A DNA stretch of 64,000 nucleotides from Geosiphon pyriformis uo1 (GCA_016748015.1 JAAOMT010000607.1:62001-126000), one strand, 5' to 3'. Positions 1 through 64,000 are shown, counted from the stretch's first letter. Made by a program: numbers and translations. The notes: a model not told the origin generated them from the sequence alone.

Positions 1-499
1 TTTTTCCGAATTCAAAAAAATATTATAATTTTGAAAACTAGGTTTTATGCATTTTGATGATCGGTACTTTCCCGTTTGGTAACTTTTCTTTCAGCGACAA
101 AATTTTTTTAGATCTGTGATTCAGGTTTTGTGGCAGAAATGTGCGATTACTTATAAAATGAATAACAAAATAAATTTGAAAATTCTAAAAAAAATACTAT
201 TTTATATTGCAGATTAAAGCAACACATTAAGTAATAACAAAAAATAATATCTTAGTAAAAAAGCAAATTGAATCTATACACAATTCAATTGATGTAATCA
301 GTTTCAAAAATTACAATTATCAAACTTTTAAAATATATTTAAAAGAAAAAACAATTCTTAATTGTTAGTTTAGCATAAATTTCTTATTTTCAAATTGAAT
401 TAAGAAAAAAAGTAAAAAAGTAATAGATTATTTCAAATGAAAAATTAAATCAAAAAATTTCTATAGCTTTAGAAAGTCGCATTTGCATAGATAATAAAA

Positions 500-701
500 C
501 AAATGAATAGCCAAGTTAACAACTAGATTAACAATTAGGTCAACAATCAAGTTATTAATAATGTTAATAATTAAGTTAACAACTAATTTTAAGAATAGAA
601 TGGTTAAAATATATAAAATTAGTGGCTAATACATGTGTGATATAATTATAATTAAATACAGTATGGCAGAATTTACTTTTAATGAAAATTCAACTGTAAC
701 A
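500..701 (-). repeat. Decayed dispersed repeat, probable solo-LTR (or long TIR) copy 1, with ~12-bp AAGTTAACAACT-like subrepeats
   Basis: Reverse complement starts TGTTAC at 701 and aligns by eye to 3208-3360 (shared AATTAGGTCAA, AATAGAATGG, AGTGG.TAATACATGTG) and to 63850-64000. Outer boundary is approximate. Confidence 0.55.
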
Positions 702-1852
702 ATATGAAAATTTTCATATCAAGCTGGACATAAGATTTTGCAAATAGCTTTACTTTTTAGCAGAAATTTAATGAAAATCCAGATTAAAATTAAATGTTTC
801 CAAATAGATCCCTTAAAGAATCAAAATTTTCATCTGTATAATTAAAAATTTCTTTTAAGTCAATTTTATTGCTAAATTTAGCAGCTCCCATTCCACAGTT
901 TTTTCATATTTAGGCATCTTTAAATAGAATTTGGACTAAAGCACTTTATTGAAGGAAGAGACATCTTGAGGATTGAAACAGGAGCTGAATTTTTCAGAGC
1001 GATTATAGTGCAAATTTTGAACGGATTATGCATAAATAATGCTTCATGCAAAATAGAATTATAAATTTTCAGCTTTTTTGCATGGTATTTAATTAGATAG
1101 TCTTCATGATGAGCAATGAGGTTTTATCAGAAATTCTAAAATTTTCGGTATTCTGTGTTCATTAAGTAATGTTTTTGCCACTATAAATATATATAGAGGA
1201 AACCAAAAATCCACTAATGCGAATAAAATATTTAAGCAAACAAAAGTGTTTACTGAAGAGTTGTCTCAAAAATTTTCAGTAGTAGAGAAGGCAAAAGTAT
1301 TATTTTTCTTTTAAACCAAATCGCTAGAGAGGGTTATAGTGAAATAAATCTAGAAAGAGTTCTAGAAATGTTGTTAGCAAGTTTATAAAACTCAAATCAG
1401 TACAAAAGTCACTTTAGTTTGATGCTAAGATTTGTATGTCACTTACAAGTAATTTAAGGGTTTAAAATAGTATTTGCATTCATTTTTATTACTATTCAAT
1501 TATTTTACAATTGAGCTCTTGATTCCAATTTTTCTCTATTGAATACAATTGTTTTGATGCCCATTAAAATGACCTTTTGAAAAAAATCTGTTGTCAAAAT
1601 TATTTAATGACTTGGATATTATTAAATTAAATCTGGGGTTATAACTAGTAAATTTTTAGTTTATATGAAGAGTACATGCTGTTTTCAACTAATTATAACA
1701 AAGCGGTAATGCTATTTGTCACTTTTATTCACTATTTTTAGAAATAGTTTTTTCTTAAAAGTCAACATTTTTTGCTTTTAGGATTTAGGTTTCTCTTAAA
1801 GATGTATTTGTTTGATTTTTACTAAAACAAGGTTGGCCTTTCTTTTTTTTTA

Positions 1853-2013
1853 AATGGAGGTATTGTGGCGAAGTTAATAATTTGTGATAAAAAAGTATAA
1901 AATGACATACTGTCATGTCTGTTATTCTCGTACGCGGATTTATTTTCCTAAATTTTCTACGATACTCTATTCTCCACAATATTCTGTTCTATACAATACC
2001 TCCATTCGCCACA
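1853..2013. repeat. Short inverted repeat (MITE/TIR-like relic)
   Basis: AATGGAGGTATTGT (1853-1866) is the exact reverse complement of ACAATACCTCCATT (1993-2006). TGTGGCGAA (1864-1872) pairs with TTCGCCACA (2005-2013). Confidence 0.5.
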
Positions 2014-3207
2014 GTACTCCTCTTACCTTATATATATTTAAATGTTTAACAAAAATTGAATAAAGTGAAAGGTTAAAATTGAAATGATATGGTTTTTTTT
2101 AAACCTTAAGTAAAAAATTTTATTATCTATGTGAAACAGATTTGCTAAAATATCAAATATGAAACTTTCAAACCAACTTGAGAAATTCATAACATTAGCT
2201 ACCTCTTCCCATATAGCTTTAGAAATAAAATAGCCTTTTTAAGTAACCAAATATTGAAGCTGCTTGTCAACTCTTTTCAAATTCAAGATCTTTTTAATTT
2301 CAAATTCAGTACTGCTCTTAAGCTGAATAAATAAAAAAGTTTTTTACATAACCAAAAATAATTGATTTAACATATAGTTTAAGCAATAGATTCTGTAATG
2401 TGCAAAAAGTTCTAATTAATGGACTATAAAATTGAGCTGTTGAACCACTAAAAAAATATCAAACTGTTTATAATTTAATTAATTACAAAACTGTATTGTT
2501 TTAATATTATACTATAAGAACCAAATTTTGTTTTTCATCTTGAATTTTGGTGCTCTTTGACATTGTCTATTTGCTCTTTTTTTATATTAATTAATATTAT
2601 TTTGTAGCTTAAATTCAAATTTTTTAAACTCTTATTTTGGCAACACTTTCCTTAGCAAAAAGATTTACTAATTTTTTAACAACAAAAAAACTAACTTTAA
2701 GATTTATTTATGATTAACAAAAAAAGACATTGTTTTTATTAGAATATGAACAGTATTGCTTTATTAACATGCTTTGTTTGATTATTGGTTTAAGAGTAAA
2801 ATATTAAGAACAGAGATTTTGTTACTAAATAGTTTGAAAAGTTATTTCCAAAATTAAAACACATATTGAAAACCATAATTAAAAATAAATTTATCTGAAA
2901 GATCATAAAATCTAATAATATTATAAAGAATTAACTAAGCCATATTTTCAGAAGTCTTAGTTTTTAAACAGAAAATAAAGTAGCTTATTTTATTAAATGA
3001 TTTATAACACAAGAATCAAATTTTTATTATTTGCTAAAAAAATTTCTCTTGTTCAGACCACCAATAATTTCTAATAATATTCCTTAAAGTTTTATTCATT
3101 CTAAAATCACTAATAAAGAAACTGCTATAACTTTTTTTAAAACTTGAAGATGTTCTGAAATTTTAAAATCATAAATTTAATTATTATAAAACAAAAAACT
3201 ATTATAT

Positions 3208-3360
3208 TGTTACGGGTGAAACTTTTATTTTTTAGTTTTATTTATTTAATTAGCTATAGTTAGTCACATGTATTACCCACTGATGTCATTATTAGCCATT
3301 CTATTTTTAGAATTAGTCGTTGATGTAATTATTAACTTAATTAATGACTTTGACCTAATT
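3208..3360 (+). repeat. Decayed dispersed repeat, probable solo-LTR (or long TIR) copy 2
   Basis: Begins TGTTACGGGTGAA (TG start typical of LTRs) and is an inverted homolog of 500-701. Right boundary not resolved. Confidence 0.55.
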
Positions 3361-4284
3361 ATAAAGAATATATAAGCAAGATTTTTCAAAGTCAAAGTAA
3401 TTTATTCACATATGGATTAATTTATTTAAAACAAAGATTAATACAATAATATAAACTCTTTTATTTCTTTTTCGCTATTTCTTTTCTCTTTTCTTTTTTT
3501 GATTTATATAATTGTTAGTTTTTATAAAGTATATTGAACTAAAAAGTTGATATTGAATTTTAAAAGCACTAATGTGAGACATAAAATTATACCTGTATGT
3601 TATTTTTTGTTGACAATATGGATTATTTCTCTACCTTTAAATTCTCTTATTATCTTTTGAAAAGAATAGTAACTAAAATATTTATGAGACTAATCTCACA
3701 CATTGAATTCTTACTAATTCAATTTGTTTATAAAAGTTGAATTATTCTTTTATTATTTTTATTGCCATACAATACTGTTCTTTCTTGCTATATATTAGCA
3801 TGTTATATTTGACTATAATAATATATTCTTTTAATTAATAACACATTATTAATTTATTATAAAATTTATTAACTTTACTAATAGTAAACAGTACTTTTTA
3901 TTATGTTTTTAAAATATTACAAAAAATAATTTTGGGTGATTGGTCATGAGTAAAAAATGCATAAGCTGCATTTATTGATTAAACATATGACAAAGTTGAA
4001 ACTATTAACAAAGCAAAAGGCATCTAGTTAATTTAAATTAAATTGCTTATTCCAAAAAAGCAATAATAGAATTCAATACAAAAGATTTTTCTCAAAATGA
4101 AGGGAGAGATACTATAGAAAGCATTATACAGTATTTTCCTTTCAAAATTAAAGGTCTAAAAAATACATGATTTACATCAAGAACATATTTTTATTCTGAA
4201 ATAAATTAGAAAATTGAGGTTTTAAAAATTTTGAGATACGCCTTACAACATACTGTATATTGCTTTAATAGCTCTCTAATAATT

Positions 4285-5600
4285 TTAAATGTTAACTGGT
4301 TCTGAGGGGCATATTCCCATCATGTAACCAAAATAAGGTCCGAAATGGTCATTACCCTCATGAGTCCTAACTAATCGACCGTCTTTTCTTCTGCGTTTAT
4401 TACGATTTTTATTACAATCCTTGCATATATAAAAAAATTCAGATCGCATTAAATTTTAAAAATAACGTTTGACTTTAGAAAATTTTCTCACCGGATGTTC
4501 ATTTAATGTTCCAACCTCAAAACATTTATAAACAGACGGAAACTTTATTGGTGGTTCTAAGTCAGAAGTTTTTGTGAAAAGAGGTGAGCATTCACATTGA
4601 TCTTGAAATGGAATCCAGTATTCGCCACTCAATTGAAAATAGTCAATTGCTTTTCCTTCAAAGCTATAACCATATTTTGGAACACCTGGGGTATAATCAT
4701 CCCGGTACGTGACACGATAAAGCGTAATTTGAGTTGCTACAAATTCGGCAAATTTCATATTTCCCATTTGTGGCTGGCCAAATGTGACAACTGTTGGTTT
4801 AACTGCATATTTAGAAGCAAATTCTAATGCTGCGCATACTGCTATTACTAAAAATTTTCAAAATCAAAATAATTTAGAATATGCATATGCAAAAATTTTT
4901 AATATTATAAATACAACTTACTACCCGCTCGCCCAAAACCGGTGAATGTAAAGTAATCCTTATTAACATTGAAGTCAGATTTTAATTTCAGGTTTTCCAT
5001 CTTGGTCCAAAATTTTTTTCTACCCTTTAACCATACATTAAAATGACTTTGATCTACTAAAGCTCCTTCTATTCTAGGATAACCAATCAAGGTCGATTTT
5101 TGCATTTTCCAAAGAATGTATCCCCTTTCTTTAGATTTGAAAGTCAATATTATTTGTTGATACGCTCCTGTGATTGGATTTAAACTTTTTGACATCCCCA
5201 CTGGAATTTAAAATTAGCAAATATGAATTTTGATGCGTTTTCAACTTTTCAAAAAAATGGTTATTATTTTACCAAAAAAGCGCCCGTATAAGCGATCGCT
5301 CTCATCTTTAAGACATGCAGCTTGCATTGCATAGTAAGCATTATTAGCTAGCATCGCGAGGAGCCCTTGATCCTCTACTAAAACTTTTTGAAAGTGGAGG
5401 TCTACATCAATTTTGGACCTTTTTTGCTCTTCTGTAATGTTTAAGAAATTCCTTTTAGGGGGGCTGAGGTCTACATGTTTGATTGGAAGATATTCAGGAA
5501 AGTTCGCTTCTCGTTTTGTTTTAAATTTTGCTACGGAAACTATCACCATGTGAAATAGCTTCAAAATGAGTAACCACCAAAAGCTTGAAAGAATTTTCAT
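4285..5600 (-). CDS. Class-3 lipase-like protein L1, secreted, nucleophile Ser replaced (GFGRAG); ~365 aa
   Basis: Exons 5600-5273, 5200-4922, 4847-4492, 4419-4285 with GT-AG introns keep frame. Hydrophobic N-terminus, ANNAY..AAC, TFGQPQMGN, YRVTYRDD, EYWIP, DHFGPYFG..C are Lipase_3 landmarks. Confidence 0.88.
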
Positions 5601-8598
5601 TTTAAAACATGAATAAAAATGACTTTCTTAGATATTGAATTTATGGTTTCGAAAATCTATTCCCCTATATAGTTTACGTCTATTAATCAAAATAACAAAT
5701 ATTTGGTCAAATCGTAAATTTCCTAAACGTAATATACGTAATCTTTCAATCAAATTTTTGCTGACAAAGAAAAAGTAAATCAAAATAAGCACAGAATATT
5801 ATTTGGGAATATAGTATACCTTTAAGCATTTAAAAAAACCAATGCTTAAAATATGAAAAAACTTTCAGGTGTCAGATTTACTTTAATTGATCAGTTTTTA
5901 TTTTTACCTAACACATAAATATTTTCGAAGCATTACACATTCTTCTTCGGTTACAATTTTACGAGCTCAAGTTTCAGTGAATAGATATGAGTATTTCGAA
6001 ACAAAGAATGCTTAGCAGTGAAACTAATATAGACGACTTTGACAAATCTTTTGATCTATGTTTATTTATGCAATTTTTTTAACCAAATTTCAGCTGATAT
6101 AAACTCAATATATATCTTGATAGAATAATAATAATAATAATATATATTTAAATCGAAAAAGCTCTTTATGAACAAAATAACTTGAGTCTAATAAATTTAA
6201 ACCAAAGGTTCAAATAAGATAAAATGGTTAAATAATTTTGAATTAAAGACTTTAATGTAAAATTCTAATAGATAAATTCCTTTTTAAAAAAACTTATTAA
6301 CAAGGAATTGATATTTATGACCCCTAATCAATAAAAAACATTATTTTTCATTTTAATTTCAAAATGACATTTTATTTGTATTCTTATTTAAAGTAGCTTC
6401 TACAAAACACAAAAAATTCATTAACAAAAAAAATATTTTGATATAATGTATATAAAATTGAAGTGTATTAAAAATAGAGAATCAATTTATTTTTTCAAAG
6501 GCAATTAAATTTTAAAATTTGTAATCATTACTCAAACTTTATTCATGAATTTTTTTACTTTCATCTAATTTTAAATTCATATTTAGTTGTTTCACCCACT
6601 TTTGATATAAATTTTACCAAGATAGAAAGTAAGAGCTGAATAGAAAATAAATTTTTCAAGATTAAAAATTTCTTAAAACTGAATAATTTAACAGACTCTA
6701 AAATTTCAAACTTTTAATTTTTACTTCAACATATTCATCATCATTATATAATATTTATTTTTTCTAATAATTTGTGACTTAGTTATACCAGAAATTTCCA
6801 ATGCCTGTGGCAAAATTAAGGTCAACATATTACCAATGAGAAAATTATTTATGCTACTACTATAAAAGCTTTGATGCCCTTAATTATTATGCCATTTTTT
6901 TTTAAAAATGAGTTAATTATAATGAAAATTTTTTAAATATCAAATATTTATTATGTGCCGTTGCTTTGTGACAGTAATCAAAGGGCGTAATAATACCAAA
7001 TAACTTTTCATCAATTTGTGCTTAACCGAGAAAATGTGGTCAAGACTTGTTAGAGAAACACAAAATTGCGTGGGAAATTATTTTCCACAAGTTGATTTAA
7101 GATAAAAATATTGGGAATATGGAAGAGATTTCTTGTTTATATGCGGGTTTATTTGTTTTAATGAATCTTGTATTTTCTTAAACTTGTTTAATTTTCCCAA
7201 GCTTGTTTAATTTTCTCACAAAAATTAAATAGTGTATACCGCTCAATTTACAAAACAAGAGAATCATCGTGAACACAAAGCTTCCAAATGTAAGTTTCTA
7301 TTTCAATGAAGCAAATTTTTGTTTTCAACACGGAATAAACAGATCCGATAATAATTTCAAAGAATTGGGTGTTATACCTCAAATCATTTTGCTCTGTTTG
7401 CTATGAAAATTATTACCATTTATACGACGAAAATTTAATAGTTCATTTAATTTAATTAATTAACGGAAATCATTTAGTAAAGACAAGATCAATGTACTTA
7501 ATTTTTTTTCAAAATTAGTTGAATCTTTAACTATAAACAAACCAAGAAATTAATGAAAAATGTAAATAGAGTATTAATGAATGAAGTAGTAATATTAGCT
7601 TTTCTTTCAGTACTACTGGCAAAGTTTGTTAGAATAAAATTTACAAAGTCAATTTAACATTAATTTGTAAAATATTCAAAATTTGAAAGTTTCAAAAATT
7701 TTATTAATTTTATTTTTAAGGAGCTAGTCACAAGTAAGCAACATCAATTTATAAAAGCTAAACCCAAAACTCCTAGAAGATCGAATATGACATAAACTAT
7801 ATTAAATAGTTTTTTTATTTTTAAAAGTAATTGAAATAGTAAAAGTTTTCCTTTCCTCGTTCAAGTTGAAAATTTTCAATTTAATATGAAAAGTTTATTT
7901 TTTTCACAGTTTAAATGATATATGATAAGAGAATTCGATTGTTAATCTCTTCTTGACGCTGTGCTGATACCTCGGGCAATTAATTTCAAAAAATTCATTT
8001 GTTTTAATAATCACTGTTCAATAATACCAAAGTACTCTCAAATATATATTAATTTTTCTTCTTTAAGGAATCAATTTTATTTTTAGAAAGTTACCTTCTG
8101 AAAATACCTGAACGCGTTTAATATGTCATTTTTATTGTAAAATCATCAAAATTTGACTGGAAATCTAGACCCTTCTAAGCTATTATAGCTTTTTGAAGAC
8201 TCAGAAAAGTTTATTGAAATTTTTGTTAGCTTCAGCTAACAAAAATAAAATAAATCTTCGTAAAAAGATTTTATCATTTAAGAGATATTGTTTTCTATGT
8301 TTCTATCTCCTTAAATTTAAACATGCAAATCCTTTTCTATGGGTTAATATTTTGTTGTTTTTTTATAAACAAACGTATTCAAGGTTGGTTCCATTTCGTA
8401 GGTTTTTATTGAAATAGGACTAAGCCATTTTAACTAGATAAAGTGGGGAGATCGGTCGGAAAATTTATCCTATCTGATCATTGGCGCTTTGCCAATGTAT
8501 AATAAAATGATTAAAAACTCGATCATTAATTAAAAAAATTTTGAATTCGCAAAATTGTTTTTGGTAGTGACTCTTAACGATTATTTAGTTATATAAAA

Positions 8599-10166
8599 AT
8601 GAAGACGTTTTCAAACTTTATGTGTACACTCATTTTGATTATGGTCCACATGGTAACATTTGTGGTCCTATTTGAAATCAAAAGAGAAGTAAATTTCCAA
8701 AGATGACTTTGAAACAAAAATTTAACAAAACTAAAAACGAATCAAATATAAATTTTAATTGTCCCTACAAGAGTACAATTCGGGAAAACTTTCGTGAAGG
8801 GATAAGCCTCAATGCTGGAAAAAGGGATTTCTTAAATATTACTAAACAGCAAAAAAAGTCAAAGATTGTTGAAAACCCAAACTTGCGAAAGATTTTAGTG
8901 AAAGATCAAGAGCTTCTCGGGATGCTAGCTAATAATGCCTACTATGCAAGACAAGCTGCATGTCTTAACCATGAAAGTGAACGCTTATGGAGATTGTCTT
9001 TTAGTGAGCTCAATAAATAGTTTGGGAAACTTTCTTCTCGTTATACTTTAAATTTTAAATTTTTTAATTTATTTCAGTAGGGATGCCAAAAAGCCTAAAA
9101 CCTACTCCAGGATCATATTCGCAAGTAATATTGACTTTCAAATTTAAAGAACGAGTATATAATAATTGGAAAGGGCATCAATCAATCTCGATTCCTTATC
9201 CTAACGTAAAAGAGTCATTAGTAGATGAATATCATTTTAATATATGGTTATACTGTAAAGAAATATTTCGGGCCAAGATAGAAAACTTGAAATCAAATTC
9301 TGAATTTCATGTTAATAAGAAGTACTTTACATTCACTGGTTTTGGGAGAGCTGGTAGTAAGTTGTTAATTTTAATATTAAATATTGTTGCATTTTATTTG
9401 CTATGTATCCATTTTTTAAAAAAATATTTTCGATTTTAATCATCATTTTTTATTAATTGCAGTATATGCATATTTTAAATTATTTTCATTTTGAATTTTT
9501 TTTTTAGTAACGGCAGTATATGCAGCATTAGATTTTGCTTCTGAACATGCAGTTAAACCAACAGTTGTCACATTTGGCCAGCCAAAAATGGGAAATATGA
9601 AATTTGTCGAATTTGTAACAACTCAAATTACGCTTTATCGTGTCACGTATCGAGATGATTTTACTCCAAGTGTTCCAACATATGGTTATGATATTGATAC
9701 AAAAGCAATTGACTATTCTCAATTGAGTGGCGAATACTGGATTCCATTTCAAGATCAATGTGAATGCGCACCTCTTTTCACAAAAACCTCTAACTTAGAA
9801 CCACCAATAAAGTTTCCGTCTGTTTATAAATGTTTTGAGGTTGGAACGTTGAATGTAAATCCGGTACGTGAATTTTAGGATTTAAGAAATTTTCTAAAGT
9901 CAAAAGTATTTGAGCGGTAGTATTAAATTTAATGAAATTTCAATTTTTTTTATATCTGCAAGAATTGTAATGAAGGTCGGACTAAACGCAGAAGAAAAGA
10001 AAATCGAGGAATGAAGAAAAAGGATACTGATGACCATTTCGGACCTTATTTTGGCTATATGATGGGAAAATGCCCCTCTGAATCAGTTGAAAAATCTAGT
10101 GATATGGGAATAGTTACTACTCACCATGTTGAGAGACACTTTTATATGAATACCCCTTTAAACTGA
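8599..10166 (+). CDS. Class-3 lipase-like protein L2, close inverted paralog of L1, Ser-less (GFGRAG); ~386 aa
   Basis: Exons 8599-8688, 8772-9003, 9078-9356, 9508-9863, 9963-10166. Two internal exons have the same lengths as in L1 (279, 356 nt). The first intron (8689-8771, GTAAAT..CAAG, phase 0) is needed to avoid a stop at 8704. Confidence 0.82.
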
Positions 10167-10971
10167 CTATTTCAAGAACGGTAAAAAGACGATGAAAGAA
10201 CCTAAATCATATTTTTTAAAGGTTTAAACCCGTTTTTCTTGATATCGTCTGTTTAAGATCTCAAAACAAAATTACACACAGGCTTATTGGGTTAAATATA
10301 ATTTTCTTGTATACCGGTTAGATTGTGTGGTGTGTATATTCAAATTCGTCTATAGGATTCTAAATATTGGCCTGCCTGGGAAATCGATGAAAATTTTTAA
10401 ATTTTTATCTTAAACTGAAATTCCCAAATGTATTCTGTATATAAAATTCGAGTCTTTTTTTATTAATTGAATTTGTTAGAGTAGTTTTAAACTTTTTTTG
10501 CTATTACTCATTATATCATTTCAATAAATCCAAATTTAAAGGAAAAAATTTTCTCATCTGCTTGTATAAAAAATCGATAATTTCCTTATGAAATTGTAAT
10601 ATTTAATCGAATCAAGGCTTTATTTGTTCTTTGTATACTCTTATCGCTAATTTTGTAACCTAAGCATCTATTAAAGAACATTTACTCAAATCCCGAAAAT
10701 AGGGTACATTGGTTGAGATACTAACATGGAAAAAAAATCTATTATAGTATTAGTTCAAAAATAATTTCGTCTTTATATATTTCAAAAAATCTTTATTTGT
10801 CCAATTACAAATATATTAGCTGGTCAAATAATTCTAAGCCTTCGTTTAACAATAATTTTTAAAAAGTGTTTTCATAATCTTTGTTAACCCTTTACATAAG
10901 TGTACCCATTTCTCTCGTTAAATCTTTGTAAACTTTTTTTTTAAAAACACAAAATTTGATTAAAAATCTTT

Positions 10972-12492
10972 TTAAATTTTTAAATAATTAAATTTCTTGA
11001 AATTCTTAGCTACTTGCAAAGCGTCTTTTGTTATAAATTTTGCATTTTCAATATTGAGATACTCAACAAAACCATATTCGAATATCACCTCTAAATGTTC
11101 ATCTGAAATACATGTCGAATTTCTAAAGTCCAAATTGACAATTCTGGCTTCAGTTTCCATCAAAAAGCTTTGAAGAGCCATTGGGGAAAATTGTAAATCT
11201 GTGTCCAATCGGAAATGAGTTACGGTCGAAGGTAGACAGTGCCACAATTGAGAAACAAAATTATCGATATCATCTTCGTCACAATTTGATTTAATATGAA
11301 GCGAAAGGGTTTTAAGGTTATTCCAAATTTCAATAACATGAAGTATTTGTGGTATTTGATCAATTGTTAATAATGCCTCAAAAGTTGTAAGGTTCTGATT
11401 GTTTGAACCGTATTCTTGGAGGAATGCCATGGTTTCTGTTGGAATTAAGCCGCAAAGGTTGAGTTCGTTTAATGCAGAACTGGAATGAAGCATCAGCAAA
11501 CTGATAATATTCGGTGAGATAAAAGAATTGTGGAATTCAATTGCTTTCAAATTGTTAAATGATTCAACTGGTAACTGGGGATAGAAATTCGATAAAGGTA
11601 CTGAACAGCTTCTGAGAACAACTCTTTCTAAATCTTTATGTACCGAGATGACTTCAACAAATAAATAGTGTTCAGCCAAATCAATCTCGTTCAATTCGAG
11701 ATGCATTAAGGTGCTGGAATGAAGCTGAAGAACGTCGAAAAATCCTCGTAAATCTCTCGTCGATTCTCCTTTGTTATATTTTTGGATTTTGATAAATTTC
11801 AAAGATAATTGAGCAGCAATTAGAACAATTAAATGATCGATTCTTTCAAAAACCGCTTTATCTGGTGATGTATTTAAATTTGGATTCAACTCGATATCGA
11901 TTTCTGAAATATTTGTACATAGTCGCGAAGCTGAATAAAGAATTTCTCCTGGATATTCACCATTCAATCCTATTCTTCTTAAATTGGCTAAAGATTTCCT
12001 TGCACCAGGCCATTCAAAAAAATTCCAATCCATATCTCCCCAATGATAATCATCCGAATTAATAACGTTAAAATCCAATTCTAAATCTAAAATTTTCCCA
12101 TCACCATTAACTATGTTGATGGCGAATGTATGTAAAAGTCGGGGAGAAGTTCGACGATGTGGAACAGGGGAACACCAATCATTTATCGAATCGAATAAGC
12201 GCTGAAGTGAAAAATATTTGATGTAGCTAAGATAGGGAAATGTGGGAGAATTAAAATCTCTTTCTGACTTGATAACGCCATATTTTATTTGTTCCACAAT
12301 TGGGAGACAAGTTATTAGAGTGTTGATTAAGGAGCCTGGAAGAGAAGCGGAAAACGGTTTACTCCATAAAAAAGTAATTCCTTGTCGACACCAATCTTTA
12401 TTTACTAATATGCAAGAGTGTAAAGATTTTCTATCCTCTGGTAAAAATTGGAATATCTTTTCGATGCATGAATTTGGAAGTTTAGAAGCCAT
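10972..12492 (-). CDS. F-box protein with C-terminal RNI-like/LRR region, 506 aa, single exon
   Basis: N-terminal LPNSCIEKIFQFL..SLHSCILVNKDWCR..I.FLWSKPF F-box, followed by FPYLSYIK and repeated LxxLxL units. Long open ORF in very AT-rich DNA. Confidence 0.9.
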   Translation of the reverse strand: MASKLPNSCIEKIFQFLPEDRKSLHSCILVNKDWCRQGITFLWSKPFSASLPGSLINTLITCLPIVEQIKYGVIKSERDFNSPTFPYLSYIKYFSLQRLFDSINDWCSPVPHRRTSPRLLHTFAINIVNGDGKILDLELDFNVINSDDYHWGDMDWNFFEWPGARKSLANLRRIGLNGEYPGEILYSASRLCTNISEIDIELNPNLNTSPDKAVFERIDHLIVLIAAQLSLKFIKIQKYNKGESTRDLRGFFDVLQLHSSTLMHLELNEIDLAEHYLFVEVISVHKDLERVVLRSCSVPLSNFYPQLPVESFNNLKAIEFHNSFISPNIISLLMLHSSSALNELNLCGLIPTETMAFLQEYGSNNQNLTTFEALLTIDQIPQILHVIEIWNNLKTLSLHIKSNCDEDDIDNFVSQLWHCLPSTVTHFRLDTDLQFSPMALQSFLMETEARIVNLDFRNSTCISDEHLEVIFEYGFVEYLNIENAKFITKDALQVAKNFKKFNYLKI

Positions 12493-13054
12493 CCTTGTTC
12501 AAGCACCGAATTAAATGATCTCCCCCTTTTCCCAGTGAGTTAAGAAAATCTCCAGCCATATCCAAAAAGGAATGGTGAAACCAGAAAACAATGGGGCGCA
12601 GAAATTAATCTAACCTAGAATTTTGATCACCAGTGTAGTGTAACCCTTTAATTACTCTATAAAGTCTGCTCTTTTGTTAGTCAATGTTTCACACTTAAAA
12701 ACAAAAGCTTTTCAAAATGACTCGAAAATAATTGTGAGACATTTTTAATTATCCTTAAACTGAATTTTTAGTAATTGAAAGTGGTATAGTGAAATTATTT
12801 TTAAAAGGCATAAAAATTCATCCATTGAGATTGCACATTGATGAGCAATAAAAATTAAATGTAATATTTTATAAAAATTATAAATATTAAAATATATAAA
12901 TAACAACAACAAAGTTATTTATAAAATTTATTAAGAAAAATACTTTAATAATCAAAACTTTATTAATTTATTTATATATAATAAACCTATTATTATGAAT
13001 GAATAATAATAAATTATTTATTTTTAAGAATTTTTTTGTAATCAAATCAAATCG

Positions 13055-13056
<2 letters not shown>

Positions 13057-13088
<32 letters not shown>
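13057..13088. repeat. (AT)16 microsatellite
   Basis: Directly visible. A second (AT)n lies at ~13365-13389. Confidence 0.95.
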
Positions 13089-13091
<3 letters not shown>

Positions 13092-13834
13092 TTTTCAATT
13101 AAAATATTTTATGCAAATAAAAATTTGCAATATTTTTGAATCAAGTTATCAAATTTATTATAATAAATAACTATATTTTTTAAAAATAATATAATAATAT
13201 AATAATAATAAATATATTTAGTTAACAAATAATTTTAAAAATTAATGTAAAATAATTATAAATAATATATCTAATAAAATATTAAAAATTGATTACAAGA
13301 AATTTTTTTTTTATAAAGATGAAATTTATTAAAAATTTTGAAACCACAAAAATCTCCATCTCTAATATATATATATATATATATATATAATTAAGTTTTT
13401 ATATTTTCTAAAATATTTTTTGCATTAGACCAAGTCTGTTTAAACAATTTGATTATTATTAAAATAGTTTAACCTAAGTTTGCAAAAATTTTCAAGTGAA
13501 AAATAAAACTATAAATATTCTAAAGTGTAACAAAAATTCGTCATTGTATGAAAAAACAAATTATTACTACGAAAATTTAATAGTGATTATTGCATATAAA
13601 GAGTAATTTTCAAAATTCACATAATAATTACATTCATTTCTTTATTAACAATTCTATTTCTTAATCTGTTTACTATCAACATATCTTGCAAATTCAATTT
13701 CTCCAATTGGGTACTAATAACCAGAAAGTTCTTATTTGTTGATAAAAATAGTCAAAAAAGATATTTTGGGAATTATTAAAGATTATCAATGAAAAATTCC
13801 AGAAATTAATTGTACATAAGTTATCAAAGAGGGT

Positions 13835-15392
13835 TCAAATTATAATATCTTCCATTCCTTTATCACATTTACCCATTGTTACACCGAAATAAGGGCCTTG
13901 ATTGGCCAAGGAACCTTTAGTATACCGCTGACCGCGATTACAATACTGCAAAGTAAAAAATTAAAATGACAATAAGAATTATTCAAATTTCAATAAAAAA
14001 ATTCGAATTAAAAAAATTAGAGTTATTACCGGATTTTCACCAGGTAACTTAAATACATCGCATCGAATCAGCTGATAACCATCTAATTTTTGATCATAAC
14101 AATCACATGGTATCTTAGAGATCCAATACTCAAAATTTGCATGAAGATATTTTCTTTTTTCTTTTGACATCACTGGAAACTGGGAGACATAGTCATTTGT
14201 GTGCGTCACTCGAGAAATAAAAGAATTTTCATTGAGAAATGATGCGAAACGTTCATCCCCAACTCGAGGCTGACCATACGTATAAATCGCCATTAAATCA
14301 CCAAATGGTTTTGCTAGACCTTGATGACCGCCTTGCTTATAAAATAGTAGTTCATTCAATTTGTATAAGGCTCCTGCTAAGGTAGCGTATGCTAAATTAA
14401 AAATTAAAAACACATATTAAAATTCAAACTTTTTGAAATTAAAAAACGAAAGCTTTTAAAAATTTTATAGATTTTATAAATTTCGAAAAATGCTTACCAC
14501 CACCTATACCATGCCCAGTAAAGGTAACCTTCACAGCTTGTGCGTATAGCTGTTTATGTACAACTTCCCTGGCAATCATCACAAGCTTCTCTATTTTCTC
14601 AAAAAGTTTCCCTTCCTCTATCATTGCTTTTACATGTTTATACCATACACGATCAACAAAAAAACTTTTAAATTTTTGTCTAAGAATTTCCGGAATCTTA
14701 TACTTGATTAAAACTGAATCTCTTTTTTTCCATTCCTTTAGTGATAAATTTCGACCACGAAAATATACAATAACGCTATAATTTTCTGTTCCTTCGTATC
14801 CAAGTATTGGATCACGTTTTATCAAAAAAAGGTCAACTAATTATGCAAATAAATTGAAAAAATTTTAATTCATAAAAAAAATATACAAAAATCGAGGGCA
14901 AGAAAACTACCAATGATCCCCTTCTTAACAAAAAGGCCGACACTATTTCTTGGTGAGCAATAAGCCATATTTGCAAATTTTGCCATATCTCTTAAATATT
15001 GACTTGTAGTGGATGTATTTCTTTGGGAGAATATTGGTTTCAAAATTTTAGATCGAGCCTCCAACAGGGTTTGATTTGTTACTGGATTGAATGAATTCGA
15101 TTTTATAGTATTATTTGATTGAGTTTCTTTTAAATCATTGCCTAGAAAATATTCATCGGAAAAGAAAGAAAAGACAAATTGTGATTAAAATTTAAATCCA
15201 AGTTTTTTATTTTTGAATGAACTATAGAATTTCTTGAATTTATTTACTTTTTTTAGGAATTTCTGTGATTTGAAAGATCTCAAAGGCCGTATTTTTGAGG
15301 ATTCTTTTATCGAGAGATAAAGAGAAAAGTCTAAAGAGAATTATTATAATAAAGATAAGGCCTAAATTTTTTTGGTATAGAATATCTTTCAT
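13835..15392 (-). CDS. Class-3 lipase-like protein L3, lacking both catalytic Ser (GHGIGG) and His (LANQGPYFG); ~395 aa
   Basis: Exons 15392-15248, 15141-14911, 14836-14498, 14391-14030, 13945-13835 keep frame. Signal-like LGLIFIIIILFRLFSLS, then FANMAYC, VIVYFRG, YTYGQPRVGD, RVTHTND, EYWI, GPYFG..C. Confidence 0.87.
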
Positions 15393-18227
15393 CGTAATTT
15401 TTGTAAGAAAATTTAATTATCTCAGAAATCGACCAGTGAATTAAATAATTTCAAAAGAATTTCGATTACATATTTCCCTTGATCACGGGGGAAACAAGTT
15501 CCAAAAAAATCGATTCGAAATTTAATTAAAAAATTGTTTTACCATATGGCTGTAAAAAAAAAATACATACATCATACTGACAGGGTCATTTTCTACCGTA
15601 AATCCAAAATCATAATTTTGTCCTTCAATAATAAAGAATGAATCATGAGAATATTGAGAAACTATTGAAGAGTCGGAAAAATGAAATGTGTGCGTTTTGT
15701 GGTTAATTTTGGAAATATTACAAGTATTCTTTATTTCATCCGGAATTTCGATCAAAAATATGATAATCTATAAGTTCATTGTTATGAATATTATTGATCA
15801 TGTTATTTGTATTACTTCATGGTATGAAACAAATAAAGCAAAAATTCTTATTGAAAAAAAACAACACACGAAACGAGATTTAGATATTCTCACGGTTGAG
15901 ATAATTCCTAAATTTTCTAGAAAACTTTGTTTTTGGAAATAATTCACACCTTTAAATTATGGGAATGTTTATTAAGAATAAAATTTTTCCTGTTAAATCG
16001 AAACATCAAGATCTCGTTTTGTTTAAATGACTATTTTACTTTCGGATAATCTATGTGATCAATAATTAAGATTTAATTTTCAATCTAATTCTATTCTATA
16101 TAATGAGTCATGAGTTTTCGACCTTCATTTATTAAAGCAAGTAAAACAAGGGTAGAAAATTTTTTATTAGAAGAGTCAGTTATAATAATATTTAAGACTA
16201 GTAACTATCGACCCTGTCTTATTCGCCAGAAATGGTTAATAATAAAAGGCTTTAGTCCAAGTGGTTAGATTTTATCACGTGTTTATTAATTAATTAATTA
16301 TGTGCATAATTTTTGAAACGAGATATATTAAAATTTATATTCGCTGATAAATACTAATATGTTTCTATTCACTGATAAATAATAAGTTAATCATCAATTA
16401 GAAGCAGGGTAATCATTGGTAATCAAAATCTCAAACTTGCTGATTTTTTTAGACTTATCGGTTAACCTTTCAACTTAAAAAATTTAGTTCATATTTTTTT
16501 TATGAAAAAATCCCAAAAAAATTTCTTATTTCACTATAATATTATAGTTTTTTGGTCCCAAATTCCATTTTTTAAAAAACCATTTCTAACATCTCGTTTT
16601 AATCGTTTCTCAATTTGACATTTGTTTAGAAGAAAGATAAAATCGTTCAAAAATATGAATAGGTTTAACCTTGATTTTACTTTGATTTTATGGAGCAAAT
16701 CTTGAAAATTTTCATTACAAAATGATTGGAAACCGATTATTTCAAATGATATTCCCTTTGATTTATTGTAAATTACATATTTTGTTTTCCATTTTTTGAA
16801 AAGAAATTAATTTAGTTACATAAAAATTTTAAATTTTTTAACTTATTTAAATCGATTTTACGGTGATACGAATAATAAAATAATTATTATTTTTTCTTTT
16901 CCTTTTTTTTAATATCTATATCGAAAAAATCAATAAATACTTTTAAAATATTGATAACCTATTTATTCAATTTAATCATTTTCTTCGTATTAAAGGTAAC
17001 AAATCAAATGTGAAGATAATAAAAAAGTATTTTCTTTCATGTTATCATTATTATTTGTATTATAATTATAGTTAAACTTTTTGTTTTTTTATTGGTTATC
17101 AACACCTACCTTGTTTTACTAAAATTCTTATCACATTTTAAGATGTTTAATATCCCTTGTTAAAAATTTTCATTTAATTCATGTCTAGATTTCCTATATT
17201 ACGCTAATGATCACAATAAAAAATGCCTCCATAAGGGTTCACAATAAGTAGCCATTGTTTTATAGGGTCTCTTTCAAAATTTACATTGACAATAAATAAT
17301 TAATATCCTATTATATTATTCTTAAAATTTTCTTACATTTATTTCCTTTAATATTAAAACAGTGTCAATTATAAAAGACAATACCAAAAACATCTCCGAA
17401 GTCGGATTTTCTTTTTGTTAATGACGTACGACGCAACTTGCAGGTATCAAGATTTCCTGATTTAACCAGAATGAGTTGTACAAGCGGTAGTGTCCAACTC
17501 CTGGATTGTTGGAAATTCTCGGGTTTTGCATCAGTTAATACAATGGAGAATTACACACTATATGCATTAGCATGCGACCGTATTCGAAATCAATGCATCT
17601 ATACAAGAAAGTAAAAGATATTCTATGCCATTCTTTTAAGCGAGAACATGGTGATAACGCTCAATCATTAAATCGCCTGGCTCCAAGGATTCAACATTGC
17701 ATTACCCGAATGAAGGTAACAAAAGGGGTAATTCCATTATGTTAACGAAGAATTGATGATGTTATCATGTACGCATATCCCTTGAGGCACTTTCTTGTAA
17801 AATAAATAAAAAGGGTGGTGAGAGTGAGCTTGGAATTGATGGTTGGGCTTTTCATAGGTTGGGTTATTGACTGATTTGATTTTTCAATTTCATTTCTCAA
17901 GTTTGTTCTTGCGTTTTCTTGTTTGCCGCTTTTTTGCTCTATTGAATGTTATTTTCCTTCCAGATATTAAAAAAATCCTTATCCTTTCTTTTTTTTCCCT
18001 CCTTTTCAATCTTTAATATTTCAAGAATATTCTTGAACCTAATTACATCTTAGTTTAAGGAAATTTCTAATGTTCGTAGCCAAATATTTAATTCATTGAA
18101 TTGAGTTTTTTCTTACTGGCTGGTCCCTCCCTCCCCTTTTTTTTTCTTATCATACCAGGAAATTTACTCGTCATTATTTTCTCCAACCCTTTCACATATC
18201 TACCACTTCGAATAAAATTTTCCCAAA

Positions 18228-19815
18228 ATGATGTCCTGGTTAACCATTTCCTTAACAGTACTTTACTCATCCCTATTCACATTATCCTCGATAATAACAA
18301 ATACAAGTGCTTCTCCAATATCAAACGCTGCGCTAATATACGATGGAAATAGTTCAACTCGATTGGACATGAACAATACAAATACCTTAGACGAAGCTCA
18401 AGATGCGGACTATAGTATAATTGGTGCAAAATGGTTATTTGGAATTTCATTCGCAATAATGCAATTAAATGCCATCGGCTCAATATACGTTATTTATCGA
18501 ACATTTTCAAAATGGTATGGACAAGATGGATATCGAAAAACTTTATCAATGGCTTTGAGAGTTCCTTTTTATATTGCGATATCGGATTTTTGTCTGTACA
18601 TAGCTCATATGTTTAATCAAAGCTATACCGTATTGAATGAGACAACATGGCCTGGTTTTAGTTGCAAAGTTGTTGGTGGTACAGTTTTTTACTTGGTTGC
18701 TGTTAACATGACATTAGGTGAGTTTGAAACTGATTTCAATATTATAAAATGTGTGAGACGATTAGTTTATTAAAAACTAATCTCTCTGATTCAATTTTCA
18801 AATCTATTTCAATAGTTGGTTTCATAGCACTAGCAACTTATCTTCGAGGTAAAAATTATAACCATTTATTCTTCTTAATTGTTTGTTTTTTATAATAAAA
18901 CAATCCATTCTTATTAATCATCAATTTTATCTTTCACAACCTTTTAGTCTGTCGTCGAATTTTAATTGATCTAGGCCGTTTTGATTGCAACCTATTTCTA
19001 ATAGTCCTTGGATTCCCATTGATCCTAACATTGTGCAGTATCCCATCTTTTGGCCCAAGCACTTATTGGTATGTGCCAAAACAATTCATATCATTTTTTT
19101 TCCGAGTTATTTAGTTGAATAATTAATGTTTAAATTTACTCACCGAATTTTTTATAGGTGTTACACAAATAAAACGAATCACATAATGCCCCTGATAACT
19201 TTAATTCTAAATTTCTCGATCATCGCCCTCAACATATTTTGTTACTTTTTCACACTACGAGAGATTAATACGTCCGGTAATCGCTTAGCTAATGTTCGGT
19301 CTAAAGATAATCCTGGCCTAGCTGCAAATATTGAGCAAAGAGTCACAAGAAAAGTAGCTGCTTATGTGCTAATATTTACAATTCAATGGACGCCTGCGAT
19401 GCCATATGTAGTTGCGAGTGTTGTTAGTAACGTAAGTAGAATAAATGATCTTTTTGTTTAATTATTATTCATTCTGACAGGAATTTTCATCAAATAACGT
19501 TTGATTCTTCTAATTATTTGTTGATAGTCAACACCATCAGTAGCACTATACTTACTATGTGACGTTGCCATAAATTTGGGCGGAATCGGTAACTGCATAC
19601 AATATGTTCTAAACGAAGGTTGGAAACATCGAAACGAGGAATCGACAGATGATACTGAAATTTCATCAAAAAAAATGAATTCAATCAACTCTCGACAAAA
19701 AAATCAGATTGGTACAATTTCCAGTTTTTCAGCAATTCAGACCAGATCCGATGAATATGATTTACAGGACTGGAATTTACCCTCCCCACCACCACTAGTC
19801 GTAGAGCATTATTGA
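18228..19815 (+). CDS. Seven-transmembrane GPCR-like receptor (Git3/cAMP-receptor-like); ~401 aa
   Basis: Exons 18228-18717, 18816-18848, 18948-19068, 19158-19431, 19528-19815 join in frame. N-terminal signal with N-glycosylation sites, LRVPFYIAISD, CKVVG, GPSTYWC, RKVAAYVLIFTIQWTP, NLGGIGNCIQY; seven hydrophobic segments. Confidence 0.85.
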
Positions 19816-20575
19816 TCTTAGTAATGATGATTCTTAATTAAATTTAGGATATGAATCTCACACAAAAGCAGCAAACAACGCATGAGAAATATTTTAAAAT
19901 GATAAAAAAAAAAAAAAAAAAACTTCATTTTGATTACGACTCTTCATAGTTTATGAAATGGGACAATGTATTTATAGTCATTTGGGAAAGCATAGCATAA
20001 TTGTACAAATATATCATATTAACATTATTTATCATAGGAAACAATTAAAGGAAATCGTTACATTGAGTGTTTAACGTAAAAGTTCTCTGATATCAATTGC
20101 ACATTTTTTTTTACCTCCATTGTATAAATATGGGGCGTGTGGTGCAAAAAAAACTGATAAAGTGAACATTCAGCATCACTCGAAGCATCAAATTTCTGAT
20201 TATTTAATTTCTTCCTTTTCTTATTCCATAATTTTTTATTATTCAATATACTCCATTTAACAATATCCAAAGTAACGAATCCTAAAGTATAGATTACATA
20301 AAAGATTCTTTTTTTCTTGTTGTACTATCTTCATACTTTAGATTATTTTTTATTCTTTTTGATGTTAGTCAAATCAGAGTCCTTAAAAGATCATAATTTA
20401 TGGGATTTTAATTGTTCTTTAAAATACAACTACATTTATTTCAGGTGGAAATTAAGTTTTACAATAAAAGTTTTTTATATTCAGTTCCTTTACACACACA
20501 TAATTTTTTTAATCTCTTAAGGTTTTTCAGTGATTTTAATAAAAATAAAACAAAAAAAAAGTTTTATATAATGTT

Positions 20576-20595
20576 AGGTTCTTTTTCTTTATTCA

Positions 20596-20626
<31 letters not shown>
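20576..20626. repeat. (AAT)n microsatellite (pure run ~20597-20626)
   Basis: Directly visible. Confidence 0.7.
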
Positions 20627-20629
<3 letters not shown>

Positions 20630-22028
20630 TGGTAAAAGAACTAAAATATCTAGATTACCATTTGAAAGATAATTATTATTAATACTTGAGCTTATAAGTT
20701 TTATTGAATTTAATAAATCAGATAATAAATAATATTTAAAAAAAAAATTAACCTTTTATTTATTACAAAATTTTTCTATAATAAAACATTCAAAATAAGC
20801 AATTATATTTTACAATAAATTAGTAAAACCCATGTAATTTTAAAAACTTTAAATCTTTTTTAGTTTAAAAAATTTCTTGATATGAAATAAAAATCTCTTT
20901 TTTGTATCATCTAAAAAGTTTAAAAATAAAAAGTTTCTAAAAAGGTTTTAAAAATAAAAGCAAAAAAAAATTATTTCTTATCATCTCTTTATCACAGGTG
21001 TAAAGAGTACTATATTAAATATACAAAAGACAAGAACAAAACTTGAAATTTTGCAATTAAAGTATAAATAATATTGGGCAACGTTATTGTAATTTCCAAG
21101 ACACCACATCTTTGAAATTTTTTTTGAAAATAATAGCAAAAGATTCAGCCTCACAAAGATGTTCACGAGAGTATATACAAACAAGAAGGCTGTCAATTTC
21201 AACATTCACGGCAGGCACAAAAAAAAGGCTGCAGACAAATATTGGTGATCAAAAAAAAGTGTCAAAACGGTAGGTTGATTTGATAATGATAAGTGTAGAA
21301 GAAATTTTGAGACAATTATTAAAGAAAAGATATCGTAAGAAACTTTTAATTCTCGAAAATTCTGGAATAATTTTTCTTTAAGTTGATAAATGATTAGAAG
21401 GGGTCCAAGAAAAGCAAAAGTTTCACTAGTATGTAAGCATCAAACTTGAGCGCCAAAAACTTTTTTAGGAAAATCATCACGAGTATTGAATGCCCGAAAA
21501 ATTCTACGCCCAGAATTATGGCATTTAAGGTGTGACAAAGGCAAAAAACTGAAACAATTGCCAATCTGATACCACAACAGATGAAGTGCGCCAGAATTTT
21601 TCTAGGCGATAAAAATTCTTTGACAAATGCGGTGTTCAAAGAACTGGTGATCACCGTGAACCATCTTGCAAGATACCATTAAAAAATGTTACCTAAAATA
21701 AATGTATAATGATTGGTCGATTCTAGATTTAGAGCTTGAGTCAAATAAAATAGAAGCCAGTTATTATTATATATTCAAAATTTGATGACTTAAATATTTT
21801 CTATTTAGCTAATCTTTCAAAAGAATAAATATATATATGCTTTAATTTTTTTCTATTTAATCAAATCATTGGCAAGTATATATATAAAACTGAAGGAAAA
21901 ACACTAAAATCCTACCAAACTTTTTAATAAGGAAATATTCAATTTCATGCGATTGAATTTTTAAATAAAAAATTAGAGACTTTTTATTAGTCGGAATGAT
22001 TCGAAAAGTTTTTTAATCAACCATCTCG

Positions 22029-23636
22029 TTAATCATATTTAAGCAAACTATTAGCGGGTCTAGATAGAAGCCTTGGGTAAATTCCATCCATATTTAAAGC
22101 GCAATTCCCCATTTCTATTCCAAAATATAGACCATTATGAGCCATAACACTTTCTGGTTCAGAGTAAATTTGTGCAGCATTACATTCCTAGAAATTATCA
22201 AAAAAGAAAATTTTATAAGTTGAGAGGCAAAAAAAAAAGAAAAGAGAAATTTCTCTATTTCAAATTTCAAATTATTACAGGATGCTCCGCAGTCCTATCC
22301 CAAAATTCATCAAGATTCATCAAAAAATTATCACATTGATAAAGCGGGTAATATGATGCACCATTGCCTACGCAATCACAAACCGGCCAGGCAATCCAAT
22401 GTTCAACTTCATGATGCTGAAATTTAACTCCATTCTGATCCAATACTGGATAATGAGGGAAAAAATCATTGGTATGTGTCACTCGGTAGATAGTGTTCAT
22501 GAGGAATTGATTGATCATTTTTGCAAACGCTGAATCTCCAATACGTGGTTGTCCAAACGTAATTGCCGAGATCACAGCCGACCCCCAGATAGTTTCCATT
22601 CCGTACTTCTCCATATCATAGATTTTTAGCAATTTAAACTGCAAGGCAGCAAGTAATGCATATACTATTTTCAAAAATTAATGAAAAGAAAAATATTGAA
22701 GGAGATATATTATTCATACGCAGTTGAAAAATTTTTAGATTTGAAAATTTTTTAATTTGAGTAAAACAAACCTCCTCCAATAGAATGACCTACAAACTTT
22801 ACATTTATACTTTTCTCATAGTAATCAATTCCATTGCTTCTTTTAAAAACAACATCCATTAAAGATTTGATTTTTAGAATTATTTTCTGAAATGCTGGAT
22901 CAAAGTTAACTTTCCAGGATGATTCAACCAATGGGACGTCGGGCTTGGTCCAATTTAGAAGATATTTGTACGGTTTCATTTTATAAATTCCATTTTGTAG
23001 TTCTTTTAATGTAATCATTGGCGCCCAAAAGGTTACAATTATATCATATCCATCGGGACCACGATCAATAAAGGCATGTGCTACCCCATTAATTTTATTA
23101 TATAATAAAATATTTGATTAGTTGATGATGAAGGAGTTTATTAGATCTTTGTAAGAAAAAAAAGAAAAAAGCTTCCAACCTTTAAAACCACCAAAGTGGA
23201 GCATTAACTTTTTTTTTTTTAAGCAATAAGCCAAATTTGCAAACCTGGCCATACGGGCTAAATCCTTATGAAAATATGGTAGTTCAGTTTTGGGTGGGTA
23301 TGGAGTTCTACCTGTCGAGTCCACCATAGCTCTTTTCATTTTCAGTTGGCCATAATGTTGTGTTAAATTTTGATGAAAAATATTTGATTGATCCAATATG
23401 ATCGACTGAACCGAGTTATTTGGAAGTTGACCAATCAAACTAAAATTTAAATGATTTTTTGACTTTATTAAATTTTGAAGCTGATTATCATTCCAGCTTA
23501 TTGTATGAGAATGTAAAAAAAATAGTCCAACATTAAATGTGCAAGAAATTAAGAATATGAAAATAGGAAAAATGATGAAAATTTTTTTTATGTAAAGATC
23601 GTTATTTTTTAATTTATGAAATTGAATTTGAAACAT
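22029..23636 (-). CDS. Class-3 lipase L4, only paralog with full Ser-Asp-His triad and intact frame; ~436 aa
   Basis: Exons 23636-23180, 23080-22772, 22664-22279, 22187-22029. GHSIGG, ITFGQPRIGD, RVTHTND, HHEVEHWI, AHNGLYFG..C; N-terminal hydrophobic anchor and KR site. Start codon choice is uncertain. Confidence 0.88.
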
Positions 23637-24725
23637 ATTGACACAGAAACTTTCAAACTCATTACCTTTACTGAATATATTTATAAACCGGCAAAAGTAG
23701 AAATAAAAAACGAGCTCATTTTTGCAACCAATTTTAATTCGACAGATTTGGATTTTGTATTTGTTGATGAGTAATAAATTGCTTTTCAATTAAGACCGAC
23801 ACTATTCTAAATATATCATCCCGGTCAGCAGAATTTATGGTTGGGACCTCCGGATAAGTAACTATTAGCAAAAAAGATATTTTAAAAGATATGCATAAAA
23901 TTAATATTGGTAATATCGGAAAAATTAATTTAGTCTCGTGATAAGGGAGACAGTCATCAGTTGATTGTTTTTATCATTTTTTTTTTTTTTTTTTTGGTGT
24001 AGGATTAAAAAAAAGTCACTAGGAATATGTGAAACCAAATTATTGTTAAATATTAAATCATCAAGTATACAAAAAATTCTAATATTTATGTTATTATCAA
24101 GATTTTACTTTGAAGATAATCTATGGATGTTTCGCTAATTTGATAAGATAAAATAAGACTTTTAAATTATCTGTTTTTTCAACAAAAAATTTTTTGAAAT
24201 TTGATTTTATTCCTTGGAAAGAAGTTATAGTAATTTTGAATTCCTTTGCTCTAGTTATTTATTGTATACCATTTAAAAAAAGGGAAATCACGAAATTAAT
24301 AAAAAATTATTGAAGCAAAGAAAAAAAATTTTTAATCTCCCTTAGAAAGTTGAGATGACAATAACATGGAAAATTGAAGTGCAAATAGAGAGATTCAATT
24401 ATTTTTCAAAAATTTAATATAGCTATTTGTTTATCAAATAGTATTTACAATACGTTAGAAAATTTCCAAGTTTTCCCAAATAATTATAAGACATTCTTTG
24501 AATTTCTAGCGTAAAAGTTTAAATATCACTTTTGGAATATGAAGCATGAACAATTCATGATTAGTATGTTTGAGTTTATTTTTTGTTAGAATTATTGCTT
24601 TATAAGCATTAAATTTTTTTCCAAAATTTTTTTTCAAGTTTTTTTGGTTCATATTTAATTTTATAACATCTCAAAAGCTTTAAGTTTGAATAATTTTCTT
24701 TTGTTTTTATTTCTCTCTAACTTAC

Positions 24726-24835
24726 TTATGGACATATATTCATAATATAACCAAAATATGGCCCAAAGTGATCCGAAATGTTCGCGGATCGTCTTCCACT
24801 TGCATAACGTCTGTGTTTTGCCTCTTGATTGCATT

Positions 24836-24871
<36 letters not shown>

Positions 24872-26173
24872 AAAGAATAATCAAATTTCGTCTAGTCATC
24901 AAAATATTGAAAACAAACCAAATATGAAAACTTAAATACCGGATTCGCTCTGAAACTATCCTGGGCAAAACACTTGAATACTGTGGGAAATATTGGTGGT
25001 TTTTGTTGAATATACGTTGGGGCACATTCACATTGATTCTGTATTGGGATCCAGTATTCTGTTGCTAATGGAGCATAATATATGATGGCCTTGGTCTCAG
25101 GGTTATTACCAAATTTTGGCCACAATGGAGTCCAGTCATCAGCGTACGTGACTCGATAAACATCCAATTTACTATAAACATATTTTACAAATTCAATGTT
25201 TCCCATTAAAGGCATTCCAAAGGTAACAACAACGGGTCGTGTTTTCAAATTGTGATACGTCACAAATTCAAGTGCTGCATAAACAGCAAAAACTATTTCA
25301 TTAAAAGTTATAAAGTATTTAATCAAGAGTATTATGTATTAATCAGAAGTGTTTGAGAAAAATAGTTAAAAAGAATATTACCACCAGCTCGGCCAAAACC
25401 TGTAAAGGTAAAAGAATTTTCCATCGTTTTAAATTTAATCATTTTCTCCCAAAACCGAACGCTAGCTTTTAACCATCGATTGTAGAAAAGCTCTTCAACA
25501 AAAGCATCAGAAAGATTTGAATATCGAACAGCTACTCCGGTACCTCTTCTTCTATTACTGTAATGCACTTCATGGCTTCGAAAAAAAATTATAGCTTGTT
25601 GTGGTTCCCCTGACTGTAGGGATGAAAGTTTTTGAGGAAATCCAGCTGCAAAGCTTAAAATACTTATTCAAAGTTTGGAAATTTCGAAATTTTTGGACTT
25701 CAAATTAGCTCACCCATCACTTTTGGTCCTAAGCCATCACGTCGAGATTTAAGACATGCGGCTTCTCTTGCCATATAAGCATGATTCGCTAGCATTCCTA
25801 AAATTTTTGTGTCATTTATTTCCAACTTGTAAAATATGGTTTTTTCTAATGCCATTGATATTCTGCTATCAATTTGGGATAACTTGAAACTATCGAAATC
25901 TTTTGATTCAAGTCTATCAGGAACAAAATGATTGTATTCTAAATTTCTGACCATTAATAAGCTCGGTAAATATGAGAAATTGGTTTGTTCGATTTTCAAT
26001 CCATATACACGACCATTGAAACTTTCAGGGTGTATAGCTACCATCGTGGTCAACAAAAAGATTGTAAAAATTAAGGAAATGTATGTCCAACAGTATTTTT
26101 TGCAAATCAAAGTTTGACACTGTTTTTGATAAAATCTCGTAATAAATTCTTTTTTGGGTTTTGTCAAGTTCAT
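24726..26173 (-). CDS. Class-3 lipase-like protein L5, Ser-less (GFGRAG), N-terminal signal anchor; ~395 aa
   Basis: Exons 26173-25714, 25645-25382, 25292-24940, 24836-24726 keep frame. ANHAY..AAC, VTFGMPLMGN, RVTYADD, EYWIP, DHFGPYFG..C. Confidence 0.86.
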
Positions 26174-26436
26174 TTTTATTTAACAATAAATAGAATCAAA
26201 TTCAATGTTTTAGATGACAATTTTCTAAATGAATTTTAAGGACCTTTTTCGTTTTATATCTATATAAAGGGAAGTTTTTAATCTGGCAAAACTTCTTAAA
26301 TGTATCAACTTCATTTTGACGATTTAACCAATTTTCTAAATTGAAAATTTTTAGAGGTAAGATTTACCCATTTTTATATTGGATATCAATGTCATAGTTA
26401 TTTAAACTACAAGGTTTTAAAAATTTGGAAAAATTG

Positions 26437-26577
<141 letters not shown>

Positions 26578-28716
26578 TATTAAATGAGTTCATTACTAGA
26601 ACATCAAAAAAGCCCACAAAAGTATATTGCATTATTTTCCTGAGAAACTTAATTTTTCTTCATCATCTTTTTAGTTTATTAAAAAAAGGTTTTTTCGTTT
26701 ATTTACAAAACAAAAATCGGATCTCATGAATCTATTTTGCAATCTGCCCCAAAAATACTTCATTAAAATTTTTGCCCTTTCAAATAGGCTTAAATCCACA
26801 AGAGATTCTTGTTAAACAAAAAATGATTCATTTCATGAAAAAAACCAGTAAATAAAGTTGCTGAATTAAAGAGGCCATATTCCTTTGATTGAACGAAATT
26901 AGGAAAAGGAAAAGGTCCCCGTACTTTCTGTTTCGTCTTGAAAGAATGTATGCAAACTTGTTAAATATTAATCCTCTGGCAACTCTCTTATTCATCCTAT
27001 TGTTTTTTCTTCAAATAATCAATATTTTATTGAGTTGGAAATCCATTAATCAAAATTCTTGAAAAATACTGTTCCAATGCCACATTAGAAAAAAGGTCAT
27101 TCTTGTTTTTGAAAATAAAATTAGTAAATTTTCACAAGGCTCAACACATTATATTTTTTTTATCAGATAATAAAAAAATTTGATCATATAAACGGTTTAT
27201 CTTAATTTTTCATAGTAATCTACCCATAAAATTATATATCAATGGTTTGATTTTTAATTTCTTGTCTCATTTCTATTATAGATAAGTTTTCCCTTTGGAT
27301 TGTGCTCGTCCCTCAAATTTTTTATTTGAACCCTCAAAATTTGGTCTAATTAAAATATGGTTAATTTTGCTTTTAATTCATTCAAAATTTGATCCGATTG
27401 TTTTAAAAAATCTTAAGGCAAGAATTCTCACATTTCGGTTTGAATTTATCGAGAAAACATCCAAAAAAAACGAGGATATCCTGGGAATTAAAAGAGTTAT
27501 AAAATCTATTTATGATTCTTTGGAAATCCCTGTTTGGATCAACATTCACATTTTTTAATGTTTTGATCACGGGTCGCAAAAAGGTTTTTTTGATTAAATT
27601 TTTTTTTGCCTAATAGTGATGTTGGAAATTCCGAGATTTAACTTATCCTTTTTGTCTTACGTCTATGGCTTGAAGTTGAAAAAAAATTCAATAACTTTTA
27701 ATAACCTTCCAATTTATCAGTTTTAATATCAAACAGGCATATATACAATTTAAATGAAAAATTCGACCAGGAAATTTTTTGGGAAAAATTGAGTACTACA
27801 AAAAGGAAGAGATAAGATACCAAATTTTATGCAAATGTGCTAAAAAGGCTTTTTATAACAAGTTTGCTTCGATTTCAATTTTGTTTTATTAGCCAAATAA
27901 AAGTTTAGAATTTTTTATTTCTTGTTTCTGGTTATAATTCCAAGGTATTAATATTATGAATGACTAAGAACATGATGAATTAGAAGTAGATATTTCTAAT
28001 TTGACAAATATTAGGTTAAAATAATATTAATTTTTGAAAAATTTAATAGAATTAGCTAAATATTAATTTTCTTTGTTGCAATTTAATAATTTCTATTTTC
28101 TTATTAATATCAACAATTTTAAAATTCCCAACACATTCCTTTTATATACATGAAAATTATTTTTTTCTTCAGAACTGATTGCAAGTCAATTTTGTAAGAA
28201 CTTGAGAAATGAAATTCTTTTAACTTTATTAGGCGAAAAATATTGTAAATTTAACGAAAAGTGTTTCACATAAATTAAATATCAATGCATTAAATTAGTT
28301 ATCAGCTCAAAGAAATTAAGTTTCGCATGTTAAACCATGATAAGTTTATCAGTTGACTTTAAAAGCTTTTTAAAGAATAACTATTATCTTTTGGATTTGA
28401 AAAAAATTTGAACAATGTCAATATTTTAATATTCAGAAAAAAAATTCGTCAAATATGACCAATTTTGATATTGGTATGAGTATAGTAACTTTTTATAACG
28501 GACTATAAATGAGGAAAATAACTTTGAAATTTTTTGATTATAGAAATGGATTTATATTATTTTCCCAATAGAAAAATTTTCTCTGCACTAATTTTACTAA
28601 TCATTCTCAAGGTTTAACCACTGTAACACCCAATACAAAATTGCATACAAAGATTCTGATACTTTTCCAATTCACTTTATTTTTTAAAATATCTACACCA
28701 ATAAAAATTATATTTA

Positions 28717-29680
28717 TTAATAGTTTGTTGGCCTTCCATTTGACTTTAATACTGCTTCAATCCTCTGTAAGATTGAGACAATACCCTCTTCAAGGGATAT
28801 AGGCATCGAATTTCTCCCATTCCTTTTTTAGCGTAATTTTAAGTTCGACCATAGACTTGGAGAAAATTCATGTCTTTGGATATTTTCCTTCAACAGCTTC
28901 CAAATGTTCTTAATTAGATTCAGGGCTGGCAAATTTGCTTGCTAGTTAATAGTCTTAATTTTATTTCCGTTAATTGTTTTTGGATTTTTCCCGTAGTATG
29001 AATCAGCAGGTTATTTTGCTGAAAAATTGTGTAGCCTCCACTTAATAGCTTAAATACGTTCTGAAGTTAGTATTTTTACAAATATCGATGGTCCTTTTAA
29101 TCTTCCTGCAAAACACCCTAAAAATTATAGATTTTTGTGCATTTTTGAAAGTAAGGGCTAAGGTTTTAGCATTAAATTCTTCTTCAGTGTGCCGCCAAAT
29201 GTTTGGTTGTCGTGATTGCTTCCCGATTCCACACTCGTCTCATCAGAAAAGATAGCTTTTCCCAATCGCAAGCGGTTTTAGTTTTATTTTCCTTACACAA
29301 TCTAACACGAGTATAAGCATGTGTTTCTGAGATTCAAGATTTTTTTTGCTGCAATATGTGAGTGAAATCCGGAATTGTAGGTACATTTGCAGCAATTGAC
29401 AGACTACATTTCAGACCTGAATTATTGACAATTCATGAAGTGATGCAGGTCATTTTTCTTTGACTTTATACACCAATACATCTTTTTCGTGGTTGCTAAG
29501 AATTTGTGATCTTCCAGAACGTAGTAAATTTTATTTTTTTGGTACTCGTCAATAGAGAGCTGTATCGTTGTGAAGTCACGTTAAACCATTTTTGTAATTT
29601 TAACAGGATTTTATGGTTATCATGTATGCCAGAATCTTCCCTTTTTCAATTTCGTTTAAATATTTATAAATAGGTGCCAT
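28717..29680 (-). mobile_element. Tc1/mariner-family transposase pseudogene
   Basis: Multi-frame translation gives LRSGRSQILS (PRSGRP-like), DW..IFSDETSVE, LPALNLIKNIWKLLKENIQR (SPDLNPIENxW-like) and terminal IEAVLKSNGRPTNY*. Many stops and frameshifts; TIRs not resolved. Confidence 0.8.
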
Positions 29681-30191
29681 TTTTACACAACAATATTACA
29701 ATGTTAGAAATTCGTAAAAAAGTAAATAAATTTAAAGTTTATTTGTCAAGAAAATGAGAAAACTTGATATATGTACATCTATTTTGATATTTAAAAGTGG
29801 TCAAACATGCAAAATCGTATAAAGAAGAATTCTCAGAAGACATTTTATAATATAATCATTTAATAAAAAAATTTGATTTTCCAACTAACACATGTTTCAT
29901 TATTGATATCAAATAATTTCATTGCACATTTATATAGCCAGCAATGCTTCTGAAAGAAATGAACACAATCTGTTGGGTGAAGGTTGAGTTACCGACCCAA
30001 ACTTCGCGCTCGGGATTAATTTTCTGAAATCATATTGGTCAGCACATTTCCTTCTGCTATAAAGGATCTATATATTACTGATCAACCAAAAGAAATACAT
30101 GAATTTATTTTAGTAATACATTTCGGAATAACTATTTTTCTATATAAAAAAGAAGGCTTGGAAATTAACATGTGTTCTATATTCATTAAAC

Positions 30192-31627
30192 ATGAACTAC
30201 GAAAAGGTTGTCTTGACCCAATATATCTTTCACAGAATTTTCAACCGAATTCTTATTCTCTTTATTCTTTTCCTAATTATATTTCTTTTAAAAACTAAAG
30301 CTATAAATAAAAACTTAACCTTTCATCTAGAATCTGACAATAAAAGTAATATTCAATCAGAAAATCATACTCTCAACTTATATACCAAAAATGAAAGAGT
30401 CAAAAAGTTTTCCAAATTAAATCTATTTACTTCACTTGACAAAAATTTAAAGTTGAACAATTCAAACTGGAAGAGAGAAGATGCCCTACATTCAATAATT
30501 GTACCTGTTACTGACGAGAGAATACTTCAAATGCTTTATTATATGGCCTTCAAGGCCCATGAAATTTCATGCATAGATGAGAATGCAAAAGGGAATATGC
30601 AAATTGGACATGATGTTTTTGGTAATTCTTTGATTCTAATTTATAAACTTCAATTAAACGTGAAATAGGCTAACAATGGAGAATTTTTATTCTAAAAATT
30701 ATAAAAGTGAGTTTGCCTCAGACATTAGCCTTTTTTGATTCAGCAGTTGCACCCAACCTTCGAAAAAAAAATGTTGTAACATTTCACAGCAAAGAAATTA
30801 GCTACGGTCGATGGACGCACATAGATTGGGGGCCAAAATCGTATTCTGGAATGTTGTTTGTTTCATATTTTTTTAATAAATGGATGAGATATCGGGAAAA
30901 TTTCTGGAAAAAAATGAACCAAGTTGAAACGGATAAAAATTTTCTAAAAGCCAGAAAAAGTTTTGCTTTTGTTGGACATAGTTTTGGTGGGGGTAAGTAT
31001 TTCATTAAACTAAATACAGTAAACAATTATTTATTTATTCTTTAAGAAACAATCAACTGTTTTTTAAATTTTATGCCTAGTTTTTGCAGTATATGCAGCG
31101 TTAGAATTTTACGGAAAACACAAAGCCATACCTTTTGTAATTACATTTGGCCAGCCAAGAATGGGAGATATAAAATTTGTAGCATCTGCAATTACAAGAC
31201 TGTTTATATATCGTGTCACTAATGCTGATGATTGGGTTTCAAGTTTTCCGAAGAATAAAGATGGTTTCAAATATACGCACTTAACCCCAGAATATTGGTC
31301 TCCATTACAAGAAGATTGTGACTGTATAGGAACAGAAGTTAGCAAGATCAATGAGGATACTCGACCACCTGCTTACCCAAGGGTTTACAAATGTTGGAAG
31401 CTTAGAGGAGAATGATGTAAATTAAGTTATTATTTGGTAACTGATTTGTGTCATGCAAAATAATAAATCTGAAAATTTTTATATTTTTATATTTTAAACC
31501 GTCCTGGCGAAGCTAGAAATGCAATTTACAATGGCGTCGCCGAAGAAAACTCAATAAGAGACCAAGGAAAATATTTGATGATCATGCTGGGCCGTATTTC
31601 GGTTTTGTAATGGGAAGGTGTTTTTAA
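30192..31627 (+). pseudogene. Class-3 lipase L6, catalytic GHSFGG intact but frameshifted before the last exon (probable pseudogene)
   Basis: Exons 30192-30621, 30708-30992, 31081-31416, 31517-31627. Exon 3 is 336 nt versus 344 nt in sister L7, giving TGA at 31413-31415, so the DDHAGPYFG exon is out of frame. Confidence 0.78.
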
Positions 31628-32998
31628 TCGGATTTTTGCCTTTTAGCTTAATTCGGTTTTTTTTTGTTATATCAGATTTTATTCTTACACCACATATGAA
31701 AAAATCTCCTTCATTTAATTTCCTTGCGAGTTGTTCAGATTGATTTTCACTGACATGTTTAGAAAATAATAAAATATAGTGTAAGTTTGATGAACTAGCT
31801 ATTTCTAATTCATACTTAGAAATTCAGGTTTAACAAATTTTCACCATAGCTGATGAAAATTTTAAATACCATATTGTTTTATCTCGAAAGATAAAATCAA
31901 AGGTCATAATAATAATAATAATGCAGCCACGTATTACATGTACTTTCCATTTATGAATTGAATTCGTTCTTTTTTAAAATCAAGACCTTATTGATAGTGG
32001 TAAGAAAAATCTACAAAATTGTGTTTAAAAAAATTAATGGTATTTTTTACGAGAAAAAGGTTATTTTTTTAATGCCATAAGCGAAGATTATGCCTCTCTT
32101 TTTATAGGGATATATTTAACAGAAATACTGATAAGAGATTTTGACTTAGAGTTTTCATTAATTTTGGGAAAAACAGAAATATTTTGATTAATAAATTTTA
32201 ATAATAGATATTCGGATTTAAAAGTATTCCCACTGATATAATAATTTCTTCAGATGTCCATAAGGCTCTGCTACCCAACATATTAAGATCGTCTTTTAAT
32301 ATTTTTGGGTTTTTTCTTGTGTCCTTTTTTTAATAAATTTTTTTATGAATATTCTAATTATTTAACTAAATTTAAGGCTTCACTATTTTTAAATGAAAAG
32401 CTTCAAAAAATCGAAGTAATTAAAATTTTATTTTGACCTTGCCTTCATTGAAAAAGTATTTCAGCGTGGATTTAATTTGAGGCAAATTAATATAAAATTT
32501 TCAAATCCCAATAAAATTTGTTTTGCAATTTAAAATTATGGTTTTAATTAAAATAAACACTCACATTTTTCTCATTTAAAACTAATGGACATAAAAATAT
32601 TTTCCTGACCATAAAATTTTTTATTCGTGCTGATCAAATTAATATATTTCAATAGCAAGGGCAGAGGGTTTTCGTTTTACTCGGTGAAAAAGTATATTAA
32701 GCATGCTCAATATTACCTAATTTTAATATTTGAATCCGAACTTGTGTAAAAAAGGTCTCAAGAATATTTGATCATTGGTTTAAAAATAATGTTATTATTG
32801 CTTGGATTTAAGCTAATATTAGCAATTCTTAAAGTTACTACCGAACTATTTCATTTAAAAATACTTATATTAATTACAATAGTTTATTATACATTAGGTT
32901 TCTTAAATATTTTATATCGATCATTTCAAATTTCTGAATTAGATTTCAATAGGCTTAAACAATAAACAGTAAATAACAAGAGTTTATCAGAATTGGCA

Positions 32999-33515
32999 NN
33001 NNNNNNNNNNNNNNNNNNNNNNNNNNNNNNNNNNNNNNNNNNNNNNNNNNNNNNNNNNNNNNNNNNNNNNNNNNNNNNNNNNNNNNNNNNNNNNNNNNNN
33101 NNNNNNNNNNNNNNNNNNNNNNNNNNNNNNNNNNNNNNNNNNNNNNNNNNNNNNNNNNNNNNNNNNNNNNNNNNNNNNNNNNNNNNNNNNNNNNNNNNNN
33201 NNNNNNNNNNNNNNNNNNNNNNNNNNNNNNNNNNNNNNNNNNNNNNNNNNNNNNNNNNNNNNNNNNNNNNNNNNNNNNNNNNNNNNNNNNNNNNNNNNNN
33301 NNNNNNNNNNNNNNNNNNNNNNNNNNNNNNNNNNNNNNNNNNNNNNNNNNNNNNNNNNNNNNNNNNNNNNNNNNNNNNNNNNNNNNNNNNNNNNNNNNNN
33401 NNNNNNNNNNNNNNNNNNNNNNNNNNNNNNNNNNNNNNNNNNNNNNNNNNNNNNNNNNNNNNNNNNNNNNNNNNNNNNNNNNNNNNNNNNNNNNNNNNNN
33501 NNNNNNNNNNNNNNN
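32999..33515. other. Assembly gap (N run)
   Basis: N bases. Confidence 1.
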
Positions 33516-33909
33516 ATTCGAATGTTGAGTTGCGAATTATTGATGGCCATTGGTTATTCGAATTTTGAATTGCGAATTACTAGTGGGCGATGGTTATTCG
33601 AATGTTGAGTTTCGAATTATTGATGGCCGGTGGTTATTCGAATGTTGAGTTTCGAATTATTGATGGCCGATGGTTATTCGAATGTTGAGTTTCGAATTAT
33701 TGATGGCCGGTGGTTATTCGAATGTTGAGTTGCGAATTATTGATGGCCGGCGGTTATTTGAATGTTGAGTCGCAAATTATTGATGGCCGGTGGTTATTCG
33801 AATGTTGAGTTTCGAATTATTGATGGCCGGTGGTTATTCGAATGTTGAGTTGCGAATTATTGATGGCCGGTGGTTATTCGAATGTTGAGTTGCGAATTAT
33901 TGATGGCCG
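33516..33909. repeat. 40-bp minisatellite, ~10 visible copies, flanked by gaps
   Basis: Unit TGGTTATTCGAATGTTGAGT(T/G)TCGAATTATTGATGGCCGG repeated with few substitutions. Confidence 0.95.
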
Positions 33910-34016
33910 NNNNNNNNNNNNNNNNNNNNNNNNNNNNNNNNNNNNNNNNNNNNNNNNNNNNNNNNNNNNNNNNNNNNNNNNNNNNNNNNNNNNNNNNNNN
34001 NNNNNNNNNNNNNNNN
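33910..34016. other. Assembly gap (N run)
   Basis: N bases. Confidence 1.
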
Positions 34017-34152
34017 GTATAACAATTCATGTCATTGACCGTAAGTGGAAGCAGACATTCGGAAGAACGGGTGCACGCACAGAGGTATAACAATTCATGT
34101 CATTGACCGTAAGTGAAAACAGACATTCGGCAGAATGGGTGCATGCACATAG
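34017..34152. repeat. 68-bp tandem repeat, 2 visible copies
   Basis: GTATAACAATTCATGTCATTGACCGTAAGTG...CAC(A)GAG/CATAG at 34017-34084 and 34085-34152. Confidence 0.9.
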
Positions 34153-34262
34153 GTTAGAGAACACCACACTTGGCGATATAAAGGAGTTGGAAACCCCGTG
34201 CTTGGTTGAGTTTCTTCGGTTAAGGTTGGGGTTCTTTCCGGTAAAGGATGCCCCCCTCCCTC

Positions 34263-34396
34263 ACCCAACACTTAGAGCTAGAAGAGATACGTCAACACCC
34301 TTACCTGGATTGTTCTATCAACTAGAGGTTTTAACCTTGGGGACCCGCTGCGATTATCAGTATGACTGGAGACGAGAATGAATCTCTCTTAGATTT
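34263..34396 (-). pseudogene. Degenerate LSU (25S/28S) rRNA fragment
   Basis: CCCTTACC..ATTGTTCTATCAACTAGAGG..ACCTTGGGGACCCGCTGCGATTATCAGTA matches my recollection of the reverse complement of the conserved fungal LSU core (TTCTATCAACTAGAGGCTGTTCACCTTGGAGACCTGCTGCGGTTATCAGTA). Upstream ACCCAACACTTAGAGC matches the next LSU block, with the sequence between them shortened. Confidence 0.75.
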
Positions 34397-36807
34397 TTTT
34401 AGTGTTCTTTGGATTCGTGAGTCGTGAGTGGTGAGTCGTTAGTTGTACTGGTTATAGCTGTTGTGTTAGTGAGTTGGTGGACGCCGGTAATTCGTCGTTG
34501 GTAGTCGATAAAGGTAAGAGTAATCCCATATAGGATAAAATTTTGCCTAAAAGCAGAGAGCACCTCTTTATATGTGTTACTGTCTCTAAGTTTATCAAAA
34601 ATTACGCGTTTGTTTTTGACGCGAAAAAAAGAATCCAAGAATACAAGGGTGGGGTTAACTAGACATTTTTAGTAAAATTGATTTGAAGATAACCTCCTGA
34701 GTTTTTAATATGTGGTCATTAAAAACAAAGCGTCACTTTTTGAAACCTTAGTACTTTCTGAAAATTTTTTATAATATTACGCGGATCCTCATGACTAATG
34801 TAATATTAAGCAGATCCTCATGGCTCATTTTTTTTTGACTCGGCTATCCTAAAATGGCTAAATACAATCAGTATGGGAAATCAAATTCACATCACCCTTA
34901 AAGCCGTGGGACCCATTATAACGTTTAGTTTAATCCTTCCACTTGACTAAAAGTTAGCTAAGAGAACAATATAAATGGTCGCAGCAGGATTAGTCATTAA
35001 GAACATGGCGTCCATATCTCGTATCCGAAAAAAAAATTAATATACTAGACTGAATAATGTAAATAGTCGCAGTAAGATTAATCAAAACACGACCCTGACG
35101 TTTTAACAATCTTACCAAATTCTTCCAATTCTTGCATGCTCCTAATTCATCATGTTTCATACTGTTTTAATATTAAATCTTTTTCCTTATCGACATCTTG
35201 ACATTTGTGTGGTACAAGCCAACTACATTCGCAATGCAGTTTTTTTTGTGTGCTTCATCTAGTAAATTTTGGATGCATCTTTTTAAGCAAGTTTAGATTT
35301 GTTTTATAGAGTTGTGCTTCTTTGCTGATGCTTTAATAGTACGTGAAATATGCACATCCAGAAAAAGACAGAGGTATTTAATATAGTTGATATTATTTTC
35401 ACTAAAAATTGCCATAGTCAACTGTAAGTAAATATCATGTGAGAAAAGTTTAAGCACCACTTGAAATCGCATGAGCAAAGACTTTATATGACATTTTTTT
35501 ATAAATACCTATTTCTTTGTGTGTTTTATTTTTTAGTTAAAGAAAAATTTCTATAAAAAACTGCTTTATAGTTTTATAATGCTGATTGATATAAACCAAT
35601 ATAGTATAGTCCATCCATTATTAAATCAAAAAAATTAAATTTTATTTGTACTTTCAATGGTTATGTTTTTCCGCTCTCTTGACTCATTGCATTATTTGTA
35701 CTTTTTTTGTTATTTTTTATTTTGTTTTCATCTCATCTGTATTTAAAATATAATTGATTTAATTTGGTTTAGGTAAAAAAAAGTACAACTACATATTTAT
35801 CTAGGAAATTGTCTTTCTTGTATTTAGCAAAAAAAAAATTAGTGTTAATAATTGAAATATTCTGAAATTGTTCTTATTCATTTATCGAATTGTTAATTGA
35901 GAACACCATGAGCCTTGTACTATTAAGATAGAGGATAAGTTTAATAAAATCAAAAATAAACTTATAAAACCAGTTTTTATGGGTAACCATAACTTTTTAG
36001 GTCAGTCTGGACTTTGATCATTTTAATAAAATACACAGTTCAAGTCTCTTGAAGTTAATATCAAAACCAAGATTGGGAATGAGGTTATGATTTGAAGATT
36101 GTAAAAGAAAATATTGTTTCTGTCTTTTAAGATCTTTGTTTGCTTTGTACTGGGAAATCTTGTGCTCATGTTAGGATACTAAGATGGAGGTAATAGTAAA
36201 ATCATTAACACTGTGGTTTCTGGGCATAGATTCAACATTATAAACTCTTTGTTCTGAGGGAAGTTTAGGAGCATGTATTTTGTCCTTTCTATCTCAGCAT
36301 CAAAATGTGCTAGCTGAGAATCCAAAAAATTTAGATGCTTTAAATCCAGAAAGCAACATGCAGAATTTGTTAAGTTTTGCTTATAAAGTAAAACTTGAAT
36401 AAATTTTCAAAGTTACTGCGATAGGCAATCATATTCAACTCTTCACGCAACAAGTTTTGTCAGGGTATTCAAGAAGCCTGAGCACAAAGTTTCTAATAGA
36501 ATATTTATTGAAAAGAAATTTTATTTATTCGGGTCAATTAAAGTTTATTCTACAATATTAAGCTTTTTAATTCAATGGTTCTTTAAAACTCAGCTGTAAG
36601 ATTAGGAATTGCGGGTAAGCTTAAGAAAATAATTATCTTCATATCGTGAAAATTAAATAAATTTAGAAGGTTTAGTAGAAAAGAAAATTTAGATTAAAAT
36701 CATTTTTTTTTACACTTAATACCAATATTTAGAGATTATGCTTTCAAGGTGTGATTAATTAATAAAAAAAAACTATCAGAAAAGTAGGAAACATGAAACT
36801 GAATTGT

Positions 36808-37317
36808 TCAAGCTATTGAACTGGCTGCATGGGATCTATCCTCAATTGGTTTAATCTTCAAATTAATCCCAACTCGAGCATTTAACGGTGCACGCCAAGT
36901 TCCAAATATATTTGATTTATTTTGCCCAGGTTTTCCGTACAGCGGAGATTGATGATCATGTAAATTTTTTTCAATTGTATAGATCACAGTAAACATGAGC
37001 TTTTGTAAGGTGCTTGGGTCACCTGATTCGCAACACAAATTAACAGCTTCAACAACACGTTGAAGTGTTGGGTCGTTGTTAATATCAGAATGTTTTACAA
37101 ACGCGTAGAGCTGAGGTTGCGATAATTTGGGAGAAGTTTGAGTTGTCATAGGCGATGCAGGTGGCGTCATAGAAGATGTTGGTTGTAGTGATTCAAAATC
37201 AAATAAATTTGAGTCTCTTGTGGGTGAAAAAGGTGGAGATGAACATGTAGTTGAACTTGTTGAAGAATTGGAAGATTCAGAGTTATTTATGGATTGAATT
37301 GATAAAAGTGGTGCCAT
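36808..37317 (-). CDS. Hypothetical protein, 169 aa: Ser/Thr/Pro-rich N-terminal half and ~100-aa globular C-terminal half
   Basis: ATG in AAAATGG context, GC content above background, uninterrupted 510-nt ORF. No family recognised. Confidence 0.65.
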   Translation of the reverse strand: MAPLLSIQSINNSESSNSSTSSTTCSSPPFSPTRDSNLFDFESLQPTSSMTPPASPMTTQTSPKLSQPQLYAFVKHSDINNDPTLQRVVEAVNLCCESGDPSTLQKLMFTVIYTIEKNLHDHQSPLYGKPGQNKSNIFGTWRAPLNARVGINLKIKPIEDRSHAASSIA

Positions 37318-40300
37318 TTTTATTTTGTTTTGGATGGGTTAATAGTCTAAATGAATATTGCTTTCAAAGGTTGTAGAAGCTTTGAAATTTTTGTCAAGTT
37401 TTTCTGGAAACAATTTATTTATTATCGCTACTTCTGAATTTGTTGTGAGGATTCGACCAACTTCTTGGAGCTTCATATTTATCTAGAAAATTTTCTTCGA
37501 GTTCATAATTTGTTAAATAATAAAATTTTGAGAGCTCATCCAAATTATGTTAAAGTTTTAACAACAAAGACTAAAAAGATAATACCACCCAAAAAATCAT
37601 TCATCTCCTATTTCGGTAACTTATTTTGAATAGTTCACATCAAAATGGAAACACAACCAAATCAAGATTGAAGCTACATTGTTACTCCCATTTTGCTTTT
37701 CAAAGTCGTTCTAACGGCAACAATTATTAAAGAGTGGCTTATTATTCAATAAGGTTTTTCAATAACCTTTAGTGGCATAGCCAATCCTATAAAAGGAATA
37801 TAAAAGCCAATTAAAGAAATTCATTCTTTTCGGGGCTTAGGAATTACGTTTCGCTCATTAAAGTTCAAATGTGCAAACGTATAACCGTGACGCAAACTTT
37901 GTTTAAGAAGTCAAAGCTAGGAAACCTGATTTAATTGGAAAATTAGCTGTGTTATCCAAGTGTTCGGAGAAATAGAAGAAAATTATTTTTAAAAATAATC
38001 CCTTGTGAGATTTTATTCCATAATTTTTGTATTATGAATTTCATGGAACAGGTTCTGTTTGAACAGTATTAAACGCGAATAGTTCGTATTATTCTATGAA
38101 ATGATTATATCTAACAATTAGCAAAGAAAAAAGCTTCTGAACAAATAATATTCTTTGAAACCATAATTGTTAAATTTTATCCTTATTATTTTTGATAGGC
38201 TGTAACATTGAGATAAGCCATAGAAACAACAATTAAACTTTACGATTCCATCTGGGGAATTGGTAATTGTGCTAGCTATCAGAATTCTTTGTGAACTTGA
38301 TTGATGCGATAATACTGGAGTAAATTTTAGAGAAGTTCAAAGAAACTTGTAAGAGTTTAAGAATTTACAAAATTCCAAGAAAAACTTGGTTTGGGTTTCT
38401 TTTGATAGCAGCTTCTAGGAGTCTGAGTTTTATGAATGTAGCTATTTTGTCAATTTTTTTAATAATACTTTTTTTGCGAAATTAAATTTCCCATAATTTT
38501 TCAGGCACGACTTTGAGTATTTAAAGGCGAAATTTATTAAAAGCATTTTAATAACAGACTTTTTACAAATCGAACCTTTTCAAAAACCCCTTTTATAATA
38601 AAATTGTTGTCCATTAAGACAAAAGTTCACCAATAAGAAGTTTCGAATTTTTCAATTTGACTATATGTAGTCATAACAGCTTTATTAGTAGTTCCTCTTG
38701 CAAGTTTCCAATTAAACAAGGCTTAAAGTGTTATTCTTTGTTATGATTATGTATTCGGATAGATTGTAGGCATTTCTATCAGAAGGTAAACCATTATAGA
38801 AATTACATTTATACGATCCAATCATCTGAAAATAATCTATGATTTTAAATTATATTAACTATTGTATTTTACTTAGTTTTCAAATTTTTTATTTTCAAGA
38901 AATCTTTTAATGCAATTGTGGTATTAAAATTGCGACTAATTAATTAATTAATTAATTAAGTTAAATGAATTTTCTAATCATCTTTTCAGCTTTCAGTTCA
39001 AAGGACTAAATATTTTTTTTCGAAAAACTTAATTTGTTGTTTGAAAACTAAGATTATTTAATATATCAAATTTACATGCACATTATTTATTTGTTTTATC
39101 ATTTAGAATCATTCATTGTCACTATTTCACACTTGTTGTAATCATCTACTTTTTGGTAAATTCTTTTAATTTCAAGGTTTTCCATGGTATTAAGAAAATT
39201 TAAATAAATATTATAAAAATAAAAAATATTACTGAAAGCATACGTATTTTTTATTATTTGGATTTACAAAGTTGATCATAATCTAAGGAAAATTTTATAA
39301 AAACATTGATTAAATACCAATCCTATATGTTAAATTTTGACAAATAAAATATTATTTAATATTTAACTTGAAACTTTTCAAAATATTATTTTACTTTTTA
39401 TCTTAAAAAAATTATTATCTTGATAAATTATCAAAGATTTAGAATATTAACCTGAGTTCAATGATTTATTACAATTCTAGTATTTTATTCTTTGGAATAT
39501 ATATAACTTTTTAAAATTTTAGAGTGAAAACTTTGATAAAAGTATTTACAGCGGAAAGAACTAATATTATTACTTTCAATTTGTTATAAATTTACATATA
39601 GAAAACAAATTTTATTTTAGTTTTCAAATTATAAAGAGAAAAGTGAGTTTTTGATTTATAATAATTATATAAAAAAATATCAATTCAAAGCTTTCATAAA
39701 AAAATTAAATTTTTAATTTACATTAATTACTTTTGAAATTTTCAAGAAAAATAAAATATTAATTGCAATATATATTTTAGTTGATTAGTTATATCTCAAT
39801 TAACATAAATAAAATAAACCGCCAAAATAATTCAAAAATTTTCAAAAAGAAATATTACATATCAATATATTTAATAAATAAAACCATGAGATTAAAAGTA
39901 CGAAATTAATTTTTGCCAAAAGCTCAATATTTTATATAATTAAACATGAAGTAAACAAAATTTGGATTTCGAATAATAAAATTTTTTAAATTGATTCTTT
40001 TTTGTAAATTTCTTTGCTTATTTTTTAATTGTTAAGATCAATTAAATTTTGTACAATTTGCCATTAAATACTTATTCATTGATATAAATCTTGAAATTTG
40101 AAAAATTTAATTTAAAAATTATGAGCATTTTCTTTAAAATTCATCAATTTTAGCAAATGTGTGAAAAAAATGTAATAATATTTGGTTTTTAATCATTAAA
40201 TAATGCAAAAATAATTAAATTGAACCTTTTTTATAGTTTCAAATTATTTTTTTTAATGAGTTTAAGAAAATTCCGAAAAAGTGAAGCAAATTTTATTCAA

Positions 40301-40389
40301 ATACATTTTATTTCAAACTCTTTATTTAATTCTAATTATTGGAGTTTCATAATAATAGTATTTTATAGCTATACTTTTGAATAATTCTT

Positions 40390-41125
40390 TAAACAGGTGA
40401 ACAATAAAAGTTCTCAATAATTGTTGAGAAACATCTAAAAAATTTGTTGAATGCAAAATTTTTCAATAAAAAAAGCTTTTTAAGGTTGCCAAATAACAAA
40501 AAACCTGTTAACACTAATAATTTTCTAATAATTTTTCGCAATTTCCATTGAAAGGCAGCTCAAATATTCTCAATAAATTTAAAGTCTGGCCTATATGATA
40601 GCCATAAAATATATAATAAATGGAAAAGTCTTGTATGAAAGTAATCATCCACATCATTAGAAATACGCTTTGGATCATTATTTTACATATTTTCTAGTCA
40701 TAAATTTGATTATTTAGTTGTTGCCGTTATTAATTTCTGCTCGGACTGTACATAGTTCATCCTAACTGTGTAAATATTTTTGGTCTAATAGTTACCGAAA
40801 CTGTTCAACAAACTGGTTAGCTCTTTCATTTTTATCTCAGCGTCATGTCGTTTTTACCAAAAACGGCCAGATTCAAGATATTCATTATTCTACCCACACA
40901 GCTTACTTCTTACAAACGTGCCAGATTGAACGCAAACTATTACATTTAAGACAGGCAAAATGAAAGCATGGCTCGAAGAAAAGCGTCTTGATCTCGAGAT
41001 TGGTGAACGAACTGTCTAAGAAAAGCTTTCAAGGCTTAACTACATTGCCATTTTTCCCAAATATATCTCTCTGTTCACTGAAAGCTCCAAGGAGAACCAC
41101 TTGTAATAGATGCATAACCATCGTC
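40390..41125. mobile_element. Rearranged Tc1/mariner transposase relic (C-terminal part on -, N-terminal part on +)
   Basis: Minus strand ~40390-40745: *NNDPKRIS (QDNDPKH-like) and WLSYRPDFKFIENI* (WPSYSPDLNPIENxW-like). Plus strand ~40780-41125: KMKAWLEEKRLDLEIGERTV*EKLSRLNYIAIFPKYISLFT (Tc1 HTH/linker-like). Boundaries approximate. Confidence 0.65.
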
Positions 41126-41809
41126 ATTACAACTAGGGGACTTTAATATATTTTAGTATTGAAACAATTTTAAAATTATAATACATTTCAGTAAATGTAT
41201 TCTAATTTATTAAAAACAGTTGTATGTTCTAATAAAAAAATAATAATCCTTTGTTAATGCATAAAATGACATTTTTATTTGAAGAGTATCACTTATAAAT
41301 GGGATTAGATTGATGAAGAGTCGTCTATATAACTCATGTTTATATAGTGAAATAAATAAGAGAATAAATTTTATTTACAGAATATATAAATTTTTTACCT
41401 TTAGATAAATAGATTGATTCTTTTTAAAAAAGTAAATTTTTAACATATAAAAATTAAAACAAATAATTGATCGATATAAAAAACTCTTTTAAATTAGGAA
41501 AATTTACTTTTGGAAAGATCAATCATTTGCAAACTTAAAAGGTGACATGTATAAACTGCTCCTGAATGAATTGCTGTTGTTGAAGTTTTTATTATCTCTT
41601 CTTTAACATTTCTTATAAGTTTTTATCTGATTCATTAAACTGTATTATTTCAAGACTCCCATTTGTAGATTTCTTTTAGAATTTTGTTTTTTTTAGTAAA
41701 CTTTCTAATAAATTAGTATAAAATAGTTTCATATTTATAGATAGTTTTTTTACTTTAACTTCATTATTTTCACCCTTCCCCTCAATCATATTTATTTACA
41801 CACACTATG

Positions 41810-43540
41810 AATTTGATAGGATAGACTTCGCCCTGGTGATTTCAAATAAAAGATCTCTTTGTCGCTATTATGTGTTTTTTGGCAATGGATATAAACGAGA
41901 TCCTACTCTTTTTTATGTTGTGCACACTGCAGCTCCAAATTTTAGGACGCTGAAGAGCAGACTTAGCGGCTAATATAATAGATAACTTATTCTTATGCTT
42001 ATTTGCTTTTCAGATGTTTACAGTGAAAGAATATAAAGAAAAAGATACGAATGTCCCCGAACTTTCCTATACTATCGATGTCATCTGTATTCTTATAATT
42101 AAGCTAAAAAAATATGCATCTGTAGTCAAGAGCAGAATCAAAAATTCATTACTTCTGAAATTACTATCCTCAGACTCTCGCACTTCAAACATCCCAAGAC
42201 CTCAATGTTATCATCAGCTAGGTGCCTCCAAACTATGAGCACACAAATTGATGAGTGAAGCATCTTTCAACCTGTCTGCAATTATGTCCCACCAATTAGC
42301 CAACACACGTATCTTTCAAAGAGTCCAAGTCCAGTAATATTTTTGTTGTTCTCATCCGAAATAATTATAATAAACCACCCAATGGGGATAATTACCAGAA
42401 TTCACCTTCATATACAAATCCAATTGTCTTCAACTTATCCAACACGGTCATTGAATATCCAACTTTACTTTGACATCTTCAGCAGCTTCGACATCTTTAG
42501 CCTACTTTCCTAGAGCCACTTTTGCTGTTCCCTGATGCGCATTCTCTCCTCACTCCTAGCTACACGCAATATGTTTTACATATCAAGGTACACACCCCAG
42601 GTTTAACTAAACGACCAGGTGAAAATTGAGGTCGCCAAATCGTCACTATCGCTGCGGAAAGTTTGGGTTTTGAAAAAAGCAGTACGAAAATAGAAAACAA
42701 TCTCCCAACGAAATTCGACGTGAATATTTTTCTATACAGCAAGTGGCGAAGTCGATAGAACCTACTGGCACTTCCAAACTGCAGGTGATCTCAAGGTTGA
42801 ATCCCTTTTCAACCCTCATTGTCGGGTATACGTTTTTCCGTAATCAGTGATTAGCAAAATTCCAATAATCGGTTTTGAATCGATATTTGCTAAAAAATCG
42901 ACATCCTATTTTTCTCATTAGCAGATTGCGGAATAATTGAGTACATTTAAACTTTCCCAAAGCTTTCATGCACTTTTTCTCAGCTTTTGTTTACATACTG
43001 GACTGGATTTATACCCTTGATCCCAGCAAATCATCTATCTGCAGAACAATAATCAAAATGTTTAGCATACTTTCACGTTTGATGAATGGTCAAAATATTA
43101 ATAATGCCTTAGATGATATTGGGTTTTGAATGATCGTGTTAGTTACCTGTGAACTTGCGTTTAGGTTTGAGGGATAACTTTATGGTTCAGATTCTATCAA
43201 ATATAGACAATTAGCGGCCACGAAAAATTTTCAAAAGTTTTGAATGATTAAATAGATTGCTCTCTCCTCATTTAACCAAACAGTCTAGTCCGCAATACAC
43301 TTGAAGTAAAGCATTTTTTAGAGTATGTACATATCAGCCATTATTTCATTTTTTCATCAGATTTTTGCAGCACTTTATAGCTTGATGAAGGGCAATGTTG
43401 TACTTGTCTAAGGCATAGTTTCGAAAGGAGTCGAGAGGAGCATTCAGGCATCCAATTAACGTGACGCTGTTGTATGAATTTCGCGCGAAGATAGTATGAC
43501 TTGACAAAAAAAAAGTTGAGCATTTTGTTTTAGCCATAGC
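41810..43540 (+). mobile_element. Possible decayed non-LTR (LINE-like) retrotransposon 3' region
   Basis: GC-richer, stop-riddled block with weak motifs (VPELSYTID, NIPRPQCYHQLG, LMKGNVV) resembling the region downstream of LINE reverse transcriptases. No YADD core seen. Confidence 0.35.
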
Positions 43541-45761
43541 TAGTCAATAACTACTTAAGTGGGCCGTTTTTAACTCAAGGCCGGTCTTCGACTATACGAT
43601 TACTGGCTTCTGACAGATCTAAACTCTGTCACAGACGCTTCGAGTGCCCCAAAACCCCCAATAATTCTGTATCCCGAGGATAGCCGGCCATTTCTAGCTT
43701 CCGATAGAACCAAACTTGGATACTTTTTTCTTACAGAACTATTCAGTGAGGCACGAAAAATATCGTTTTATAATCCACCATCTAGAAAATTAAATGGAGG
43801 TGGAGAAAAGCCCCAGGTGAAAAAAGCTATATTATTACAAATGGTGTGATTATCGGAATTATGTTAGTATGACATAGGTTTCTATTAAGGAGTCATTAAT
43901 ATATCATCATAATACTAATATTTTATTAATTTTAAAAAAACAAAAAATATATATTGAAGCTAACCGACGAAAACCACTTTGCAAAGTTTCATAGGATCTC
44001 AAAAAGTTTTTGGTCTTTGGGTATAGAAGGAAGATTTTTATTCATTAAATAGAATTCAAAAGTAAAGTAAGGCAACTAAGAGAACTTGATATTTAAGAAA
44101 ATACAAAAGCTAGGAATATATACGAATAAATTACTATTACGTTTTGAATGTAATTCTTCTTTATTAAAAGATATGAATTTTAATTTACCATTTTAGAATA
44201 TAAATGAATCTTCATATCATTATTCCATTAAATAGAAAATACGTTCGATGAGAAGAAGAATAATAAGAAGAAGATGAAGAAGAATAACAAATCTTCTTGA
44301 AAAATGCTTAATCATTCTAGAAATTAAACAATTATTGAAAAAGTTAATCTTGATTTCATTGATTAAACCAGATTATTAAAAATGGTTTAGAATTAGAAAG
44401 TTAAAAAACTTTGTCATATGAAAATTTCCTTCTTTAAAATTCTCCTGGACATCTTAAGCAGTTGAGTTAATTAAAATATTAATTCATTTAGATGGTAACG
44501 TCATTTTCTCATTCAATTGAAGCAATAATAAAATAATGAAAATAATGAATAAGTGGTTAGGCCTGAGAAATTTACAAACGGGATTTTTATATTTTTACCT
44601 TTTCCCTACTTAAAGGAGTTTTATGTAACAAAATTTTCCGCGGCTTTACATATTATTGAAAATTCTAAATCCTAGGATTACTATACACCTAGTTTTCGAC
44701 CTTGGTCATTTATTCTAGAGAGCCTTCAAAGAATTTTAAGATTCTTCTAGCATCTCAAATCAAAAATTTGATAATAATTGCAATAAAATAAAAATTTCAA
44801 ATTGCTAAAAGAAATTTTCTTAAAGCTTCTCAACCTCTTAAAGTGAATTCTTTGAAATCTAAAAACAATAAATTTAACTTCAAACAAATGATGAAGTTTG
44901 AAATTAACCAGTTTAAAGAAAATTTTCATTATTCAACTCAATAATTAATGTGTCATTTAATTAATCAGAAAGGCTGTCTGTAAAAAGGTTCCATTTGTAG
45001 TTGTCAAAATAAATCCAAAGCTTTTTAGTTGAATTTTAACAAGATTTCCCTTCGATTATAATTTATACTAATGCAGAAATACTAAAATTCCTTCCTCTTA
45101 CAAAAATTCCCACATATTATACTTATATGGTGATCAATTTTCTTAAATAGAGTCGAACGAAATTTATTATTCGCTTCGGCAAAGAATCATTGTCTTCATT
45201 CAATCCCATCGGATGAGTCCTTTAAAATATGACATGCACATTATCTCAGATTTGAATGTTCAACAAACAAATCCGTTGAAGCTAAACCTTTTCATGAATC
45301 GTGATACAAACGCTCTAAAGTTCTTTATTTAATTTTAACCCGATTCCCTATCGTATCTGATATTTAAATACCAACGGCTGATGCCTAGTGAACTTTCAAA
45401 TATTAACAGTTGCCAGCTAAAAGTTATTTGTGGGTCCGGTTGACATGAATCAAAGATAAATGATTGATCCTCGAATAATACAAAAGATAAAAGATAAGCT
45501 ATGATGTGTCTTTGTGACACATCTTTTTACTTTATTTAAAAAAAAAAAACAACAAGACAATCAGATATCATGTCGTTCGCTTAGTAGCACGTTTATCCAG
45601 AAAAGGTTACGATATGCACAATTGCCTAGTTTTTGTTCGTATAAACAAAAGTGTGACTTTTGTGTACATAGCCAAAAGCAACATAAGCCGGATTCTCAGT
45701 TGTGAAACTTTTCCGCTTGTTCGTTTGCATTTTTTTTTTGAAACGTGTCACATATCAAACT

Positions 45762-47120
45762 ATGTCCAAGTTTTCTCAAAATTCTGAAATCAATTTCACT
45801 CAAATTATTCCCAATCTTACTGATCAAGAAGAAAGATTAATGCCGATGGAATGTGAAATTTCAACCTGGTCGATACAAGAGAACTTTTTAACCAGTCCTG
45901 TCACTTTGTCGAATTTAACCTCCATTCAAAATCATGATATTCCTATGTTATGTCTTAAGAATGATCTGATTAATGAACAAATTTTAGATAGTGATTTTGG
46001 AAGGCAATTGTTAGAAGTCTTCGAAAACGCAGTCAGACGTGGTGAAAAACCATTTTACACAAAACTTATAAATGAATTTATTAAAAAAACGCCATACACT
46101 TCTGAAAAAATATTCAAGCAATTATGTGTTCATGCAAATAAAAAAAGATTCGGCTCTCTATTAGGATGCTTTTATCAACATGGAATTGGGACCTCGGTGG
46201 ATTTCAAAAAAGCCTTCAATCAATACAAAGTTTCAGCGCAACTTGGCGATTCACTCGCTCAGGCTTTTCTTGGCAGATGTTTTGAAGACGGTGAAGGGTG
46301 TGTCAAAGATGAGACTGAGGCATGTCGTTGGTATAAATTATCCGCAGAAAATGGGTGTGGTCGAGGGCAATGTGCTTTTGGTGTATGTTTATTTGAAGGA
46401 ATGGGTGTTTCTAAAGACGAAAACAGAGGTTTTGAGTTTGTTCAGAAATCTGCAGAAGGTGGTCACGCTGTTGGGCAGTGTAATCTTGCTATTTCTTATG
46501 AAGAAGGAAGTGGGACAACGGAAAATAAAGAAATGGCATTCTATTGGTTCGAAAGGTCAGCCTTAAACGAAAACACCTCGGGGCAATATAATCTTGGTAA
46601 GTCTCGTTGATTAAAAATTTCATTTCTAATTTCATCAATTTCAAATTTATTCTGTATGACAGGAAGATGTTATGAACATGGAATTGGGGTACCTATTGAT
46701 TTAAAAAAAGCTTTTGAATGCTATCTAAGTTCGGCCAAGGGTGAAAACCCAGAAGCACAATGCATGGCAGGATATTGTCATGATCTTGGGATTGGAACCA
46801 AAGAAGATAAAGAAAAGGCTTTTTGGTGGTATGAGAAATCTGCACAGAATGGGGAAATCATTGGACAATACAATTTTGCCAACTTCTACTTTAATGGAAC
46901 TGCTACACTTGTGAACAAAAAGAGAGCTTTCTACTGGTATTCAAAATCCGCCAATACAGGATATGACTTTTCTCAATATCGTCTTGGGTATGCTCACGAA
47001 TTTGGGGCTGGTGCATTAAAAGATTTTCATAAAGCCATCGAGTGGTACCGGAAAGCCGCTGGGCAAAAAAATTTACTCGCCAAAAATGCTATACCCTCAA
47101 TTTTTAACATGATTGACTGA
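45762..47120 (+). CDS. Sel1-like repeat protein, ~430 aa, no kinase domain
   Basis: Exons 45762-46596 and 46663-47120 (phase-1 GTAAGT..CAG intron). About 8 repeats of AQxxLGxCYxxGxGxxxDxxKAFxWYxxSAxxG. Confidence 0.92.
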
Positions 47121-49179
47121 AGCCATGGCCATTAAATATCTTCTTCCCCTCAAAGAACAACATAATTTCGTATAATTATGTCTCATTCGCCAAATTACAA
47201 CTCGTGTTTAGCAGCCTCGGATTCAGCAACCAGAACCTGAAAACAAAAAGTTGTACATATTCTTGCTCTCGTCAATAATTGATAGTTAACCCCCCTTTGC
47301 GTCGTAATCAGAATTTGAGAATTTGAAAGGTTTGAATCTTTTGTGAAGAACGTTCAATATTTTCTGTAGAAGGAAAATTAAACAGAGTTTAAGTATGCAA
47401 CTTTTTTGGATTCACATTTAATTACCAAAACATTTCAATCAACCTGGAATCAATGCCAACTTATTTCCAGTACAAATGAGTTGTTAAACATTTATTTGGA
47501 AAATTCATTATCAATATGCTCAAATATTTGGTTTCTCCCTTTCTTCTTTTAAGACAAAAAGTTTTAGTTGTTTCTAAATCAATAAAATGAGGGAATTACG
47601 AAATTTAAATTAAAATACACATTTCAGAATTTAGGAGTAAAATAGTTTTTGTTTTTCGAGATTTAATTCTGACACTTTATTTCAGAGTAAAAACTTTACA
47701 TACACAACAATAATGAAAAGTCTGAGATTGGGAAATTATTTAATTAAAAAAAAAATTTTCTCATCAATTCTTTCAAGAAATGTTCCTATTTTTTGTATCG
47801 AAAAGAGGTATCGAAATATTTTCAAAAAATGAAATCATTGAAAAACTCTAAACATGACTTTGAAAAAAATGAATCAACTTTTGAGATCGTGGATTAAAAA
47901 TTAAGGATATAATAAATGTTATTTTAAAGTCTTAAACTAAAAATTTTAAAATACACAAGAAGAAAAGATAGGGTTAAAACTGATAAATTTCTTAATTTTT
48001 TTCTTTTACATTAGAAATTTTTGGTTAAAACAACAAAATTTTTTACTGAATATAAATTTATTCTGATTTTTATTGTTAATTTGATTAAAAAATTCATTTG
48101 CAATATTTTAATCTAAAATCAATAATAAATCCTTAAAAAATTTTCCTTTTAGATGCATTTATTAACATTTTTTTTTCTCTAAATTGCTAATAATACTTCT
48201 TTTTGAGACAAATTAAACATAATAATTTTGACATCTAATTTTTTAAAGAGATAAAAAATTAAAAAACTATCAAATCTAGACGCACTTTATTTTGAAAATT
48301 TTTATTTAAACAACTGAGAATTCTTTTATTCAAATCTAGCAGATAATTCATTCTATAATTTTATTTTGTTTGATATTTATTATTTTCGCTAATTTCTAAA
48401 AATATACAGTCTTAATGAGATTTCAAATGGTTTAATTCTTGCAAAGTAACCATTTATTATTAATTCTCGATAAAAAGAATATTTTTTTATGGTTTGCATC
48501 ATAAATTCTTTTGATATAACTTGAATGCTTATAATTGTCATTTTTATAAATATTTCCATGATTGGATCCTTTTAAAATGAATCATAACAGCTCATAAAAT
48601 TATTTCACCAAATAGAAAATTGTAACAAAAAAAGTAACTAATATATAAGTAAAATTGTTTTAATATACAATAAAATTAAACAAATCTAATTTAAACATTC
48701 ACAACAAAAAAAATTAAAAACTGGTGAAATAAAATTATATTTGATATGTAAAAATAAAAGTAAAGAAAAATAAATTCTAAAATACTTGTATGAAATTCAC
48801 AAAAATAATTTTTTGTTTTAATTAGAAATAACATTTCAATAATATAAAAATTAACATAATGTTGTTTTCAATTGAAAATTGTTAAAATTTAGTAAAAGAA
48901 AAACTTGGTTTTATAATGTTAAATAATAAAAACTTTAAGTAAAGTAACAACTATTTATTTCAAGCACAAAATATATAATATTTAAAGAAAATTGCTATTT
49001 TCATATTTAATGTTATAAATTTTTGGTATATTATTATTTAAATGTCAAATATTAACATTATTATACATGTAATAAAAAAATAAAACAGGTTAAACCAAAA
49101 ACTCCATCTTATTTATAAATATTTATACTTTTTTAACTTGTAAATTTGTTAGTTAAAATGTTTTTTTTCTTCCAAGCAA

Positions 49180-49800
49180 TCTTAAGGATATACCTCCATC
49201 CACAAAACCCAAAAAATTGTATTTGATCTACTAACTACCCAAGCAGGGAGAATCGCTAATAGCGACCTAATATACCTGATTTAGCGCATTTTTGAAATTA
49301 TCAGGAAGTTTTGTAGAACGTACTTCGCCACTATGAGCTGGGTTATCCAAGGCACGCATTGTTTCTTCAATTGAGGATCTATATTCCCAGCCCCGTAGGA
49401 CCAAGAAGTCCATGATGATCAAGTCTCTTTAATTGGAACGCCAGAATTATCAGTCGTCATTCTTCAAATTCGTTGCTGTTATAAAAAGTAAACCACAAAA
49501 GATGAAAGTTAGTCAAAGGGTTTGGTAAAGTTTTGTCTCTTTCTTTCTTATATTATACATTAATTTTCAAAAAACCCTCTCAGGAAACATTTTTTCCGGG
49601 TCCAAAATAAAAATTTTGCTCAAACTAACAATCGCTTTACATATCCAATTTAACCAATATGCTTTTGATATCTTAAAGCTATATTTCCAATACTGAGATT
49701 TAGATTTTAAATAAGCGGATTCTATGTTTGTTTGTTTGTTTTTCGTAGTAATAGTTAGACGTATTTAACTGGTTTGAATTGGGTATAATTTTATTCTATA
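49180..49800 (-). pseudogene. Internally deleted, truncated relic of the aldo-keto reductase gene with its upstream region
   Basis: ATG at 49460 (MTTDNSGVP..) matches AKR exon 1, then jumps directly to exon-7 sequence (GGGAATATAGATCCTCAATTGAAGAAACAATGCGTGCC) and exon 8. Frameshifted. 49460-49800 matches the AKR upstream region (e.g. TTGGGTATAATTTTATTCTATA). Confidence 0.88.
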
Positions 49801-50291
49801 CGAAATTTTTGTATTATTAACCAAATAAAGATAAAAATTCGCGTAATTATTTACATTTATATATTTTATAACTCAAAAAATTCCCTATATAAAAGACCCT
49901 AACCTATACACAAGAGCTTTCCCCGAGTTTACACCAATTTTTATGAGCGTTTAGTATAATGGACCTGGATGCTCATGCAGTGAAGATTTTTCAAAAATAA
50001 AGAAAACTCGATAATTTGCTGATGATTACAAGAGCAATGTGATTGTGTAGCAACTTCTGAGTTTGATTATTTCGACATTAAATCTCAGATATATTACCCA
50101 ATAGTATTTAAATATTTACCGAACCAAAGGAAATTTTGATTAGTGCTATAGTTCGATTGAGAAGTGTGAGGCTTTGCATCAATGGTGATCCCAATCTGTT
50201 TCTGCACTGATTCTGTGATTTTAACATAGGTTCCATAGACAATATATAGTAGACCAATAGTTAATCAAAATTGAACAAAGTAAAACATTCA

Positions 50292-50810
50292 ATGATAACA
50301 TTTCCATTTTCGAAATTTTCAAAATCTCCAACTCAATCTAAGGCTAATTCACCAAGGGAATCACCTGTAATAACATTCGCAGCCCATTTTCCAGATATCA
50401 ACGCGATTTATGGTGTCCAATTTGAGCATTATCTTCCCTTGACCTCGAACTACATCATTTTTTCACCAAATCGTTCCCTCTCCGATCTTATATTTTCAAT
50501 TAATTTTTATCCTCAAAATTCTTCCGAATGGGTAAATTTCGACGAAACTTTACGAAAATTTAGTGGTTTGCCACCCAAAGACGCGGTTAATAATACAACC
50601 GTTTTTATAAACGTTGAAGATTTTTTACAAGAAAGGAATAACACGAGTTCAATTATGCATATATTAGTATCTAATGTGCCAAGAGGAAAAATTGAGGTTC
50701 CTGAGAAGGTTATTGCGGTTTTGGTGGCATTTATAGTTATGATATTATTGGGGGTCTTCGTTTCTTTTGTGTTTGTCATGTTAAAAAAGTGGCTTGATCG
50801 TTCCAATTGA
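50292..50810 (+). CDS. Single cadherin-like (CADG/He_PIG, Axl2-type) domain protein with C-terminal TM helix
   Basis: SEWVNFDETLRKFSGLPP matches the CADG consensus WLxFDxxTxxFSGxP. Several N-x-S/T sites; TM VIAVLVAFIVMILLGVFVSFVFVML followed by KK. The 5' end may be incomplete (no signal peptide in the ORF). Confidence 0.7.
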   Translation: MITFPFSKFSKSPTQSKANSPRESPVITFAAHFPDINAIYGVQFEHYLPLTSNYIIFSPNRSLSDLIFSINFYPQNSSEWVNFDETLRKFSGLPPKDAVNNTTVFINVEDFLQERNNTSSIMHILVSNVPRGKIEVPEKVIAVLVAFIVMILLGVFVSFVFVMLKKWLDRSN

Positions 50811-51399
50811 TAATTGCATGTATTTCTTTTTTTTGAACATTATTAAAAATCTAGCAAGACTGCTCTTACACACGAATTATCAACGAATCCTATTAATTTA
50901 CTTTCTAATGTATAACGCACATACACCAAAGTTAAGAGGAAAACCTTTCATATAATTATGTTCTCTTATCCCTATGATTTTCGAATAGCTCAAAACAAAT
51001 TCAAAACAGTGTATCGCAACCCGAAAATAATCTTTTTAATCAAAGATTTTTTATCCAAGAACAATTTTAATTACTTGTGTAGAAAAAAAATCTTGTTCAA
51101 AATATGGTAATTCAAAGCAGAATGACTTTCAGGTAATTTTTGACTTGGCTAGATAAATATTCAAGTCCAATAATTTGCGAAATATTTAGCCTATTACACT
51201 TATCAGTATTAGCCACTATTTCTTAAAAATGAGAAAAGGTTTGTGAATTTGCCTTTAGTTTACAAAGACCAATATTTATTGGGATAAAAGTTTCTTCACA
51301 TAGATCATTAGTATGATCTTTTCAATGGGAAGCACAGAAGCGATTGTTACAATCAATTACAACTTCAAAATAAACCAGCTATTTGAGCTCATATCATGA

Positions 51400-51876
51400 T
51401 CAATCTTCCGTCGGTTTAACATCCATCTGATAAAAACTAGCTGTTTGTGTAATCATCTCAGGCTCCATAGGTAGTGCTGGTGGTTTTCGTCGTCGTTGTC
51501 GCTGTTGCCTTCGTCTAGTTCTCAATATTTGCCGTCTTCGTCTGGTTAGCTGTCTACGGCGACGCCTTAACTGACTACGACGTCTCTTTCTTTCGTTTAT
51601 TCGTTCTTGATCTTGCGTAGTTTTCACTGAACTCAAAATTTGTGATTGAATCACATAAGTCGGTCCAAGAAAGCGATCATGAGAGGAAAATTTTTCTAGT
51701 AATAGTTCTCGTGAAAAATAAGTCAAAGTTGGCAAATATTCTTTTTCGCTTAAGGCTTTAGGATAAAATTTTGCCAAAGTTTGATCATTAGTGCGCGCTG
51801 TTGCAAAGAAATATTCATTTAGAATCAATGGAAACAAGTAAAGCAATAAGCCCAATTTGAAGATGCGGTAAGTCAT
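51400..51876 (-). CDS. Small secreted protein with protamine-like poly-Arg segment, 158 aa
   Basis: Signal-like MTYRIFKLGLLLYLFPLILNEYFFATA. 21 Arg and 2 Lys in 36 residues (51484-51591), encoded by all six Arg codons. Confidence 0.72.
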   Translation of the reverse strand: MTYRIFKLGLLLYLFPLILNEYFFATARTNDQTLAKFYPKALSEKEYLPTLTYFSRELLLEKFSSHDRFLGPTYVIQSQILSSVKTTQDQERINERKRRRSQLRRRRRQLTRRRRQILRTRRRQQRQRRRKPPALPMEPEMITQTASFYQMDVKPTED

Positions 51877-53531
51877 ATTCTAAATTGGAAAGTTTATGGT
51901 TTTTTTTTTGCAATAATTCTCTCTTAAAAACCTTTGATATTTATAGAAGTTAAACTTAAATTCTTTAAACATTTTCTATTTAAACATTTCCATAAGTAAA
52001 ATCATATACTTAATCATCATCGGTGGCAAAAGAACAAACCAATCAGGAGCAAAGCATAAACTTTGTTTATGTAAAACAAATACGTAAATCTAGTTATTGT
52101 ACAAAATAGACCTATATTTTACTTAATGAATTTTTAAAATTGGAGCGATTTGTATCCCATAAATCGTTGAAATCACATTTCTCAAACTAATTTTTTTTCA
52201 ATTGAAGCCGCTTAGTTCTGATGAGGGTTTTTCGAAAACTAGTTTCAATTTTTGATAATGAGAAAATTGTCTAGAATCTCAAGAAGGCTATCAGATTGTA
52301 AATATTTAAAAAAAATAAAATTAATAAATTCAAAAGCCTAAAATGGGTCCATTTTCTTGCCTCTTGTAATTCCTTCATCCTCATTGAAATCTATTCAAGA
52401 TTTTACATTACTAATACCATCATCGTTTAAATAGAGTGTAACTGTAAAATCCGTATAACGTTATCTTTTTTTCTAGAATAAGTTACATTTTGAATGCTTA
52501 TAAGCTAATTCTATGAAAAGTTATAAAATTTGAGCCTTTTACTGGTTCAGCCTGTAATAAAATACTAAATTTTGAAAGCTCTTTAAATATATATATATAT
52601 ATATTGTTGTGAGTAATGCTTTTTTTGTTAATATGTTCATTTACAGTTTGTGGGGTTTAAAACAATAGGCTATGAGACTTAGTGGGTGCAAATTTCTAAA
52701 AATAGGAGCTACTTTTCAATCCCTTGTATTATTTGAACATTTTATAATTTCCAGAAATATATAATATTTTTATTTTCAAAAAACTAAATTCGATCCTAAA
52801 AATCTATTTATCCTTTTCTGGCAATGAGTCCTATTTTTGTTTGTGCCGAAGAAATATTTAAGCGATGTGTTATTTTGATAAAATAACATATTTTTATGAT
52901 GCTATTTCTCTATTTGAAGTAATAAATTCTGGCTTTCTGATTTATTTCTCTTCAAATAAATTATTTAATTGCTCCCAGTATAACTGACATTGTCTTTAAT
53001 TTAATTTAACAAGCTTTTTTTTAGTTCTAACTTTGAACTTTTCCCGCTCGAAAGTTTAAACTATGAAATTTTCTATTTTGATTAGAAATATTTTCTTTGT
53101 TGTGAAAATCCGATCCATCTATTCTAATCTTTGATGAATAGAAGAGAATTTTAGTAATTTGAAGCTTCCTTTTTTTTAAATGAAGTAAGAATAATTTTTC
53201 ATTAATAAAAAAATATCATTCGTAAGGATAAATATAATTTTAAAAGTAGCGAAAAATTGATTTTAATAAATTAAATTCAAATAGACAGTAAATCAATTGT
53301 CAAAAGTTTGTGAAGAAATAATTTAATGGCAGAAATATATATTAATTTTTGAGTCATTTAATTTTATGAAAATTTCAAAAAATTCGATAAAAATCTAATG
53401 TTCACTTGAGAAATTCAATCTTCTTCAAACTAAATCATTTGAAAATTCTAATTAATTATTGAGCACTGGATTTATTTGAATTTCAATTCTTTTCTATATT
53501 TTAAATTAATTCATAAAATTCTTAATATATT

Positions 53532-54932
53532 TCATGAAGAGCATTTTCCAATTGTGAACCCAAAATATGGCCCTAGATGATCATTGAACTTTCTTATAGG
53601 CCTCTTCGTGATGGCTCGTCTTGATTTCCATTGTAAATTGCATTTCTTGATATGATATAAAAAAAGTAAATATTTAGCTTATTAACTAGCTAAAATGAAA
53701 CCTTCATATACATACTTTATTCTCAGATAGCCCTTGTTTTGGAAAACATTTTAATACTGTAGGGTATATCTGAGGTTTATTTTCGAAATAATCAGATTCA
53801 GAAGTTGCTACACAATCACATAGTTTTTGTAATGGAATCCAGTATTCGGGAAAAAATTGAATGTACGGATCGCTTTCTAAAGCGTTTCTTGGATAGCTTG
53901 GGACCCAATCATCAGCATGTGTGACACGATATATGCTTATTTTGTTGTTAACAAATAAGATAAATTTTACGTTTCCTATTCTTGGTTGCCCGAATGTTAT
54001 CACATATGGCATAGTATTATGCTTAATTGCAAATGCGAGAGCAGCAAATACTGCATAAACTAGAGGAAATTTATAAAGAGTTAAATAATTTTGTATTATT
54101 ACATTTTCTTTAAAAGGAAATATGAAAATGTTTTGATATAATAGAAAAAAAATTGTTCAACATACTACCACCATTACCAAATCCAACAAACGCAAAGTTA
54201 TCTTTAGCAAGATGAAAAATTTTATCTTTCTCGATTTCTTTCATTCTTTCCCAAAAAGCTTTTTGTTGACGCATCCATCTCTTATAAAAATATTGAACCA
54301 CTTTGCGACCTTTCAAATCAACTCCCTCGATATACTCTACACTGAGCCATTGATACTGTACCCATAGGGCATAAGCAAGCTCCGGTGCTTCAAAAGTGAC
54401 CACATTCTTTATCAAGAGATTATTATTATCAACTGGTTTTAATTTTTTCGGCAAACTAACTTTTTTAAAATTTTTAAATCTAAATAAAAATTCAAAAAAT
54501 TAATCAAACTGCAACTGTTTTTAAGAGAACACTTTTACCGAAATGATTGCGAATGAGTTGCCATTTCAATTTCTTGTTTTGTTTTGTGCAAGATAGCTCA
54601 TGGACTTTAAAGGCCATGTAAGATAGGAACTGAAGAGTTTGAGTGTCAAATAAGACTTCTCTTTCTTTTTTCATCAAGCTTCTTTTTCCTTTATTTGATA
54701 TATTCATTGGTTGGTAGGTTTGGTAAGGAATCTTTTATTTTTTGGAAAAATAATAAAATTGAATTCTTTGAAATTGAAATTGTGACTCGATAAATTAAAT
54801 TTTCTTAATAACCTTTGTGTGAAATTTGTAATCATGATTTCCCAGGAAATATTGCTCATCGATTCTTATCCGGGCGAAAATAATAATTAGCCATGAAAAA
54901 CATATTGTAAAAGTAAATCTCAAAAAGTTCAT
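53532..54932 (-). CDS. Class-3 lipase-like protein L7, Ser-less (GFGNGG), closest to L6; ~354 aa
   Basis: Exons 54932-54813, 54731-54539, 54459-54166, 54059-53716, 53645-53532 keep frame. Signal-like FTFTICFSWLIIIFA, ITFGQPRIGN, RVTHADD, EYWIP, DHLGPYFG..C. Confidence 0.87.
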
Positions 54933-56407
54933 GTAAAAAAAATGGGTTTCCAATAATAAAAATTTTTTTTTCAAGATTATTAGAATTTTAGTAAAAAATT
55001 ATGCTTTAGGTTTTGTTACGGGGGAAAGTTAAAGTCTCCTAGCTAAAATTTATCAAAGGAGAATCTATTTTTGTTATATTTTTTAGATCAGCTAATTATT
55101 TAGTGATATTTGAAAAGACTCTAGGTCTTATTATTTCTCATTTACTATCAATTCAAAATGGTAACTAATCCTTAATTTGCCAAATATACAATTAAAGAAT
55201 CTTGTTCTTTTTTAGAATATCAATATTTTCATTTCATATAATTACAACAAATAAATGCTAAATTTAGTAAAGTATTCAAAAATCCTACTCGAGGCCAATC
55301 TTATCCATATTTCAAAAAATAATTTGATATTCAATTCTTTCACATAGCTTCCTTAAAAGCTTAATAGAAATAAAAAAATTAGTGTGATCATTCTGAACAA
55401 TTTATAGGATTATTGAAAGTTTTTCCTCCAATCTTAACTCAATATAGTCCCTCTTGAAGGTAATCCCTCCTAGATATAAATCTCTCAACTATTAAGTATC
55501 TATAATCCAATTTCGCGCTACATTTGCCTCGAATAGAGCTATTTCTATAGAAATTATTAACGATTAAATATTCGATTCCCCCAAATGAAACGTGATCCCA
55601 ATTAAGTCAAAGGGAGCTTTCTCAGAATAAAGTTTAATTTTTTAGCATTGCATGAAAATCAAAGGAAATATTTGTTATCTATTTTTATTCATGAAAATTA
55701 AATTAACCAAAAAATAGAGAAAACATGCAAAAGTATTAATTCCTCTAAAATTAGTAGAATCTAGAACATTTAAAAAAATCTTTTATATTGGAGCTCTCTA
55801 TTAAGCAGGAATTATTGAAGAAATAAATCATAATAAAACTATGCAATATATTAGAACACTATTTTTTCATAATCAGTTTGTTCAAAAATTATTAACTAAA
55901 GATGCTAACCTCTAACATTTGAATATAAGTTTAAATCGGAAATATAAGTCAGATAAATAACCAAAATGAAGCTGTCTTGTTGAGCCCTTGTTATTTGTAT
56001 TCATATTTAGCTTTTCAACCCTATTCCAACAGCTTTAAAGTCATTGATTTAGAGGAAATTCCTTATATTTCTTATCAAAGCACTATAATCCTATATAGAG
56101 GGTCTTTATTTAGGTTATAATATATATATATGATTAAAGCTTTTTACACGAATTTTTCCAATTTTATTATCTTAAATTATGAAATTTCTTTATTTGATTA
56201 ATCAATCCGAAAGTTTTTATATTATTTTCGCGTAGGAATAAAATTATACCCAATGCAAGCAGTGAACAATATCTGACTGTTACAACAGTAAAAAAACAAA
56301 TAGAATATATGCGTCATACTCTTATTAAAATCTATATTCTATTATTGGAAACATATTGGTGAAATTGGATATGTTCAGCGATTGTAGTTTTGAACAAAAT
56401 TTTCATT

Positions 56408-56434
56408 TTAGCCGGTAGATTTCAGACCCGGATA
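56408..56434 (+). promoter_or_regulatory. Conserved non-coding element upstream of AKR copy A
   Basis: TTAGCCGGTAGATTTCAGACCCGGATA is identical (inverted) at 63010-63036, while both flanks carry indels. Confidence 0.45.
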
Positions 56435-56594
56435 ACAAATCTCAATTGGTGTAAATAAGAGATTAGGAATAATTGTTTTTCCTGATAAGATCTTTTGATT
56501 ATTAATGTATGATGTAAGCAGAAAGAGGCAAAGCCTTTTAACTGGCTTTCTTCTTTTTTGTGATTTTTTTTAGAACATCAACGAATTTTGAAGA

Positions 56595-58678
56595 ATGACG
56601 ACTGATACTTCTAACGTTCCCAAATTAAAGGGACTTGATCATCATGTACTTCTTGGTTCTACGGGGCTACGTGTTTCACCGTTATGTTTAGGCACTGGGG
56701 TAGGCACCTTTTGTGATTATCGAAACTATTGACTGCACAAGCTAATTACCAATTTTTCGTTAACCATCTAAGACTTTTGGTGAAGAGTGGGTAAATAAAA
56801 GTTATTTATTCTCCATTATTGAAAAATCCATTTCAATTGTTCAATGCTGGACACTGCGTTTTATTTTAGGGCATTGGCTCCAATTTTGAAGAATCTAAGA
56901 AAGTTTTTGACTACTATTATGAAAAAGGAGGGAATTTTATCGGTAAGAAGCTAATCAAATAATGTGGCCAGTACAGAGTAAATAAGATAATTTAATTGCC
57001 TATTTTTTCCGTCAAAAAGATACAGGGAATATTTATAACCAGGGCTCGGTATTTTCAACTTTTTGAATGATTAAATGCGCAGACTAAAACTTAATAAAAA
57101 TATTTATCTATACAGAGCGAAAAGTTTCTTGGCGAATTAATCTCTGATAAACGTTCAGAAATCATTTTAGCTACCAAGTATACGTGTAATAATTTTTCCT
57201 ACACCGATACATAGATGATATTAAAGTTATCGGGTATAGTTGCCAATTAAGATGCAATCTTATTAATTGAAGGTAATCCTAGCGCTGGGGGTCTTTTGAA
57301 TGGCCAACTAAAGTACAATCCCAATGCAGGTAAGATTACATTCTGAAATGAATATTAATTAAGATGGTAGAAATTAACTGACTGAAATAAATTTCTTATG
57401 TATTGACTTCAGGTGGTAATCACCGGAAAAGCCTTGTGGAAAACCTTGACGCCAGTTTAAAAAGGCTAGGCACAGGCTATGTCGATATTCTCTACGTCCA
57501 TGCCTGGGAATTCAGATCCTCAATTCAAGAAACAATGCGTGCCTTAGATGATGCAGTCCGTAGTGGCAAGGTGTGTTCTACCATACTTTGTGGTAATTTC
57601 AAAAATGGGAAGCTAAGAGATGTTCTTGACTGCCCTAAATTAGGTATATTATGTCGCAATTAGCGACGCTCCTGCTTGGGTAGTTAGTAAATCAAATACA
57701 ATTGCTGAGTTTCGTGGATGGAGGTATATCCTTAAGATTCCTTTGAAGAAAAGAAAAACTTTTTCAAAAAAAACATAAGTCAATTTCATTCTGGAATTTT
57801 AGTCCATACATTGCCCTTCAAACACGATACAATTTATTGGACCGAAGTTTTGAACAAGAGCTGCAGCCAGCAAGTGCCGACCAGAATGTAAGCTTCTTTC
57901 AAATTTTCCAGTTCAATGGATAAATTCAAAAATACTCAAGTCTAATTATATAATTTCTTCTAAAGCTTGCTGTTATTCCATGGGGTTGTATCGCAGAAGG
58001 GTAGGACATAGCAGTTTTTATGTACTATTTAAGTTATAAGCGAGATGTTTTCCCATTCTCTCATTTGATAGGTTTCTAACTGGGAAATACACTAAAGAAA
58101 GTCTTGCCTCAAAAAAAGGTGAGCAAGGTGGCAGAAATGGAAGCAATATCAAGCACGGCAATATTGCTCATAATTGGGAAATTTTGGAAACTGTAAAAGA
58201 AATTGCTGCTGAAACTGGCAAAAGCCCAGCACAAGTTAAGATCTTAAAAGAAACTTTGAAAGTTATTTTATTGCAATACTTCGTTTTAGTAAATACAAAA
58301 TTTGGACAAATTATTTATCTATATCAGGTCTCAATAAATTGGATCTCCCAAAAACCGAGTATTACCTCACCCCTCATTGGAGCACGTAACGTCAAGCAGC
58401 TTGAAGAAAACATTCAATCGTTGGACTTCAAGTAAAGATTTTCACCATTAAACCATAACGTTAATTCAATTGCAATTAATTACAAGAAACTATATCTTTG
58501 AATAACATTCACTAGGCTCACATCAGAACAAATGAAACGCCTTGATGATATTTCTGCTCCTCAGAACTTAGCGTTCCCATATGGACATGGACAACTTTTT
58601 GAAATGCTTATCGGCCCTAAGATTGAAGTGCCGAAAAAGTTTGAGCCAATTTTTCATATTAAAAAATTCGGGGAATAA
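56595..58678 (+). CDS. Aldo-keto reductase (AKR9 / aryl-alcohol dehydrogenase-like), copy A, 13 exons, 379 aa
   Basis: Exons 56595-56699, 56773-56790, 56870-56942, 57020-57048, 57116-57185, 57273-57329, 57413-57570, 57644-57723, 57803-57887, 57966-58000, 58072-58234, 58328-58431, 58516-58678. GLRVSPLCLG, GNFIDT.NIY, LATKY, SLKRLGTGYVDILYVH, ISDAPAW, PLIGAR..QLEEN; catalytic D/Y/K/H present. Confidence 0.93.
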
Positions 58679-60905
58679 TGAAAAAGAAATTAGTCTTTCA
58701 GGTTTGTTATATTGATTCTATATTGATATTAAACTTGGCCACATTTACTGGCTAAAATTAAAATCTCAGTTTTTTATTGTCACACTATTGTCAAACAATT
58801 TAGATTGGTTTTATATGAGAGATTTGAAAAAATTTGGCATATTAATAATATTTTCAATTATTTTACATAAATATTAACTTTTAATATTGGATTTTAATAT
58901 TGATTTTGCTTGATTAATAAAAATCTTTATTTATATAGTTATTGTCCTATTTATTATTAAAATTATTTTAACTATTGATTTAAGGATTTACTCAGTTATT
59001 AAGTATATATGAAAATAGCACAGATCTTTAAGAATTAGATATAAGAAAATAAGTATCAAATATAATTTTTTCAAAATCACAAATAGGTTTTTAATACTCT
59101 AAAAAATCGAAAAACAATCTGTTAAACAACAACCAAATAGTAAATTAATATTTTATTATTTAACTACTATATATTCATTAAAAGTATATAAATATTTATT
59201 AATAAATAAAAGTCAAAGTTATTAGTATTTTCATATTATCTAATTATATTAATTTTTAATTTAACTTATTTCATTTTTTTGTTACGTATATAAATTTTTT
59301 TAAGTAACTTAATGATTTATTATTAAGTAATAATATTTTAAAAATTTATAATACTAAAATATTAAATAGTAATTGTAATTAAATACATATTACCTAATAA
59401 AAGCCTAATATAATTATTGAAATTTTTTATAACCCTTTTTATAATGACACATTTTAATTTCTATTGCACATTGGATTTCTAAACGTAATTTTAAACAGCT
59501 TGTAATTCAGAAAACATATTAATATATCTGAAATTTGTTTTTAAAATCACAAAATTTCGAAGTTTTAATAAGATTCAGCATTTAAAAAAATGAATATATT
59601 TATTATTTTGCAAATTAGTTTTTGGATAACTTAAAATTCAATTATCAGCATATGTAACATAATATATTTTTATTTTGCTGTTAACAAATAAGATTATTTT
59701 ATATGTTAATTGTTAAGTATGTTATATATAACATACTATTATTCTTAATTGAAAATACAAAAACAGAAAATACTTTATAAGGCAAAAAATTTTTTTTTTG
59801 AAGAATATGAAAAAATTCATGCAATCTATTTTTATGAATCAAAGCAACAAGCTTATAGATAATAAAAAATAAAGTAACCAAGAGTACTATAAATATAACT
59901 AAAAAAAATCTTAAAAAAAGACAAAATATGTAAAAAATTCAATTAAAATAATTAGTCTCAAAAAAGTTCTATAATTAATAATACAGCTGTTATAATTTTA
60001 TGCTTTAGTTAAAATGTTTAAAGATTTAATAATAAATATTATTTATTTTAGATAATTATTCTTTCAATGACTTACAAAATCAAATCTCTTATTTTAAAGC
60101 TAACTTAAGAATACAATTTAAAAAAAGAAAAAAAGAGTTAAAAGAAGAAACATAATTGTAATACCATAATTAAATGGTTTTTTACAGATTTAAAGAGCCT
60201 TGTTTATATAAATAATAATAATAATAATTAAGCCAAAAATTTTAAAAATAAAATAACTAATTAAACAACATAATTGGTTAATACATACCATATATGACCG
60301 AAAATAGGTAATCCTCAAAAATAAAAAAACTTTTAGTTTTGAAAAATAATAAGTTTGAAATTAAAAAAGCTTTAATTTATTAATACTAAAAATAATTTCT
60401 TTATTTTTTTTCATTAAAATGCATCTGAAATATATATGAAAAAAATAGAAAAAGTGAATAAGAAAGTTTTTTTCTGAATTACTAGGTAGGCGAAAGATTC
60501 GAAAATAAGAAACTTTTCATTTTAAAAGGCTTGAAGATCACAAAATTAAGTTTCTTATTTTCGGTCATTAATTAAAGCAAAATAACAACACAGCTGCTAT
60601 AATTCTATGTTTTAATTAACATTTTTTAGAATTTATTTACAGATATTAATTTTTGGATAGTTATTTATTTAACAATATAAATTCTAAAAAAATGAGAAAA
60701 CTATATAACAAAAAAATTTATTTATCAATCAAGCAAAATCAATAAAAATAAAAAAATCAAATATTGAAAAATCCCCTTAAATATTATTAATACATATAAA
60801 TTAATCAATAAAAAATTCTAATTAAATTTTCGCCAGTAAATGTGGCCAAGTTTAATATCAATATAGAATCAATATAACAAACCTGAAAGACTAATTTCTT
60901 TTTCA

Positions 60906-62846
60906 TTATTCCCCGAATTTTTTAATATGAAAAATTGGCTCAAACTTTTTCGGCACTTCAATCTTAGGGCCGATAAGCATTTCAAAAAGTTGTCCATGTC
61001 CATATGGGAACGCTAAGTTCTGAGGAGCAGAAATATCATCAAGGCGTTTCATTTGTTCTGATGTGAGCCTAGTGAATGTTATTCAAAGATATAGTTTCTT
61101 GTAATTAATTGCAATTGAATTAACGTTATGGTTTAATGGTGAAAATCTTTACTTGAAGTCCAACGATTGAATGTTTTCTTCAAGCTGCTTGACGTTACGT
61201 GCTCCAATGAGGGGTGAGGTAATACTCGGTTTTTGGGAGATCCAATTTATTGAGACCTGATATAGATAAATAATTTGTCCAAATTTTGTATTTACTAAAA
61301 CGAAGTATTGCAATAAAATAACTTTCAAAGTTTCTTTTAAGATCTTAACTTGTGCTGGGCTTTTGCCAGTTTCAGCAGCAATTTCTTTTACAGTTTCCAA
61401 AATTTCCCAATTATGAGCAATATTGCCGTGCTTGATATTGCTTCCATTTCTGCCACCTTGCTCACCTTTTTTTGAGGCAAGACTTTCTTTAGTGTATTTC
61501 CCAGTTAGAAACCTATNNNNNNNNNNNNNNNNNNNNNNNNNNNNNNNNNNNNNNNNNNNNNNNNNNNNNNNNNNNNNNNNNNNNNNNNNNNNNNNNNNNN
61601 NNNNNNNNNNNNNNNNNNNNNNNNNNNNNNNNNNNNNNNNNNNNNNNNNNNNNNNNNNNNNNNNNNNNNNNNNNNNNNNNNNNNNNNNNNNNNNNNNNNN
61701 NNNNNNNNNNNNNNNNNNNNNNNNNNNNNNNNNNNNNNNNNNNNNNNNNNNNNNNNNNNNNNNNNNNNNNNNNNNNNNNNNNNNNNNNNNNNNNNNNNNN
61801 NNNNNNNNNNNNNNNNNNNNNNNNNNNNNNNNNNNNNNNNNNNNNNNAGAACACACCTTGCCACTACGGACTGCATCATCTAAGGCACGCATTGTTTCTT
61901 GAATTGAGGATCTGAATTCCCAGGCATGGACGTAGAGAATATCAACATAGCCTGTGCCTAGCCTTTTTAAACTGGCGTCAAGGTTTTCCACAAGGCTTTT
62001 GCGGTGATTACCACCTGACGTCAATACATAAGAAATTTATTTCAATCACGTTAATTTCTACCATCTTAATTAATATTCATTTCAGAATGTAATCTTACCT
62101 GCATTGGAATTGTACTTTGGTTGGCCAGTCAAAAGACCCCCAGTGCTAGGATTACCTTCAATTAATAAGATTGCATCTTAATTGGCAACTATACCCGATA
62201 ACTTTAATGTCATGTATGTATCGATGTAGGAAAAATTATTACTCGTATACTTGGTAGCTAAAACGATTTCTGAACGTTTATCCGAGATTAATTCACCAAG
62301 AAACTTTTCGCTCTGTATAGGTAAAATATTTTTATTAAGTCATTAGTCTGCACATTTAATACTTCGATAAGTTGGAAATACCGAGCCTTGGGTATAAATA
62401 TTCGCCGTATCTTTTCGACGGATGAAAAATTAGCAATTGAATTATCTTATTTACCCTGTAATGACCACATTATTGATTAGCTTCTTACCGATAAAATTCC
62501 CTCCTTTTTCATAATAGTAGTCAAAAACTTTCTTAGATTCTTCAAAATTAGAGCCAAAACCCTAAAATAAAACGCAGTGTCCAGCATTAAATAATTAAAA
62601 ATTCATCTTTCAACAATGGAGATTAATAACTTTTATTTACCCACTCTTCACCAAAAGTCTTAGATAGTTAACGAAAAATTATAATTAGCTTATGTAGTCA
62701 ATATTTTCAATTTTTCGTCGATAATCACAAAATGTGCCTACCATAGTGCCTAAACATAACGGTGAAACACGTAGCCCCGTAGAACCAAGAAGTACATGAT
62801 GATCAAGTCCCTTTAATTTGGGAACGTTAGAAGTATCAGTCGTCAT
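60906..62846 (-). CDS. Aldo-keto reductase copy B (inverted duplicate of copy A; middle hidden by gap)
   Basis: Same exon structure where visible. Canonical LCLGTMTFG and DTANIY. Exons 8-10 fall in the N run. Confidence 0.85.
61517..61847. other. Assembly gap inside AKR copy B
   Basis: 331 Ns; the corresponding stretch of copy A (57580-58067) is 488 nt. Confidence 1.
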
Positions 62847-63009
62847 TCTTCAAAATTCGTTGCTGTTATAAAAAAACCACAAAAAATATGAAAGCCAGTC
62901 AAAAGGCTTTGGTAAAGTTTTGCCTCTTTCTGTTTATATCATAGATTAATAATCAAAGATCTCGGGAAAAACAATTATTCGACCAATTCAGGTTTGTTAA
63001 AGTGTAACA

Positions 63010-63036
63010 TATCCGGGTCTGAAATCTACCGGCTAA
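63010..63036 (-). promoter_or_regulatory. Conserved non-coding element upstream of AKR copy B
   Basis: Exact reverse complement of 56408-56434. Confidence 0.45.
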
Positions 63037-63849
63037 GCAGATCTGAAATGGAAATTTTGTTAAACATATCCAATTTTACCAATATGCTTTGAAGCTATAT
63101 TTCTAATAATAGGATTGAGATTTTAAATAAGTGAATATAACGCATATACTCTATTTTGTTTTTTTCGTAGAAAGAGTTTGATAATCCTCACTGCTTGCAT
63201 TGGGTATAATTTTATTCTATATCTTATAAAATCAATTTTTAATAATTAATCTGTTCATAAAACCCAATATAAAGAATATATCATAGACAATCTGATTGGT
63301 TACTTGTTATAGTAATAATAATCTTAATGATTCTGAAAACAAAAATATTTTCAACATAAACGACTATTTTTTAAAATAAAACAGTTTCAATACTTTTTAC
63401 AAATACTAAATTAGAAATCATTTTAATACTACATTGACTATTAAAAAACAAATCATTATAATCAACATAAATAATGTATATACGAACAAAAACAACCAAA
63501 ATAAAAAACTAATTGCAAAATAAATAAATATATGTTTAAATGCAGAATAACAAAATTATTACAGTCTTTAACATGCTTCAAAAAAACTTGCCTATTAATA
63601 AAAATTTGCTATATGAAAACAATTAAAGCTTTATTAACATCTTAATAAAATATAAAAGACATTAACCATTGCAAAAAAAGCCAAGACTTTTATACAAAAA
63701 TTTTATCTTTAGATATCAATCTGATTTTATCGAAAAATTCAATCTAAATTAGTAAGTTTTAATATAAGGCCAAAAACTTTAAACAAAGTCTTTTTTAAAT
63801 AATTATGTTTAAATTTTTTGAAAAAAATAATTTTATAATTAATTTTATT

Positions 63850-64000
63850 ATTATTACATGTTTTATCTAATGTTATATATTAAGCCACGTATTTTTAAAT
63901 ACTAATTGTTAATATGATTACTAACTTAGTTGTTAATTACATTGTTAATCTAATTATTAACCTAATAGTTAACTTAATTGCTAATCTAATTATTTATTGA
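63850..64000 (+). repeat. Third copy of the LTR-like dispersed repeat (12-bp subrepeat region)
   Basis: Reverse complement resembles 500-640 (AGATTAACAAT / AAGTTAAC / AGGTTAA subunits, ACATGT). Confidence 0.45.

Follow-up and report, generated by a model that had tools for sequence, protein, structure and literature searches.

Lipase-like genes of the window

Seven homologues of class 3 lipases (PF01764), L1 to L7, were located in the window, the whole stretch of 64,000 nucleotides of Geosiphon pyriformis DNA that was analysed, each with four exons and introns at conserved positions, together with two relics (Table 1). The core models contain three GT-AG introns per gene, conserved in position and phase (1, 1, 0), with intron 2 immediately 3' of the nucleophile elbow, and they give a single open frame per gene, bearing out the open spliced frames and intact splice sites that had been claimed for the Ser-less genes. 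The putative first exon of L2 depends on an intron at 8689-8771. Exon 3 alone passes the PF01764 gathering score in all seven copies (25.9-44.6 bits, cut-off 22), and the exon-2 halves alone fall below this cut-off, the N-terminal half being too divergent. Public proteins, which stood for the whole products, scored 61 (P0007, identical to G9A89_014335, for L3), 68 (P0009, for L4), 36 (P0001, for L5) and 54 bits (P0002, for about L7).

Table 1. Lipase-like genes and relics in the window, with exon coordinates in coding order.
Feature	Position	Strand	Exons	Elbow	Remarks
L1, Ser-less	4285-5600	-	5273-5600, 4922-5200, 4492-4847, 4285-4419	GFGRAG, 4923-4940	Asp and His kept
L2, Ser-less	8599-10166	+	8599-8688 (putative), 8772-9003, 9078-9356, 9508-9863, 9963-10166	GFGRAG, 9338-9355	Asp and His kept
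L3, without Ser and His	13835-15392	-	15248-15392 (putative), 14911-15141, 14498-14836, 14030-14391, 13835-13945	GHGIGG, 14499-14516	
L4 (P0009), Ser-bearing	22029-23339	-	23180-23339, 22772-23080, 22279-22664, 22029-22187 (coding exons)	GHSIGG, 22773-22790	Ser codon TCT
L5 (P0001), Ser-less	24726-26173	-	25714-26173, 25382-25645, 24940-25292, 24726-24836	GFGRAG, 25383-25400	Asp and His kept
L6, Ser-bearing, broken	30192-31627	+	30192-30621, 30708-30992, 31081-31416, 31517-31627 (exon 4, out of frame)	GHSFGG, 30974-30991	Ser codon AGT
Relic, tail of L7-like exon 3	50026-50127	+			65% identity over 34 residues
L7 (about P0002), Ser-less	53532-54932	-	54813-54932 (putative), 54539-54731, 54166-54459, 53716-54059, 53532-53645	GFGNGG, 54167-54184	Gly codon GGT; Asp and His kept
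Degenerate relic, lipase-like exon 3	59392-59700	-			35% identity to L7 over 115 residues; no open segment of at least 35 aa

A lipase needs the Ser nucleophile of its G-H-S-x-G motif to cleave fat. Translation yielded all seven elbow motifs exactly where the original prediction had placed them, with Gly at the nucleophile position in L1, L2, L3, L5 and L7 and Ser in L4 and L6 only. The triad Asp is present in all seven genes and the His in six, L3 having Asn there, so that in the window L4 alone combines an intact frame with the full Ser-Asp-His triad. One of the two Ser-bearing genes had been described as frameshifted, and this gene is L6, whose frame is disrupted where exon 3 ends: the conserved AAATGT lies 28 nt from the conserved exon-3 donor in L6 compared with 36 nt in L7, and an in-frame TGA (31413-31415) stands just ahead of this donor (31417). 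Consequently, only splicing from a weak donor at 31383 would keep exon 4, the exon with the His, in the product. Two assembly gaps (32999-33515 and 33910-34016) interrupt the presumed array at least 1.4 kb past the end of L6 (31627); they are crossed by no gene model and, lying outside every model, were ruled out as the cause of gene breakage.

The window is covered by one run (X1), kept as contigs and labelled 'probably DNA', whose contigs skip GT-AG introns and were therefore read as cDNA. For L4, the best-covered transcript of the two genes looked at (L4 and L5), the joins 22186|22278, 22664|22772, 23080|23180 and 23439|23666 were found with zero mismatches. For the Ser-less L5, the joint 25645|25714 was found, another piece begins at 24940, where exon 3 ends, and an unspliced contig was also seen; the contigs do not span the elbow with its Gly codon. 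Within this scope the exon models are confirmed: L4 and L5 are transcribed and spliced as modelled, the latter at intron 1.

Upstream of each of the seven genes, the DNA codes for a hydrophobic N-terminal segment. This segment is contiguous with exon 1 in L1, L5 and L6 and needs an extra 5' intron in L2, L3 and L7, for which GT-AG candidates are present. In L4, the putative anchor is removed by a 5' intron (23440-23665) in the RNA-derived contigs and the protein starts further downstream. Across the family, hydrophobic N-termini were found in 34 of 46 readable exon-1 frames, compared with 33% of control frames, and six Cys are invariant in the alignment, which suggests passage through the secretory pathway. 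Family proteins are thus probably exported, although export is not secure because the L4 transcript drops its hydrophobic N-terminus and many public protein models of the family are without signal peptides. The signal or anchor segments that the original prediction gave the Ser-less genes stand as encoded features, and its claim of secretion is supported only in part.

A Gly-elbow family in the Geosiphon genome

Counts of the elbow-plus-intron pattern over the genome gave 313 for GHGxGG (control 11), 44 for GFGx[GA]G (control 17) and 47 for GHSxGG (control 2). By these pattern counts, the family comprises about 370 elbow-bearing exons in G. pyriformis, about 330 of them with a Gly elbow. The triad was tabulated in 87 copies, the seven of the window and 80 extra loci picked by similarity to a profile built from the window, the rest of the genome being covered by the motif counts. 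The nucleophile residue in these copies is Gly in 73 (88%), Ser in 7, and Ala, Asp and Glu in one each. All four Gly codons are used (GGT 29, GGA 22, GGG 16, GGC 6), and a sequencing or assembly error at Ser codons was ruled out since Gly occurs in hundreds of independent copies and in four codons.

At a mean identity of 33%, the triad Asp is present in 83 of 83 copies and the His in 71 of 77 (92%), both among the most conserved columns. The whole H-x-G-P-Y-F-G loop, the R-V-T-x-x-D strand, the G-x-G-x-G-G geometry of the elbow and the tryptophan of a lid-like helix are conserved as well, and the oxyanion-hole Ser/Thr after F-R-G is variable. Stops were found in 6 of the top exon-2 matches. 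All close relatives found are from Geosiphon, the next-best match falling from at least 135 bits to 79 bits, and no description of the family was met in a literature search outside which the Geosiphon genome paper lay. On these counts and alignments, the Gly elbow is the old and usual state within a family restricted to Geosiphon and not a feature peculiar to the array. Thus, the Ser-less lipase-like genes first noticed in the window are real, but what had been taken for a property of this locus is shared by a family of about 370 genes.

A structure was predicted for L3 as the sole copy modelled (pLDDT 88, pTM 0.90). The model displays an alpha/beta-hydrolase fold superposable on solved fungal lipases, with Z of 22-23 and an rmsd of 2.5 A over about 220 residues; the match to Rhizopus lipase (Z 22.9, rmsd 2.5 A, 222 residues aligned) is representative, RML, TLL and FaeA being similar. 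The elbow Gly of the family is aligned to Ser146 and its Asp to Asp201 of Thermomyces lipase.

Selection was assessed by simple counting, limited to those columns that could be aligned, in a genome of 28% GC. The pN/pS ratio was below 1 in 16 of 16 independent pairs, with a pooled value of 0.52 (Fisher p 2e-55). A ratio well below 1 had been proposed as the supporting result for Ser-less clades; values of 0.5-0.8 are only moderately low. The comparisons of L2 with L005 (omega 0.45, p 5e-5), of L3 with L066, which shares the Asn at the His position (omega 0.57, p 0.009), and of L6 with L7 are individually significant. That of L1 with its nearest paralogue L001 (dS 0.10, omega 0.70, p 0.17) is not, like those of the youngest pairs in general (omega 0.6-0.8), and older pairs reach 0.2-0.5. 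The His-less pair L058/L076 has a pN/pS of 0.29. The family is under purifying selection of moderate strength.

Possible roles of the Ser-less copies

Since the nucleophile is absent and the oxyanion Ser/Thr is unconserved, an action without hydrolysis would be most likely, and we lean towards considering the Geosiphon family as non-catalytic, probably exported binding proteins built on the lipase fold. The ancestor of the family would have swapped its nucleophile Ser for Gly, and the family would then have spread in tandem arrays by birth and death while retaining a core of Asp, usually His, the six Cys and the tryptophan of the lid-like helix. Its products may act as disulfide-bonded proteins of the secretory pathway with affinity for a hydrophobic ligand or for a partner molecule, L1, L2, L5 and L7 being presumably typical members and L3 one that would additionally have lost its His. 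L4 and L6 would have regained their Ser secondarily, L6 by a single GGT-to-AGT step and with its last exon lost afterwards.

An invariant Asp and a His kept in most copies are more than a pure binder obviously requires. With both residues kept nearly everywhere, residual catalysis consequently stays alive as an explanation, to which we give a small chance. The Gly copies would here still be enzymes, with the Asp-His pair serving as general base on water or a substrate hydroxyl, by a dyad or with assistance from the substrate, and with Gly admitting another substrate or reaction, for instance of transfer or lyase type. Apart from the strongly conserved Asp and His columns, the conserved geometry of the elbow fits this proposal, as does the use of all four Gly codons, by which Gly itself, and not the mere absence of Ser, would be maintained. 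However, conservation takes in the whole loop and strand around both residues, which fits a structural role, the His-less lineages (L3/L066 and L058/L076) are intact and constrained, the oxyanion position is free to vary, and removal of the nucleophile normally cuts the activity of alpha/beta-hydrolases by several orders of magnitude.

The few Ser copies bear on a further possibility, which we regard as similarly improbable, namely that the Gly copies serve a few active lipases as partners or as a reservoir. Single-base changes between GGY and AGY would switch copies on and off, and the inactive ones would act as decoys or regulators, or compete with the active ones for lipid surfaces or inhibitors. 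AGY codons, a single base away from GGY, encode the Ser in six of the seven cases, and in the tree Ser copies turn up one at a time in clades of Gly copies, 6 changes accounting for the 7 rows. Together with L7 (GGT), L6 (AGT) forms a sister pair (98% support) in a clade of 15 Gly copies, and L4 (TCT) groups with an Ala copy (GCA), a possible intermediate. Given this isolated placement, the Ser of L4 and L6 was probably regained rather than kept from an ancestor. A regained Ser would complete a triad whose Asp and His have been kept, and L4 is transcribed. Against this, the tree stems from a quick search in which about half of the inner branches have a support below 80, L6 regained its Ser yet is broken, the activity of the regained-Ser copies is putative and the roles of decoy or regulator are speculative. 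The original statement that the catalytically dead copies are the preserved ones was overstated: the Ser-less copies are intact and constrained, but L4 has a full triad, an open frame and a transcript, and about 45 GHSxGG elbows exist over the genome.

That the majority of Gly copies have no function and simply result from rampant tandem duplication, as pseudogenes that are young or in slow decay and open only through recent origin, is very improbable, for although relics and broken copies exist (L6, the two relics of Table 1 and the exon-2 matches with stops) and the youngest pairs are individually not significant, copies down to 33% identity keep open exons, intron phases, the six Cys, Asp and His, the pooled pN/pS and the older pairs indicate constraint, and L5 is transcribed and spliced.

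To our knowledge, G. pyriformis is the only fungus with an intracellular cyanobacterium (Nostoc). It is closely related to the arbuscular mycorrhizal fungi, which are unable to synthesise fatty acids themselves, and it depends on its partner for them. The handling or recognition of lipids supplied by the partner would be an obvious candidate role for the family. One may go further and speculate, with little confidence, that the roughly 330 Gly-elbow look-alikes form a fast-diversifying, Geosiphon-only system for the recognition or capture of lipids or glycolipids belonging to endosymbiotic Nostoc or to the symbiosome membrane, and that, thanks to the preserved Asp-His scaffold, working lipases can arise anew from this pool by single-base changes. 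With about 370 genes, nearly nine in ten of them Ser-less, the family would have few rivals in size among pseudoenzyme expansions based on a hydrolase fold. Annotation by domain count would miscall the Ser-less copies lipases, as was foreseen; the current labels, lipases or 'hypothetical protein', would inflate estimates of lipolytic capacity for the lineage.

Comparison with known lipase-fold proteins

The nearest known systems are the fungal class 3 lipases of Thermomyces lanuginosus, Rhizomucor miehei and Rhizopus and the feruloyl esterase A of Aspergillus niger, with which the fold is held in common (Z 21-23, rmsd about 2.5 A, about 220 residues). Also common are the order of motifs (A-Y-C helix, F-x-G strand, elbow, T-F-G-x-P-R-x-G-N, R-V-T-H-x-x-D-x-V-P, E-Y-W-I, H-x-x-Y-F-G and a terminal Cys) and the Asp and His at the catalytic positions. 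In contrast to these enzymes, the Geosiphon family has Gly for the nucleophile Ser in about 88% of copies, does not conserve the oxyanion Ser/Thr, has an N-terminal half too diverged to pass the Pfam cut-off alone and occurs as hundreds of copies in one genome with no close relatives elsewhere.

Non-hydrolytic reuse of this fold has a precedent in plant EDS1, PAD4 and SAG101, of which SAG101 lacks the triad and EDS1 has one that is dispensable for immunity. The L3 model matches EDS1 with a Z of about 16.5, weaker than its match to the fungal lipases. No EP (EDS1-PAD4) domain was found in eight Geosiphon family proteins, for which Pfam gives PF01764 only, and family proteins end about 10-40 residues past the His loop. 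Unlike the three plant proteins, those of Geosiphon are single-domain and probably exported and disulfide-rich, with hundreds of members.

The cholinesterase-like adhesion molecules (neuroligins, glutactin and gliotactin) are animal membrane proteins of another alpha/beta-hydrolase family, carboxylesterase type B, and the analogy with them is one of principle only: they are extracellular, disulfide-bonded proteins that only bind, and in neuroligins the nucleophile Ser is likewise replaced by Gly.

Gene models of the seven copies and their transcripts

As read from open segments, the seven class 3 lipase (PF01764) paralogs L1-L7 share four coding exons around the nucleophile elbow, joined into a single open frame per gene by GT-AG introns of conserved positions and phases (1, 1, 0). 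Exon 1 is N-terminal and ends after an A-x-x-A-Y-C-like helix, exon 2 ends at the elbow with intron 2 directly after its last Gly, exon 3 carries T-F-G-Q-P-x-x-G-N, R-V-T-x-x-x-D and E-Y-W-I, and the short exon 4 carries C-N and H-x-G-P-Y-F-G-x-x-x-G-x-C. On the strands given, translation of each six-residue elbow agrees exactly with the original prediction, with Gly at the nucleophile position in L1, L2, L3, L5 and L7 and Ser in L4 and L6. Exon 3 alone passes the PF01764 gathering score in all seven copies; the exon-2 halves alone fall below it. Joined exon models were compared in local scripts only, and products of the public annotation served as whole-protein references: P0007 is L3 (G9A89_014335), P0009 is L4, P0001 is L5, and P0002 is 93% identical to the L7 model.

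The frameshift foreseen in one of the two Ser-bearing genes lies in L6, where the end of exon 3 is broken: 28 nt separate a conserved AAATGT from the conserved exon-3 donor, compared with 36 nt in its sister L7. Because an in-frame TGA stands just ahead of the donor at 31417, exon 4 and the His can be kept only by splicing from a weak donor at 31383. L4 splices to an open frame, in agreement with transcript contigs.

These contigs come from one public run, in which 40% of the words sampled from 22000-26200 are present. They match the window at 100% identity, and the intervals they skip are all GT-AG ended on the minus strand; since their joints skip introns, they indicate that the run is cDNA although it is labelled 'probably DNA'. 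L4, with Ser, Asp and His, and L5, with Gly, are therefore transcribed and spliced. The RNA check of exon models thus confirmed the three L4 introns and L5 intron 1, and a contig piece begins at 24940, where L5 exon 3 is predicted to end; the evidence is limited to L4 and L5, with the L5 elbow outside the coverage.

Unrelated genes, namely an F-box-like ORF and Sel1-repeat ORFs, lie between the lipase-like copies. The two Sel1 ORFs probably form a single gene belonging to the kind of Sel1 expansion that is typical of Glomeromycota.

Features in the window (one of its three runs of N per gap entry) and upstream copies
Feature	Position	Strand	Remark
L4 introns	22187-22277, 22665-22771, 23081-23179	(-)	skipped in contigs; exactly the three modelled
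L4 5' intron	23440-23665	(-)	226 nt; skipped in contigs
L5 intron 1	25646-25713	(-)	skipped in contigs, as modelled
L5 contig retaining intron 1	25617-25743	(-)	alongside spliced joint; may reflect a retained intron or pre-mRNA
Run of about 33 A	24837-24870		closes L5 intron 3, adjoining acceptor
Long ATT-type microsatellite	26367-26589		upstream of L5; like the run of A, passed over as a repeat in the read search
L6 in-frame TGA	31413-31415
N gap	32999-33515		past L6 end (31627), ahead of next gene; spanned by no model
N gap	33910-34016		as preceding
Third N gap	61517-61847
Open segment	61152-61499	(-)	adjoins third gap; resembles part of an unrelated enzyme gene
506-aa intronless ORF	10972-12492	(-)	between L2 and L3; weak F-box-like match (21.5 bits, below cut-off)
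Two adjoining Sel1-repeat ORFs	45702-47120	(+)	100 and 126 bits
ORF (158-181 aa)	51400-51876	(-)	no Pfam match; beside L7, originally called 'protamine-like'
ORF (158-181 aa)	50271-50810	(+)	no Pfam match
ORF (158-181 aa)	36808-37317	(-)	no Pfam match
ORF (158-181 aa)	18228-18773	(+)	no Pfam match
Lipase-like relic	50026-50127	(+)
Lipase-like relic	59392-59700	(-)
Upstream GFGRAG copies	G000:C667:20254-20532, 53927-54205, 60276-60554

Size of the family and the residue at the nucleophile position

Searched with PF01764, the Geosiphon pyriformis genome (128 Mb, 792 contigs) gave at least 171 exon matches (150 of 783 candidates scored), and a profile of the seven exon-2 peptides found 140 places. 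Among these are a cluster on contig C592 and three additional copies on the window's own contig, a short way upstream. Among 1.84 billion representative proteins the exon-2 profile matched 36 clusters, nearly all with a G-[HF]-G-x-G-G elbow and H-x-G-P-Y-F-G kept, and all 20 looked up were from Geosiphon. A full-length profile retrieved 45 proteins of Geosiphon scoring at least 135 bits; a nematode Lipase_3 came next at 79 bits. Profile-independent counts of elbow codons with a phase-1 donor pattern, each with a control pattern, gave 313 matches for GHGxGG (control 11), 44 for GFGx[GA]G (control 17) and 47 for GHSxGG (control 2; AGY pattern 38, control 1; TCN pattern 9, control 1), a control-subtracted total of about 370 elbows, about 88% of them without Ser. 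Several GHS places are canonical lipases, since they coincide with strong N-terminal PF01764 matches. A literature search, which did not cover the Geosiphon genome paper itself, found no description of this lipase-like expansion.

The genome-wide triad tabulation proposed with the original prediction covered 87 copies (L1-L7 and 80 further loci), with elbow, Asp and His read by exon HMMs. The nucleophile position holds Gly in 73 copies (GGT 29, GGA 22, GGG 16, GGC 6), Ser in seven (AGY 6, TCT 1) and Ala, Asp and Glu in one each, while the triad Asp is present in 83/83 and the His in 71/77 copies read, at a mean pairwise identity of 33%. Within the window Asp is kept in all seven copies and His in six, L3 having Asn. 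The rare variants GHDEGG, GHEIGG and GHAIGG occur at loci L068, L076 and L040; certain alpha/beta hydrolases can use Asp as their nucleophile. Further members of the GFGRAG subgroup, to which L1 and L2 belong, lie upstream of the window and on C592 (loci L001-L006, L010, L034); these copies are very young (dS 0.07-0.15), and two of them have exon-2 stops. Six public models of 550-1286 aa (P0003, P0020, P0023, P0025, P0027, P0053) contain two or three lipase-like elbows, one of them also a P450 domain (PF00067), and are probably neighbouring genes fused by annotation.

A quick maximum-likelihood tree was rooted on non-Geosiphon lipases, leaving out canonical Geosiphon lipases. Six changes are required to account for the seven Ser copies, each of which is placed singly within Gly clades: L6 (AGT) and L7 (GGT) are sisters (98% support) in a clade of 17 members, 15 of them Gly, and L4 (TCT), loosely grouped with the sole Ala (GCA) copy, falls in a clade of 20 (99% support), 16 of them Gly. 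Parsimony consequently favours an ancestral Gly with Ser regained later, on a tree in which many inner branches have low support.

Selection, and possible export and function

Nei-Gojobori counts over HMM match columns gave pN/pS below 1 in all 16 phylogenetically independent pairs (pooled 0.52, Fisher p 2e-55), by simple counting on alignable columns only and at extreme base composition, the window having 28% GC. The dN/dS was 0.70 for L1/L001 (p 0.17), 0.45 for L2/L005 (p 5e-5) and 0.57 for L3/L066 (p 0.009); L6/L7 gave a pN/pS of 0.46 and a Jukes-Cantor-corrected dN/dS of 0.19 (p 2e-16), with synonymous sites near saturation. The constraint on the family is thus real but moderate, and weakest among the youngest duplicates.

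Across 22 full-length proteins, six Cys positions never vary, and N-termini are hydrophobic in 34/46 readable exon-1 frames as against 33% of arbitrary frames at the same loci. Candidate extra 5' introns in L2, L3 and L7 would attach hydrophobic N-terminal segments, and many public models begin at an internal Met. Export is plausible from these sequence features. The predicted signal or anchor segments did not hold for L4, whose 5' intron removes the in-frame hydrophobic 'anchor', so that the expressed protein begins at a downstream Met, as annotated; the N-terminal predictions of the family need transcript support.

Lacking the nucleophile and any conserved substitute for it, this diversifying family keeps its scaffold and is under selection, and we somewhat favour the view that its members are non-hydrolytic binding proteins. 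The near-invariance of Asp and His keeps two alternatives alive. Catalysis by an Asp-His dyad in the Gly copies is doubtful, and the constraint still seen in the pairs that have also lost His, L3/L066 and L058/L076, argues against a dependence on His in at least these lineages; a switchable pool including lipases with regained Ser is likewise improbable. Neutral decay of most copies is the most unlikely of all.

Comparison with known hydrolase folds

In a pairwise HMMER alignment the elbow Gly and triad Asp of family member P0012 align with Ser146 and Asp201 of Thermomyces lanuginosus lipase. Feruloyl esterase A and fungal class 3 lipases match the confident AlphaFold model of L3 (pLDDT 88, pTM 0.90) with Z 21-23, about 220 residues superposing at an rmsd of about 2.5 A. 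By profile and fold the proteins belong to PF01764, but most lack the nucleophile that defines an active lipase. Across the family, the Ser/Thr that canonically follows F-R-G in the oxyanion hole is not conserved; a lid-like Trp is conserved in 53/77 copies. The EDS1 lipase-like domain ranked after the fungal lipases (Z about 16.5) and, as the Geosiphon proteins are without the EP domain of the EDS1 family, they do not belong to it. Neuroligin-type binders also combine a hydrolase fold with a Ser-to-Gly change, a likeness by analogy only.
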